Source: Polyangiaceae bacterium (GTDB taxonomy: Bacteria > Myxococcota_A > Polyangia > Polyangiales > Polyangiaceae). From it: a DNA stretch of 43,221 bases. The stretch lies in NCBI GenBank assembly GCA_035482215.1, contig DATHQY010000448.1:1-43221 (forward strand), given 5' to 3'. This document shows positions 1 to 43,221 of the stretch, piece by piece. Numbering within the stretch: position 1 is the stretch's first letter; each line of letters begins with the position of its first letter. The notes below the pieces were generated by a model. The model saw only the letters and a list, made by a program, of their open reading frames with translations, was not told the origin of the DNA and did not search any database. Both the position numbers and the translations under genes were made by a program.

Positions 1-1
1 G

Positions 2-556
2 TTCGTCGTCGCGGTCTCCGCGTTCGTGCTCCTCTACGGATTCCAATGCTTTGCCGCGCGGCGCCATGCGTTCGACTACACGAACGATCTGGTCTTCTGG
101 AACGCCACGCGAAAGGCCGTCCCCCGAAGCGCCAAGGCGCACCTCAATTACTCCGTGATGCTCGGCGCGCGCGGCGATCTCCCGGGCCGCCTCGCGTCCA
201 ACGAAGTCGCCTTCCAGCTCGCGCCCAAGTGGCCGATGGCCAGCGTCTACATGGGCGATACGTTGTGCCGCATGCACCGCGCGGACGACGCGCTCCCGCA
301 CTACCTCCGCGGCTTCGACCTCGGTCCGAACGAGATGAGTCTCATCGCGCTCGGCTTGCAGTGCCTCTGGGACGAGCACGCGCTCGACGACGACGCACCC
401 GCGCGCGGCGAACTCCAGGAAGTCGCGGACAAGTATCCCGGCTCGTGGGTCAAGTACCTGGTCGACGACACGCTCGCGAACTGCGGCGACTACCACGGCG
501 TCAATCCGAAGTACCGCCCCCGCGGTTACAACGAAGGCCCGAAGAAGGACGAGTGA
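2..556 (+). CDS. C-terminal part of a membrane protein with TPR-like helical repeats; the gene begins upstream of the window
   Basis: The frame is open from base 2, starting with a hydrophobic FVVAVSAFVLLYGF segment. Third codon positions are GC-rich and the stop is TGA 554-556. Helical repeat-like stretches (NYSVMLGARGDL..., MGDTLCRMHRADDALPHYLRG...) resemble the TPR tails of PMT/TMTC-like GT-C proteins. Confidence 0.6.
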   Translation, partial: FVVAVSAFVLLYGFQCFAARRHAFDYTNDLVFWNATRKAVPRSAKAHLNYSVMLGARGDLPGRLASNEVAFQLAPKWPMASVYMGDTLCRMHRADDALPHYLRGFDLGPNEMSLIALGLQCLWDEHALDDDAPARGELQEVADKYPGSWVKYLVDDTLANCGDYHGVNPKYRPRGYNEGPKKDE

Positions 557-559
557 GGC

Positions 560-2191
560 CTATCCGCCGAATCGGTACTTGAAGAATGCGAAGTACGACG
601 GGAACGCGTCCCGCCAGAACCGGATCTTCTTGCCCTCGGCGAACCCGCGCGCCACGTAATTGACCGGCACTTCCATCGGCGAGTTGCCGTTGCGGGCGAG
701 CTTGCACGCGAGCTCGATGTCGAGCTCGAAACCGTTGCTCTCGAGGAGCAGCCCGTCGAGGCACTCGGTCCGAAAGACCTTGTACATCGTATTCACGTCG
801 GTCACGCGCTGCTGGTAGAGGAGGCCGTACGTCTTCGCGAAGACGACCTGCGCGAAGTTCAGCGCGAGCCCGCGGATGGGCGTCTCGTCGTATTTGCGGA
901 CCTTCCAGTCGTCGAGGCCGAGGCTCCGCGAGCCGAGCACGAACATCGCCTTGCGCTGGAGAATCGGATCGAGGAGGGCGTCGTAGTCGTCGATGTCGTA
1001 TTCGAAATCGGCGTCCTGGATCAGCACGATGGTGCCCGTGACGTGCGCGAGGCCCGTACGGACCGCGTGCCCTTTACCGCGCGGCCGCTCTTCGTAGACG
1101 ACGCGGACGCCCGGCCGGTCCTCGTATTGCGCGACGACGTCGCGCGTGCCGTCGGTGCTGTTGCTCTCGACGATGATGACTTCTTTTTCGATCGGGAGCT
1201 GCTTTGCGAGGAGCGCGTCGATCACCTGCCCGGCGTAACGGACCTCGTTGTAGACGGGGAGGACGACCGAGAGCTTCTCCACGGGAGACGACTTCAGCGC
1301 CGGCCGCCCGAAGATCGCGACGCGATTGCCTGTGCGCACCGGAATGGCGGCGTTGCCGAGGGGCGTCCTGGCGGCGAGCGCGAGGAGAGGGGAGGCTGGC
1401 GCGATGCGCTCGGCGACGTACCTCGCCGTGTGGGTCACCGGCAGCGCGTACTGCGCCTTCATGACGAGCTGGTAGGGCGCCATGAGCGAGGCCAGGTTGC
1501 CGGTGTTGAAAAACGCCGTCTTGTATTGGAAGAACTGTGGCCAGTGCTGGCGCATGATGCGCGCAGGCATCGAGTCCGCGTTCGTGTACGTCACCGCGAA
1601 GAGCGTCTCATGCGGGACGATCGCCGTGATCTTGGCGAGCACGCCGCCCGGATCGCTGCACGCCTCGAGCAGCTCGTGCAGAATCACCATCTGCGGGCGA
1701 CGCGCCAGCGCCGGCTTGGCCCACTCGATGTCGGACGCGGAGGCCATACGAGCGAACCGCTCGTCGTCGATCTCGGCGATATCGAGCCCCACCTTTCGCG
1801 CCTCGGCGAGGCCGCGAAACTCGCGCGAGAACCTCCCGATGAGGAGCGTGCGTGTGAGCGGCTGGCCGGCCGTGTTCTGGTGATCGTTCGCGAGGTGCGA
1901 GAGGAGCTCGCTGAAGTCCGCGAGGGCGAGCTCCCGCTCCCGGCCGACGCCGAGCCGCCCTGCGTCGTCGAGGTCGAAGTAGTTGACCCCGCCGTGGTCG
2001 CGCGCCGGATTGACGTAGACCATGGCACACGTGCCGCACCGCACGAACCGCACGCCCGTCCGGTGGAACAGGTAGCGCGGATTGTCGGCGTGGCAGGCCG
2101 GGCAAGGCACGAAGCGCTTGTGCGCTCGCGCCGCGCTGACGGCGGTCGTCGGTTCGAACTCGGGCAACGGCTGCGCGGCGCTCTCGTGCAT
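560..2191 (-). CDS. Two-domain protein: N-terminal zinc-ribbon/methyltransferase-like domain fused to a family-2 glycosyltransferase
   Basis: The C-terminal half carries GT2 signatures (KLSVVLPVYNE, STDGTRD, IQDADFEYD). The N-terminal half has CPACH...CGTC like the zinc ribbon of the 8755-9627 methyltransferase, but no clear GxGxG. I chose ATG at 2189-2191 because the longer 634-aa ORF overlaps the epimerase gene and is Arg/Ser junk. Stop is TAG 560-562. Confidence 0.8.
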   Translation of the reverse strand: MHESAAQPLPEFEPTTAVSAARAHKRFVPCPACHADNPRYLFHRTGVRFVRCGTCAMVYVNPARDHGGVNYFDLDDAGRLGVGRERELALADFSELLSHLANDHQNTAGQPLTRTLLIGRFSREFRGLAEARKVGLDIAEIDDERFARMASASDIEWAKPALARRPQMVILHELLEACSDPGGVLAKITAIVPHETLFAVTYTNADSMPARIMRQHWPQFFQYKTAFFNTGNLASLMAPYQLVMKAQYALPVTHTARYVAERIAPASPLLALAARTPLGNAAIPVRTGNRVAIFGRPALKSSPVEKLSVVLPVYNEVRYAGQVIDALLAKQLPIEKEVIIVESNSTDGTRDVVAQYEDRPGVRVVYEERPRGKGHAVRTGLAHVTGTIVLIQDADFEYDIDDYDALLDPILQRKAMFVLGSRSLGLDDWKVRKYDETPIRGLALNFAQVVFAKTYGLLYQQRVTDVNTMYKVFRTECLDGLLLESNGFELDIELACKLARNGNSPMEVPVNYVARGFAEGKKIRFWRDAFPSYFAFFKYRFGG

Positions 2192-2300
2192 CGCGCGGAG
2201 CAATACCACAGCGTCCGCCGCATGCGACCGCTGCGGGATCGCAGGCCCCGGCGCACCACGACGGCTGCGGGTGCGCCCGCCGCCTTCCAGGGAGCCGGCC

Positions 2301-3260
2301 TTAGCCCCTGTGCTCCACGTAAGGATTGTCCTGCAGAAAGCGCAGCGTCTCGACGATGCACTCGGGAATGGTCTTGCTCGGAGCCCAGCCGAGGCTTCGA
2401 ATCCGCGCCGTATCGAGGTCGATGCGCGGGCTGTCGCCGACCCATCCGCGCTCTCCGCCGGCATACTCGATGCGCGGAGACAGCTTCATCTCGGCCGTGA
2501 TGATCGCGATGCTCTGGAAGACGCGAACCGTATCGCGGTGGCCCAGATTGAAGATATTGATGGGCTCGCGGGCGCCCGCGACAGCCACGAAGATCGCGCC
2601 CACGCAATCGAGCACGTGGAGATAGCTCTTTTCTTGCCGCCCATCGCCGAGCACGGGGAGCCGCGAGGGATCTCGCTTCAGCTTCGCCCAGAAGTCGCGG
2701 ACGTGCCCGTGCGTGTACCGCGGTCCGAGCAGCGAAACGAAGCGGAAGATCCACGTGCGGAAGCCGAACCCGAGCGCGTACGACGAGAGGAGCCCTTCGG
2801 CGGCGACCTTCGACGTCGCGTAGATCGACGTCTGCACGGGGAACGGCGCGTCCTCCGGCGTGGGGAAGACGCGCGCCTCTCCGTAAACCGACCCGGTCGA
2901 CGCGAAGGCGATGTCTTTCGTCCCCGCCGCCCGCATCGCTTCGAGCACGTTCTGCGTCGCGATGATGTTCTGGTCGACGCACTTCCGCGGATCGGCCAGG
3001 TTGTCTTTGATGTCCGCGTTGGCGGCCAGATGGAAGACGAAGCTGACGCCGCGCATGGCTTCGTCGAGCGTCTTCTGATCCAGCAGGTCCCCCTCGACGA
3101 TGCGGAGGCGTTCGCGTGCGGGCACGAACTGCCGGAAGCCGGTCGAGAAGTTGTCGACGACCGTGACGCGGGCGCCGCGCGCGAGGAGCGCGTCGACGAT
3201 ATGACTGCCTATGAATCCCGCGCCCCCGGTGACGAGGGCATGCTGGTCCTGCCAATTCAT
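2301..3260 (-). CDS. NAD-dependent nucleotide-sugar epimerase/dehydratase (extended SDR, epimerase-like)
   Basis: It has the Rossmann motif VTGGAGFIGSH, the catalytic YATSK (YxxxK) and ASTGSVYG. It lies 13 nt downstream of the transaldolase stop on the same strand. Confidence 0.85.
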   Translation of the reverse strand: MNWQDQHALVTGGAGFIGSHIVDALLARGARVTVVDNFSTGFRQFVPARERLRIVEGDLLDQKTLDEAMRGVSFVFHLAANADIKDNLADPRKCVDQNIIATQNVLEAMRAAGTKDIAFASTGSVYGEARVFPTPEDAPFPVQTSIYATSKVAAEGLLSSYALGFGFRTWIFRFVSLLGPRYTHGHVRDFWAKLKRDPSRLPVLGDGRQEKSYLHVLDCVGAIFVAVAGAREPINIFNLGHRDTVRVFQSIAIITAEMKLSPRIEYAGGERGWVGDSPRIDLDTARIRSLGWAPSKTIPECIVETLRFLQDNPYVEHRG

Positions 3261-3273
3261 CGCGGCGCGGAGA

Positions 3274-3933
3274 CTACTTCTTCGCCGGGCGGTTGCGCCA
3301 CGCCGTGTTGAACTCGTTGATCGTTTCGATTGTCCGCGGGTTCCACACCATCTTGCGGAGAATGGGCGGCGTGATCGTCGGCACGTGTGCGCCCGCTTCC
3401 AGCGCCTCGTTGACGTCCATGATGTGCCGCATCGATCCGACGATGATCTTCGACGGAAGCCCTTCGCGGTCGAGCACCTTGCGCGTCCCCTCGATGACGG
3501 GCCGCACGTCGTAGCCCATGTCGCGCACGCGGCCGCTGAAGATGCTCACGTACGTCGCGCCGGCGAGAGCCGCGAGGTACGCCTGGTTCATCGCCATGAG
3601 GCACGTCACGTTCGTCTTGATCCCGCGCTTCACCAGCTGGTGAAGGACCCGCAGGCCCGTCTCGCTGAACGGCACTTTCACCGTGATCCGCTCCGGGTTC
3701 CACGCGTGGTAGTGGAGCGACTCCTGGAGCATCTCGGCTTCCGTCTCCGAGGTCAGCTCGACCGAGACGTCGCCCCAGCTCACGGCGAGGACTTCCCGAA
3801 TCCGCTCGCCGAGGTCCGCGTCCGGCGCTTCCTTCGCGATGATAAGCGGATTCGTCGTGACTCCCGAGATGACGCCCCACGCGAAGAGGTCTTTGATTTC
3901 TTTCGGATCCGAGCTGTCGATAAAAATAGCCAT
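3274..3933 (-). CDS. Transaldolase / fructose-6-phosphate aldolase family protein (Fsa/TalC/MipB type, ~219 aa)
   Basis: The sequence MAIFIDSSDPKEIK...GVTTNPLI...VKVP...GIKTNVT...SIFSGR is typical of the short transaldolase family. Its size also fits that class. Confidence 0.85.
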   Translation of the reverse strand: MAIFIDSSDPKEIKDLFAWGVISGVTTNPLIIAKEAPDADLGERIREVLAVSWGDVSVELTSETEAEMLQESLHYHAWNPERITVKVPFSETGLRVLHQLVKRGIKTNVTCLMAMNQAYLAALAGATYVSIFSGRVRDMGYDVRPVIEGTRKVLDREGLPSKIIVGSMRHIMDVNEALEAGAHVPTITPPILRKMVWNPRTIETINEFNTAWRNRPAKK

Positions 3934-3966
3934 TCTACCCCGTCCTTTTTAGCACATCGACTCTTC

Positions 3967-4108
3967 GCGGCGGAGCCCCAGACTCATGTTCGCCGCTTTC
4001 GCGGCGGAGCCCCAGACTCATGTTCCCCGCTTCGCGGCAGAGCCCCAGGCTCATGTTCGCCGCTTTCCGCGGCGGCCCCCAGGCTCATGTTCGCCGCTTT
4101 CGCGGCGA
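3967..4108. repeat. Tandem direct repeat: four units of 33-35 bp plus a 7-bp partial fifth (consensus GCGGCGGAGCCCCAGRCTCATGTTCGCCGCTTTC)
   Basis: Units lie at 3967-4000, 4001-4033, 4034-4068 and 4069-4101, with a partial unit at 4102-4108. Each unit is bounded by GCGGCG...CGCCGC, a potential stem. The array covers the 3' end of gmhB and the gmhB-transaldolase spacer. Confidence 0.95.
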
Positions 4109-4706
4109 CAATCTCCCTTGCCAGATCCAGCACCGTCCCGGCATGCGCGTCCGGCGTTTCTCCGTTGTAACCGCCCGATTGAGGCCGCAGCGGACAAAGC
4201 TCGCAGCGGTTCGTCGCAAAGACCAGGCCCGTCCGCATGCCTGCAGCCTTGCCGGCCTGAACGTCTCCCTGGCTGTCGCCGATCATCCACGACGCGGCGG
4301 CCTCGCCGTCGAATCGCGAGAGCAATGCCCGCAGCATTCCGGCTTTCGGCTTTCGGCAGTCGCAGCGCATCACGAGGGAAGGGTCGCCCCCCGGGCCGCC
4401 CTCCGGATGGTGCATGCACACTTCCACCCCCGCGACACGGATGCCCTGCTCGACCAGAAGCTCGACCAGTGCACCGTTGGTTCGTTCGACCGCGCGTGCG
4501 GAAATCTGCCCTTTTGCAGGTCCCGGCTGGTTCGTCGCGATGGCGAGGACGAACCCCGCGTCGGCCAGGGTGCGCATGCCGTCCACCGCGCCCGGAAGAA
4601 GACGAATCTGGTCAGGATGGAACGCGACCGCGATCGTGCCGGTTTCTTCGTCGCGGACGACGTCGATGAGCGTGGCGTCGCGATCGAAGATCGCGACGCG
4701 CGTCAC
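3984..4706 (-). CDS. gmhB: D-glycero-D-manno-heptose 1,7-bisphosphate phosphatase (HAD-IIIA) with a repeat-encoded C-terminal tail
   Basis: It has the HAD motif I (VAIFDRDATL), IATNQPG, CDCRKPKAGML and GDSQGDVQAG. The GTG start at 4704-4706 overlaps the gmhA stop TGA (4703-4705) as GTGA. The last ~41 codons are read from the tandem repeat, with the stop inside repeat unit 1. Confidence 0.8.
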   Translation of the reverse strand: MTRVAIFDRDATLIDVVRDEETGTIAVAFHPDQIRLLPGAVDGMRTLADAGFVLAIATNQPGPAKGQISARAVERTNGALVELLVEQGIRVAGVEVCMHHPEGGPGGDPSLVMRCDCRKPKAGMLRALLSRFDGEAAASWMIGDSQGDVQAGKAAGMRTGLVFATNRCELCPLRPQSGGYNGETPDAHAGTVLDLAREIVAAKAANMSLGAAAESGEHEPGALPRSGEHESGAPPRKRRT

Positions 4707-5302
4707 CGCACGCTCTCCCACTTCGTCGCGTTCTTCTGGAGCTTCGGGTGGCTCACGAGGAGGTGCCAGATGACGGCGCAGAAGCCTTCCGTGTGCGGGG
4801 TCGTCCGCGCGGTGCTCACGGTCGGAACGACGACGCACGCGTCGGCGACTTGCTTCGTGAATCCGCCGTCCCGGCCGACGATCCCGAACACTTTCGCGCC
4901 GACCTCGCGTGCGAGCTCGAGCGAACGGACGAGGTTGACGCTCACGTTCTTCTCGCGATTGCCGCCGCCCACGCTGAACACGAGAACGCCGTCGCCCGTG
5001 CGGAGCCGCGAAACGCGGAGCCACTCGACGAAGCAGCTGTCCCAGCCTTCGTCGTTCACGCGCGCCGTGAGCTCGCTCACGTTGTCCGTCGGCGCATAGG
5101 CTTCGAAGCCGCAGAGCTTGCGAAAGTCGTTCACCGCGTGGCCCGCGTGTCCGGCGCTGCCGCCGACGCCGAGAATGAAGAGGCGGCCGCCGCCGTTTCG
5201 CACGCTCGCCAACCCCTCGGCCACGGATTCGATCGCGTCCCGATCCAACGCGCGAATGAGCGCGATGCTTTCGTCCAGATAGTCGTCGATGAATTTGCTC
5301 AT
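4703..5302 (-). CDS. gmhA: Sedoheptulose-7-phosphate isomerase (SIS domain)
   Basis: The SIS motif is GRLFILGVGGSAGHAGHAVNDF, with later FSVGGG. Length is 199 aa from ATG 5300-5302. The upstream part of the 260-aa ORF looks non-coding. Confidence 0.85.
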   Translation of the reverse strand: MSKFIDDYLDESIALIRALDRDAIESVAEGLASVRNGGGRLFILGVGGSAGHAGHAVNDFRKLCGFEAYAPTDNVSELTARVNDEGWDSCFVEWLRVSRLRTGDGVLVFSVGGGNREKNVSVNLVRSLELAREVGAKVFGIVGRDGGFTKQVADACVVVPTVSTARTTPHTEGFCAVIWHLLVSHPKLQKNATKWESVR

Positions 5303-5342
5303 GATCGTCTCGAGACCGGTACCAAGGACCGGTGATGATGGG

Positions 5343-6338
5343 TCAGGACCGGTGGAAGTTCGCCATGATGCGCGCGCCGTCGAAGTCGAAGCGAAAGCGC
5401 ATGGGCCGGAGCCCGCGTGCAGCGAGCGCTTCTTGCACGCGCCGGCGTTCGGCTGCGCGCACGTAGAACATGAAGAATCCGCCACCCCCCGCGCCCATCA
5501 GTTTGCCGCCGATGGCGCCGGCTTTGCGCGCGACGTCATAGTGCTCGTCGATGGTCCCGTCGGCCATGTTGGCCGCGAGCTTGCGCTTGTTGGTCCAGTG
5601 CTCGTGCAGCATCTCGCCGTACGCGTCGATATTGCCCGTGAGCAAGATGCGCTTGGTCTCGTGGCCGAGCGCCTTGATCCGGTGCATTCGCTGCACCGCG
5701 TCGTCCTTGTTCGCGACAATCGTCTTCGCTTGCTCTTTGAGGACCGAAGCCGCCGCGCGCTCGACGCCCGAGTAATAGATGAGCAGGTTCGCCTCGAGCT
5801 CGTCGATGACCTCGTCGCGCAGCGCGAGCCGCTCGACGTCGACCGAACCGTCCGGGTGGAACGTCAGCGCGCTGATCCCGCCATACGCGGCGATGTACTG
5901 ATCCTGCTTGCCGATCGGTTCCTGAAGCACGTCGATCTCGAGGCTGCAGGCCTCGCGGGCGAGCTGCTCCACGGGCACGAACTCACGCCTGAATGCGTGC
6001 AGACCGTTGAGCAGCGCAACGGTGAACGTGCTGGACGAACCGAGGCCGGTGTTGGCCGGAACGTCGGCCAGGCTGTGGAGCTCGACGCCCTTGGTGACGT
6101 CCGTCATGCGGAGCGCTTCCCGGAAGATCCGGTGCCGGATCTGGTCGACCGAATCCACGATCTCGCTCTCGGTGTAGGCGAGGCGAATCGTGTTCTGGAA
6201 GCGCTTGGCCACGCAGACGTACACGAACTTGTCGACCGCGGCCGCGACGAGAAAACCGCCGTGCTCGCGCGAGTAACTCGGCAGGTCCGTACCGCCGCCG
6301 CCGAGCGAAAAACGAACCGGTGCACGAGAGACGATCAT
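5343..6338 (-). CDS. hddA: D-glycero-alpha-D-manno-heptose 7-phosphate kinase (GHMP kinase)
   Basis: The N-terminus MIVSRAPVRFSLGGGGTD is typical, as are the GHMP motifs PANTGLGSSS and KLMGAGGGGF. The ATG overlaps the hddC stop as ATGA at 6335-6338. Confidence 0.85.
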   Translation of the reverse strand: MIVSRAPVRFSLGGGGTDLPSYSREHGGFLVAAAVDKFVYVCVAKRFQNTIRLAYTESEIVDSVDQIRHRIFREALRMTDVTKGVELHSLADVPANTGLGSSSTFTVALLNGLHAFRREFVPVEQLAREACSLEIDVLQEPIGKQDQYIAAYGGISALTFHPDGSVDVERLALRDEVIDELEANLLIYYSGVERAAASVLKEQAKTIVANKDDAVQRMHRIKALGHETKRILLTGNIDAYGEMLHEHWTNKRKLAANMADGTIDEHYDVARKAGAIGGKLMGAGGGGFFMFYVRAAERRRVQEALAARGLRPMRFRFDFDGARIMANFHRS

Positions 6339-7090
6339 AGGGAAGCCGAAGTCCGAAGCAGCCGGTCGAGCTCGGCCAGCCCGGAGGGCGACCCAACTTC
6401 GTAGAATCTCTCATGGGCCACGTAGGCACGCAAGCGCATGCGCTGGGCCAGATCGTGCTGTACGCGATCGAGCCCGAACGCTTCGCCTTCGGGTGTCGCC
6501 GCGATTACGCTCCGTCGGAACGCGTTGGCGCCGTAATCGATGTGGTCCAGGCTCGGATCGCTGGCGCCCTTTTCGTACCGGCGCACCCACGCGCCGTCGA
6601 TGGCGACGTTCGACGCGTCCCATTGCCCATCGTTCTTGAAGACGGACATGACGCCGTCCGCGTCGTCGTGCGATTCGAGCATGCGGAGAGGACCAGCGTA
6701 GTCGAAGGGCAAATAGCTGTCGCCGTACGTCACGAGGAAGGCAGGCCCGAGGAGAGGGAGCGCCGCGCGCAAAGCCCCGCCGGTGCCGAGCAGATTCGGC
6801 CCCTCGTGCGACCACTGCACGGAGAGTCCGTAGCGGGCGCCGTCCTTCACGTGCGCTTCGATCTGGTCGCCCAGGAACGCGATGCACATGACCACCTCGC
6901 GGATGCCGCACGCCGCGAGGCGCTCGAGCTGCCAGTCGACGAAGGGACGGCCCGCCACCGGCAGCATCGACTTCGGCACCGTCAGCGTGGATGGATGCAT
7001 CCGCGTGGCGAGTCCGCCGGCGAGAACCACTGCTTGCACGGCGGGCTGCTTACCACGGGACACGCGGGAAAGCGCGTGTCTGGAGGCCAT
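6335..7090 (-). CDS. hddC: D-glycero-alpha-D-manno-heptose 1-phosphate guanylyltransferase (sugar-phosphate nucleotidyltransferase)
   Basis: It carries the nucleotidyltransferase motif AVVLAGGLATRM...PKSMLPV and GTGGAL, and is ~250 aa. It is the first gene of the operon and is translationally coupled to hddA. Confidence 0.8.
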   Translation of the reverse strand: MASRHALSRVSRGKQPAVQAVVLAGGLATRMHPSTLTVPKSMLPVAGRPFVDWQLERLAACGIREVVMCIAFLGDQIEAHVKDGARYGLSVQWSHEGPNLLGTGGALRAALPLLGPAFLVTYGDSYLPFDYAGPLRMLESHDDADGVMSVFKNDGQWDASNVAIDGAWVRRYEKGASDPSLDHIDYGANAFRRSVIAATPEGEAFGLDRVQHDLAQRMRLRAYVAHERFYEVGSPSGLAELDRLLRTSASL

Positions 7091-7141
7091 GCTCTTGACA
7101 CCCAGCCGTCGCCCGGCTAATTGCGCGCCTCTCGATTTGCC

Positions 7142-7214
7142 GGGCCATTAGCTCAATTGGTAGAGCAGCGGACTCTTAATCCGTTGGCTGATGGTTCGAG
7201 TCCATCATGGCCCA
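7142..7214 (+). tRNA. tRNA-Lys (anticodon CUU), 73 nt, CCA not encoded
   Basis: I folded the cloverleaf by hand. Acceptor stem is GGGCCAT/ATGGCCC. Anticodon stem is GCGGA/TCCGT with loop CTCTTAA (anticodon CTT at 7175-7177). T arm is GATGG-TTCGAGT-CCATC and the discriminator is A. Confidence 0.9.
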
Positions 7215-7220
7215 CTGAAA

Positions 7221-7237
7221 GCCGCCGACGCGGCGGC
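7221..7237 (+). terminator. GC hairpin just after the tRNA (GCCGCCG-ACG-CGGCGGC)
   Basis: A perfect 7-bp stem with a 3-nt loop sits 7 nt after the tRNA 3' end. There is no T-run, so its terminator function is uncertain. Confidence 0.35.
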
Positions 7238-7419
7238 GACCGCGTCGAGTGGCGCCGCGTTCGATACGACGGTGCGACGGTGCAGTAGGCGGCCAGCTTG
7301 GCACGACTTACCGCCTCGCTTAACATCGCCGTCCGACGACTCATGCCGACAACGCAGCTGCCCGAGATCCGCGTGCACCCCGTCGTGAAACGCCTCGGGC
7401 TCCGTCCCTGCGTTCTCCG

Positions 7420-8748
7420 ATGAGCCGGCGTCTCTACCGCGGGGTCGAGTCTCGCATCCTCGACGTGATCGGGCCGTGGGCCGCGGTTGCGATCGCCGTT
7501 TTTTCGTTGACGGTGCTCTATACGGACGTCTCGCGTTTCGCCGGGCCGATCGGCGACGCGTACCTCCCGAGCATCATGCAGCCGGGGGGGGCGGACTTCG
7601 CGTATCCCTACAACGGCGCGCGCGCGCTCCTCATGCGCGTCAATCCGTACCACAATAACGTCCCAGAACTTCGAGATCCTTTTGGCCGCGCCCTGGATGG
7701 CCTGGGATATCCCCCCTCTCATTTCGTAATCTATTTGCCCATCGCGCTGATTGCGAAGAGCGATCGCCTGCTGGCGAACCGGATCCTGTTTCATTGCAAT
7801 CTCGTTTGGCTCACCGTTCTCGCGTTCGTGTCCTGGCGCTTGCTCCGAAGGCTGGTCCCGGCCGCGGCGGATTCACTGTGGCTCCTCTTGCCGTTCTTCT
7901 TGTTCGTATTCACCTTGGGGTCGGGAACGCTGGTTCTGCTCGAGCGGGGGCAGAGCGACGCGTTGACGTCTCTCCTTTGCTGGTCCGCCGTCCTCTCGTC
8001 GTTTCGGCGGCGATGGTTTCTGGCGATGTTTCTGGCTACCTGGGCCACGATGATCAAGGGATATCCCGTGCTCTTTCTGCCAGGCTTCGGACTTCTCGGT
8101 CTCACCCGTAGCCACTGGAAGGGCACCATTCTCGGTGGGATCGCGGCGTTTCTGATCTTCCTCGCCCCGGTTGTCCGGTATCTGCCGGCCGCGTTGGCCG
8201 TGATGACCAATCGCTCCGGCATGTTCTGGCCAGTCTGGTACAATCACAGTTTCAAGAACCTTGCTTACGCGATATCGCCTGCGTGGGCCTCTTCGGGTCA
8301 CAAGCTCTTTACTGGGCTCGGGCTCGTGGTCACGGTGTTGTGCTGGATTCGCGTACGGCGAGCGGATGACCCCACCGACCGGCTCGCCTGGCTCACGTTG
8401 TTCACGACGTGCTCGCTCGGCACGATGCTGGGCTACTCGAGCCTCAGCTGCCCTTACAATGACATCATCGTGTTGCCGGGCGCCGTCTTAATGGCGCTGA
8501 ACCAGCGACGACTCCTGGCCCTCGCCGGCGCCCCGCCGCCCCGCTTTGCATGGATACTCGGAGCGATGCTCGCGCTGGCTACGTCTCTCCTCCTCATGGA
8601 AAAGGTGGGGTCGGAGACGTTCCCGGGCGGCGCCGTGGGCCTCCTCGGTATCGTTGCCATCTCGGGTGTGCTCGCGATCACGAAGATGGGCGTCGTGTTC
8701 AGCCAGACGCTTGCCGCGTCTTCGATTCCATCCCCCGAATCGAGGTGA
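7420..8748 (+). CDS. Polytopic membrane glycosyltransferase, GT87/DUF2029-like (GT-C fold)
   Basis: It has ~10-12 hydrophobic segments. Its first loop, GGADFAYPYNGARALLMRVNPY, resembles the DUF2029 / PimE-type mannosyltransferase signature. GC content looks lower than in neighbouring genes. Confidence 0.65.
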   Translation: MSRRLYRGVESRILDVIGPWAAVAIAVFSLTVLYTDVSRFAGPIGDAYLPSIMQPGGADFAYPYNGARALLMRVNPYHNNVPELRDPFGRALDGLGYPPSHFVIYLPIALIAKSDRLLANRILFHCNLVWLTVLAFVSWRLLRRLVPAAADSLWLLLPFFLFVFTLGSGTLVLLERGQSDALTSLLCWSAVLSSFRRRWFLAMFLATWATMIKGYPVLFLPGFGLLGLTRSHWKGTILGGIAAFLIFLAPVVRYLPAALAVMTNRSGMFWPVWYNHSFKNLAYAISPAWASSGHKLFTGLGLVVTVLCWIRVRRADDPTDRLAWLTLFTTCSLGTMLGYSSLSCPYNDIIVLPGAVLMALNQRRLLALAGAPPPRFAWILGAMLALATSLLLMEKVGSETFPGGAVGLLGIVAISGVLAITKMGVVFSQTLAASSIPSPESR

Positions 8749-8754
8749 GCGCCG

Positions 8755-9627
8755 TCAGGCGCGCCGGGCGATGAACAGCATCTCGCCGGGGAGCCGGAGC
8801 GTAATCACGGGCTTCAGCTTGAACACCAGATTGGTGACCGCCGAGAGGACACCGTGGAGAGGGTAGCGCCGCAGCGAGTTGGAGATCGTCGAGGCTGTAG
8901 CTGCGAACGGGTAGAGCTCGGTCGTCACGTGCTCCAACCCCGCTAGCTTTGCGACACGCTCGAGGCTCGCCTGGGTGAAGTACTGGATGTGCTGTCCTTG
9001 CCAATACCACCAGCGGCGACCGAGGAGGCGCGGCAGCCAGGCGTTCACGTCCCCCGTCCAAATCACGACGATGCCGCCCGGTCGCAGGAGCCTGGCGATA
9101 TTCTCCATCTCGGCGCGCGGGTCCGGGAAGTGCTCGATGACGCCGATGAGCGACACGACATCGAAGCGCTGGCCCGCGTCCTTCGCGAACGTCGCCAGGG
9201 GAACGTCGTGCACGGTGAAGCCGCGCTCGCGCGCGATCGCGCACGACCACGCCGAAAGCTCCACGCCCTCGACGTCGAAGCCGGCCTGGCGCCCCGCCTC
9301 GAGGAAGTCACCCGTCGCGCAGCCGACGTCGAGCAGCTTTCGTCCCGCGGTCTTTTTGGCGACGGTACGCAAGACCGACGCGGCCGCGAGGCGCCTCGAT
9401 TCGGCGTGCTTCAGGTACTCCTCGTCGACGACGTCGTGGTAGCTCTCGGTGACGCGCTGCGGGAGCGGAGAACAAAACACGTGCGTGCAGGTTCTGCAAC
9501 GCACCACGCGAAAGGTGCGCGTGTGCTCCGGCCGGAAGGAATACGAAAAGGAAACCTGGTCCAGACGCTCGATGTCGGCTGGCCGGACCTCTTCGATCTC
9601 GGACCCGCCGCAGATGACGCAGGGCAT
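8755..9627 (-). CDS. Class I SAM-dependent methyltransferase with an N-terminal zinc ribbon
   Basis: Zinc ribbon residues are CVICGG...CRTCTH. The SAM motif I is LLDVGCATGDFL, followed by FDVVSLIGVIEHFPDP and LRPGGIVVI. Confidence 0.85.
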   Translation of the reverse strand: MPCVICGGSEIEEVRPADIERLDQVSFSYSFRPEHTRTFRVVRCRTCTHVFCSPLPQRVTESYHDVVDEEYLKHAESRRLAAASVLRTVAKKTAGRKLLDVGCATGDFLEAGRQAGFDVEGVELSAWSCAIARERGFTVHDVPLATFAKDAGQRFDVVSLIGVIEHFPDPRAEMENIARLLRPGGIVVIWTGDVNAWLPRLLGRRWWYWQGQHIQYFTQASLERVAKLAGLEHVTTELYPFAATASTISNSLRRYPLHGVLSAVTNLVFKLKPVITLRLPGEMLFIARRA

Positions 9628-9725
9628 GGGGACCCCTGTTTAGATCAATTGGCCCGAAAATGCGCGCCGTCTCTCGCCCGATGACGGATCTGCGCGCCCC
9701 GTGGTACAAACGCGGTCGAACGCTC

Positions 9726-11150
9726 ATGTCGCCCAAGACGTTGATCTTCATTCCGACCTACAACGAACGGGACAACGTCGGTCCCATGTGCGAGCAGATT
9801 CTTGCGCTTGGGCTCGACGCTGACCTCATGTTCATGGATGACGGCTCGCCGGATGGGACCGGCCAGGTGCTCGACGGGCTTGCCGCGAGACACCCGCGGG
9901 TTCGGGTCGTTCACCGCGCCGGCAAAGCGGGCATCGGCAGCGCTCACAAGGCGGGGATCAATCTCGCGTACGACGAGGGCTATGAGCGGCTCGTGACGCT
10001 CGACTGCGATTTCACGCATCGCCCGGAGATGATTCCCCAGTTCCTCGAGCGTAACGAAACCGCCGATGTCGTGGTGGGGTCACGTTACCTCGAGGCGGGG
10101 AGCCTCCCCGGCTGGTCGGCGCTCCGCAAGTCGCTCACGACGCTTGGCCACGTGCTCACGAAGAACGTGCTCGGAATTTCGCAAGATGCGACCGGAGCCT
10201 TCCGTGCTTACAACCTGACGACGATTCGGCGCGATCTCTTCAATCTCGTTCAGTCGAACGGCTATGCCTTCTTCTTCGAGAGCATGCTCGTGATGCAGCG
10301 AAACGGGCTGGCGGTTGCGGAGATCCCGATCACACTGCCCGCGCGTACGTACGGCAGTTCGAAGATGTCGGTCGCGGAAGTGCGGCGTAGCGTCACGACG
10401 CTCATGACGCTCTTCATCCAGGACCAGACGAATCCGGGGCGCTTCCGGGCCGGCAAGCGGTCCTTGACCCTTGATCCGGCGCTCGTCGATCCGCAAAACT
10501 GGAACGAGTACTGGGACGCAAAATCCGCCAAGACAACGGCCGCATACGACCTCGTGGCGGCGCTCTATCGCAACGCGATCATCAAGCGCCGGCTCGAATC
10601 GACGATCTCGCACGAGTTCGCGCAGGGCGCGCGTCTACTGCACGCTGGATGCGGGGGTGGACCCGTCGACGCGGACCTGCACCAGAAGGTCCGGATCACG
10701 GCCGTCGACATCTCGCCTTCGGCGCTCGACCTTTATCGCCGTAGCAATCCCGACGCTGAGGACGTTCGCCACGCCGACATCATGAATCTGCCGTTTGCCG
10801 ACAACAGCTTCGACGGCGCCTACAACCTGGGGGTGGTCGAGCATTTCGATCGGGACCAGCTCGCGAAGGTGTTCTCCGAGCTGCGGCGCGTGCTCAAGCC
10901 GAACGGGAAGCTCGTCGTGTTCTGGCCGCATGCGCGTGCGACGAGCGTCGCCGCCCTCGGCGCCGCCCACTGGCTGCTGAACGACGTCATGCACAAGAAC
11001 GTTCGCCTTCATCCGCCGGAGGTCTCGCTGGTGCACTCGGCGCGCGAGGCCGCGGAGCTCCTCGCGTCCGGCGGCTTCGACCTCAAGTCGTACGAATTCG
11101 GCCCTGAAGACTTCTTCGTGCAGGCGAAGATCGTCGCGACCGTTCACTAG
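9726..11150 (+). CDS. Fusion of a Dpm1/Ppm1-like polyprenyl-phosphate glycosyltransferase (GT2) with a C-terminal SAM methyltransferase
   Basis: The GT2 part has LIFIPTYNERDN, FMDDGSPDGT, TLDCDFTHRP and VVGSRY. The methyltransferase part has LLHAGCGGGP, GVVEHF and LKPNGKLVVF. I placed the start at ATG 9726 (MSPKTLIF); the alternative ATG at 9660 would add 22 residues. Confidence 0.8.
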   Translation: MSPKTLIFIPTYNERDNVGPMCEQILALGLDADLMFMDDGSPDGTGQVLDGLAARHPRVRVVHRAGKAGIGSAHKAGINLAYDEGYERLVTLDCDFTHRPEMIPQFLERNETADVVVGSRYLEAGSLPGWSALRKSLTTLGHVLTKNVLGISQDATGAFRAYNLTTIRRDLFNLVQSNGYAFFFESMLVMQRNGLAVAEIPITLPARTYGSSKMSVAEVRRSVTTLMTLFIQDQTNPGRFRAGKRSLTLDPALVDPQNWNEYWDAKSAKTTAAYDLVAALYRNAIIKRRLESTISHEFAQGARLLHAGCGGGPVDADLHQKVRITAVDISPSALDLYRRSNPDAEDVRHADIMNLPFADNSFDGAYNLGVVEHFDRDQLAKVFSELRRVLKPNGKLVVFWPHARATSVAALGAAHWLLNDVMHKNVRLHPPEVSLVHSAREAAELLASGGFDLKSYEFGPEDFFVQAKIVATVH

Positions 11151-11153
11151 GCG

Positions 11154-12023
11154 TCAGTCCGCCATCATCATCGAAGCGAGCTCCCCGAAGGCGACGCGCG
11201 CACGCCATCCGAGGGCACACAAACGCTCGGGACGCGACACGAGCCGCGGATACTCCGCCCGGAAGCCGCTCCTGATTCGGACGTGGTCGCGCCAGGCGAG
11301 ATTCACGCGCGAAAAACAGGCCTCCAGCCACTGTTCGACGGAGTGCCCATCGCCCGTGCCGATCACGGCCTCGAAAACTTCGTCCTGGCTTGCGAGCATC
11401 ACGGCGGCCTCCATCGTGTCGCCCGCGAACGTCCACTCCTTGATGACGGACGGATCACCGATCTCGAGCGTCTCGTCGCTGCCGGCGGCAATACGACGGG
11501 CCGCCTGCGCGATCGTCATCGAGAGATGCCCGATGCCTCGGCGCGGGCTCTCATGGTGGAACAGGTACCCAACGTAGGCCTTGACTCCAAGGGAACGAAA
11601 GTAGCGAGCCGCGTAAACGGACTGGATCCGGGCGACGGCGTACGCGCTGCTGGCCTCGAAAGGCGTGTTCTCGTCGATTGGCTGCCCGACGTTACGAAAC
11701 TGAACGGCCGAGCCGGCGATGAATACCCGCGCCCCAGGCGCATGTGTGCGGACCGCCTCGAGGACGTTGAGGCAACCAGTCGAGATCGCGGCGTGGTTCT
11801 CGTAGAGCGCCTCGTGGCGTGTCGTGGACCGCGCCGCGAGGTGGAAGATGTAGTGCGGGCGCGTGCTCGCGATGACGGCCGATACAGCTTCGCCGTCGGC
11901 GACGTCGAGGCGTGACCAGGGGCCCGACCGCGAAAAGCCGGTGGCTTCCACGCCGCGGCCGCGCAACGCCTCGATGAGATAGGGGCCGTCTTGGCCGTTG
12001 GCGCCGAGGACGAGCGCTTTCAC
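11154..12023 (-). CDS. GDP-mannose 4,6-dehydratase-family protein, short and with substituted catalytic residues
   Basis: GMD hallmarks are present (LGANGQDGPYL, FHHESPRRG). By my hand alignment, the GMD ASTSE motif reads AGSAV and YAVAK reads YAVAR. The GTG start at 12021-12023 lies 6 nt after the C-methyltransferase stop. Confidence 0.7.
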   Translation of the reverse strand: MKALVLGANGQDGPYLIEALRGRGVEATGFSRSGPWSRLDVADGEAVSAVIASTRPHYIFHLAARSTTRHEALYENHAAISTGCLNVLEAVRTHAPGARVFIAGSAVQFRNVGQPIDENTPFEASSAYAVARIQSVYAARYFRSLGVKAYVGYLFHHESPRRGIGHLSMTIAQAARRIAAGSDETLEIGDPSVIKEWTFAGDTMEAAVMLASQDEVFEAVIGTGDGHSVEQWLEACFSRVNLAWRDHVRIRSGFRAEYPRLVSRPERLCALGWRARVAFGELASMMMAD

Positions 12024-12029
12024 GCGCCG

Positions 12030-13301
12030 CTATCCCTTCGCTGCGCCCCGGACGATCTCGATGGTCGGCAGCGGGAAGATCATGCCGACGCCGGAGGCGA
12101 GCAGCGCCTTCTCGCGTTCGACGAACTCGTCGCGAAAGTGCCAGGGCAATACTAGATAGTAATCCGGCTTCGCCTTCCGCGACTCCTCTTCGCTCACGAT
12201 GAGGATGTCGGAGCCGAGCGTGCGCGCGCCGAACTTGTCGGGGTTACGTTCGGCCGCGACGTCGACGAGGCGGCTGTCGATACCGCACCACTGGAGGATC
12301 GTGTTGCCCTTCGTCGACGCGCCGTAAGCGTGGATGCGCTTGCCCTCGGCGCGCAGCTTCCGCAACAGCGCGAGCAGCTCCTGCTTGTGGACGTTCACGC
12401 GCTCCTGGAAGTTTCTGTACGGCTGGTCCGTGTCGAGTTCGAGGTCGAACTCTTCCTGGCGCAGGCGCTTGATGTTGGCCGTGAACTCGTCGCGCCGATA
12501 ACGCCCATTGTCGGCATGCGTGGCATAGCAGCGGATCGAGCCGCCGTTGCTGGCATTGAGCGAGACGTTCACGAGCCGCAGATCGGCCTCCCGCATGATG
12601 CGCTCGAGCACGGCGAGGCTGTAATACTCGAGGTGCTCGTGGCAGATCGTGTCGTAGCTCGTCATGCGGAGCATGGTCGGCATGTACGACATCTCGACGC
12701 ACCAGAGACCGTCGGGCGAAAGGACGCGCTTGATGGCCCGGACGAACGCGATGGGATCTTCGAGATCGTAGAACATCGCGATCGACGTCACGATGTCGCA
12801 GGACTTCCCTGCGAGGGCGCTGGACAGATCTTCCGAGGGGAAGAGATCGTGGACGACGGTGATACCGGCCGGCACTTCGTTGGCAAGATCGGAGGGGTCT
12901 ACGCCGAACTTCGTGAACGACGCCGGATACGACTTGAGCAGCGTGCCGTCGTTGCATCCGATGTCGAGCACACGCGCGCCGGGCTTGCCGTAGAGGGTGG
13001 CTGCCTCCTCGGCGATCGCGCCGAGGTGGTTCGTCATCGTCGCGTTCGTGCCCGATCGATACCAGTAAACCGAGTAGAGAACCTCGGGCGGCACCGTATG
13101 CTCCGTTTGCAGGAGGCCGCACGCCTTCTCGTCGATCTCCGGGTTGCACCGCACGAGTGACGTCGGCACGCGCCGCATCGGCGGGACCTGACGCCCGGGC
13201 TTGAGGAACGAGCCCTGGAGGTGCTGCTCGCCGAGGTCGATGACCTTGGTCAACGACGACGACTTGCAGACCCGGCACGTGGTTCGACGCGTGAGGTGCA
13301 T
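12030..13301 (-). CDS. NDP-sugar C-methyltransferase (TylCIII-like; zinc-binding N-domain + SAM MTase + C-methyltransferase C-domain)
   Basis: The N-terminus has CRVCKS...LVRC, then YWYRSGTNATM, the SAM motif VLDIGCNDG, and HLEYYS. At 423 aa it fits this family. Confidence 0.8.
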   Translation of the reverse strand: MHLTRRTTCRVCKSSSLTKVIDLGEQHLQGSFLKPGRQVPPMRRVPTSLVRCNPEIDEKACGLLQTEHTVPPEVLYSVYWYRSGTNATMTNHLGAIAEEAATLYGKPGARVLDIGCNDGTLLKSYPASFTKFGVDPSDLANEVPAGITVVHDLFPSEDLSSALAGKSCDIVTSIAMFYDLEDPIAFVRAIKRVLSPDGLWCVEMSYMPTMLRMTSYDTICHEHLEYYSLAVLERIMREADLRLVNVSLNASNGGSIRCYATHADNGRYRRDEFTANIKRLRQEEFDLELDTDQPYRNFQERVNVHKQELLALLRKLRAEGKRIHAYGASTKGNTILQWCGIDSRLVDVAAERNPDKFGARTLGSDILIVSEEESRKAKPDYYLVLPWHFRDEFVEREKALLASGVGMIFPLPTIEIVRGAAKG

Positions 13302-13315
13302 GAGGGGCCGAGGAA

Positions 13316-13344
13316 GCTACCTCCTTTTTTGACGTCGAGGTAGC
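13316..13344. repeat. 8-bp inverted repeat GCTACCTC-N13-GAGGTAGC with a T6 tract in the spacer
   Basis: The arms at 13316-13323 and 13337-13344 are perfectly complementary. The element lies in the divergent intergenic region between the C-methyltransferase and the discoidin-domain gene. Confidence 0.5.
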
Positions 13345-13478
13345 GTTTCGCGCGGCGCGACGCGAGGGGGTTACGTGCGCCGCGGGGCCGCCCGGACGAG
13401 GCGAGTCGCCGTCGAACCGGGGCCGCGTTGAAGCCTTTGGGCAGCACGAGCGGCGGCGTTTGCGCCTTGCGCCTCCCC

Positions 13479-14501
13479 ATGGACGCCGCTAAACACCGGG
13501 CGGTGCGAGGAGCGCAGATTGTGGCCGCTACGCGCGCCAGCCTGCGCGAATTCTTCTTGCTCGAAGACGCCGGTCGCCGCAGCGCCGCGACCGGCGCCAT
13601 GGATCGCGAATCGATCTTGGCATACTACGACGCCGCCCAGCGTAGGCGCGCCGTCGCAAATTCTCTCAGCGTTCCGGCGGAGACTCCAGCGGGCCTCATC
13701 CTCTACAGAGATGCGTGCCTGTGTCTCATCCAGGCGGTGCTCCTGGCGACGTCTGGAGGGAGCAAGCCGGGCGTCGAGGTGACGGAGCCGGAGGCGGCAT
13801 GGGAAGCTGTCAATCGCGTCGTCGATGATTGGGCCCCCGTCCCTCCGGCCGACCTCGAGTGCGTGCGCGATGTGCTCTTCGCCCGAGATCTGCTCGCGCT
13901 CGATCGGTTCTCGACCGAGGAGGCCGCGCGCCACTCGGCCGCACTTCGCGCCGCGCTCCAGCGTCTTTCGCGGTTCGTCGAGCCGCGTTCGCCGCTCCAG
14001 ATCCAACGCGAACGTCGGACTCGCCAGGCGCTGGCCGTTCTCGTCGTCGGCACGCTCCTGGTGACCCTCGCGGTGCGGTGGATGAGCCCATCCAACTTGG
14101 CGTTGAACCGCCCCGTCTCGTCCAGCCCTGTGGCCTTCGACACCACCGCCGCGGCCGCGGTGGACGGCGCGAAAAGCGAGCGGTTCGATTTCCATACCCA
14201 GACCGTGAACTCGCCCCAGCTGACCGTCGATCTCGGGAAAACGCGGGAGATCGCCAAGGTCAAAGTCTTCGGACGCGGCGACTGCTGTTTCGATCAGTCG
14301 TTGCCGCTGGTGCTCGAAGTCTCGACGGACGGCATCTCTTTTCGGCCGCTTGCCGAGCGCACGACGGCGTTCAGCACGAGCGATCCCTGGATCGTCCAAA
14401 TCGGCGCCCGCGAGAACGCGCGCTTCGTTCGCTTGCGCTGCAGAGGGGAGGGCGCTCTCGTGCTGAACGAGGTCGAAGTCTACGGGAGGCCCTGGCAATA
14501 G
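13479..14501 (+). CDS. Single-pass membrane protein with a C-terminal discoidin (F5/8 type C) carbohydrate-binding domain
   Basis: The TM segment is ALAVLVVGTLLVTLAV. The C-terminal ~140 aa carry QLTVDLGKTREIAKVKVFG...ARFVRLRC...LNEVEVYG. The start is uncertain: TTG 13428, ATG 13479 and ATG 13599 are all possible. Confidence 0.7.
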   Translation: MDAAKHRAVRGAQIVAATRASLREFFLLEDAGRRSAATGAMDRESILAYYDAAQRRRAVANSLSVPAETPAGLILYRDACLCLIQAVLLATSGGSKPGVEVTEPEAAWEAVNRVVDDWAPVPPADLECVRDVLFARDLLALDRFSTEEAARHSAALRAALQRLSRFVEPRSPLQIQRERRTRQALAVLVVGTLLVTLAVRWMSPSNLALNRPVSSSPVAFDTTAAAAVDGAKSERFDFHTQTVNSPQLTVDLGKTREIAKVKVFGRGDCCFDQSLPLVLEVSTDGISFRPLAERTTAFSTSDPWIVQIGARENARFVRLRCRGEGALVLNEVEVYGRPWQ

Positions 14502-14538
14502 TCGCTAGTCGCGCACGATCGACGGCGGGTGCGGGAAC

Positions 14539-14757
14539 TCACTCCGCGCGTTCCAGCCAGATTCGCACCTCGCCCGGCTCCTCTCCGCGTTCGACGTGGA
14601 CGACGCGCGGCCGGCAGCAGACAGCGCAGTCTTCGATGTACTCCTGGGCGTCCCCACCCCCGGCGTCGACGTAGAGGTCGTCGACCTGGCCGCAGAAGGG
14701 GCACTCGACCGAGGAGGGCGTTCGCTTCGGCTTTCTACGCCGTCGCTTCGTGCTCAT
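14539..14757 (-). CDS. CPXCG-motif cysteine-rich small protein with a basic N-terminal extension
   Basis: ECPFCGQ...YIEDCAVCCRP matches the CPXCG family pattern. The protein is 72 aa. Confidence 0.75.
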   Translation of the reverse strand: MSTKRRRRKPKRTPSSVECPFCGQVDDLYVDAGGGDAQEYIEDCAVCCRPRVVHVERGEEPGEVRIWLERAE

Positions 14758-14826
14758 ACAGGCAGAGCGTATCCGTCCGGAGCACCCGTTTCACGCGCGG
14801 CACGTCGGCGGGCACATTCTGCCTGT

Positions 14827-16287
14827 TCACCTCGGCGGCGGCCCGTAGAGCGTCGCTCGCCAGTCTGCGTATCCGTACGTCCCGGCGATCGATTGAACCG
14901 GCGTCCACGACGAGTCGACCTCGAGGATTTCCCCCGACGTGGAATACGTAATCAGCGTATTGCCGTTTGGGAGCCGCTGCACGTCCCCGAGGACGGTGCT
15001 GGACAAGCTTCCCGACGTGAAGTCAAAGGCCGACGTGGCAGACATCGGGCTCCCGGCATTCAGCTGAAATTCCAGGATGTCGGATGGGCCACCGGTATTG
15101 TTGTTGAACACGAGCATCGTGCCGTCATCGAGGAGATGGTGACCGTGATTCACGTGCCAGCTCTCCGAGACACAATGCGCCGCGCCCGCCGGCGCGTTGG
15201 CGCAGCTACCGCCGAATTGCCACTGGAGAATTCCAGCCTCCGAGACCTTGACGTAGAGGTTCGGGTACCGATCGCCGATGGTGAACGTGTCGTCGACGGG
15301 GTGGTACAGGATCGAGTTGCAGTGGTACGACACCGTCGACGGTTCGCCCGTGGTCCCGGCTCCCACGTAAAGGTTCGGGCCGATCGCGAAGACGGTCGTC
15401 GGCGAGCCTGACCCGTCGGAGCTCATCTCGACGAGATTGCTCGCCACGTCGACGTCGCTGCCATTCCACACCATGGCGGCGATTTTCCCCGGGAGCACCG
15501 CGAAGTCGTGATGAGCATTCGCGAGGCCGGCGATGTTCGTCATCCCGGTCTGTCCGTCCATCGAGACCCATCGCATCTCGCCGCCCGAGTTGTCCTCGTT
15601 GGCGGCCACCATCCACATGTTGGCGCCCTCGTAGTCCATGCGGGCGCGGGTGCATTGAATCGGTGCGGCCGCAAACCATACCATCGTACCGTCGGCGTCG
15701 ATGATGACGGCGTAGTTGCCGTACGTGACCCCGCTGCTCGTGACGATGAACCCCTTCGCCTGCGCGGCCGCGTTGAAGACCGTACGCGAGATCGCCGGAA
15801 TCATCGCTGTCGGTACTTCGTTCAGGACCCCCGTCGTTGGCAGCGTGTAATCCGAACTTCTGCAGACCGCGCCGCTCCCGTCCTGCGCCTCGATGTGGAA
15901 CGTGTAGTCGCTCGATGGCTTCAGCCCGAGCAGCAACGTTCTGTAGTTCGCCCTCGTCAGGTCCACGGGGGCCGTGCCACCCGTATTGAGCACGCCGGAG
16001 GGCGCGCCATTCAGCGTGTAGACGATGCTGGCGCTCGCCGGGGCCGCCAGGGTGGTCGACCACTCGACGACACCCACCGTGGCCATCCCCGGGCTGATCG
16101 CATTCGTGAGGATCGAAAAGGAGCAACTCGCGGCACCGCCGTCGTCCCCCGCCGAGGGCATCGCGTCCCCCGCGCCGATCACTTCGCCGTCGGAGCGTCC
16201 CCCGTCCGCTCCGGGCCTTGGCGAGGTCGAGTCACCCGACCCGCAACACGCCAGGATGAGCAGCACCGGGGCGAAGCGGGACGACAT
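14827..16287 (-). CDS. Lipoprotein, arylsulfotransferase (ASST)-like beta-propeller with an N-terminal beta-sandwich
   Basis: The lipobox is MSSRFAPVLLILACCG. ASST-like motifs are ESWHVNHGHHLLDDG and LPNGNTLITYS. ATG at 16285-16287 lies 8 nt after the upstream gene's stop. Confidence 0.65.
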   Translation of the reverse strand: MSSRFAPVLLILACCGSGDSTSPRPGADGGRSDGEVIGAGDAMPSAGDDGGAASCSFSILTNAISPGMATVGVVEWSTTLAAPASASIVYTLNGAPSGVLNTGGTAPVDLTRANYRTLLLGLKPSSDYTFHIEAQDGSGAVCRSSDYTLPTTGVLNEVPTAMIPAISRTVFNAAAQAKGFIVTSSGVTYGNYAVIIDADGTMVWFAAAPIQCTRARMDYEGANMWMVAANEDNSGGEMRWVSMDGQTGMTNIAGLANAHHDFAVLPGKIAAMVWNGSDVDVASNLVEMSSDGSGSPTTVFAIGPNLYVGAGTTGEPSTVSYHCNSILYHPVDDTFTIGDRYPNLYVKVSEAGILQWQFGGSCANAPAGAAHCVSESWHVNHGHHLLDDGTMLVFNNNTGGPSDILEFQLNAGSPMSATSAFDFTSGSLSSTVLGDVQRLPNGNTLITYSTSGEILEVDSSWTPVQSIAGTYGYADWRATLYGPPPR

Positions 16288-16295
16288 GAAAAACA

Positions 16296-18302
16296 CTACG
16301 GCATCGCGTTGAGGTCGACCACGGTCATCTGATGGGCGCGGTATACGACATGGCGCATGCTCGCGAACTTTTCGATCGAATCCATCCCGTCGATGTGAAA
16401 AGGCGCCTCCCCGCTCAGGAAAAGATCGGCAGCCTTGAACTGGGCCCAGTGGGCCCGATTGTAAAGCTCGTTCGCCGTATCGAAGTTCGTCCACACGACG
16501 TAACGAATGCCGTTCGCTCTGAAGTAATCGAGCAACGCCTGCGCGCCCTTGAATGCGGGCCACCCGGGCTTCGGCCCCGTCCCGCCGAGGACATCGAGCG
16601 TGTAGATCCTGTTGCGCTTGAAGTCGAACCGCCAAGGTTCGTGTACTGCGCATGCGAACGTCGCGCCCGGATCGATGTGCGACTGGATCTCCGTGTACGC
16701 GGCGGTGCCCGCCGAAAACTCGCGCTCATCGCGGTCGCCGTTCGTAAATACATGATTCGCGACGTCGATCGCGCCGATATAGGCACCGCGCATTTCATCG
16801 TGAACGAGCGCAACGTGGAGCCCGACCGCGAGGGCCAAAAGCGCGGCGCGGATGTCGTGGGGCCCGAGTGACATCGCGATGATGAGCCCCGTTGCCGCGA
16901 CGTACGCGTTCATGTAGCGCGCGTGCGCAAACGAGTCGAAGGCCCCCGCTGCTCGCGCGAGCGACCAGATGCCGAGAAGCGACCCAACCGTGAGAAACAC
17001 GATGTCGTTGCGGGCGCGGCCTCGCATCGGGACGAAGCCCGCGAAGAGGAAGAGGAGGAAGAAGCAAATCGGCTTGTCGTAGGTCAGGTCCGAAAACCAG
17101 GCCTGGATCGCCTGTTTCATCGGCGCCGTCTTCAAGAACACCCACCCCGGCGTCATGTTGCCCTGCCAGATCGGGTAGAAGAACGTCCCGCACGATTGGT
17201 AGAGCATCCACGACCAGGGAAGCAGCGTCAGGGCGATCGCCGCCGAGAAAAGGCCCATCCGACTCACGAACGATAGAAGGGCTTGGCGAGTGAACGGTCG
17301 TCGCGTCCCCAGAAAGTAGTCCGACGCGAACACCAGGAGCAGAAACGGAAGAAGCGCCGGCCCGTTCGTCGGTCGGAGGATGATGGCTACGACGAGCAGA
17401 ACACCGAGCGCGAGGATGCGCCGCGGCTCGTAGGGCCATTGCGGGGCGTTGCCATCCGCCAAGGGGAACCGGAGCGTCCGGTACATCGTCAAGACAACGG
17501 GAATGCCCGTCGTCTCGCTCGCGATGTTCAGATGGACGCCGGTGAGGGTGAAGAACAGGCACATGGCGAAGCCGAGCGGAACGGCGTGCCAACCCTTGAT
17601 GCCATTTCGCGTCACGTGGCCGACGACGAGGCCGAACGCGAGGGCCAGGCCGATGCCCCCGTCGACCATCGGCAGACAATAGAAGGGCGCCAGCGACGCG
17701 AAGAGACCGTGCAGGTACGGCTGGCCGCCGAGCGTCGCGAAGCGCCGGGAATTGAATGGCTCGTACAGACTGCCGATATCGATCAGCTTTTTGGCGAATT
17801 CGAAATAGAGCGGCTGATCGTCGGACGGCTGGAACTCATGCTTTCCGGCGTAATGGACGAAGATGAGCGCGGCGACGGCATACGACAGGGCCAGCAGGAT
17901 GAGGACGCCGGAGTGCGCGATCCACGCGGCGAGCCGGCGCCGCGAGAGGGGCCGCGGCTTCTCGTTCGCCCAGAGCCAGATGAACGCACCGACGCCGACC
18001 GCCACTTGTGCGATCAACACGGGCCCCCTCGCGGCGTGTATGAGCGTCAGATAGCCGCCGACTAGCAGGACGAACGCCATGCCCCAGCCGGCGCGAAGAC
18101 CCCAATCGACTCGCCGCCCATTCGTGAGCCAGAGGTTCACGACGGAGCCCCAACCGACGAACGAGAGGAGCATGAGTAAGCTCCACACGAGCGTGATCCC
18201 GCTCGCGTGTGCACGCAGTGCTACGACGAGTGCGACGGCGACGACAGCGAACACCGAGCCGAGCGCCAGACGGACGGCCTTGTTCCCCGAGAGAGAGACC
18301 AT
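16296..18302 (-). CDS. Large polytopic membrane protein (~14 TM) with a C-terminal soluble domain; possible GT-C-like transferase or polymerase
   Basis: It has many hydrophobic segments. An acidic loop PSDDQPLYFEF follows TM5. A ~160-aa hydrophilic C-terminus follows. I preferred ATG 18302 over 18347 because the 15 extra codons use rare AGA/ATA/AAT codons. Confidence 0.6.
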   Translation of the reverse strand: MVSLSGNKAVRLALGSVFAVVAVALVVALRAHASGITLVWSLLMLLSFVGWGSVVNLWLTNGRRVDWGLRAGWGMAFVLLVGGYLTLIHAARGPVLIAQVAVGVGAFIWLWANEKPRPLSRRRLAAWIAHSGVLILLALSYAVAALIFVHYAGKHEFQPSDDQPLYFEFAKKLIDIGSLYEPFNSRRFATLGGQPYLHGLFASLAPFYCLPMVDGGIGLALAFGLVVGHVTRNGIKGWHAVPLGFAMCLFFTLTGVHLNIASETTGIPVVLTMYRTLRFPLADGNAPQWPYEPRRILALGVLLVVAIILRPTNGPALLPFLLLVFASDYFLGTRRPFTRQALLSFVSRMGLFSAAIALTLLPWSWMLYQSCGTFFYPIWQGNMTPGWVFLKTAPMKQAIQAWFSDLTYDKPICFFLLFLFAGFVPMRGRARNDIVFLTVGSLLGIWSLARAAGAFDSFAHARYMNAYVAATGLIIAMSLGPHDIRAALLALAVGLHVALVHDEMRGAYIGAIDVANHVFTNGDRDEREFSAGTAAYTEIQSHIDPGATFACAVHEPWRFDFKRNRIYTLDVLGGTGPKPGWPAFKGAQALLDYFRANGIRYVVWTNFDTANELYNRAHWAQFKAADLFLSGEAPFHIDGMDSIEKFASMRHVVYRAHQMTVVDLNAMP

Positions 18303-18304
18303 TA

Positions 18305-18353
18305 TCTTGCCCGCATTTCTCCACGCCCGACCGTGTCTTGCCCGCATTTCTCC
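18305..18353. promoter_or_regulatory. Perfect 18-bp direct repeat TCTTGCCCGCATTTCTCC x2 with 31-bp periodicity, in a divergent promoter region
   Basis: The copies at 18305-18322 and 18336-18353 lie between the membrane-protein gene (start 18302, minus) and the MTase-GT2 gene (start 18452, plus). Confidence 0.5.
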
Positions 18354-18451
18354 GCGCCGGCCCGCGCGCCGCTGTGTACCACATAGATCCTTGCGGGCAC
18401 CGCGCTCCGCATCGCTCGCGAACGCCGGGCGGTTTGATATCGTCCTCCGCG

Positions 18452-19912
18452 ATGTCCGTGACTGATCCGCGTCCTGAGACCGCCACTACGCTCGATTCTT
18501 CGGCCGGGGCGTCTTCGATGTCGCCCGAGTGGCGAGAATACTTCCTCGCGCTCCTCCACGGGGATCCGCGAGTGGCCGCCGCCAGGCGCTTCGTGCGAAC
18601 GAACATCTGCGGGGTGATGCGGCGTCTCGTCCCGCAGGACGCGCGCGTGCTCGAAGTGGGCGTCGGCGGCGGGCAGGTGCTCGCGGCTCTCCCGAATCAG
18701 GTGCGTCACGGCATTGATCTTCTGCCGGAAGCCATCGAAGCGTCGCGCCGGCTCGACCCCACGATGCGCGTCGATCGCGCCGACGTGCTGACGTTCAGCG
18801 CACCCGAGCGGTACGACGCAATCATCTGCGACCGGCTCCTCCATACGGTGCCGGACGTGCAACGGATGCTCGAGAATCTCGCCGCTCACATCGAAGAAGA
18901 CGGCAGGATCTACCTCACGTGCTTCAACTTCTTGTGGGGTCTCTTCCTCGGCAGCGCGGTGAAGCTCGGTGTCACCGAGAGCCGTCCGGCGGAGAACTGG
19001 TTCTCCGAAAGTGCGTTGGAAGACGTGTTCACCCTCGTGGGGCTCGAAGCGGTCCACTACGAAGATCACGTGCTCGTCCCGGCAGACGTCCCGTTGCTCA
19101 ACAAATTCGTAGCGCAGCTTCCCGGCGTCCGTTCCGGAGCGCTCTACCGCACGTACGTTCTCCGGCACCGCCGCGTTCACCGCGCGCCGAACCCCGGCGT
19201 TTCCGTCATCGTGCCCGCGCGAAACGAGTCGGAGAACGTGATCGCCGCCGTCGCGCGGACCCCGGTGATGGGCGCATGGACGGAGATTGTCTTCGTCGAA
19301 GGCGGGTCGACCGACGGTACGTGGGAGCAAATCCAGAAGACGATCGCGTCGTACCGAGGTCCGCTTCGCCTCTCGGCCTACAAGCAGACGGGCAAGGGGA
19401 AGGGAGACGCCGTGCGTCTCGGCTTCGACAAGGCCAAGGGGGACATCCTCATGATTCTCGACGCGGACCTGACGGTGCCGCCCGAGGATCTGCCGAAGTT
19501 CTACGACGCGATGGCCAGCGGACTGACGGACTACGTGCAGGGCACGCGGATGGTCTACCCGATGGAGGACGAAGCCATGCGCCTCCTCAACAAGTTCGGC
19601 AACGTCTTCTTCGCCAAGACGTTCACCTATCTGCTCGACCAGCGCATCAACGACACGCTCTGCGGGACGAAAGTCCTCTGGAAAAAGGACTACGAGCGCC
19701 TCGCCAGGCAGCGATCCTACTTCGGCGAGCTCGATCCGTTCGGCGACTTCGATCTGATCTTCGGCGCGCGACGGCTGCACCTAAAGCTGATGGAGATCCC
19801 GATTCGGTACCGGAGCCGCGTCTACGGCGAGACGAACATCTCGCGCTTCCGGGACGGCGCGCTGCTCCTCCGCATGACGGCGCTGGCCGCCCGCAAGATC
19901 AAGTTCGCCTAG
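18452..19912 (+). CDS. Fusion of an N-terminal SAM methyltransferase with a C-terminal family-2 glycosyltransferase
   Basis: The methyltransferase motif I is VLEVGVGGGQ, followed by YDAIICDRLLH. The GT2 part has VSVIVPARNE, EGGSTDGT and ILDADLTVP. ATG 18452 was chosen because the upstream part of the ORF is Arg/Pro-rich. Confidence 0.8.
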   Translation: MSVTDPRPETATTLDSSAGASSMSPEWREYFLALLHGDPRVAAARRFVRTNICGVMRRLVPQDARVLEVGVGGGQVLAALPNQVRHGIDLLPEAIEASRRLDPTMRVDRADVLTFSAPERYDAIICDRLLHTVPDVQRMLENLAAHIEEDGRIYLTCFNFLWGLFLGSAVKLGVTESRPAENWFSESALEDVFTLVGLEAVHYEDHVLVPADVPLLNKFVAQLPGVRSGALYRTYVLRHRRVHRAPNPGVSVIVPARNESENVIAAVARTPVMGAWTEIVFVEGGSTDGTWEQIQKTIASYRGPLRLSAYKQTGKGKGDAVRLGFDKAKGDILMILDADLTVPPEDLPKFYDAMASGLTDYVQGTRMVYPMEDEAMRLLNKFGNVFFAKTFTYLLDQRINDTLCGTKVLWKKDYERLARQRSYFGELDPFGDFDLIFGARRLHLKLMEIPIRYRSRVYGETNISRFRDGALLLRMTALAARKIKFA

Positions 19913-19926
19913 CGGGGTGTCGCTGT

Positions 19927-20817
19927 CTACGGCTCGGCGCCCTGGGTGATGGGGCGCGTCGTGTCGTTACCCCATTCGTTCCACGACCCGTCGTACACGG
20001 CGACGTCCGACCGGCCCAGGAGGCGAAGCGCTTCGAGGGGCACCGTGCACGAGATGCCGCCGTTGCAGTAGACGACGACTTCCGCCGGAAGCCGTTCCAC
20101 GTCGATCCCGGCGTCCGCGAAGGCGCGCCGCAAATCCGCGGGAGGCCGGAAGAGGCCCGTCGCTTGATCGATGAGCTGCGCATAAGGGATATTGCGTGCG
20201 CCCGGGATATGCCCGCTCCGCGCCGCAGCGCTGACCGTCCCCGCGTATTGCTCGGGAGCGCGCGCGTCGACCAGGAGTACATCGGTGCGGCCGAGGGCAT
20301 GCGCCACCTCGTCGGCCGTGCGGCGAAGCGCCGGTCGCGGGTGCGCCGTGAAATGTGCGGCCGCGGGTGTCACCGTGGCGTCCGTCGTCGGCCGGCCCTC
20401 GGCCTTCCAGCGGATGAAGCCTCCGTCGAGAATGCGAACCGCGTCGTGCCCGTAGTAACGGAGAGCCCACGCGAGCCGGCCCGCGAAGATGTGATCGTAG
20501 TCGTCGTAGGCCACGACGAGCGTCGCGTCCCCGACCCCGAGCGCCGCCATCGTTCGCGCGAAAGCGTCCGGAGGCGCGACCTGGACGGGCACGGGATCGT
20601 GAGGATCCACGATGTCGCGCGTCCAATCGACGAACAGCGCCCCAGGGATGTGCTCGCGGTCGAAGTCGTCCCGCTTGGGGGCGTACCGAGGCGTCGTCCC
20701 CGGCGGTCGAACGACCCCGCGAATGTCGATGACGCGAAGGCCCGGATCGCCGAGCTGGGCGGCGAGCCATTCCGTCGAAACGAGGATCTCGTGTCGGACT
20801 CCGCCGGCTCCGCCCAT
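19927..20817 (-). CDS. Thiosulfate/3-mercaptopyruvate sulfurtransferase (tandem rhodanese domains)
   Basis: It has LVSTEWLAAQL, EHIPGALF and the catalytic loop VVYCNGGISC, ending in DGSWNEWG. Confidence 0.8.
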   Translation of the reverse strand: MGGAGGVRHEILVSTEWLAAQLGDPGLRVIDIRGVVRPPGTTPRYAPKRDDFDREHIPGALFVDWTRDIVDPHDPVPVQVAPPDAFARTMAALGVGDATLVVAYDDYDHIFAGRLAWALRYYGHDAVRILDGGFIRWKAEGRPTTDATVTPAAAHFTAHPRPALRRTADEVAHALGRTDVLLVDARAPEQYAGTVSAAARSGHIPGARNIPYAQLIDQATGLFRPPADLRRAFADAGIDVERLPAEVVVYCNGGISCTVPLEALRLLGRSDVAVYDGSWNEWGNDTTRPITQGAEP

Positions 20818-20839
20818 GATGCCCCTCTCGCCTCTCCCG

Positions 20840-21280
20840 CTACGGAGCGTGCTTCTCCACCATCGCCCCGAGGCGCGGAACTGCGGACTCGACGTTCTTC
20901 TTGGCTCCACTGCGGAGCTTCTCGTACGTGCTCTTCACGAGTCCGCTCTTGGAGCGGTTGGCCTTTTCGTCCGTAATCGAGAGGAGGGCGTCCGCCACAC
21001 GCGTAGAATTCGCGTTGAAGTAGTCGCGAACGCCGCCGCCGCTCGTCTTCGCCTCCTGGTAGATCGGGTCGAGGGCGCCCGCGAACTCCGGGAGCAGGTC
21101 GACCACCACCTGCCTCACGAAGCCCGGTTTCACGCCCTGCACGGCCTTGTAGCCCGCCTTGATCACGAGCCCGGTGAGACCGCCTTTGTCGGCAACTTCC
21201 GCATCGATGAGCGCGCAACAGTCGTCGACTACCGCGATCTTCTGTGCATCCGAGGTAAGGACTTCAGCGAGGTTAGGCAT
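20840..21280 (-). CDS. Hypothetical cytoplasmic protein (146 aa)
   Basis: The codon bias is coding-like, with ATG at 21278-21280. It sits upstream of the rhodanese gene on the same strand. I recognised no motif. Confidence 0.5.
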   Translation of the reverse strand: MPNLAEVLTSDAQKIAVVDDCCALIDAEVADKGGLTGLVIKAGYKAVQGVKPGFVRQVVVDLLPEFAGALDPIYQEAKTSGGGVRDYFNANSTRVADALLSITDEKANRSKSGLVKSTYEKLRSGAKKNVESAVPRLGAMVEKHAP

Positions 21281-21394
21281 CGGCCGGCGACTCCCTTTTC
21301 CAGGGCAGCGCTTTAGCACAGCTCTCGGGGCGCGAGCGCCGGATCCCCAGAAAGTGTAACGACTTCTAGGGCTCCTGCTAGGCTTTCTCACGGG

Positions 21395-23386
21395 ATGGTG
21401 CGGCGCGGCGCATGGATTGCCGGGGGCTTTGCCGCCCTCGGAGCGATATGCCTTTGGGGCGCGCGCGGCGCTCGCGAGGGCACCGTCGTCGTCCCCACTC
21501 CTCTTCCGACGATGAGCCCGGCGGGCTCATCCAATGAGCCCAGTGAGCCCCGTAGTTCGGGCGTGTCCGGGCCGGACGACGGGGTGCAGCCGGCCGCGCA
21601 GGCGGGGCTCACCGGCACCGGGGCGGACGACGCACGGACCCATTCCTTTCGCATCCCGAGCGGGCAGCCGCCTTCGCTCGGGTGCGCGGCCGCTCGCGCC
21701 ATCGTCCTGCAAGCCCGCGAGCAGCTCGGATACTCGCCCGAGCCGGTCGACCCACGGACGCTCGCGGATGCCACGGCCGACTGGCTCGACCCGTACGGGC
21801 TCTGGAGCGTGGCTCCCGATGCACCGCTCGAAGCGCTCTTCGATCGGCGCGCGGCAAGCCTCATCGCGGACCTCGAAGCGAGGACCTCGGGCGACTGCAA
21901 AGCCGCGCACGGAATCGGCGTGGCCCTCGTCGGCTGGGTCGGCGAGCTCCGCTCCGCGTTCGATGCTGCGCGGGTGTCCGCGCCCGTCGCGGAAGATCCC
22001 CTCGCGACCGCATCGTCTGCCGCGTTCGAGGGGGCGACCGTCACGCGTCCAGCACGGGTTCTCGCGGCGACGCTCGGCCGTCGCGTCGGCGCATTCGAGC
22101 GAAGCATGGGCCCTGCGGGGACGGCCTACGGCGACGCGGCGCGATCGCGTTACTTTCCGCCGCTCGACGCCAACGGGTGGGCGGGCGTGGTCCTGGCCGC
22201 CGCCGTGCGCGCGTATGTGCCTGCGCTCGACCCGCACGGTGCCTGGGCGCCTCTCGACGAGGAGTCGAGCGTGTACGAGGTCGACCTCGAGGCGCACCCA
22301 CCGCAGCGCCTATGGGAGAAGGCCGAGCGAACGGCCATCGGCGTCAAGCTCGAGTCCGGCGCAGCGCCGCCGCTCGCCGACGGCGACGTCGTGCTCTCCC
22401 TCGCGGGAGTCCCCACCGCGGGTCTCAGCTACGAACAGATCGAGCAGCTCGGATACGCCGCGTCGGATACGCGCCCGGCCGCGCGTATCGAGCTCCTGCG
22501 CCACGGCGAAAAGGGCGTCGTCACGGCGTGGCTCGACGGTCCCGATTCGGACGCGGCGGGCCCCGGCGGATCGGGCGACGAGAGCGACGCCGATCTGCCG
22601 GTGGAGCGAATTGCCTACGGGGAAGGGGACGTCGTCGTCGTCGCGATTCACGACGTCCGGGACGACCTGGGCGACGAGCTGACGCGTGCGCTCTTGCACG
22701 AGCGCCAGCGCGAAGACGCGCGGCCGATCGCGGGAGTCGTCCTCGACTTGCGAGGCAACGGCGGCGGCTCGACGGATGGAGCCATCGACGCGCTGGGGCT
22801 CTTCATCCCCGGCGCGTCGCTCTTTCCGATGAAGCGACGAGACGGGTCGCTCGAGACGGATCGCGCGCCCGAGCCGCCGGGCGTGGATCGATGGCGCGGT
22901 CCGGTGGCCGCGCTCGTCGACGGGGATACGGCGAGCGCGGCGGAGATGATCGCGGGCGCGCTCGCCTCGTACCGGCGCGGTCCGTCGGTCGGCATGCGCA
23001 CGTTCGGCAAGGGCTGCGCGCAGGAGTATCTCGACGACGACGCGCACGCCGGGGTCCTCCGGTTGACGACGCTTCTCTACGCGCTCCCGGACGGGACGCC
23101 GGTGCAACGGGTCGGCCTGGCGCCGACGATTCGCGTTTCGTTCGGGGCCTTCGAGGCGAACGACCGCGAGGCCGCGCTGCCTCACGCGCCGCCGCTCTGG
23201 CGCGGACCGGACGTGCGCGATCGCCAGATCCTTGCGCACGCGGAGGACGGCACGTGGTCGGTGGCGTGGCCGGCACACGGCGGGAGCGTCGGTCCGTGCC
23301 ATGACCCCGACGTATGCCGGGCCCTTCGCGTCATGGGGGCGACCCCGGCGACCGCGCGCCGTACGGCGGCTCCGAAAGGGCGCTGA
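21395..23386 (+). CDS. S41 family peptidase (tail-specific protease-like) with an N-terminal signal/anchor
   Basis: It has LDLRGNGGGS, the catalytic region DGDTASAAEMIA and FGKGCAQ, plus a PDZ-like segment (DGDVVLSLAGV). Confidence 0.8.
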   Translation: MVRRGAWIAGGFAALGAICLWGARGAREGTVVVPTPLPTMSPAGSSNEPSEPRSSGVSGPDDGVQPAAQAGLTGTGADDARTHSFRIPSGQPPSLGCAAARAIVLQAREQLGYSPEPVDPRTLADATADWLDPYGLWSVAPDAPLEALFDRRAASLIADLEARTSGDCKAAHGIGVALVGWVGELRSAFDAARVSAPVAEDPLATASSAAFEGATVTRPARVLAATLGRRVGAFERSMGPAGTAYGDAARSRYFPPLDANGWAGVVLAAAVRAYVPALDPHGAWAPLDEESSVYEVDLEAHPPQRLWEKAERTAIGVKLESGAAPPLADGDVVLSLAGVPTAGLSYEQIEQLGYAASDTRPAARIELLRHGEKGVVTAWLDGPDSDAAGPGGSGDESDADLPVERIAYGEGDVVVVAIHDVRDDLGDELTRALLHERQREDARPIAGVVLDLRGNGGGSTDGAIDALGLFIPGASLFPMKRRDGSLETDRAPEPPGVDRWRGPVAALVDGDTASAAEMIAGALASYRRGPSVGMRTFGKGCAQEYLDDDAHAGVLRLTTLLYALPDGTPVQRVGLAPTIRVSFGAFEANDREAALPHAPPLWRGPDVRDRQILAHAEDGTWSVAWPAHGGSVGPCHDPDVCRALRVMGATPATARRTAAPKGR

Positions 23387-23389
23387 TCG

Positions 23390-26200
23390 CTACGACGCCG
23401 TCGCCGCGATCGCCGCGGTCGCGCGCTTCGGGGAGGAGGAGCGCAGCAGCGCGAGCTCCAGCGGTCCTGCGAGAGATCCATCGCCGAGGCTCCGGCCCAG
23501 GGCGGTCCGCACGGCGCGGAAGGGCAGCTGCGCGTCGCCGAACGCCGCTTCGACGACCTCTGCGATCTTGACCCCTCCCGATCCGCGCACGTCCACCTCC
23601 ACCGCGAGCGTCACGAGGTCGCCCGCGATCCCGGCGGCGGCGAGCGCGGTGCTCTCGTCGGCGGTGGCTCGCGCGATACGGCGCAAGAAGCTCCGGACGT
23701 CGACGCGCTTGCCGATTCCGTCGATGCGCCGGACGACCAGAAGCTCCGGTGCGGCCAGCGCCGCCGCGATGCTCCGATCGATCCACTCCGCGTCGCCGCT
23801 CGGAGCGGCGGCGTCGCGAGGAATGCCGACGACATAGCGCGCGGTGTCGACGACGCGGGAGATGGCGGCGTCGCCACCCTCGAGCGGGATCCCGCCGACG
23901 AAGACGAGGCCGGGCTGGGCGCCTTCGGAAAGCGCGTCGAGAAGCGAGGCGGGGTCGATGGCCCCGGCGATCTTCACGTCGACGGCCTCGGCGAGGCTCG
24001 AGACCCCCACGGACAATGCGGGCCCGAACGTCATGTCGGGCTTCGGGTGAAAGCCCTGCGAGTAGAAGAGCGGCACCTCGAGACGCCGGAAGGCGCGCGG
24101 GAGCGCGCGAATTAGATCGAGGTGCGAAAGGAAGGCGGCTGGGCCCGTCTTCCGGTACACGAAGCGGTACCGCAGCGCAGCACCTTGTTCGATGCGTGGG
24201 GGCGTCCCCGCGGGCCGCGCGGGCTTCGGCGGAGGGGGCGGACGCGCCTCCTCGGCTCCGAGCTTGCGCAAGTAGACGAGGCGCTGCTCGCGCATCGCCG
24301 TCAGGTCGCAGGCGATCCCGCAGTCGTAGCAAACGAGCTTCCGATCGTCGGCGGTCGCGTCGCGCAGATTGGTCGCATGCACGAAGGCGCCCGCGACCTT
24401 GCCGCACGGGAGCGACAAGCGGTCGCTCAGCGCTTTTCGGTATTCACGGAGGAGAAATCCGTCTTCTAGGCCCACGTCGATGTGGTCCCAAGGAAGGCGA
24501 GCCGACACGGGAATGGTGCCGAGGTACCGCTCGGGCAAAACGCCTTCGGCGGTGAACGCGTCTTCCCACACGCGCATCTTCTTCTGGTCTTCCCACGAAT
24601 CGAAGCGCGCGCCGCCGAGGTACGCGCGAAGAAGCACCGGCCCGAGCGATCGATCGCCGCGCGAGAACACGGCTTCGAGCCAGGAGGTCTCTCCGTCGTG
24701 CGTCCGTAGCTCGACGTTCGCGGCGCGCGCCTCTTCCTTCAGCCACGTTTGCTTCTTCCGCACGAGATCGGGCGTGTCCATGGCGCACCACTGGAACGGC
24801 GTGTGCGGCTTGGGAACGTGCGTCGAGACGCTCACCGTGACTTTCGGCGTCCCGGGCGTTCCCTGCGCGCGCTTCACGCGCTTCCCGGTCGCACGCGCGC
24901 GGCCGCCCACCCGCGGGATCTCGCGCACATCTTCCTCGCCTTCGGTCGGCAGCCCGATCATGAAGTAGAGCTTCATCGACTGCCATCCGCGGGAGAAGAT
25001 GCGCTCCGCGGTCTGCAGGAGCTGCTCTTCGGTGACGTTCTTGTTGATGACGTCGCGCATCCGCTGCGTCCCCGCTTCCGGAGCGAAAGTCACGCCGGTC
25101 GCCCGCACGCGCGCGATGTCGTCGAGCACGTTCTCGTCGAGGCCGTATGCGCGCAAGCTCGAGACGCCGAGCGACACGCGTTTCGGCCCGAGCGCCTCGG
25201 TCACCTTCTTCACGAGCGGCGCGATGCACGAGTAGTCCGCGGTCGAAAGCGACGTGAGGCTCGCCTCGTCGTACCCGCTCTTTTTGACGGCGCTCACGAT
25301 CGTGTCGACGACCTGCTGCGGATCGCGCTCGCGGACCGGCCGGTAGATCATTCCCGCCTGGCAAAAGCGACACCCTTCCGTGCAGCCGCGCGCGACTTCG
25401 ATCGACATGCGATCGAAGATCGCTTCCGGTCCGCCGATCGGGCTGTCGTCGGGAAACGGGAAGCGATTGAGGTCGTCGACGATGGTCCGCGTGACGGGGA
25501 GCGTTGCGTGAGCGTCGAGCGCGCGGTCCACCACCGTGAACCCCGTGTCCGCCTCGATGCGCGTGGCATAGAGCGACGGCACGTAGACGCCGCGGAGCTT
25601 CGCGAGCTCGCGCAGCCGGTCCCCACGCGAGAGGCCCTCTTTTTTCGTACGCGTCCAGACGAGGGCCACTTCGCTCGTGCGCTCCTCGCCGTCGCCGATC
25701 ACGATTGCATCGAGAAACGGCGCGACGGGCTCGGGGTGGGTAGCCGTCGGGCCGCCTGCGAGAATGAGCGGGTCGTCCTCGCCGCGGTCTTCCGCTTTCA
25801 GCGGGACTCCTCCCAGATCGAGCATGAGAAGGACGTTCGTGTACGTAAGCTCGAACTGGAGCGAGAATCCGACGACGTCGAAATCGCGCAGCGGCCGCGC
25901 GCTCTCGGCCGACACGAGCGGAAGGCCGCGCTTCCTGAGCTCCGCCTCCATGTCGATCCACGGCGCATAGGCGCGCTCCGCGAGGATTCGCGCGTCGTCA
26001 TTGAGAATTTTATAAAGAATCTTGAAGCCGAGATGGCTCATTCCGATGTCGTAGACATCCGGAAAAGCCAGACATACGCGTGCTTCGACCGCGGCCCAGT
26101 CCTTGACGCGCGCCCCGAACTCGCCGCCGAGGTAACGCGCCGGCTTCTGCACCAGGTGCACGAAGGAAACGTACGGATGTTCAGCTGTCTCCGGGAGCAT
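23390..26200 (-). CDS. Radical SAM protein of the TIGR03960 type fused to a DUF2344/TIGR03936-type C-terminal domain
   Basis: The N-terminus is YVSFVHLVQKPARYLGGE and the cluster motif is ARGCTEGCRFCQAG (CxxxCxxC). The C-terminal part has FLSHLDLIRALPRAFRR...GFHPKPDMTFGPALSVG. Confidence 0.8.
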   Translation of the reverse strand: MLPETAEHPYVSFVHLVQKPARYLGGEFGARVKDWAAVEARVCLAFPDVYDIGMSHLGFKILYKILNDDARILAERAYAPWIDMEAELRKRGLPLVSAESARPLRDFDVVGFSLQFELTYTNVLLMLDLGGVPLKAEDRGEDDPLILAGGPTATHPEPVAPFLDAIVIGDGEERTSEVALVWTRTKKEGLSRGDRLRELAKLRGVYVPSLYATRIEADTGFTVVDRALDAHATLPVTRTIVDDLNRFPFPDDSPIGGPEAIFDRMSIEVARGCTEGCRFCQAGMIYRPVRERDPQQVVDTIVSAVKKSGYDEASLTSLSTADYSCIAPLVKKVTEALGPKRVSLGVSSLRAYGLDENVLDDIARVRATGVTFAPEAGTQRMRDVINKNVTEEQLLQTAERIFSRGWQSMKLYFMIGLPTEGEEDVREIPRVGGRARATGKRVKRAQGTPGTPKVTVSVSTHVPKPHTPFQWCAMDTPDLVRKKQTWLKEEARAANVELRTHDGETSWLEAVFSRGDRSLGPVLLRAYLGGARFDSWEDQKKMRVWEDAFTAEGVLPERYLGTIPVSARLPWDHIDVGLEDGFLLREYRKALSDRLSLPCGKVAGAFVHATNLRDATADDRKLVCYDCGIACDLTAMREQRLVYLRKLGAEEARPPPPPKPARPAGTPPRIEQGAALRYRFVYRKTGPAAFLSHLDLIRALPRAFRRLEVPLFYSQGFHPKPDMTFGPALSVGVSSLAEAVDVKIAGAIDPASLLDALSEGAQPGLVFVGGIPLEGGDAAISRVVDTARYVVGIPRDAAAPSGDAEWIDRSIAAALAAPELLVVRRIDGIGKRVDVRSFLRRIARATADESTALAAAGIAGDLVTLAVEVDVRGSGGVKIAEVVEAAFGDAQLPFRAVRTALGRSLGDGSLAGPLELALLRSSSPKRATAAIAATAS

Positions 26201-26306
26201 GGGCGCCTCTGGTCTAGCGCAGACTCGGCCGATCCGCTCAAGGCGCGCGCCCCCTTCACGGGTTGAGCGCTAGCGCCGTTACTGTGGTTGGACGGGAGAG
26301 GGGCCC

Positions 26307-27767
26307 TTGGCGCGCGTTCTGGTTGTCGACGACAGTTCGTCGGTTCGGTCGCTGATCGCGACCCGCCTACGCGCACAGGGCTATTCCGTCGACGAGGCCG
26401 TGGACGGCGAGAACGGCGCAGAACGCGCCATGTCGTCGCCTCCCGATATCGTCGTCACAGATCTGGTCATGAAGGGCATTTCAGGAGTCCAGCTTTGCCG
26501 GATTCTCCGGAATGAGCCGGCGACCGCCCACATCCCGGTCGTCCTTCTCACGGCCTCCGGCGACAAGCGATCGCGCTTTTGGGCGCGCTCGGCGGGAGCT
26601 GCCGCGTACCTCGGCAAGGATCGACTTGCTGATCTCGACGGTCTGCTTCCGACGCTTCTTTCGTCCGCGGCCGCCTCCGGCGCGGTCGCATCTCCGCCCG
26701 CCGAGAAGGCCGGGCCCACGCGTAGGACGCTCCACGATCGCATCTCCGCCGTGCTCGATACGGCGCTCTTCGAGTCCGTCATCGCCGGCGAAGTGCGCGC
26801 GCTTGCGAGCGCGGGCGAGGTCCTGCGCCTCTTCGACGGCCTCGTGGGGCTCTTGTCCGACGTCCTCTCCTATCGGTGGGTCGCGCTCCTTCCGACGCGG
26901 CCCTATGCCCCGCTGCTCGTCCACGGCCACCCCGGCGACCTCGCGGAGCTCGAACCGGCCGCGCGCTCGGCGCTGGGGGCGTCGCCCGAGCGGATGGCGT
27001 CGATCGTGTCCGATGAGCGCGCCGTGGTCGGCGCCGGCGCGCCGATCGAGACGTGGCCCGTGGTCTTCGCGGGCCAACCGATCGGGCGCGTCGCGCTCGC
27101 TCCGACGGCGCGCGGCCTCGCGCGCGACGAGAGGCGCCTCGTATCGCTCGTGTCGTTCGAGCTCGGTGGCCCGATGCAGATGAGCGCCCTCTACGAAGAC
27201 GCGCAGCGCATGGCGACGACCGATGCGCTCACGGGCCTGCTCAACCGGCGCGCATTCCTCGAGAGCGTCGACCGCGAACGCGCCCGCTCGGATCGGCATA
27301 TCCTTCCGTTTTCGCTCTTGCTGCTCGACATCGACCACTTCAAGAAAGTGAATGACACGCGCGGCCACGCGGCGGGCGACGCGGTGCTCAAAGGCGTCGC
27401 GCAGGTCTTGCTCAAGGTCGCGCGGCGCAGCGACGTCGTCGCGCGGTGGGGTGGCGAAGAATTCGTCATCGCGCTTCCGCAGACCGGCGAAGCGGGCGCA
27501 CGCATCGCCGCCGAACGCGTCCGGCGCGCGATCGCGGCGTCGTCGCATCCGGCGCCGGAGGGCGACCCGCTGGTCGTGACCGCGTCCATCGGCGTCGCGA
27601 GCTCCGAGTCGCCCTGGAAGGCGGAAGGCCTCATCGGCGCGGCCGATGCCGCGATGTATGCGGCCAAGGCGCGGGGACGCAACCGCGTGGAGATCCTCAC
27701 CTCCGGCGCCGCCGAGCCCCCGACCTTGACGCGTCGGCGACCCGTTCTCGAGAAGCCGAACGTCTAG
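26307..27767 (+). CDS. Response regulator-diguanylate cyclase (REC, middle domain, GGDEF)
   Basis: The REC domain has VLVVDDSS and VVTDLVMKGISG. The GGDEF domain has DALTGLLNRR and GGEEF, with an RxxD I-site (RRSD) five residues upstream. The TTG start at 26307 is preceded by GGGAGAGGGG. Confidence 0.85.
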   Translation: MARVLVVDDSSSVRSLIATRLRAQGYSVDEAVDGENGAERAMSSPPDIVVTDLVMKGISGVQLCRILRNEPATAHIPVVLLTASGDKRSRFWARSAGAAAYLGKDRLADLDGLLPTLLSSAAASGAVASPPAEKAGPTRRTLHDRISAVLDTALFESVIAGEVRALASAGEVLRLFDGLVGLLSDVLSYRWVALLPTRPYAPLLVHGHPGDLAELEPAARSALGASPERMASIVSDERAVVGAGAPIETWPVVFAGQPIGRVALAPTARGLARDERRLVSLVSFELGGPMQMSALYEDAQRMATTDALTGLLNRRAFLESVDRERARSDRHILPFSLLLLDIDHFKKVNDTRGHAAGDAVLKGVAQVLLKVARRSDVVARWGGEEFVIALPQTGEAGARIAAERVRRAIAASSHPAPEGDPLVVTASIGVASSESPWKAEGLIGAADAAMYAAKARGRNRVEILTSGAAEPPTLTRRRPVLEKPNV

Positions 27768-27791
27768 GTCCGAAGATCGCGAATCGAGGAG

Positions 27792-28529
27792 CTAACCGGT
27801 CTTCGACTGGGCGCCGAGACCCGCAAGCGACGCGCCACACGCGCACGCCTCGGGAACGTGCGCCACGTGGTAGACGCGCTCGCAACGCGGGCAGACCCGC
27901 GCATCCGGCTCGTACGCGATCACGGTGCCGCTCGCCGCGCAGCGGCGGCCGACGACTTGCGGCGGCTCGAGGGCGAGCGATTCGCCTGCGGCCGCACTCG
28001 CCTCGGGGAGCGTGGCGTCGGCCGGAACGTCGACCAGCGCAGGGATCCGATCGCGCGCTTCTTTCGCGATCCACGCGCCACCCTGCGGTTGCGTCGCAAG
28101 CGTCGCCACGATCGACATCGCGTTGCCCAGGTCGTCCTTGCCGGTGACGCGCACGGCTTCACCACGCCATTCGATGCGCTCGACCGCGTACCACGGCATT
28201 CGCCGGAGGCCGCTCTTCTCCACGGCGAGGCCGGCATCGCCGACGCGCAGGAGCGCTTCGCCGCTCGTGCCGATCCAGATGGCGACGGCGACGAGCACCG
28301 AGCCCGCGATGAGAATGCCCGGTGTCGCGGCCAGCGGCGTTGCGCCGCTCTCGGATACGTACGAACCGAAGAGTTCCCAGCTGCCCGCGCCCATGAGGAG
28401 AGCGCCGAAACCACCGAGCACGAAGGCGATCGAGGGGCTCACCGTCGGACGCGGCTGAAACCTTCGCTCCCGCCTCTCGCGCGGCTTGTCGCGGTTCTCA
28501 CGCTTGCCGCTCTTGGACTTTTTGGCCAT
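27792..28529 (-). CDS. Hypothetical membrane protein (2 TM) with a C-terminal zinc ribbon
   Basis: It has a basic N-terminus, two hydrophobic segments, and C-terminal C...CPRC...CACG cysteines. It starts 14 nt downstream of the M20 gene stop. Confidence 0.55.
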   Translation of the reverse strand: MAKKSKSGKRENRDKPRERRERRFQPRPTVSPSIAFVLGGFGALLMGAGSWELFGSYVSESGATPLAATPGILIAGSVLVAVAIWIGTSGEALLRVGDAGLAVEKSGLRRMPWYAVERIEWRGEAVRVTGKDDLGNAMSIVATLATQPQGGAWIAKEARDRIPALVDVPADATLPEASAAAGESLALEPPQVVGRRCAASGTVIAYEPDARVCPRCERVYHVAHVPEACACGASLAGLGAQSKTG

Positions 28530-28543
28530 GGGCAGTGCCGAAC

Positions 28544-29968
28544 TTACTCGGATTCGAGCGGCTGGCTACTGGCCGCTGTCGGGGGCGCCTGGTCAGGCGC
28601 CATCCGTGCGATCTCGTCGTAGAGGTAGGCGGCGCTCTTGATGCCGAGGTGGTAGTTCTCGAGGTCGAGCCACTCGTTGGGGGCGTGAGAATTCTCGTCC
28701 GGCTGGCCGAAGCCCATGAGCAAACACGGCTTGCCGGTCGCGTCGGCGATCGTCCGCACGAAAGGGATGCTCCCGCCCTCACGAATGAAGGCCGTCGGTT
28801 TGCCGAACGCCTTGGTGAACGCGCGTTTCGCCACCTCGTACACCGGGTGGTCCGTGGGCGCGAGGTACGGCCGTCCCCCGTGGCGGTATTCGACCCGCAC
28901 GCGAACCCCCGGCGGGGCGACGCGCAGCAAGTGTTCGCGCACTCTGTTCACGATATCCTCGGGCTCCTGGTCGGGGACCAGGCGGCAGCCGATCTTGGCG
29001 CTCGCGCGTGAGGGGATGATCGTCTTCGCGCCTTCGCCCTGGAAACCTCCGCCGATCCCGCTGCAATCGAGCGTCGGCCGCGCCCAGATGCGTTCGAGCG
29101 TCGAATACCCCTTCTCGCCGGCGACCATCGGCGATCCCGTCGACGCCAGCCACTCCGCTTCGTCGAACGGGAGACGCGCGATCATCTCGCGCTCTCCGGC
29201 GCTGAGGGGCCGCACATGGTCGTAGAACCCGCGCACCGCGACGCGTCCGTCGTCGTCATGCAGTGAGGCGATCATTTTCGCGAGCGCGTTCACGGGGTTC
29301 AGGACGCCGCCGCCGAACGAGCCTGAGTGCAGATCGACGCTGGGCCCCTCCACGTACACTTCGAGGTACGCGAGGCCGCGAAGCCCGATGCAGAGCGAAG
29401 GAATCCCGCGGCCGAACATCGCCGTGTCGCTGACGCAAACGAAGTCCGACGCGAGATCGACGGCGCGATCGCGGAGGAGCCCGTCGAGGTGCGCGCTCCC
29501 GATCTCCTCCTCGCCTTCCACGATCATCTTCAGCCGGATCGGCGGCCGGCCCACGGTGGCGACGAAGCTCTCGATGGCCTTCGCGTGGACGTACACTTGG
29601 CCCTTGTCATCCACGACGCCACGACCGAAGAGCCGGTTGTCGCGGACCGTGGCTTCGAACGGCGGGGAGAGCCAGAGGTTCAGCGGGTCGACCGGCTGCA
29701 CGTCGTGATGGCCGTAGACGAGCAGCGTCGGCGCCGTGCTCGGCGCCCCCAGCCATTCGGCGAAGACCGCGGGGTGGCCGCGCGTCTGCCAGATCTCGAC
29801 GCGATCGGCGCCCGCCGATCGGAGATGCGCTTCGAGGTGCTCGGCGCTGGCGCGGACGTCTGCCGCCCGGGCGGGGTCGCTCGACACGGAGGGAATCCGG
29901 ACCCAGCGAACCAGGTCCGCGACGAAACGGTCCCGGTGCTCGTCGATGAATGCGAGGACTTCGTCCAT
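28544..29968 (-). CDS. M20 family metallopeptidase (dipeptidase / ArgE-DapE-CPG2 superfamily)
   Basis: It has LVYGHHDVQPVD and GRGVVDDKGQ, and is 474 aa. Confidence 0.85.
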   Translation of the reverse strand: MDEVLAFIDEHRDRFVADLVRWVRIPSVSSDPARAADVRASAEHLEAHLRSAGADRVEIWQTRGHPAVFAEWLGAPSTAPTLLVYGHHDVQPVDPLNLWLSPPFEATVRDNRLFGRGVVDDKGQVYVHAKAIESFVATVGRPPIRLKMIVEGEEEIGSAHLDGLLRDRAVDLASDFVCVSDTAMFGRGIPSLCIGLRGLAYLEVYVEGPSVDLHSGSFGGGVLNPVNALAKMIASLHDDDGRVAVRGFYDHVRPLSAGEREMIARLPFDEAEWLASTGSPMVAGEKGYSTLERIWARPTLDCSGIGGGFQGEGAKTIIPSRASAKIGCRLVPDQEPEDIVNRVREHLLRVAPPGVRVRVEYRHGGRPYLAPTDHPVYEVAKRAFTKAFGKPTAFIREGGSIPFVRTIADATGKPCLLMGFGQPDENSHAPNEWLDLENYHLGIKSAAYLYDEIARMAPDQAPPTAASSQPLESE

Positions 29969-30056
29969 GGCTAGGTCCTAGCGTTCGACGAAGGGGATCG
30001 CCAAGGCGCAAAGACGCCAAAGAGAGAGGTCGCGAGGCTCGCCGCCCGCTCGACCG

Positions 30057-30671
30057 CTACCGGGCCAAGAGGCCGAGTGCCTCCCGAAGAAGCTCCTCGA
30101 AGGGCGAGGCGTTCAATCGAGGCTCGAGCGAGGCGACGGCACGGTCAGCTTCGGCCGGCTTGAATCCCATGCCCGTCAGCGCCGCCCGAAGCCTGTCGCC
30201 GGCGGCTCCTGCGTGCGGTGCCGCCTTCGCATGCCCGGCGGTCGAGGACGCCAGGACGGCCGCCTCCGGCAGGCGATCGCGAAGCTCGAGAAGGAGCCGC
30301 TCCGCGATTTTCTTTCCGACGCCGGAGATCGCCGTGAGCGCGGCAAGGTCTCGGCGGGCGACCGCCCGCGAAAGCTCGGAGACGGGCAGTGCGCCGAGGA
30401 CGGCGATCGCGATTTTGGGACCGACGTTCGAAACGCCGATCAGCATCCGGAAAGCGGTCCGCTCGGCGTCGTCGGCGAAGCCGAAGAGCGCCAGCGCATC
30501 TTCCCGGACGTGCGTGTGGATCCACAACGTCACCCGTCCGTCCGCATCGGCGGGCGCTCTCCCGAGGGTGCCGAGCGGCGCGGTGACTTCGTAGCCCACG
30601 CCGCCGACGTCGAGCACCACACCCCCATCCGCTTCGTGTCCCAGCACGCGGCCGGTCAGGCGCCCGATCAT
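30057..30671 (-). CDS. ruvA: Holliday junction branch-migration complex subunit RuvA
   Basis: It has MIGRLTGRV, VGGVGYEV, REDALALFGF, LIGVSNVGPKIA and ISGVGKKIAERL. Confidence 0.9.
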   Translation of the reverse strand: MIGRLTGRVLGHEADGGVVLDVGGVGYEVTAPLGTLGRAPADADGRVTLWIHTHVREDALALFGFADDAERTAFRMLIGVSNVGPKIAIAVLGALPVSELSRAVARRDLAALTAISGVGKKIAERLLLELRDRLPEAAVLASSTAGHAKAAPHAGAAGDRLRAALTGMGFKPAEADRAVASLEPRLNASPFEELLREALGLLAR

Positions 30672-30720
30672 CCATCACTCCTACCAGAGCCCGCGCACGG
30701 GAGCGCGCGCACGCGGGTGG

Positions 30721-31401
30721 TCAGTTGTTCTGCGGGGCACCGCCGTTGATCCAGGCGCGAATCGTGTCGCGTGTGGCCTGGGGCAATATCGAGGCGCTGT
30801 ACGGCATGGGAAGCCCGCATTCGCCGTCGTCGTCGCCTTCCGAGCAATCGAGCGTGTTGATCGTGTCGTCGACCTTGTGCATGAGGAAGCTGTTGGTGTC
30901 GCTCCCGGGCGAGACGAGGGGCATCGACGGATCTTCAGCGGAGTTCACCATCAATCCGCTCCAGATCGTCATCAGTGTCGACTGCACGACCGTGGCGCCC
31001 GGCTGAGGACCCAAGTACGGGCGCTGTTGCGGCTGGGTCGTGACGCGCAGATCGCCGTGGCACGTAAGCCCGCTCGTAGTGCAGTTCGACTGGAAGATCG
31101 GAACGATCGTGCTCGAGAACGAGATGGTGGTTCCCGTCGTGCCGGAGGCGCTGCCGGTGCCGCCGGTAGTGCCCGTACTCCCGGTGGAGCCGGCGCTTCC
31201 GGCGGAGCCGGTGCTCCGGGTCGTGCCGGTGCTGCTCGAGCCCGCGCTTCCTGATGAACCGCTGGTCGACGTCCCGGTGTTTCCCCCGGAATTGCCGCTG
31301 GAGCCGGTCGAATCGCCCGAAGAGCACGCGGCCGACGTCGAAACCGCGCCGATGGCGACCAGCGAAGACCAAGCAAAGCGAAACCTAAGTATTGCGCGCA
31401 T
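30721..31401 (-). CDS. Secreted lipoprotein with a Ser/Gly/Thr-rich linker and a planctomycete-cytochrome-c-like (PSCyt1-like) C-terminal domain
   Basis: The lipobox is VSTSAACSS, followed by ~70 aa of S/G/T low complexity. Then come IVPIFQSNCTTSGLTCHG, SFLMHKV and LPMP...TIRAWINGGAP. The start is ATG 31399-31401. Confidence 0.55.
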   Translation of the reverse strand: MRAILRFRFAWSSLVAIGAVSTSAACSSGDSTGSSGNSGGNTGTSTSGSSGSAGSSSTGTTRSTGSAGSAGSTGSTGTTGGTGSASGTTGTTISFSSTIVPIFQSNCTTSGLTCHGDLRVTTQPQQRPYLGPQPGATVVQSTLMTIWSGLMVNSAEDPSMPLVSPGSDTNSFLMHKVDDTINTLDCSEGDDDGECGLPMPYSASILPQATRDTIRAWINGGAPQNN

Positions 31402-31456
31402 ATGTAAGGAGCGTCCTTTCGCGGCGGTAGCCACTCTACCAGAGCCGCGTCATCCC

Positions 31457-32968
31457 CTACGTCGAGGCCCGAGGTTCGGTTTCGCCGTTCCATGGGCGAG
31501 GTGCGAGACGCGGCGCTGCGGAGGGCCGGAGGGCGCTCGCTGCGAGCATCGCGAGCACCGGGGTTACGACGACGTGGTAACGATCCTCGCCGAAGAAGAC
31601 CGCGTGCGTCACCATCGTGGTCGCAAGGAGCGATGTCGCCAGCCTGATCGCGGGCGGTCGCTCCGGCGCGCCCGGCAGAGGTAGCCACGGGACGATCGTT
31701 GCCATGATCACGAGGGGCCAAAATGTGGGCTCGTCTGCCGTCACGGCGAAGACGGCGAGGCCTCCCGCGATCGCGATGAGCCCGCCCTGCACCGCGGCCG
31801 CCCACGACGCAACCGCGCCCGGCGCGCCGCGCGGAGCCCCGCCCGTTCTTCGCGCCAGGGGAAACGCGATGGCTCCGAACGCGGCGGCCATCACGAGAAG
31901 CCGGTGGGCGAACGTCGTCACGGCGCGGCCGAGGACCCGCCGCGGCTCGGGCCACGCCTCGGGATGGGCCTCGTGCAGATACTCGACGGCGAAGGACTCG
32001 TGGTCGAACGTGTACCCGAGCTTGGCCGGAATGAGCCCGAGCCAGTGCCAGGGATGGTCGGCGATCTGTTGCAGGCCGTACGAAAGCCAGCAGCGATCTT
32101 GCTGCACCTGCCCCGTGACCTCGCGGCATCCGTCGCTCGACCGCAGCGTTTCGAAGCGGCCGGTCGCGCGGGGAAACGCGCCTATCGCGAGGTTCCATCC
32201 CGCGTTCGTGCTCACGAGCGCGCACCCGTCCATGACGCGGCAGTTGCGCGCAGTCCACGGCAGGACCGGCAGGAGGGCAACGGCGCACGCGAGTGCCGCC
32301 GCGCCGAGAGCCCGCGTCCATCGTGCGGAGCGCCGTGGATCGCAGAGAGGACCGGCGGCGGGCGAGCGATCGAGCACCAGCGCGAGAAACGGCGCGCACA
32401 GGAGGGCTTGCGGCCGCACGAGCGCAGCGAGGCCCAGCACGAGCGCGCCGCGGATCAAGCCGCGCCACGGTCGCGCATCGCGTGTCGCAAGCCAGAACGC
32501 GAGGAGCGTCAGCAGCGCGGCGAGCGGCTCGCTCATGACGAGCGCCGAGTAGACGACGAGCCCCGGATGGATCGCGACGAGGATCCCCGCCGCGCGCGCT
32601 CGCCACGGACGGAGCCCCTGTTTGGCGAGCGCCCACGTCGCGAGCGCGAGCGCCGCGCCGACGAGCGCGTTGGCCACGGCCGCTGTGGCGTAGCTCGCGC
32701 CGAGGACGCGATAGAACAACGCGAGGAAGCCGCTGTACCCGACGGGATAATGGCACCACGCGTGCCACACGACGTGCCCGTCGATCGTACGGTCGTCCGA
32801 GTAACCGAATCCCGCGGCAATGCGTCGCGCGCCGAAGTCGTAGTAGTGCCCGTCCCACACGGCTTCGCCTGCCCAAGCCAGGGCGAGCCAGAGACGCGGC
32901 ACGAGCGCGCCGACGAAGAGCAACGCGCCGAACTCCGCGTCCCCGCGGACCCGGCTCGATTCGTTCAC
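31457..32968 (-). CDS. ArnT/PMT-like polytopic glycosyltransferase (GT-C, GT39/GT83-like)
   Basis: The N-terminal pattern LVPRLWLAL...WDGHYYDFGARRIAAGFGY is followed by many TM segments. The GTG start at 32966-32968 overlaps the upstream stop as GTGA. Confidence 0.7.
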   Translation of the reverse strand: MNESSRVRGDAEFGALLFVGALVPRLWLALAWAGEAVWDGHYYDFGARRIAAGFGYSDDRTIDGHVVWHAWCHYPVGYSGFLALFYRVLGASYATAAVANALVGAALALATWALAKQGLRPWRARAAGILVAIHPGLVVYSALVMSEPLAALLTLLAFWLATRDARPWRGLIRGALVLGLAALVRPQALLCAPFLALVLDRSPAAGPLCDPRRSARWTRALGAAALACAVALLPVLPWTARNCRVMDGCALVSTNAGWNLAIGAFPRATGRFETLRSSDGCREVTGQVQQDRCWLSYGLQQIADHPWHWLGLIPAKLGYTFDHESFAVEYLHEAHPEAWPEPRRVLGRAVTTFAHRLLVMAAAFGAIAFPLARRTGGAPRGAPGAVASWAAAVQGGLIAIAGGLAVFAVTADEPTFWPLVIMATIVPWLPLPGAPERPPAIRLATSLLATTMVTHAVFFGEDRYHVVVTPVLAMLAASALRPSAAPRLAPRPWNGETEPRAST

Positions 32969-34560
32969 GCCGGCTCCTTGTCCTGGCCGCGCAGGCCCGC
33001 GCCGTCGTCCCGCATCCTCCGGAGGTACGTCTTGTGGACTTGCACCGGATCGAGCCGCAGCTGCTTCGCGAACTCCACGAGGAAGCCACGCGTGTAGACG
33101 AGCGCCGGCAGCTCGTCGAAGCGTTCGTCTTCGATCGCCTGGAGATACCCGCGCCCGATGCGCGTCTTCGCGCTGAGATCGGCGAGGTCGAGGCCCTGCG
33201 ACTCGCGCACTTTGCGGAGCAGCGGACCGGTGAATTCGGTGTCCGGTCCGATCTCGCGTGCGAGGTCGTCCTGCAGCATCAGCTGCTCCGCCGCGAGCGC
33301 GGGGCGTGTCGTGCGCGCCGAAAGGACGAGCGGCTCGGGGTCCGGGAACGTCGACAGGTCGTACGCGCGCCTCCGGATCGCGTCGAGGAGCGTGTCGTAC
33401 GCTTCGTCGAGCTTGCGCTGCGCGCGCGTCAGCGCCGGCCCGTCGAGGAGCGACACGGTGGCGAGGCCGCCCGTCGCGTAGATCTCGCGCTGCCGCTTGT
33501 ACGCGCGGCGGATCTCCTCGTCGCTGGCCGAGCGGGTGACGCCGAGGACGGCGTAGAGCGTCGGTTCGTCCATCGGAATCGGAACCGGCTGCGTGCGCTC
33601 GGGGGCTTTGGCCGTCGCGAGCGCAAGGACGCGGCGCGCGATGCGCTCGACGTTACGCGCGCTCTTGCTCGCCGGGCTGTCCACGAGGAGCGGCTTGTTG
33701 CGCCGGACCGTGAGCCACACCGTGTCGTCTTGCTCGATGTGCCCGAGCTCGTCGAGCGCGACCCCGTAATGCCGCGACACGAGCCCGCTCATCCACGCGC
33801 CGAGCTCCGCGTCGGTGCGGACGCGGGTCTCGTTGACGACGAGCTGCATCCGCATTGCCTGCGCTTCGGTCCACGCGATCTCGGCGAGCGCGCGCTCGAC
33901 CCGCACGAGCTTGTGGACCAGATCGATCGGCGCCGGAAGCGATCCCATGTCCGCGAGCGCGCGCTCGACGAGTGAAGTGCGGAGCTTGTCGCGCATGAGC
34001 GCGCGGCGAAGGCGCCGCCGGAATGCGACCCGTAGGAACCGGTACGTCGTCTCGATCGCCGGCGGCTCGGGCACGGTGACGGCGATGGGAATGTCGGCCG
34101 CGAGCATGAGGTCGAGCGCGGAGTCGCCGTGGCCGGCTCCCACGTCGACGACGACGTACTCGGCGGGTAGCGCGCGGAGCGCCGCCGTCCACCTCGCGCG
34201 CCGTCCGGCGCGGAGCGACAGGCCTTTCGCGACGGAGTCGTGCGCGGCAGGCAGAAGGGCCAAGCCCGGTACGCTCGTCGTGACGAGCGCTCCCTGGATC
34301 GCGGCCGGTCCTCCTTCCGTCAGATCCGGTTCGACGTGCGCAGCGCGCAGCGCGAAGTGCGCGTGGAGGTTCGATCCGCCCGCGTCGGCGTCGACCAGCA
34401 CCACGGCCTTGCCGAGCTGCGCGAGGTACACCGCGAGATTCACGGCGACGAGGCTCTTGCCCACGCCTCCGCGGCCCGCGCCGACGGCGATCATGCACGA
34501 TACCTTCGGTGCGCCCGTCTCGTCGGGCGGGTTCTCTTCTTCGAAGCCGCTCGGACTCAT
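32965..34560 (-). CDS. Three-domain protein: MinD/ParA-like P-loop ATPase, J-like domain lacking HPD, and a RodZ-like helix-turn-helix
   Basis: The Walker A is AVGAGRGGVGKS, then VLVDAD. The J-like segment is LYAVLGVTRSASDEEIRRAYKRQREIYATGG. The C-terminal HTH is LRKVRESQGLDLADLSAKTRIGRGYLQAIEDERF. Confidence 0.75.
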   Translation of the reverse strand: MSPSGFEEENPPDETGAPKVSCMIAVGAGRGGVGKSLVAVNLAVYLAQLGKAVVLVDADAGGSNLHAHFALRAAHVEPDLTEGGPAAIQGALVTTSVPGLALLPAAHDSVAKGLSLRAGRRARWTAALRALPAEYVVVDVGAGHGDSALDLMLAADIPIAVTVPEPPAIETTYRFLRVAFRRRLRRALMRDKLRTSLVERALADMGSLPAPIDLVHKLVRVERALAEIAWTEAQAMRMQLVVNETRVRTDAELGAWMSGLVSRHYGVALDELGHIEQDDTVWLTVRRNKPLLVDSPASKSARNVERIARRVLALATAKAPERTQPVPIPMDEPTLYAVLGVTRSASDEEIRRAYKRQREIYATGGLATVSLLDGPALTRAQRKLDEAYDTLLDAIRRRAYDLSTFPDPEPLVLSARTTRPALAAEQLMLQDDLAREIGPDTEFTGPLLRKVRESQGLDLADLSAKTRIGRGYLQAIEDERFDELPALVYTRGFLVEFAKQLRLDPVQVHKTYLRRMRDDGAGLRGQDKEPA

Positions 34561-34575
34561 CGCCGACTCATCGCG

Positions 34576-35373
34576 CTAAGGGCGCACCTGCGCCATCGAG
34601 GCGCGCCGCAGGAGACTCAGGATACGCGCGCCGAGCTCGGGCCCGCGGAAAGGCTTCGTCACGTAGTCGTCGGCGCCGCACGCAAAGGCTTGCACCACGT
34701 CCTCCGCCCCCGCGTTTGCCGTGAGAAACAGGACCGGCAGCCTCCACGCGATCGGATCCTTTCTTATGATTCGGCAAAGCTCGAGGCCGGTCATCCCAGG
34801 GAGGTTCCAGTCGAGGACGACGAGGTCGGGCTGCTTCGCGCGAATGCGCGCGAGCGCGTCTTCGGCGCTCGTCGTCGACTGCGCCGTCAGCCCGGCGGCC
34901 GCCAGCATCGCCTTCATGACGTGGCAGATGTCCGGGTCGTCGTCGACCAGAAGGACATCGGCGGAGCCGGCGTCCTGCGCGAAGGCGCTCCTGTCGGGCC
35001 ACAGCGCGGCCTCGTTCGGCGACGTCCGATCGTCTTCGGCAAACTCGGGAGTGATCGTCGGCTCGGTGGGAGCGTCGGCAGGGACCGCGGGCGCCGCAAC
35101 GTGCATCCGCGTGCTTGCGGCGTCGGCAAATTCGACGAGCCGTTCCCAGTCGCGGCGCTCGAACGCGACGACCGCGGGCATCTTCGGGTCGGGGTAGAGT
35201 CCGCGCGCCGCCGCTGCCGTCGCGCGCCGCCGTTGCCCGATCTCGAAGATCGCGAGCACCCACTCACCGTCTCCCACGGCTTCGCCGGGAGGCAGTGCGA
35301 GCTCCTGATCCCCCTCTTGCAAGGCGCGCGCGAAGGCCGCAGCGTCGTCGAAGCGGAAGACGATGTTTCGCAA
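34576..35373 (-). CDS. Response regulator with a C-terminal receiver domain and an uncharacterised N-terminal domain
   Basis: The REC domain has LLVDDDPD, LVVLDWNLPGMTG and YVTKPF. I placed the start at TTG 35373. The upstream ATG 35571 would overlap the SlyX-like gene and cross a hairpin. Confidence 0.6.
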   Translation of the reverse strand: MRNIVFRFDDAAAFARALQEGDQELALPPGEAVGDGEWVLAIFEIGQRRRATAAAARGLYPDPKMPAVVAFERRDWERLVEFADAASTRMHVAAPAVPADAPTEPTITPEFAEDDRTSPNEAALWPDRSAFAQDAGSADVLLVDDDPDICHVMKAMLAAAGLTAQSTTSAEDALARIRAKQPDLVVLDWNLPGMTGLELCRIIRKDPIAWRLPVLFLTANAGAEDVVQAFACGADDYVTKPFRGPELGARILSLLRRASMAQVRP

Positions 35374-35419
35374 AGCGCCCGCACGGTAACGTGGGAAGGC
35401 CGTTGTGCAAAGGCAGGGG

Positions 35420-35436
35420 CGCCCCGCTTCGGGGCG
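35420..35436 (-). terminator. Hairpin CGCCCCG-CTT-CGGGGCG downstream of the SlyX-like gene
   Basis: A perfect 7-bp GC stem sits 26 nt after the stop at 35462. On the minus strand it is followed by CCCCTGCCTTTGC, a weak T-run. Confidence 0.4.
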
Positions 35437-35461
35437 TGTTTCCGTGGGCCTGCTTTCCGTT

Positions 35462-35719
35462 TCAGTAATGCGGCGGTTTGTCGTCCCGCAACCGGTCTTC
35501 GCGCGACGAGCCACCCACTTCGGCGCCCGCGGTTTCGGGGTGGCCCGGGTGGTGGGCGTCGCCCTCGGCATCGCGCCCCCGCCGCCGCAGGGCTTCGGCG
35601 CGCAGGGCGTCGATCGTCCGCTGCTGCGAGGCGACCACCTCGGAGAGCTCCGCGAGCTCGCGCTCGAGCTTCATGAACCGAAGCTCGAGGTCGACCGTGC
35701 GCACCTCGAGGTCCGGCAT
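35462..35719 (-). CDS. SlyX-like coiled-coil protein (85 aa)
   Basis: The sequence MPDLEVRTVDLELRFMKLERELAELSEVVASQQRTIDALRAE matches the SlyX pattern. The ATG begins 2 nt after the SDR stop. Confidence 0.6.
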   Translation of the reverse strand: MPDLEVRTVDLELRFMKLERELAELSEVVASQQRTIDALRAEALRRRGRDAEGDAHHPGHPETAGAEVGGSSREDRLRDDKPPHY

Positions 35720-35721
35720 GC

Positions 35722-36636
35722 TCAGACCTCCGTCACGATGCGTTCGGACACGGCCCACAGTCGGCTCGCGAGCGCTGCGTCGTTGGCGTTCGCCGTCGGT
35801 TTCGCGACGTTGCAATCGGCGAAGTACTCGCCGGTGACCTTCGCCAGCGACGGATGCGTCGCCACGTAGCACTGCGTGGCCGCGCCTTGGGAGACGTCCT
35901 TCAAGAAGAGCGGCGACGCGGCCGACAGTGCCGCCCGCGCGAACGCGGGCATGCTGCGTCCGAGGTTCGTCTGGATGACTCCCGGGTGCACCGCGTTCGC
36001 GCTTCGCCCCCCGTCGAGGCGTTTGGAAAGCTCTTTGGCGAAGAGGATGTTGCAGAGCTTCGATTGCCCATACGCGCTCCAAGCGCCGTATCCCTTCGCG
36101 CCCGACAGGTTGTCGAACTCGACGCCTCCCTTCGGCGCGCCGCGGTGCGCTTCGCTGCTCAGCATCACGACGCGGGCTCCCTCGTTCAGGTGCCCGAGGA
36201 GTCCCGTCACGAGGATGAAGTGGCCGATGTGGTTGGTGAAGAACTGGAGCTCGTAGCCGCAAGCCTGCTCGAGCTTCGGCAGTGCCATGATGCCGGCGTT
36301 GCAGATGATCGCGTCGAGCGGGTACCCCCTCTTCTTCACGCCTTCGACGCAGGCGCGAACGGACGCCGGCGTCGAGAGCTCGCACGTCATCGGCACCACC
36401 TCGCCCGCGAACGACCCACATGCGGTCCGGACGCCCGCCTCGGCCCGTCCCGTTGCGAGAATGCGCGCGCCGCGCAGCGCGAGCACACGCACGGTCTCGC
36501 GTCCGAGGCCCGACGCGGCGCCGGTGACGAGGATCGTTCGACCCGCGAGCGACAGGCCCGCGGTGACGTCTTCAGCCGTCGATCCGTAACCGAACCCGCT
36601 CGGGCCCTTGCCTTTGAGCGCGCTGAGAAGAGACAT
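35722..36636 (-). CDS. Classical short-chain dehydrogenase/reductase (retinol-dehydrogenase/WWOX-like)
   Basis: It has VTGAASGLGRE, NAG and YGQSK (YxxxK). A strong SD (GGAGGA) sits 5 nt upstream of ATG 36634-36636. Confidence 0.85.
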   Translation of the reverse strand: MSLLSALKGKGPSGFGYGSTAEDVTAGLSLAGRTILVTGAASGLGRETVRVLALRGARILATGRAEAGVRTACGSFAGEVVPMTCELSTPASVRACVEGVKKRGYPLDAIICNAGIMALPKLEQACGYELQFFTNHIGHFILVTGLLGHLNEGARVVMLSSEAHRGAPKGGVEFDNLSGAKGYGAWSAYGQSKLCNILFAKELSKRLDGGRSANAVHPGVIQTNLGRSMPAFARAALSAASPLFLKDVSQGAATQCYVATHPSLAKVTGEYFADCNVAKPTANANDAALASRLWAVSERIVTEV

Positions 36637-36668
36637 GCATTTCCTCCGATTCGTTCGCGAACGCCGCG

Positions 36669-38810
36669 TCAGCCGGTCCTTTGCGGGACTTCGTGGAGGA
36701 GAACCGGTTTCGACTCGTCGGACGCCCCGTCTTGCGGCAGATGGGGACGCGACTCCTCCCGCAGCTGCGGCCGCGAGTCGTCCCGCCCGCGCGTTCCCGC
36801 GGAAGCGTTCCCGCGCCCTCGGGTGCGGCCTCTCGAGATGGCTCCGCTCAGGATCTCTCCGATGAGCGTGCGATACGGAATCTTGGCGCCGTTCGCGATC
36901 AGGCACAGATCGCTGTAATCGGGCGTCAACCCGGGCAGAGGGTTCACCTCGATGACGAAGACCTTCCCCTCGGGGGTGAGGCGGATGTCCACGCGGGCGA
37001 CGTCGCGGCAGCCGAGGGCCGTGAACGTCGCGCGGCACGTCCGCTCGACCGCGCGAAGCTCCTCCTTCGTGAGCTGCGCGGGGCATTCGTAGCGGACGTG
37101 GTCCTGCCACTGTTGCTTGCACGCGTAGTCGTAGACGGGGCGCTCGCGGTTCTCGAGGAACACCACTTCCATCGGAGGAAGGGCGCGCGGGCGCCGCTCG
37201 CCGAGGAGGCCCACGGTGAGCTCCCGCCCGAAGATGTACTCCTCCACGAGCGCCGGCTGCCCGTAGCGTTCGATGAGGTCGCGCGCGACTTCGCGGACGG
37301 CGCCTTCGTCGTCGCATACGCTCTTGCTGCTGATGCCTTTGCTCGTCCCCTCCTGGTTCGGTTTGACGATCACCGGATAGCGGAGGGGACGGAGCTTCTC
37401 GCGACCGGTGAGGAGCACCTGGAACGCCGGGGTGTCGATGCCCACGAGCAATCGCTTGGCGAGCGACTTGTCGAGGCAGATCGACAGCGTCGCCGAATCG
37501 CTCCCCGTGTAGGGCACTCCGAGGAGCTCGCACAGGCTCGCGACCTGCGCCTCGCGACTCCGGCCCACCATTCCTTCGGCGATGTTGAACACGGCGTCGA
37601 CGTTCGCCGCCGTGAGCGCGCGCGGAAAGTCCGGCGTCGCTTCGAGCGGCACGACGACGTGGCCGTGGCTCTGGAGGGCCTGGGTGATGGCCTGGATCGT
37701 TTCGGGCGCGTCGTACTCGGCTTCGCGGTCGTCTCCGTCGTGCGACGCGATGCGCTTCATGTTGAAGGCGAGCCCGATTCGCAAGCCCGCGCTGCGGAGG
37801 CGGCCCGTGCGGTTGCGGTCGACGTCCAGAAGGTGCAAGAGCCCGTTTCGCGCCGCCGCTGATCGCAGGACCGCGGTGACCGTCGCGTCGTAAGGCAGGC
37901 CGTTCGCGGCCGTCGCGGCGAAGAGCGCGCCGTCGCGCTCGAAGCTCGGAATCGCCGTGGCGCTCAGAAACCAGATCTCGCCGTCGGCGCCGATGCGGAA
38001 GTCGAGGGCCGCGACATCGCGGAGCGAGAGCGCCGCGACCGTGCGATCCGTCAGATCGCGTAGCCGTTCGGCCACGCCGGGCGCGAGCTGCGCGGGCGCC
38101 CGCCGCCGGAGCATACGCGTGTCGAGGTTCGCGAGGCGGTAGTCGAGGATGTCGTGGCGCCGTGCGTAGCTCGGGTCGACCACCGTCTCGACGGCGGGAA
38201 GCGCGGGCAGCCCCTCCACCCGCACGACACGTACGTCGATCCCCGGGATGTACCGTTCGATGAGCGCGCCGTCCGGGTACTTCCCGAGAAGGTCCTCGAG
38301 CACGCGCGCCAGCGCGAGCGGGTCTTCCACGACGTTGTCTTGCTCGATGCCCTTGCTCGATCCCTCGAAGTTCGGCTTGACGAGGACGGGGAACGGCAGC
38401 TCGTCGAGTCCGCCGTTCTGTAGGGTCGCGCGCGTCACGAACCGGCCGCGCGGGCTCGGCACGCCCCAGCCCGCGAGCTGTTTTTTCGTGAGCGCTTTGT
38501 CGAGCGTCACGCAGAGCGTGTACGCGTCACTCCCCGTCGAAGGCATGCCCAGCTCTTCGAAGAGCGCCGGATAGAAGGCGCGCCGTGTTTTGCCGCGATG
38601 ACCCTCCGCCAGGTTGAAGACGATGTCCGGCGCGAACGCTTCGAGACGAGTCACGAGGAGCGAGGCGGGACCGGTCACGTCGATCGGTTCGACCCGATGC
38701 CCGGCGCGCGCGAGCGCGCGCTCGAGCGACGCGATGGTTTCGGGCGTATCGAATTCGGCTTCGGCTTCGGAGTCGGTGACGCGAAGATTGTGCGTAAGGG
38801 CAATTCGCAT
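36669..38810 (-). CDS. Tandem double ATP-grasp protein of the D-alanine-D-alanine ligase family
   Basis: There are two ~340-aa modules. Each starts I(A/G)L..N..(EAE)(F/Y)D.PETI and contains PV(L/I)VKPN.EG(S/T)SKGI. Only module 2 keeps the IEVNPLPG Mg-binding motif. Confidence 0.8.
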   Translation of the reverse strand: MRIALTHNLRVTDSEAEAEFDTPETIASLERALARAGHRVEPIDVTGPASLLVTRLEAFAPDIVFNLAEGHRGKTRRAFYPALFEELGMPSTGSDAYTLCVTLDKALTKKQLAGWGVPSPRGRFVTRATLQNGGLDELPFPVLVKPNFEGSSKGIEQDNVVEDPLALARVLEDLLGKYPDGALIERYIPGIDVRVVRVEGLPALPAVETVVDPSYARRHDILDYRLANLDTRMLRRRAPAQLAPGVAERLRDLTDRTVAALSLRDVAALDFRIGADGEIWFLSATAIPSFERDGALFAATAANGLPYDATVTAVLRSAAARNGLLHLLDVDRNRTGRLRSAGLRIGLAFNMKRIASHDGDDREAEYDAPETIQAITQALQSHGHVVVPLEATPDFPRALTAANVDAVFNIAEGMVGRSREAQVASLCELLGVPYTGSDSATLSICLDKSLAKRLLVGIDTPAFQVLLTGREKLRPLRYPVIVKPNQEGTSKGISSKSVCDDEGAVREVARDLIERYGQPALVEEYIFGRELTVGLLGERRPRALPPMEVVFLENRERPVYDYACKQQWQDHVRYECPAQLTKEELRAVERTCRATFTALGCRDVARVDIRLTPEGKVFVIEVNPLPGLTPDYSDLCLIANGAKIPYRTLIGEILSGAISRGRTRGRGNASAGTRGRDDSRPQLREESRPHLPQDGASDESKPVLLHEVPQRTG

Positions 38811-38828
38811 ACGCTTGAAGCTCGAGTC

Positions 38829-39614
38829 CTACTCCGCGTCAGCCACCGATGCGCGAAATTCGACCGGTAGATCGTGATCCATGCGGACGCGCTTCGTCTC
38901 CAGGTAGCGGGCCGAATGCGGATTCGACGGTACGACGATGGGCACACGCCCTACGACCCGAACGCCGAGCTTTCGCAAGGCGGCGACTTTCGCCGGGTTG
39001 TTGGTCAGGAGGCGCACGCTCTCGATGCCCAGATGATCGAGCATTTCGCGGACGACGTCGTAACGACGCGCGTCGATCGGAAGGCCCAGGCGGGCGTTCG
39101 CGTCGACCGTGTCGAATCCGTCCGACTGAAGGGCGTACGCGCGGATCTTGTTGGTCAAGCCGATCCCGCGGCCCTCTTGCCGCAGGTAAAGGACGGCGCC
39201 CAATCCCGCGGAGGCCACGGCGCCCATGGCTGCATCGAGCTGCTCCTTGCAGTCGCACTTCAGCGATCCGAAAACTTCGCTGGTCATGCACTCCGAATGG
39301 ACGCGGATGAGGACATTCTCCCGCCCGCGCACGTCGCCGCGCACCAGCGCAAGGTGCTCCTCGGCGAGCCCGTTCGCGTCGTCTATGGAATCGAGCCGCG
39401 CACGAAAAACGTGCGTGTCGAAATCGCCGTAACGCGTGGGAATACTCGCTTTCGCCACCAGCCGCGTGCCGTGGTCTCTCTCGTGTCCGACGAGATCCCG
39501 TTCGCTCTGGCGTTCGGTCGGCAGGGGTTCCATCCGCTCCGCCTGCCGTTCCGATTGGGTCGTTTGCGCGTGGCTCGTCTCGTGAGGCCGGATCACCCGC
39601 TTGGGGACGTGCAT
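38829..39614 (-). CDS. ribA: GTP cyclohydrolase II with a ~45-aa N-terminal extension
   Basis: It has RVHSECMTSEVFGSLKCDCKEQL (zinc cysteines), LRQEGRGIGL and LLTNNP. A GGAG SD sits 5 nt upstream of ATG 39612-39614. An alternative ATG is at 39533. Confidence 0.85.
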   Translation of the reverse strand: MHVPKRVIRPHETSHAQTTQSERQAERMEPLPTERQSERDLVGHERDHGTRLVAKASIPTRYGDFDTHVFRARLDSIDDANGLAEEHLALVRGDVRGRENVLIRVHSECMTSEVFGSLKCDCKEQLDAAMGAVASAGLGAVLYLRQEGRGIGLTNKIRAYALQSDGFDTVDANARLGLPIDARRYDVVREMLDHLGIESVRLLTNNPAKVAALRKLGVRVVGRVPIVVPSNPHSARYLETKRVRMDHDLPVEFRASVADAE

Positions 39615-39690
39615 CTCAACTCCGTTTCCTTCGTAAAGTGGCTCGTGTTCTTTCGGCTCGTCACTCGGCGAACCGCCGTGGGGACATCAA

Positions 39691-39719
39691 AACGTAGGTA
39701 CGAGTCCGAGATGCGTCAA
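39691..39719 (-). promoter_or_regulatory. Putative sigma-70-type promoter upstream of ribA (TTGACG-N17-TACGTT)
   Basis: On the minus strand the -35 TTGACG lies at 39719-39714 and the -10 TACGTT at 39696-39691, with a 17-nt spacer. It is ~75 nt upstream of the ribA ATG. This rests on pattern match only. Confidence 0.3.
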
Positions 39720-39863
39720 ACGTGCCCGTGCCACCGGGATGCCGGGCGGTCCCGGGCGGCTCGACCAGGCCTTGTTCTTGGCCTCGTTCGGCGGTTCGGT
39801 CAAGCTTGCGTCAAGGTCGCGGCGCCGTTGGGCCCGGGGCGAGAGCCTCGGGCCAAGCTCGCG

Positions 39864-40973
39864 TCAGGGATTGGATGCAGCGCGCCCGACTCGGTTTCCC
39901 GGATCCTGAGCGGACGGCATCGGAGGCGTCCCTCCCGCTCGCCCCCGCGGCCGCGTCGGCAGGCCCGTCACATGGCAGAGCCGCATCACCATGTCTTCGA
40001 GGACGGACTCCGGAGGCCGGCGCGACCCTTTGAGGGCAAGATCGGTCTCCGCGACGACCAGAAGCCACCGTTCGACCTCTTTCGCCGCCACGGCGCGAGC
40101 CTTGTTCGCGAGCTCGCGCGCTCGGTACGGCACGAAGACGCCGGCTCGCTTGGCCGCCGCGTCCGGTGCGGCCCCTGCTGCGATCTCCGCCTGGTAGCGC
40201 GCAAGCTGGCGCACCGACCATGCGAGCGCGCCCAGCAAGGGCAGGCCCCGATCGCGCGGATCGTACGCGTCAGCCAGGGTTCGGAGCGCACGCCCGAGGT
40301 CGCGCGCGCCGACCGCATCGACGAGCGCCCACGTATCGGCGAGCCGAACACGGGCGACGCACTCGCCGATCGCGCGTTCGTCGATCGGCTGCCCCGGTCT
40401 GGCATAGAGCGAGAGCCGTTCGATCGCGTCGTCGAGCGACGACAGGTCGGGCCCTGCGAGAGCCGCCAGAAGCTCCGCGAGCTCGCGCTCGATCGCGTGC
40501 CCTTTCAGGCGCGTCCGCTCCACGATCCACGGCACGAGCGCGCGCGCGTCGAGGGGATCGCACGCAACGAAGAAACCCTGTTTGCGTGCGGCGACTGCGA
40601 GCTTGCGCCGCCCGTCGATCTTCGTGGCGATCACGACGAGGCAGGTCGACGGTACGGGCGACGCGGCGTACTCGGTCAGCCGATCGAACGGAACCGACGC
40701 TTCCGCTCCGTCCCATCGCTCGGCGCCCCGAACGAGCACGAACCTTCGCTTCGCCATCATCGGCACGGTCAGTGCTGCTGTGACGATGCTCTCCACGTCC
40801 GCCTCTCCGGCGGTGAACTTGTCTTCGTTGAACGCCGCCGCCCCGCCTTCGAGGGCGGCTTTGCGGATCTCGGCAACGACTTCGTCGCGAACGAGGCGCT
40901 CCTCGCCCGCGACGACGTAAATCGGCAAAAGCTGGCCCGCGCGGGCCTGTTGGATGGCCTCGTACGGTGTCAC
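39864..40973 (-). CDS. holA: DNA polymerase III delta subunit
   Basis: The N-terminus LLPIYVVAGEERLVRDEVVAEI and the overall helical clamp-loader pattern fit holA. The GTG start at 40971-40973 overlaps the upstream stop as GTGA. Confidence 0.75.
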   Translation of the reverse strand: MTPYEAIQQARAGQLLPIYVVAGEERLVRDEVVAEIRKAALEGGAAAFNEDKFTAGEADVESIVTAALTVPMMAKRRFVLVRGAERWDGAEASVPFDRLTEYAASPVPSTCLVVIATKIDGRRKLAVAARKQGFFVACDPLDARALVPWIVERTRLKGHAIERELAELLAALAGPDLSSLDDAIERLSLYARPGQPIDERAIGECVARVRLADTWALVDAVGARDLGRALRTLADAYDPRDRGLPLLGALAWSVRQLARYQAEIAAGAAPDAAAKRAGVFVPYRARELANKARAVAAKEVERWLLVVAETDLALKGSRRPPESVLEDMVMRLCHVTGLPTRPRGRAGGTPPMPSAQDPGNRVGRAASNP

Positions 40974-41956
40974 GCCGCGTCGCGCTGGGCCGTGCCGCGC
41001 GACGAGTGGGTTTCGCGCCCGCCATCGCCTCGGCGTTTGCGCGAGCCGCGGCGCGCGACCACGAGACCGAGGCCGAGGAGCGTCAGCGTCGTGCCGCACG
41101 CCGAGACGCCTTCGATCCCCGCCGCGACGCATCCGCATCCCTTCGGGTGATCGCCGAGGGCCTCTTCGTCCGCGGTGTGATTGTACGCCGTGGAAGGCAC
41201 CATCGACGGCGCCGGGCCATTGGCCGCGACGTCGGTCGACGTCGGCGCCGCGGACGGCGTGTCCCCATTGTCGCTCGTGGTGCCGTTGCCACCATCGAGT
41301 CCGTTGCTCACGTTCTCGATGTTGGGGCCCACCTTCTTTTTCTTCTGGGCCTTCGTGTCCGCCGTGAAGTCCATCGCGCCGCGATAGACCGGCGGATTGT
41401 CGCCCTTCAGAACGAGCTTTTGCGGGACGCCGACCTGGCCGTCCGGGCCCTGCAGCGCGACCGTGTACTCCCCGGCTTCGAAGTATCCGTCTTTGCGCGC
41501 GAGGTCGAACTCGAAGTACGTCGACTTGAACACCTTGCCCGTCGGATCCGCGAAGTCGACGTCGAGCGACACAATCTGCTTCGGCGCCGTGTCGAGCACC
41601 ATCCGATGATGCTCGGGCTCGGCGCCCTTCTGCATGATCGCGCGCTCGTCGACCGCCTCTTTCGAGAACGTGAAAATCATGGTCGTGTGCATCATGCTTG
41701 GCGCGCGCGACATGTCGATGCGCACCTTGAGATGCCATTCGCCGTTCTTCTCATCGACCGAAGGCGTCTTCAGCGTGAAGTTGCCCGCCGCGAATGCCGG
41801 CGCTGCGACGAGCGTCACGAGCAATGCCGCGAGGATCGGCCCGAGGAGCGGGAAGCGGGCAAGGGCCGTACGAGCTCGTCGCGAAGGAGCCGATCGGCGA
41901 GGCTGGGCCGTGGGTTGAGGGACATACGAGGACGTCGACGGATGCAGCAGGCTCAT
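40970..41956 (-). CDS. Secreted protein with a MYXO-CTERM-like sorting tail
   Basis: The signal peptide is LLGPILAALLVTLVAAPAFAAG. The C-terminus has KGCGCVAAG...LTLLGLGLVVARRGSRKRR followed by 19 more residues. The start is ATG 41956, with an alternative at 41974. Confidence 0.65.
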   Translation of the reverse strand: MSLLHPSTSSYVPQPTAQPRRSAPSRRARTALARFPLLGPILAALLVTLVAAPAFAAGNFTLKTPSVDEKNGEWHLKVRIDMSRAPSMMHTTMIFTFSKEAVDERAIMQKGAEPEHHRMVLDTAPKQIVSLDVDFADPTGKVFKSTYFEFDLARKDGYFEAGEYTVALQGPDGQVGVPQKLVLKGDNPPVYRGAMDFTADTKAQKKKKVGPNIENVSNGLDGGNGTTSDNGDTPSAAPTSTDVAANGPAPSMVPSTAYNHTADEEALGDHPKGCGCVAAGIEGVSACGTTLTLLGLGLVVARRGSRKRRGDGGRETHSSRGTAQRDAA

Positions 41957-42136
41957 GTCGGCGCAAAGGTACATCGAGTCGGCCGGCGAGTGCGACGGAA
42001 TGCGACTCCGTGCGTCCCCGCTGTAGCCGAACAGCAGCGATTCACGCACGTCGCGGCGCCGCCCGGGGATGTGGCTTCTTCTGGCCGGGGCTTCGGTTGC
42101 GCTCGCTCTCGGTTCGTCTCGCTCCGATTGGGCATC

Positions 42137-42183
42137 AACGGGCGCAGACCGGGACAAATCAAATGCGCCCGTTTGAATTCAAA
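42137..42183. repeat. 10-bp perfect inverted repeat AACGGGCGCA-N17-TGCGCCCGTT overlapping a 12-bp AT-rich palindrome TTTGAATTCAAA
   Basis: The arms lie at 42137-42146 and 42164-42173, and the palindrome at 42172-42183. The element is in the ~400-bp divergent spacer between the MYXO-CTERM gene and the kinase gene. Confidence 0.6.
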
Positions 42184-42371
42184 CTCTCACGAAGTGGGCA
42201 ATCCCGGCGGCTCGCGGCTCGCCCATTGAAGCGCCGTTGCGAGAGTCCGGTGCGGGCGGTGGGCGCGTTGACACGCGTAGATCGAGCGGGCAAACTTATC
42301 GATGGCGTAAGCGGGGTGCGGGCCTCTTTTCGGCCCCTTGCCCCGCCGGCGCCCGTTTGGAGCCCATCTCA

Positions 42372-43221
42372 ATGACCGACCGCGCAGCAGCGGCTACGCC
42401 CCAGGGTCCCACGGTCACCGACCCTCTCATCGGTCGGGTCGTCAACGATCGATTTCGCATTACCGATGTCCTCGCCCGTGGCGGGATGGGCAAGATCTAC
42501 CGCGCCGAGCAGGCGCCCCTGGGGCGCGTGTGCGCGCTGAAAGTGCTGAGCCCGAGCAACGGCGCGGGTGAGCATGACGGCGAGTTCCACAAGCGGTTCT
42601 TTCTCGAAGCCAGCATTGCCTCGAAGCTCACCCACCCCAACACCGTCACGATCTTCGATTACGGCCGTACGGAAGACGACATCTACTACATGGCGATGGA
42701 GTACCTCGAGGGGTCGACGCTCCAGCGAGCCATCCGCGCCGCTGGCTCGTTCCCCGAAGAGCGCGCCACGCACATCGCTCGCCAGATCTGCCGCGCTTTG
42801 CGCGAAGCGCACTCGCTCGGAGTGATTCATCGCGACCTGAAACCGGCCAACATCTTCCTCGTCGAGCACGGCGACGAGGCGGATTTCGTCAAAGTCCTCG
42901 ACTTCGGGCTCGTGAAGAACGTCGGGCAAGGACCCGGCGAAGAGCTGACGCGCGTCGGCGTTTTCGTGGGCAGCCCCAAGTACATGGCGCCGGAGCAAAT
43001 CCGGGGCGACAAGGTCGACGCGCGGACGGACATCTACGCGCTCGGAACGATTCTTTACGAGATGATCGCGGGCAAGGTGCCCTTCGCGCGCGAGAGCACC
43101 GTCCACATCATGGTCGCGCAAGTCAACGAGCCACCGCCGCCGATCCGGACCATGAATCCGAACGCGCAGGTCTCGCCCGCGCTCGAAGAGGCGATCATGC
43201 GTTGCCTCTCGAAAGACCCAG
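42372..43221 (+). CDS. Hanks-type serine/threonine protein kinase, N-terminal part; the gene continues beyond the window
   Basis: I translated it by hand from ATG 42372. It has GGMGKIYRA, ALKVL, HRDLKPANIF, DFGL and GSPKYMAPE. It is missing from the ORF track because no stop occurs before the window end. The listed minus ORF 42369-43121 is its antisense shadow. Confidence 0.9.
   Translation, partial: MTDRAAAATPQGPTVTDPLIGRVVNDRFRITDVLARGGMGKIYRAEQAPLGRVCALKVLSPSNGAGEHDGEFHKRFFLEASIASKLTHPNTVTIFDYGRTEDDIYYMAMEYLEGSTLQRAIRAAGSFPEERATHIARQICRALREAHSLGVIHRDLKPANIFLVEHGDEADFVKVLDFGLVKNVGQGPGEELTRVGVFVGSPKYMAPEQIRGDKVDARTDIYALGTILYEMIAGKVPFARESTVHIMVAQVNEPPPPIRTMNPNAQVSPALEEAIMRCLSKDP

Follow-up and report, generated by a model that had tools for sequence, protein, structure and literature searches.

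The question raised by this locus is whether its sugar-related genes form one glycosylation system, as an earlier note had supposed, or several. The window was a 43,221 bp stretch of DNA from a soil myxobacterium (Polyangiaceae bacterium). GC3 frame analysis combined with Pfam, NCBIfam, and PDB searches revealed 17 sugar-related protein genes at 560-19912, and the remaining part of the window consisted of housekeeping genes (Table 1). The sugar-chemistry cluster described in the note could thus be confirmed, and its family assignments were upheld by the Pfam, NCBIfam, and PDB searches except for a GMD-like protein. Gene starts were corrected to 2191, 9726, 18302, and 18452; the first, belonging to the GT2 fusion gene ending at 560, had been placed at 2464. 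Only four methyltransferase domains were convincing among the four to five proposed, as the fifth, in the same fusion protein, matched Methyltransf_23 below the Pfam cut-off and lacked the glycine-rich SAM loop.

Table 1. Features of the glycosylation locus, with positions in the window.
Feature	Position	Strand	Evidence
TPR-tailed GT-C, TMTC/PMT-clan-like (C-terminal 184 aa of 664 aa)	2-556	+	100% identical to L001:3222-5216
Module A synthase: Zn-ribbon, degenerate methyltransferase-like domain, Dpm1/AglJ-like GT2	560-2191	-	Pfam GT2 2.3e-25
GalE-like NDP-sugar 4-epimerase-type SDR	2301-3260	-	Best PDB 3ehe GalE-1 4.7e-78
Fsa/TalC-type transaldolase	3274-3933	-	Pfam TAL_FSA 3.2e-34; TIGR00875 1.7e-46, under cut-off
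GmhB-like HAD-IIIA heptose bisphosphate phosphatase	3984-4706	-	PRK08942 1.4e-30, TIGR00213 4e-21, both under equivalog cut-offs
gmhA-like sedoheptulose-7-phosphate isomerase, SIS domain	4703-5302	-	4/4 NCBIfam matches are GmhA models, 1e-12 to 3e-9, under cut-offs
hddA	5343-6338	-	Best NCBIfam NF049969 HddA 1.3e-47, residues 2-322 of 331, under equivalog cut-off
Sugar-1-phosphate nucleotidyltransferase (HddC/ManC/MurU-like)	6335-7090	-	MurU 8e-35, Man-1-P guanylyltransferase 4e-30, HddC 5e-18
tRNA-Lys(CTT)	7142-7215	+	ARAGORN; Rfam 75.7 bits
GT87 (PimE/DUF2029)-like membrane glycosyltransferase, module B GT-C	7420-8748	+	Pfam GT87 2.9e-7, 30.9 bits (cut-off 25)
Free Zn-ribbon and class I SAM methyltransferase	8755-9627	-	Methyltransf_23 2.5e-32
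Module B synthase: Dpm1-like GT2 and C-terminal SAM methyltransferase	9726-11150	+	PDB 5mlz DPMS 3.3e-22, entire GT domain
GMD-family paralogue	11154-12023	-	PDB GMD 4e-40, Rmd 1e-19, heptose 4,6-dehydratase 5e-11
NDP-4-keto-sugar 3-C-methyltransferase (TylC3/TcaB9 type)	12030-13301	-	Methyltransf_13, Methyltransf_23, Methyltransf_14; PDB 4rv9 2.6e-58; TcaB9 ~1e-38
Membrane-anchored protein, C-terminal F5/8 type C (discoidin) carbohydrate-binding domain	13479-14501	+	Pfam F5_F8_type_C 1.4e-11
Small cysteine-rich CPXCG protein	14539-14757	-	Pfam Cys_rich_CPXG 3.6e-17
ASST-like beta-propeller lipoprotein	14827-16287	-	Arylsulfotran_2 8.7e-9, above cut-off
Module C GT-C, 668-aa polytopic, C-terminal periplasmic domain	16296-18302	-	Fold match, AF2/Foldseek
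Two-copy 29-nt direct repeat (divergent promoter region, 668-aa GT-C/MT-GT2 genes)	18305-18364		Repeat search: family D1, 90% identity, spacing 31
Module C synthase: N-terminal SAM methyltransferase and AglJ/Dpm1-like GT2	18452-19912	+	GT2 3.9e-23 and methyltransferase families

The locus consisted of three separable modules, each of a GT2 and a GT-C enzyme, and not of one conserved unit. Module A is proposed to comprise the hddC-hddA-gmhA-gmhB-transaldolase-epimerase-GT2 operon and the convergent TPR-tailed, TMTC-like GT-C; module B the GT87-like GT-C, the free methyltransferase, the GT2-MT fusion, the 3-C-methyltransferase, and the GMD paralogue; and module C the MT-GT2 protein and an unclassified GT-C, the latter co-transcribed with the ASST-like lipoprotein. 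The tRNA-Lys(CTT) gene, absent from the earlier account, splits the cluster and marks the boundary between modules A and B. The same tRNA also lies beside hddC in the close relative L092, where the module A arrangement was kept and module B was missing. Since L092 has the heptose module without the GT87/C-methyl module, the 17 genes do not represent one co-conserved system.

Sequence comparison and predicted structure both placed the three GT2 domains closest to polyprenyl-phosphate glycosyltransferases (DPMS, ArnC, and GtrB), in agreement with the type first proposed. The best PDB sequence match was the P. furiosus Dol-P-Man synthase (5mlz), followed by ArnC and GtrB, while the best NCBIfam matches of the MT-GT2 proteins were AglJ, Dol-P-hexose transferase, ArnC, and PpgS. 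An AF2 model of the module B synthase (pLDDT 80.7) returned only DPMS, ArnC, and GtrB among its top ten Foldseek matches, and its methyltransferase domain was nearest to MitM, AtmM, and RebM. The module A synthase carried the DAD motif and matched AglJ best (1.1e-27), then ArnC, Dol-P-hexose transferase, and PpgS; the module C synthase matched AglJ (3.2e-28) and Dol-P-hexose transferase (1.9e-14) in NCBIfam, and DPMS (3e-15) and ArnC (4e-10) in the PDB.

The assignment of the membrane proteins to GT-C was likewise supported in each module. The GT87-like protein scored above the Pfam cut-off, with an additional weak ALG3 match. The 664-aa protein at the left edge had no Pfam family; it showed TPR matches in the PDB (~1e-6), and its first external loop contained 'FIFDEQE' and 'GSYRPL', which match the TMTC motifs M1 (DD) and M2 (SHKSYRP) (PMC7801869). 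This protein is proposed as the GT-C partner of module A, and in the loci checked each module A GT2 homologue was followed by a polytopic protein (PMT_2 in L090). Neither Pfam nor NCBIfam searches yielded a family for the 668-aa protein of module C. Its AF2 model (pLDDT 82.4, pTM 0.87) matched DPY19, ArnT, STT3/AglB, and AftA at the top of the Foldseek results, each with a probability of 1.00, and an invariant D161-D162 was located just after the fifth TM helix. The predicted fold places it in a GT-C family that is rare and unclassified, with only 19 sequence clusters among 5.8 billion proteins. In the distant homologue P0138, an MT-GT2 gene lies directly upstream. The ASST-like lipoprotein gene, whose signal peptide ends ...LILAC, is directly downstream of the 668-aa GT-C gene, and a 52%-identical homologue occurs near a GT2-MT gene in L013.

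The pairing of GT2 and GT-C genes was found in many genomes. The GT2-MT fusion of module B has more than 2000 homologues in many phyla; among the 52 loci with at least 5 kb on both sides of the GT2-MT gene, 25 have a recognised GT-C gene no more than 300 bp away, and 35 have one no more than 5 kb away. Membrane-protein clusters adjoining these genes matched a PMT_2-type profile in hhalign with probabilities of 92-98%. Homologues of the GT87-like protein (36-41% identity) adjoin GT2-MT genes in L010, L012, L024, and L034, and in L010 a 72%-identical homologue of the free methyltransferase occupies the same position. Two observations count against a polyprenyl-phosphate GT2/GT-C route: a TM helix was predicted in none of the three GT2 proteins, and no GtrA/SMR/MATE-type flippase was found in the window. 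LPG_synthase_TM, a flippase-like gene, was seen in relatives only.

For module B, a C-methylated sugar would be consistent with the logic of GMD, TylC3-type C-methyltransferase, and reductase, which has been put forward as the route to virenose (PMC3539893). In 80 GT2-MT loci across phyla, the fusion occurred with a C-methyltransferase in 63 and with a GMD-family gene in 49; it also occurred with GT-C genes, and rarely with heptose genes. Against this, module B holds no dehydratase with the catalytic Glu that would supply the 4-keto substrate of the C-methyltransferase. The GMD-like call stood as far as family membership is concerned, but the protein reads S-A-V...Y-x-x-x-R against T/S-x-E...Y-x-x-x-K in GMD, and thus lacks the dehydratase Glu and the Lys of YxxxK; true GMD neighbours in related loci carry SSE..Y..K. 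It is proposed as a putative 4-ketoreductase or epimerase. The discoidin-domain protein, with one strong TM segment ahead of this domain, had homologues in 4 of the 80 loci.

A heptose donor for module A is plausible. The seven genes of the module A operon run tightly spaced on one strand from 7090 down to 560, with the synthase as the last gene, also in L092; GT2-MT homologues in L009, L018, and L019 likewise have heptose genes beside them, and the locus contains no other glycosyltransferase to use up heptose. The transaldolase presumably supplies sedoheptulose-7-phosphate. Against this, all four pathway enzymes scored under the NCBIfam equivalog cut-offs, and the nucleotidyltransferase was closer to the MurU and ManC models than to HddC. 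Furthermore, homologues of the module A GT2 with 67-73% identity lack nearby heptose genes. At such identity the donor is probably shared, and hence it may not be heptose, or the heptose genes may lie elsewhere in those genomes. The SDR has STGSVYG...YATSK and lacks the dehydratase Asp/Glu; in L091, a locus without heptose genes, a 66%-identical homologue of it immediately precedes the GT2 homologue. The polyprenyl-phosphate-heptose proposal therefore gained support for its GT2 class and GT-C families, while its claim of one system was not supported and its heptose link is read only from the operon structure.

Genes for a canonical export route were not found nearby, as had been noted for the window: PGT, Wzx, Wzy, Wzz, and ABC exporter genes were missing there, including the 23 kb to the right of the cluster, and PGT, Wzx, Wzy, or ABC genes were found neither in 6.6 kb beyond the left edge (L001, with an MFS transporter and FtsJ) nor in the corresponding ~10 kb of L092 (proteins ~80% identical, also given as 82%).

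We consider it slightly better than an even chance that the locus encodes three side-by-side two-enzyme modules for extracytoplasmic glycosylation. In each, a soluble or peripheral Dpm1/AglJ-type GT2, working on the inner side of the membrane, would load polyprenyl phosphate with a sugar from a nucleotide-sugar; once flipped, the lipid-linked monosaccharide would serve a polytopic GT-C as donor on the periplasmic side, with a protein or a cell-surface glycan as the putative acceptor. In module A, the loaded sugar would be transferred to an acceptor recognised via the TPR tail. Module B could form a 3-C-methyl (6-deoxy) sugar bound to GDP and of the same type as virenose or evalose, or the heptose counterpart of such a sugar; a dehydratase or oxidase with its gene at another site would have to provide the 4-keto intermediate. 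The sugar would be loaded on polyprenyl phosphate and O-methylated on this carrier by the fused RebM/AtmM-like domain; the GT87-like GT-C would then transfer it in the manner of PimE with mannose. Module C may follow the same scheme.

A literature search found no description of a polyprenyl-phosphate-heptose/GT-C system. The general mechanism belongs with the Gtr, Arn, PPM, and three-component systems and is not new in principle. The locus would represent a variation of known three-component periplasmic glycosylation, with unusual sugars (heptose and a branched methyl-deoxy sugar) placed on the membrane lipid.

Genes were called from third-position GC and frame plots followed by inspection of start codons, because spurious frames dominate the raw ORF lists at the high G+C content of the window (63-73%). 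Every candidate gene of the window was searched against Pfam, and the genes of the glycosylation region were also searched against NCBIfam. The gene families named in the earlier note could all be recovered at their places, and several of its start codons differ from those now assigned. An exact-sequence look-up of a 634-aa ORF with start 2464 was empty; the true start of the module A glycosyltransferase family 2 (GT2) gene is at 2191 and gives 543 aa, as in other assemblies. A methyltransferase (MT) domain had been claimed for this protein, and the region in question scored below the Pfam threshold and carries no glycine-rich SAM loop. For the 664-aa membrane protein cut by the left edge, the full sequence was taken from L001, a second assembly of this organism. 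Neighbouring genes of the heptose operon overlap by 4 nt at the closest and lie 109 nt apart at the widest. A tRNA-Lys gene missed in the earlier note lies mid-cluster, between hddC and the GT87 gene. Promoter and terminator scans of the window were uninformative in the high-GC DNA.

Features of the window, in order, and of related loci
Feature	Position	Strand	Annotation
Left flank in L001			rest of TPR-tailed GT-C, beyond it a Tet-like MFS transporter, FtsJ
Same side in L092 (close relative)			periplasmic binding protein, sigma-54 regulator, histidine kinase, unrelated genes
Partial ORF (module A)	2-556		TPR tail of 664-aa membrane protein
Heptose operon (module A)	7090 down to 560	-	nucleotidyltransferase, HddA-like, GmhA-like, GmhB-like, transaldolase, GalE-like SDR, GT2
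Nucleotidyltransferase	heptose operon, first gene	-	sugar-1-phosphate nucleotidyltransferase
GHMP kinase, HddA-like	heptose operon	-	best NCBIfam model HddA, 1.3e-47, full length
GmhA-like SIS protein	heptose operon	-	NCBIfam
GmhB-like HAD-IIIA phosphatase	heptose operon	-	NCBIfam
Transaldolase	heptose operon		Fsa/TalC-type
Module A GT2	560-2191	-	last operon gene; N-terminal Zn-ribbon and methyltransferase-like region
tRNA-Lys(CTT)	7142-7215	+	
GT87-like membrane protein (module B)	7420-8748		
Free methyltransferase (module B)			
GT2-MT fusion (module B)	9726-11150		GT2 + methyltransferase
GMD-family protein (module B)	11154-12023		289 aa
Sugar 3-C-methyltransferase (module B)	12030-13301		three domains
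F5/8 type C protein			membrane-anchored
CPXCG protein			small
ASST-like lipoprotein			beside the 668-aa protein
668-aa polytopic protein (module C)	16296-18302		no Pfam/NCBIfam family
29-nt direct repeat	18305-18364		two copies, 90% identical, 31 nt apart
MT-GT2 fusion (module C)	18452-19912		methyltransferase + GT2
Right flank, first part	right of 19912		rhodanese, DUF6918, S41 peptidase, large radical-SAM protein, GGDEF response regulator, M20 peptidase, RuvA
Right flank, continued			PMT_2-type GT-C, ParA-like ATPase, response regulator, SDR, Ddl, RibA, HolA, Ser/Thr kinase
Radical-SAM fusion	23390-26200	-	936 aa; Radical_SAM_N2 + radical SAM core + DUF2344
Additional GT-C	31457-32968	-	PMT_2, 7.6e-6; weak Agl23/AZOBR_p60025; 11 kb away from the cluster, surrounded by housekeeping genes; adjoins ParA-like ATPase gene
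ParA/MinD-like P-loop ATPase	32965-34560	-	DnaJ-like segment, C-terminal HTH_25 (RodZ-type); response-regulator gene next
Ddl-like protein	36669-38810	-	713 aa, two D-Ala-D-Ala ligase C-terminal matches; ~2x usual Ddl length
tRNA-Lys in L092	5139-5212		beside hddC
S-A-V...Y-x-x-x-R GMD type	L036:14583-15446; L050:3324-4193		
LPG_synthase_TM (MprF-flippase-like)	L006:18968-19753; L090:8779-9873; L091:7884-8879		beside Dpm1-like GT2 genes
Transposition nest, Polyangia	L089:660-7465		Transposase_mut, Y2_Tnp, rve, Phage_integrase beside a module A GT2 homologue

The three GT2 domains carry the DxD motifs DCD, DAD and DAD. A PDB sequence search gave Pyrococcus furiosus dolichyl-phosphate mannose synthase (DPMS) as the top match of the fusions of modules B and C (3.3e-22 and 3e-15, respectively), with ArnC and GtrB ranking next; in the GT2-MT fusion of module B, the DPMS alignment covers the entire catalytic domain (query 23-237 against chain 21-232). 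The module A GT2 was classified using the Pfam and NCBIfam scans. AglJ was the best NCBIfam match of both MT-GT2 fusions (1e-27 and 3e-28), and the other top matches of the GT2 proteins were the haloarchaeal Dol-P-hexose transferase, ArnC and the mycobacterial polyprenyl-phospho-GalNAc synthase PpgS. Foldseek comparison of an AF2 model of the GT2-MT fusion, built from 24 homologues (pLDDT 80.7), against the PDB revealed ten best matches that were all DPMS, ArnC or GtrB, while its C-terminal domain was nearest to the small-molecule and sugar O-methyltransferases MitM, AtmM and RebM. Helices 132-149 and 216-240 come after the GT-A core of this model. Judged by sequence and predicted structure, the three enzymes are of the Dpm1/polyprenyl-phosphate type, and the earlier call to this effect was upheld by the PDB sequence matches, NCBIfam and Foldseek. 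No transmembrane helix was predicted in any of the three GT2 proteins; action on a lipid phosphate would require that they bind the membrane peripherally or via a partner. Human DPM1 and M. smegmatis Ppm1 are likewise synthases without a transmembrane domain of their own, which bind peripherally or through a partner.

The GT87-like protein matched PF09594 with 30.9 bits (cut-off 25) over profile positions 3-228 of 237 and had no PDB sequence match at E up to 1, which makes it a distant GT87 member. The motif GGADFAYPY follows its first transmembrane helix and is comparable, when aligned by eye, to D58/Y62 of PimE. The 664-aa protein has seven or more hydrophobic segments and bears, both early in the sequence, FIFDEQE after the first hydrophobic stretch and GSYRPL. 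TMTC O-mannosyltransferases possess a first luminal loop with a DD motif (M1) and an SHKSYRP motif (M2) (PMC7801869), and the two motifs of the 664-aa protein correspond to M1 and M2. It thus resembles the eukaryotic TMTC (GT105)/PMT enzymes in the acidic pair of EL1, in the SYRP-type motif and in a TPR tail on the luminal or periplasmic side, but shows no Pfam DUF1736 or PMT match. No Pfam family could be assigned at E up to 5 to the 664-aa and 668-aa proteins or to three neighbours from related loci.

A search of 5.8 billion proteins yielded only 19 sequence clusters for the 668-aa protein. The AF2 model built from these 19 clusters (pLDDT 82.4, pTM 0.87) had the C-mannosyltransferase DPY19, ArnT, STT3/AglB and AftA as its best Foldseek matches, each with a probability of 1.00, and TM-scores against GT-C_A enzymes were moderate (0.3-0.5). 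An Asp-Asp pair behind the fifth helix (D161-D162) is invariant across the family and would be periplasmic if the basic N-terminus is cytoplasmic, and the model places a C-terminal alpha/beta domain outside the membrane. The GT-C_A matches and the invariant pair identify it as a GT-C enzyme of an unclassified family, and the protein is a candidate first member of a GT-C family new to Pfam and NCBIfam. The GT-C assignment of the membrane proteins made in the earlier note therefore stands, through a score above the Pfam threshold for the GT87-like protein, the predicted model for the 668-aa protein and the TMTC-type motifs for the 664-aa protein. The 29-nt direct repeat lies in the 150-nt divergent region between the 668-aa GT-C gene and the MT-GT2 gene and may serve as a regulator binding site.

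The Campylobacter heptose pathway consists of GmhA, HddA, GmhB and HddC (PMC10680097), and all four enzyme types occur in one operon of the window. The best or only NCBIfam matches of the GmhA, HddA and GmhB proteins are heptose-pathway models, and all four enzymes score below the equivalog cut-offs. GDP as the nucleotide of the heptose is something we infer, because the MurU and ManC models outscore HddC for the nucleotidyltransferase. The GalE-like SDR, which closes the heptose operon ahead of its GT2 gene, has GalE-type 4-epimerases as its nearest solved relatives (4.7e-78). A DmhA/RmlB-type dehydratase was considered for this protein and ruled out by these best PDB matches and by its motifs, which lack the dehydratase acid/base residues.

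The C-methyltransferase of module B contains all three domains PF08421, PF13489 and PF08484 and matches 4rv9 over residues 7-417 (2.6e-58); by sequence it is clearly a 3-C-methyltransferase of the TylC3/TcaB9 type. Such enzymes require a 4-keto sugar nucleotide. The adjacent 289-aa protein matches GMD (4e-40), with weaker matches to the Rmd reductase and to the heptose 4,6-dehydratase of Campylobacter. The catalytic set of GMD is Thr/Ser-x-Glu together with Tyr-x-x-x-Lys (PMC3539893). An alignment of the protein with its GMD-family counterparts in 80 related loci and with an E. coli reference sequence revealed one type with S-S-E...Y-x-x-x-K and other types without the Glu; the window protein reads S-A-V...Y-x-x-x-R, a type common to two of these loci (L036 and L050, the latter a Coxiellaceae MAG). 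A 4,6-dehydratase role is unlikely and was rejected, since both the catalytic Glu and Lys are replaced. The earlier label of a GMD-like protein thus holds for the family but not for the dehydratase residues, and the protein is provisionally regarded from its motifs as a 4-ketoreductase or epimerase. Module B encodes no dehydratase that retains the catalytic Glu, and hence no apparent supplier of the 4-keto sugar. For an SDR, a YxxxK motif whose Lys is replaced by Arg is unusual, and the SAV/M...R subgroup always adjoins a 3-C-methyltransferase (window, L036 and L050).

The GT2-MT fusion has more than 2000 homologues, and a scan of one genome per species revealed 80 GT2-MT loci with 49%-73% identity in at least seven phyla, including Myxococcota, Gemmatimonadota, Planctomycetota, Verrucomicrobiota, Rokubacteria, Acidobacteriota, Armatimonadota and others; among the Planctomycetota, the anammox genera Scalindua and Kuenenia carry the fusion. 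One match (L060) lies on a contig binned as Klebsiella pneumoniae, probably a binning error. All window proteins were searched against the 80 loci. Homologues of the C-methyltransferase were found near the fusion in 63/80 loci and of the GMD-family protein in 49/80, followed by the second MT-GT2 protein (that of module C; 5/80), the GT87-like protein (4/80), the F5/8 type C protein (4/80) and the 668-aa GT-C (1/80). Heptose genes occur near the fusion only in a few Polyangia (about 5/80 loci; L009, L018 and L019), and homologues of the transaldolase and the SDR are found in L016 and L017 as well. In most loci, polytopic membrane proteins abut the GT2-MT gene, with a median distance of 12.5 bp for the largest cluster. 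Profile-profile comparison related clusters c0, c2, c4 and c7 to a PMT_2-type cluster with 92-98% probability, and clusters c3 and c8 to a TMTC-like cluster (98% and 91%). For the 52 loci that extend 5 kb or more to either side of the GT2-MT gene, a recognised GT-C lies within 300 bp of this gene in 25 and within 5 kb in 35.

The GT2 family of module A is common in Polyangia. Behind each of three homologues (67-73% identity) comes a polytopic protein (PMT_2 in L090); an LPG_synthase_TM gene precedes two of them, a 66%-identical GalE-like SDR precedes one, and no heptose genes lie within 10 kb of any of the three. One homologue, in L089, stands beside a nest of transposase and integrase genes, a context consistent with mobile or variable glycosylation modules. 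For module C, a distant homologue of the GT-C (P0138) has an MT-GT2 gene directly upstream. The close relative L092, with proteins about 80% identical on a 178-kb contig, keeps the heptose operon, its GT2, the TPR-tailed GT-C and the tRNA-Lys gene, and the GT87/GT2-MT/C-methyltransferase block is replaced there by DUF1214/DUF1254 genes. The tRNA gene therefore marks a variable junction, as the same tRNA adjoins hddC in L092 without the module B block. A genomic island at the tRNA was considered and rejected; no integrase was found, and the sole tRNA-end repeat (17 nt, 88%) lies inside a GT-C gene and was taken as chance. This conservation pattern indicates three separable units in the window, each a GT2 + GT-C module, which meet at a tRNA gene within a variable stretch. 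The single heptose-centred system proposed earlier is thus partly supported; its family calls stand, whereas it does not hold as one unit, given the absence of module B from L092 and the few heptose-bearing loci.

A phosphoglycosyltransferase, Wzx, Wzy, Wzz or an ABC exporter could not be seen in the 43 kb, in the 6.6 kb to the left (L001) or in the equivalent L092 flank, in agreement with the earlier note. A GtrA/SMR-like flippase is also missing, the window having no small polytopic ORF of this kind. The LPG_synthase_TM genes, found beside Dpm1-like GT2 genes in L006, L090 and L091 only, represent a flippase candidate that is seen in relatives and missing from the window.

In every module, a polyprenyl-monophosphate sugar would be made at the cytoplasmic face and transferred outside the membrane by the module's own GT-C, most likely in the manner of the Gtr and Arn systems, the mycobacterial PPM/PimE pathway and the pentofuranose system of Citrobacter. 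The sugar loaded in module A would be the heptose from its own operon. This donor is favoured by co-transcription, by the conservation seen in L092 and by a locus that encodes no other transferase; the heptose-free loci of the 67-73% homologues weaken it, so that the assignment is plausible at somewhat short of an even chance. Module B would handle a 3-C-methyl sugar, probably, judging by the 63/80 linkage and the proposed virenose pathway. In three loci (L009, L016 and L017), the GT2-MT and C-methyltransferase genes occur together with a true GMD and with heptose genes, and a 6-deoxy-C-methyl-heptose is conceivable there. The likeness of the fused methyltransferase domains to sugar O-methyltransferases suggests that they would O-methylate the donor or the lipid-linked sugar. 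For the TPR tail and the discoidin domain, a part in recognising proteins or glycans is suggested. Tentatively, and at clearly less than even confidence, the window may be read as an example of a multi-phylum class in which MT-fused polyprenyl-phosphate glycosyltransferases load rare sugars, O-methylate them and pass them to a dedicated GT-C. Those sugars may be 3-C-methyl-6-deoxyhexoses of the virenose/evalose type, with heptoses in some Polyangia; methylation may occur on or just before the carrier, and one of the GT-C enzymes may be the 19-cluster family.

It is rather unlikely that the GT2/GT-C pairs are simply Gtr/Arn-like and add a common sugar (mannose, glucose or galactose) from polyprenyl-phosphate, with the heptose and C-methyl nucleotides used elsewhere by Leloir glycosyltransferases for Wzx/Wzy- or ABC-dependent O-antigen, capsule or exopolysaccharide. 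The scarcity of heptose genes beside both the GT2-MT fusion and the module A homologues fits such an arrangement, as does the homologue preceded by only a GalE-like epimerase, which suggests a UDP-Glc/Gal-type or GDP-Man-type donor; in L006, a Polysacc_synt flippase and other GT2 genes adjoin the core module. However, the GT2 gene belongs to the same closely packed operon as the heptose genes, an arrangement kept in L092, the three Dpm1-like enzymes aside there is no Leloir glycosyltransferase in 43 kb, and the constancy of the C-methyltransferase and GMD-family genes as neighbours of GT2-MT is hard to explain unless their product is used.

The absence of transmembrane helices, together with the many methyltransferase domains of the locus and weak PDB and NCBIfam matches to glucosyl-3-phosphoglycerate synthase (4e-5 to 3e-10), would also suit soluble MT-GT2 fusions that make a methylated oligo- or polysaccharide in the cytoplasm, or a glycoside of a small molecule, in parallel with the mycobacterial polymethylated polysaccharides started by GpgS-type enzymes, the membrane neighbours being unrelated. 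We consider this very unlikely, since DPMS, AglJ and ArnC beat GpgS by many orders of magnitude, the top structure matches are polyprenyl-phosphate GT2 enzymes only, and GT-C genes stand next to GT2 genes across phyla too regularly for chance. Deoxysugar tailoring of a glycosylated myxobacterial natural product by the C-methyltransferase, SDRs and methyltransferases, for which the closest solved C-methyltransferase relatives from antibiotic pathways (mycarose 3-C-methyltransferase, TcaB9 and KijD1) and the MitM-, RebM- and AtmM-like domain could speak, is scarcely credible, because PKS, NRPS, terpene and GT1-type genes are absent from the window and related loci, and a spread over Verrucomicrobiota, Planctomycetota, Rokubacteria and others with GT-C genes fits envelope glycosylation better.

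Several characterized systems share the logic proposed for the three modules. GtrA/GtrB/GtrC of Shigella and Salmonella, CsbB/GtcA/YfhO of Firmicutes and the Citrobacter pentofuranose system are three-component periplasmic systems (PMC11127046) that, as proposed for the window, pair a cytoplasmic-face polyprenyl-monophosphate-sugar synthase with a GT-C acting outside the cytoplasm, keep their genes apart from Und-PP pathways and can diversify the sugar by auxiliary epimerases. In contrast to them, the window has no GtrA, SMR or MATE flippase gene, its GT2 enzymes lack a transmembrane anchor and are fused to methyltransferase domains, and it adds dedicated heptose and C-methyl nucleotide-sugar pathways with three modules side by side. 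The mycobacterial PPM pathway of Ppm1 and GT87/GT-C mannosyltransferases such as PimE (PMC12041525) similarly pairs a Dpm1-type, GDP-sugar-using synthase with a GT87-family GT-C; the window differs in its Gram-negative myxobacterial host, in a donor that is probably not plain mannose, in the fused O-methyltransferase and in lacking a PIM/LM pathway. ArnC and ArnT, both among the best structural matches of the window proteins, load a sugar tailored by neighbouring enzymes onto undecaprenyl phosphate and transfer it by an ArnT-type GT-C to lipid A. A comparable division of labour between GT2 and GT-C is proposed for the window; homologues of ArnA, ArnB and ArnD and the ArnE/F flippase are missing, and the sugar chemistry differs.

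As in the Campylobacter-type GDP-heptose pathway, the four heptose enzyme types of the window are followed by SDR tailoring enzymes. In such systems, GDP-heptoses are used by Leloir glycosyltransferases on Und-PP-linked or ABC-exported polymers, whereas the only adjoining transferases in the window are Dpm1-like GT2 and GT-C proteins, and its heptose enzymes are divergent. The proposed GDP-virenose pathway of Coxiella burnetii, consisting of GMD, a TylCIII-type C-methyltransferase and a reductase (PMC3539893), has the enzyme logic of module B and its relatives in other phyla. Virenose is thought to enter the Coxiella O-antigen via conventional transferases, whereas the window lacks a GMD bearing the catalytic Glu and has a Dpm1-like GT2-MT gene attached.

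Since the general strategy is already known, the window does not represent a new kind of system. A literature search on polyprenyl-phosphate heptose, GT2-methyltransferase fusions and lipid-linked C-methyl sugars, with subscription journals outside its scope, returned nothing relevant. No description could be found of heptose or C-methyl sugars as candidate lipid-monophosphate donors, of methyltransferase-fused, anchor-less Dpm1-like synthases, of a GT-C family that is absent from Pfam and NCBIfam and so rare in public sequence, or of the wide phyletic spread of the GT2-MT/C-methyltransferase/GT-C module. The known lipid-linked monosaccharide donors are mannose, glucose, GlcNAc, GalNAc, Ara4N, GalA, arabinofuranose and ribofuranose; if the proposed reading is true, heptoses and branched C-methyl sugars would join them, and the fused synthase-methyltransferase would be a new enzyme architecture, suggesting sugar tailoring at the carrier stage. 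As the module is conserved at 49% protein identity or more across phyla, one biochemical characterisation would annotate thousands of genes and would give a lead to an unknown envelope glycan of numerous soil and water bacteria, most of them uncultured.

Follow-up and report, generated by a model that had tools for sequence, protein, structure and literature searches.

A short paralogue of GDP-mannose 4,6-dehydratase that has lost the dehydration glutamate is linked to a sugar C-methyltransferase and may help to make methyl-branched GDP-sugars

[quoted passage not shown] Because the catalytic Glu is lost, the catalytic Lys is replaced by Arg and a C-methyltransferase gene lies almost always directly upstream, we conclude that the dehydratase label is wrong and that sGMD and the methyltransferase most likely make a methyl-branched GDP-sugar. 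sGMD belongs to a distinct and widespread clade derived from GMD. We put at about an even chance that it acts as an NADP(H)-dependent C4-ketoreductase finishing a GDP-6-deoxy-3-C-methyl-hexose. Ketoreduction after methylation would be the simplest role, and was absent from the options of a preliminary description of this DNA.

The two genes lie on the minus strand, that for the methyltransferase (423 amino acids) at 12030–13301 and that for sGMD (289 amino acids) at 11154–12023. The six intergenic nucleotides between the TAG stop of the former and the GTG start of the latter (CGGCGC, 12024–12029, minus strand; junction TAG-CGGCGC-GTG) agree with the spacing first described. A Shine-Dalgarno-like GAAGGGA (12033–12039, minus strand) within the 3′ end of the methyltransferase gene, 9 nt ahead of the sGMD start, suggests that translation of the two may be coupled. 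The methyltransferase has an N-terminal Cys4 zinc domain (PF08421, 5e-16; cysteines C9, C12, C52 and C61), a SAM-binding domain (PF13489, 2e-18) and a C-terminal Methyltransf_14 domain (PF08484, 4e-49), all over the Pfam cut-offs. In the PDB it matches MtmC (4rv9, 2.6e-58 over residues 7–417) and TcaB9 (about 5e-38), consistent with its earlier designation as a TylCIII-like NDP-sugar C-methyltransferase. Its segment DTICHEHLEYY aligns with DTIYHEHLSY of MtmC; by analogy with TcaB9, its Glu-His part (CHEHLEYY) would hold the catalytic residues.

sGMD scores well within the GMD family (PF16363, 1.8e-43 and 149.8 bits against a cut-off of 27; PF01370, 109 bits) and its best solved sequence matches are GMDs (1n7g, 4e-40; 1rpn, 7.5e-36), with a TIGR01472 score of 128.4 bits that lies below the curated equivalog cut-off of 415 bits. 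Four motifs are evident, GANGQDG (residues 7–13), IAGSAVQFR (102–110), SAYAVARIQSVY (126–137) and FHHESPRRG (155–163), the first and last being the cofactor and GDP motifs already recognised in the preliminary description. HMMER alignments to three solved GMDs place Ser105 at the Thr/Ser site, Val107 at the Glu site and Arg132 at the Lys site, with Tyr128 kept. The earlier alignment by hand (Thr to Ser, Glu to Val, YxxxK to YxxxR) is thereby reproduced, with Val and Arg rather than Glu and Lys at the catalytic positions. On the DNA, the codons of Ser105-Ala106-Val107 (TCG ... GTT) occupy 11703–11711 and those of Tyr128-Ala-Val-Ala-Arg132 (TAC ... CGG) 11628–11642, both on the minus strand; Val107 is GTT (11703–11705) and Arg132 is CGG (11628–11630), as had been read before. 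Since changes of the same Val/Arg type are found in the closest 120 database homologues (120/120) and in 51 diverse clade members, they are neither chance nor sequencing error. Arg162, in FHHESPRRG, is matched by alignment offset to the substrate/NADP+-orienting Arg (BceN Arg190; PMC3584063), and His156 sits where GMD has Asn. With its C5 base Glu replaced by Val or Leu, sGMD would be unable to dehydrate, and it appears to retain a working site for NADP(H) together with Ser, Tyr and Arg as catalytic residues. The nucleotide is probably GDP, judged solely from the retained GMD-like residues.

The AlphaFold2 model of sGMD (pLDDT 98.0) has an N-terminal domain of alternating strands and helices, and its top Foldseek matches are all NDP-sugar SDRs. 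These include GMD (1n7h, TMq 0.92) and the GDP-6-deoxy-D-lyxo-4-hexulose reductase RMD (2pk3, TMq 0.91), the latter being the best size-normalised match (TMt 0.85). By sequence, the match to 2pk3 (1.3e-19, 22% identity) is weaker than those to the GMDs, and that to a solved GDP-heptose 4,6-dehydratase (7us5) is 4.7e-11 at 18% identity, with the dehydration Glu absent from sGMD. The protein had been thought to lack some 50–80 C-terminal residues; this is contradicted by its alignment to Pseudomonas aeruginosa GMD, which reaches residue 325 of the 335-residue chain. Relative to 39 Glu/Lys-type GMDs (median 322 amino acids), the deficit consists of 15 residues after position 35, 11 at the C terminus and a few single residues elsewhere. 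The 15-residue gap falls at the site of the GxxRR motif and RR loop of GMD, where sGMD reads GFSRSGPW and retains a single Arg (R32), so that its shortness would stem mainly from the missing internal loop. In GMD, according to PMC3584063, this loop probably touches the adjacent subunit and the cofactor bound there.

The sGMD clade has matches at no fewer than 469 places (at least) in reference genomes, taken as one genome per species, across many phyla; carriers include Cyanobacteria (Microcoleus, Kamptonema), Bacteroidota, Nitrospirota, Planctomycetota, Myxococcota and others. A tblastn search of a plasmid collection gave no sGMD match at 1e-40. A neighbour-joining tree built without the signature columns recovers the Arg-type sequences as one monophyletic group in all 100 bootstrap replicates (100/100). 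The GMD Glu position is Leu in 30, Val in 17, Met in two, Tyr in one and Phe in one of 51 clade members, against Glu in 39/39 GMDs, and the catalytic Lys position is Arg in 51/51 members, against Lys in 39/39 GMDs. Every source name among the members is nevertheless ‘GDP-mannose 4,6-dehydratase’. Residues G7, G10, Q11, S105, Y128, R132, H157 and S159 are invariant, R32 is conserved and position 162 is Arg in 50/51. The nucleotide-binding half stays GMD-like (H157, S159, R162 and W197 kept; R195 changed to Lys), and the C-terminal R-P-x-E motif is partly kept, its Glu mostly there and its Arg variable. His70, His156, His166 and Gln108 are conserved specifically in the clade and have possible acid/base character. 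These alignments show deep purifying conservation, and the invariant Ser105, Tyr128 and Arg132 together with the Rossmann motif argue for a retuned enzyme rather than a dead partner. Our literature search found no biochemical study of any clade member, no paper using the term YXXXR for an SDR and no characterised precedent for an invariant Arg at the SDR Lys position. Glu-less GMD-like groups of His/Lys, Leu/Lys and Ala/Lys type were considered as a curated precedent and set aside, all falling under the gmd cut-off and having no other assignment. Apparent fusions were likewise discarded: P0242 is a frameshifted assembly artefact with methyltransferase matches at its two ends only, and the long ‘sGMD’ ORFs of L005, L006, L012 and L059 were judged to be upstream extensions typical of high-GC DNA.

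Stretches of about 20 kb around the pair were compared at 80 reference-genome loci and in the window. The C-methyltransferase lies upstream of sGMD on the same strand in 74/80 loci, three of the six exceptions being at a contig edge, and adjoins it in all five divergent members examined (33–46% identity). The substituted variant forms a clade that is almost always linked to a methyltransferase. No third sugar-nucleotide enzyme is conserved with the pair, and the two genes stay together even in members with 33% identity. A Glu/Lys GMD occurs within 9 kb of the pair in 23/81 loci (about 28%). Several of these genuine GMDs adjoin an fcl-like gene and may instead supply GDP-fucose. Closely spaced arrangements on one strand include the order GMD, C-methyltransferase, sGMD and GT2-methyltransferase at L059, and sGMD then GMD at L008, L014 and L061; the GMD of L073 lies some 400 nt upstream of the methyltransferase gene, on the other strand. 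The window contains neither a Glu/Lys GMD nor a DmhA-type dehydratase, and in three close relatives with housekeeping genes beside the cassette there is no Glu/Lys GMD within 10 kb of the module. Frequent neighbours elsewhere are DUF4254 (44 loci), a 385-aa protein (36 loci) and a 600–1100-aa GT/MT protein (34 loci), none of which is present in the window; mentions of DUF4254 in our literature search were incidental only.

The pair in the window is followed by a gene at 9660–11150 (plus strand; Pfam, NCBIfam) for a GT2 (a Dpm1/ArnC/AglJ-like polyprenyl-phosphate glycosyl synthase) fused to a class I methyltransferase. Homologues with 64–89% identity adjoin the pair at L001, L012, L015, L023 and L059, and a GT2 comes after it at L089, L090 and the P0022 locus. 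In Myxococcota this gene travels with the pair, and the enzyme it encodes probably consumes the modified nucleotide sugar. A class I SAM methyltransferase of 290 amino acids (8755–9627, minus strand; Pfam) has 90% identical homologues at L001 and L023, and in the closest relatives it is found together with the pair. A GT87/ALG3-like GT-C membrane glycosyltransferase (7420–8748, plus strand; PF09594, 2.9e-07) may, from its context, act in the periplasm to transfer a sugar linked to polyprenyl phosphate. Farther away, at 3984–7090, lies a complete heptose-nucleotide set of the GDP-heptose type (GmhA, HddA, GmhB and HddC-like). It belongs to a same-strand run of abutting or overlapping ORFs of its own (560–7090) that ends with a separate MT-GT2 gene, and between this run and the pair lie three genes, of which two are encoded on the opposite strand. 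The set, a fructose-6-phosphate aldolase/transaldolase-like gene and a gene for a GalE-like SDR are 4–9 kb away from the pair, within one glycan region. Homologues of the four heptose genes were detected neither in the 80 other pair-carrying loci nor in the three close relatives.

[quoted passage not shown] In this lineage the Dpm1-like GT2 would then probably transfer the sugar to polyprenyl phosphate for the GT-C transferase. By analogy with TylCIII-type pathways, a 4-ketoreductase would be the activity needed next. Deletion of the RR loop and the size-normalised match to RMD would likewise speak for a reductase, the hydrophobic Leu or Val at the former Glu position may suit a C6 methyl group, and genuine GMDs near the module, some in the same operon, point in the same direction. 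The GMD scaffold itself has latent C4-reductase activity in several bifunctional GMDs (PMC3584063; bioRxiv 10.1101/854612). Against this role count the modest share of loci with a GMD nearby, some perhaps serving GDP-fucose, and the lack of one near the module in the window and in the three close relatives, so that we infer the substrate supply here. The Arg in place of the SDR Lys also counts against it, as does the 4-ketoreductase activity described for MtmC, the closest solved homologue of the methyltransferase (PMC3539893), which would make a separate reductase less necessary.

That an atypical GMD-family protein acts with the C-methyltransferase, as the preliminary description proposed, is upheld by the pair's recurrence across phyla; neither of the two specific roles it offered fares as well. 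Of these, a non-catalytic role, in which sGMD would bind the GDP-sugar as a partner of the methyltransferase or act as its chaperone, seems to us scarcely credible. Two canonical catalytic residues are indeed replaced and the two genes are tightly coupled, but a pseudoenzyme should drift at Ser105, Tyr128, Arg132 and the GxxGQDG motif, which are intact over some 50 diverged clusters alongside the conserved Arg32 and Arg162, and a change from Lys to Arg keeps the charge. The other had sGMD supply a 4-keto-heptose. With GDP-D-glycero-D-manno-heptose from the GmhA, HddA, GmhB and HddC-like enzymes, the pair would yield a C-methyl-branched heptose, in keeping with the complete gene set, the aldolase/transaldolase-like and GalE-like genes nearby and the lack of both GMD and DmhA-type dehydratase in the window. 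The heptose genes are real, but their absence around the pair elsewhere, their separate run and the much weaker match of sGMD to 7us5 than to GMD make such a link highly improbable.

An oxidase role is possible on GDP-mannose rather than on a heptose. In this main rival reading, which we regard as tentative and on balance unlikely, sGMD would oxidise C4 of GDP-mannose, as GMD does in the first half of its reaction, but for lack of the Glu could not go on to dehydrate; the methyltransferase would methylate GDP-4-keto-mannose, and sGMD would re-reduce C4 to give GDP-3-C-methyl-mannose with its 6-OH kept. The two genes of such a ‘borrow-the-hydride’ module would be self-sufficient, needing only GDP-mannose (here perhaps GDP-heptose), SAM and catalytic NADP(H), with sGMD a functional Ser-Tyr-Arg SDR. 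This would fit the persistence of the pair as a two-gene unit, the GMD-free cassettes in the window and in close relatives, and the Dpm1-like GT2 and GT-C families, which normally handle mannose-like donors. To our knowledge, however, the characterised enzymes of the TylCIII family all use 4-keto-6-deoxy sugars as substrates; several lineages have genuine GMDs within the same operon, loss of the RR loop would fit an exchangeable cofactor better than one bound throughout a cycle, and a hydrophobic residue near C5/C6 would poorly suit a C6 hydroxyl. Oxidation of a GDP-sugar at C4 without dehydration has a precedent in Cj1427 (PMC10680097), and non-deoxy 3-C-methyl-D-mannose is a natural sugar of the Helicobacter pylori O-antigen (PMC12961483), for which we found no biosynthetic route in the searchable literature. 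A different catalytic role or substrate, such as C3/C5 epimerisation with reduction as in GMER, or action on a non-GDP nucleotide sugar, we consider improbable. The clade-specific His and Gln residues and cytidylyltransferase-family genes near the pair at L082 and L085 would allow it, but at the site of the Cys that GMER uses for epimerisation (residues in PMC3539893) the clade has Val or Leu, the nucleotide-binding half is GMD-like and the best sequence and structure matches are all GDP-sugar enzymes.

As the clade lacks the residue that defines dehydration, reconstructions that count its members as GMD in pathways to GDP-fucose, GDP-rhamnose and similar sugars would be wrong. To find Arg invariably where SDRs have their catalytic Lys is very unusual, and this offers a natural experiment on the function of that residue. 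C-branched sugars are thought to be rare beyond actinomycete antibiotics and a few types of LPS, and we found no GDP-linked C-methylation pathway with biochemical demonstration in the searchable literature; the module predicts methyl-branched GDP-sugars in all the phyla named above. If the oxidation–reduction cycle were true, non-deoxy branched sugars such as that of H. pylori would gain a first biosynthetic route, and sGMD would be the first functional SDR of its Ser-Tyr-Arg kind. Both this cycle and the C4-ketoreductase role are directly testable with two recombinant proteins and commercial GDP-mannose.

Among known systems, GMD is closest to sGMD by both sequence and fold, with the same GxxGQDG motif, Ser/Thr and Tyr, H-E-S-P-x-R segment and substrate-orienting Arg (R162), and probably the same nucleotide and cofactor. 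sGMD differs in the two catalytic substitutions, in the switches Asn156 to His, Phe166 to His and Arg-Asp195/196 to Lys-Glu, in lacking the GxxRR motif and RR loop, in being some 30–80 residues shorter and in its linkage to a C-methyltransferase. RMD, like sGMD, is a short (about 300 amino acids) GMD-like extended SDR, and it catalyses the reaction that we propose for sGMD, reduction of a GDP-4-keto-6-deoxy sugar at C4; the sGMD clade, however, branches from GMD and not from RMD, its presumed substrate is C3-methylated, and published searches for RMD homologues required YXXXK (bioRxiv 10.1101/854612) where sGMD has Arg. Cj1427, the Campylobacter jejuni GDP-D-glycero-D-manno-heptose C4-dehydrogenase, is an SDR that makes a 4-keto intermediate for partner enzymes (PMC10680097), but its NADH stays tightly bound and is recycled with the help of alpha-ketoglutarate, it has no linkage to a methyltransferase and it is absent from the PDB sequence matches of sGMD at E ≤ 0.001 and from its top 50 fold matches.

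The route proposed for virenose in Coxiella burnetii likewise combines 4,6-dehydration (GMD CBU0689), C3-methylation by a TylCIII-type enzyme (CBU0691) and C4 reduction (GMER-like CBU0688) on a GDP-sugar (PMC3539893). It is in silico only, and the candidate for its reductase is homologous to GDP-fucose synthase and has the usual Ser-Tyr-Lys triad, rather than being a paralogue of GMD; in the literature after 2013 we found nothing linking virenose, a C-methyltransferase and GDP. In the TDP-deoxysugar pathways (TylCIII, EryBIII, TcaB9 and MtmC with separate 4-ketoreductases), whose methyltransferases are of the same family, it is established that methylation alpha to the 4-ketone comes first and ketoreduction second. 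We know of no TDP branched-sugar pathway with a GMD-derived ketoreductase. Those pathways use TDP-sugars, mainly in actinomycete secondary metabolism, whereas the sGMD pair is found in cell-surface glycan loci of many phyla.

The stretch from 11154 to 13301 is wholly occupied by two minus-strand ORFs, encoding a protein of 423 aa (12030-13301) followed by one of 289 aa (11154-12023), both analysed by Pfam and PDB search. The first passes the Pfam cut-offs for PF08421, PF13489 and PF08484 and matches MtmC (4rv9) at 2.6e-58 over nearly its full length and TcaB9 at ~5e-38, with its HEH segment aligned in the PDB-search alignment; it is a sugar C-methyltransferase with three domains, of the TylCIII/TcaB9/MtmC type. 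[quoted passage not shown] The three Pfam domains, the MtmC match and the junction between the genes (TAG-CGGCGC-GTG) bear out the preliminary description, which had placed a TylCIII-like methyltransferase directly upstream of the short GMD. Since a GAAGGGA motif lies within the end of the methyltransferase gene, 9 nt ahead of the GTG of the short GMD, its placement suggests that the two are translationally coupled.

In HMMER alignments to three solved GMDs, AGSAVQF of the short GMD stands opposite AGSSEMF or ASTSEMF, and YAVAR opposite YAASK or YGVAK. These alignments therefore place Ser105 at the Thr/Ser position, Val107 (codon GTT) at that of the dehydration Glu and Arg132 (CGG) at that of the Lys, with Tyr128 retained. 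The Thr to Ser, Glu to Val and YxxxK to YxxxR replacements first read by eye are thus confirmed, and the GANGQDG and FHHESPRRG motifs are present as claimed. A loss of 50-80 C-terminal residues, also proposed, does not hold, since the alignment to the P. aeruginosa GMD extends to residue 325 of 335. Compared with 39 Glu/Lys-type GMDs, whose median length is 322 aa, the protein lacks 15 residues beyond position 35, 11 at its C-terminus and single ones dispersed elsewhere. The 15-residue gap falls, in the alignment, at the GxxRR motif and RR loop that GMD carries (PMC3584063). An AlphaFold2 model of the short GMD (pLDDT 98.0, pTM 0.94) matches GMD structures with a TMq of 0.92, and its best size-normalised match is the reductase RMD 2pk3 (TMq 0.91, TMt 0.85).

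The altered residues are shared widely. Y-x-x-x-R occurs in 120/120 of the closest database homologues (62-100% identity, 285-305 aa), with S-[AG]-[VLM]-Q-F at the Glu position among those where that motif matched. When 50%-identity representatives were searched exhaustively, ~50 short-protein clusters emerged, the most divergent at 33% identity, that share the signature GS[AG][LV]QF, Y-x-x-x-R and FHH[DE]SP, as against S[ST]SE, Y-x-x-x-K and FNHESP in ordinary GMDs of the same list. When 51 clade members were compared column by column with 39 GMDs, Glu was replaced by Leu/Val at position 107, Lys by Arg at 132 (51/51), Asn by His at 156, Phe by His at 166, Arg-Asp by Lys-Glu at 195-196 and Asp by Glu at 218; G7, G10, Q11, D12, G13, R32, S105, Y128, H157, S159, R162 and W197 are common to both groups. 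After exclusion of the signature columns, 100/100 bootstrap neighbour-joining trees still grouped the Arg-type sequences into a single bipartition. The suggested survey of the Val/Arg variant thus finds a conserved clade, and its pattern marks an enzyme that has been retuned under purifying selection, not a pseudoenzyme in decay.

In a scan that took one genome per species, a relative is encoded in 469 places. Cultured carriers of the module include Microcoleus vaginatus FACHB-2002, Flavipsychrobacter stenotrophus RB1R16, Lamprocystis purpurea DSM 4197 and Kamptonema sp. UHCC 0994. The best 80 of the 469 are all Arg-type and come from Myxococcota, Cyanobacteria, Bacteroidota, Nitrospirota, Planctomycetota, Abditibacteriota, Verrucomicrobiota, Pseudomonadota and one Methanoregula MAG; every annotated name seen for clade members is 'GDP-mannose 4,6-dehydratase'. 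The archaeal copy (L080, 10001-10867; 55% identity, methyltransferase ~0.9 kb upstream) suggests either transfer of the module between domains or a binning artefact. In another reference locus, from a long-contig MAG (L023:8299-10555), the methyltransferase is broken into three ORFs (90-98% identity to that of the window) and the short GMD is only 184 aa, reflecting either homopolymer errors of long-read assembly or a decaying copy. A sample of 107 from the GMD family also held groups that lack the Glu and keep the Lys (His/Lys, 10; Leu/Lys, 3; Ala/Lys, 2), with P0168, P0175, P0194, P0183, P0193, P0201 and P0224 of the representative search as members. None reaches the curated GMD cut-off or has another curated assignment, and from these groups it would seem that several uncharacterised 'dehydratase-dead' GMD paralogue families exist.

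In 74/80 reference-genome loci the short GMD is preceded on its own strand by a homologue of the methyltransferase (43-98% identity to that of the window), at <=60 nt in 22, at <=4 kb in 50, where the interval holds one to three genes of glycosyltransferase or methyltransferase type, and farther away in 2. It also adjoins the short GMD in 5/5 divergent clade members (33-46% identity) looked up individually, directly upstream in 4 and divergently transcribed in 1. The pairing is therefore old and near-obligate. Of the six loci without an upstream methyltransferase, three have <2 kb of upstream DNA, and a fourth, L044, comes from a MAG that holds two copies, the other of which (L065) is accompanied by the methyltransferase.

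Other genes recur beside the pair. A DUF4254 protein of ~150 aa, absent from the window, is encoded upstream of the methyltransferase on the same strand in 44/81 loci (e.g. L010:5702-6157), mostly in Cyanobacteria and Bacteroidota, where it may be a third module component. A ~385-aa protein directly follows the short GMD in 36 loci (e.g. L069:13071-14177), and in 34 the pair is separated by a protein of 600-1100 aa that ends in a methyltransferase domain (e.g. L071:1660-4263); neither received a Pfam glycosyltransferase assignment. A Glu/Lys GMD lies <=9 kb from the module in 23/81 loci and is of three kinds: long canonical, ~327-aa P. aeruginosa-like and ~320-aa SSECF type. In some loci it shares the operon: L059 (Polyangiaceae) has the order GMD, C-methyltransferase, short GMD, GT2-MT, and in L008, L014 and L061 it directly follows the short GMD. 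Some of these GMDs adjoin an fcl-like gene and may serve GDP-fucose instead. The ~320-aa type (SSECF, FNHESPLRP, without the GxxRR motif) lies a few kb from the module in L016, L042 (13258-14232), L047, L064, L068 and L073, some of which additionally hold a canonical GMD and an fcl-like gene; in those lineages the module may have it as a dehydratase of its own. The 43 kb of the window hold no Glu/Lys GMD.

Within the window, three fusions (560-2464, minus; 9660-11150, plus; 18209-19912, plus) of a Dpm1/AglJ-like GT2 with a class I methyltransferase, in both domain orders (two MT-GT2, one GT2-MT), a stand-alone methyltransferase (8755-9627) and a GT87-like GT-C (7420-8748) suggest a heavily methylated glycan built via polyprenyl phosphate. 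The region upstream of the pair encodes an F5/8-type C (discoidin) domain protein (13428-14501, plus), an arylsulfotransferase-like beta-propeller protein (14827-16653, minus) and a 683-aa protein without family match (16296-18347, minus), tblastn matches to which adjoin the pair in L005 and L006. Unrelated to the finding are three minus-strand genes, encoding a 936-aa radical-SAM protein (Radical_SAM_N2 and DUF2344; 23390-26200), a fusion of a ParA/MinD-like ATPase with a DnaJ fragment and an HTH_25 domain (32965-34560) and a double-length, 713-aa D-Ala-D-Ala-ligase-like ATP-grasp protein (36669-38810).

The minus strand also carries a convincing, apparently complete heptose-nucleotide gene set: a nucleotidyltransferase (6335-7090), an HddA-like GHMP kinase (5343-6338), a GmhA-like SIS isomerase (~4703-5340) and a GmhB-like HAD phosphatase (~3984-4720). 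The true GmhA and GmhB starts are probably internal, because the mechanical ORFs overlap their neighbours. A fructose-6-phosphate aldolase/transaldolase-like gene (3274-3933), which might be the source of sedoheptulose-7-phosphate, a GalE-like SDR (2301-3260; PDB 3ehe, 4.7e-78) and the MT-GT2 fusion at 560-2464 follow on the same strand. Homologues of the four heptose genes were undetected in every other locus of the reference-genome set. Three close relatives (80-90% identity) have a compact cassette, with the C-methyltransferase, the short GMD, a Dpm1-like GT2, by Pfam an F5/8-type C protein and two large proteins (545-700 aa) without family match, and in one a PMT_2 GT-C; housekeeping genes adjoin it, histidyl-tRNA synthetase immediately upstream in two and pyrimidine genes farther upstream in one. 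The heptose genes are best read as an adjacent branch of the same glycan region and not as the pair's substrate supply.

Methylation followed by ketoreduction is the established order in TDP pathways. TylCIII-type enzymes methylate alpha to a 4-ketone, and ketoreduction has to come next; for a GDP-sugar this order has been proposed, in silico, on the route to virenose (PMC3539893). The short GMD is the obvious candidate for this C4 reduction, because several true GMDs have C4-reductase side activity (PMC3584063; bioRxiv 10.1101/854612), because removal of the Glu abolishes only the dehydration half-reaction and because the missing RR loop should leave the cofactor site accessible for NADPH exchange. 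A GMD would thus act on the sugar nucleotide, the methyltransferase would methylate C3 and the short GMD would reduce C4, yielding GDP-6-deoxy-3-C-methyl-hexose, a route to which we give about even chances; its GDP specificity, methylation position, stereochemistry and ketone source are all putative. In Myxococcota the co-conserved Dpm1-like GT2 would then probably transfer the sugar to polyprenyl phosphate, for a GT-C enzyme.

The module is conserved as two genes only and many cassettes have no GMD, so the short GMD might perform both redox steps, oxidising C4 of GDP-mannose without dehydration and re-reducing it after methylation. We hold this to be possible though rather unlikely. To our knowledge, known TylCIII enzymes take 6-deoxy substrates; Leu/Val at the former Glu site would fit a methyl better than a hydroxyl, and the RR loop, a presumed cofactor contact of GMD, is absent. 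On its side, Cj1427 is a natural precedent for C4 oxidation of a GDP-sugar without dehydration (PMC10680097), and the non-deoxy 3-C-methyl-D-mannose is a natural sugar (PMC12961483), for which we found no description of a biosynthetic route in the literature. The remaining readings rank lower still. A different chemistry or nucleotide seems improbable. A heptose substrate, to which the nearby genes had pointed, is very improbable given that those genes were undetected in the other loci. Least credible is the earlier proposal of a non-catalytic partner of the methyltransferase, against which stand the coherence of the switches across the clade and the retention of cofactor and catalytic positions, including S105 and Y128.

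Dehydration at a GMD followed by C3-methylation and C4 reduction by the short GMD would make RMD the closest of the known families in proposed function. However, the short GMD is not an RMD: the two are distant in sequence (22% identity), and it is from GMD that the clade branches. We found no report in the literature of a Y-x-x-x-R SDR or of any study of the clade. GMD is its ancestor, yet the short GMD departs from it in 4/6 testable defining features, namely the RR motif and loop, the Lys, the Glu and the family score. We class it as an NDP-sugar SDR whose catalytic set is altered and whose partner, the methyltransferase, is fixed.
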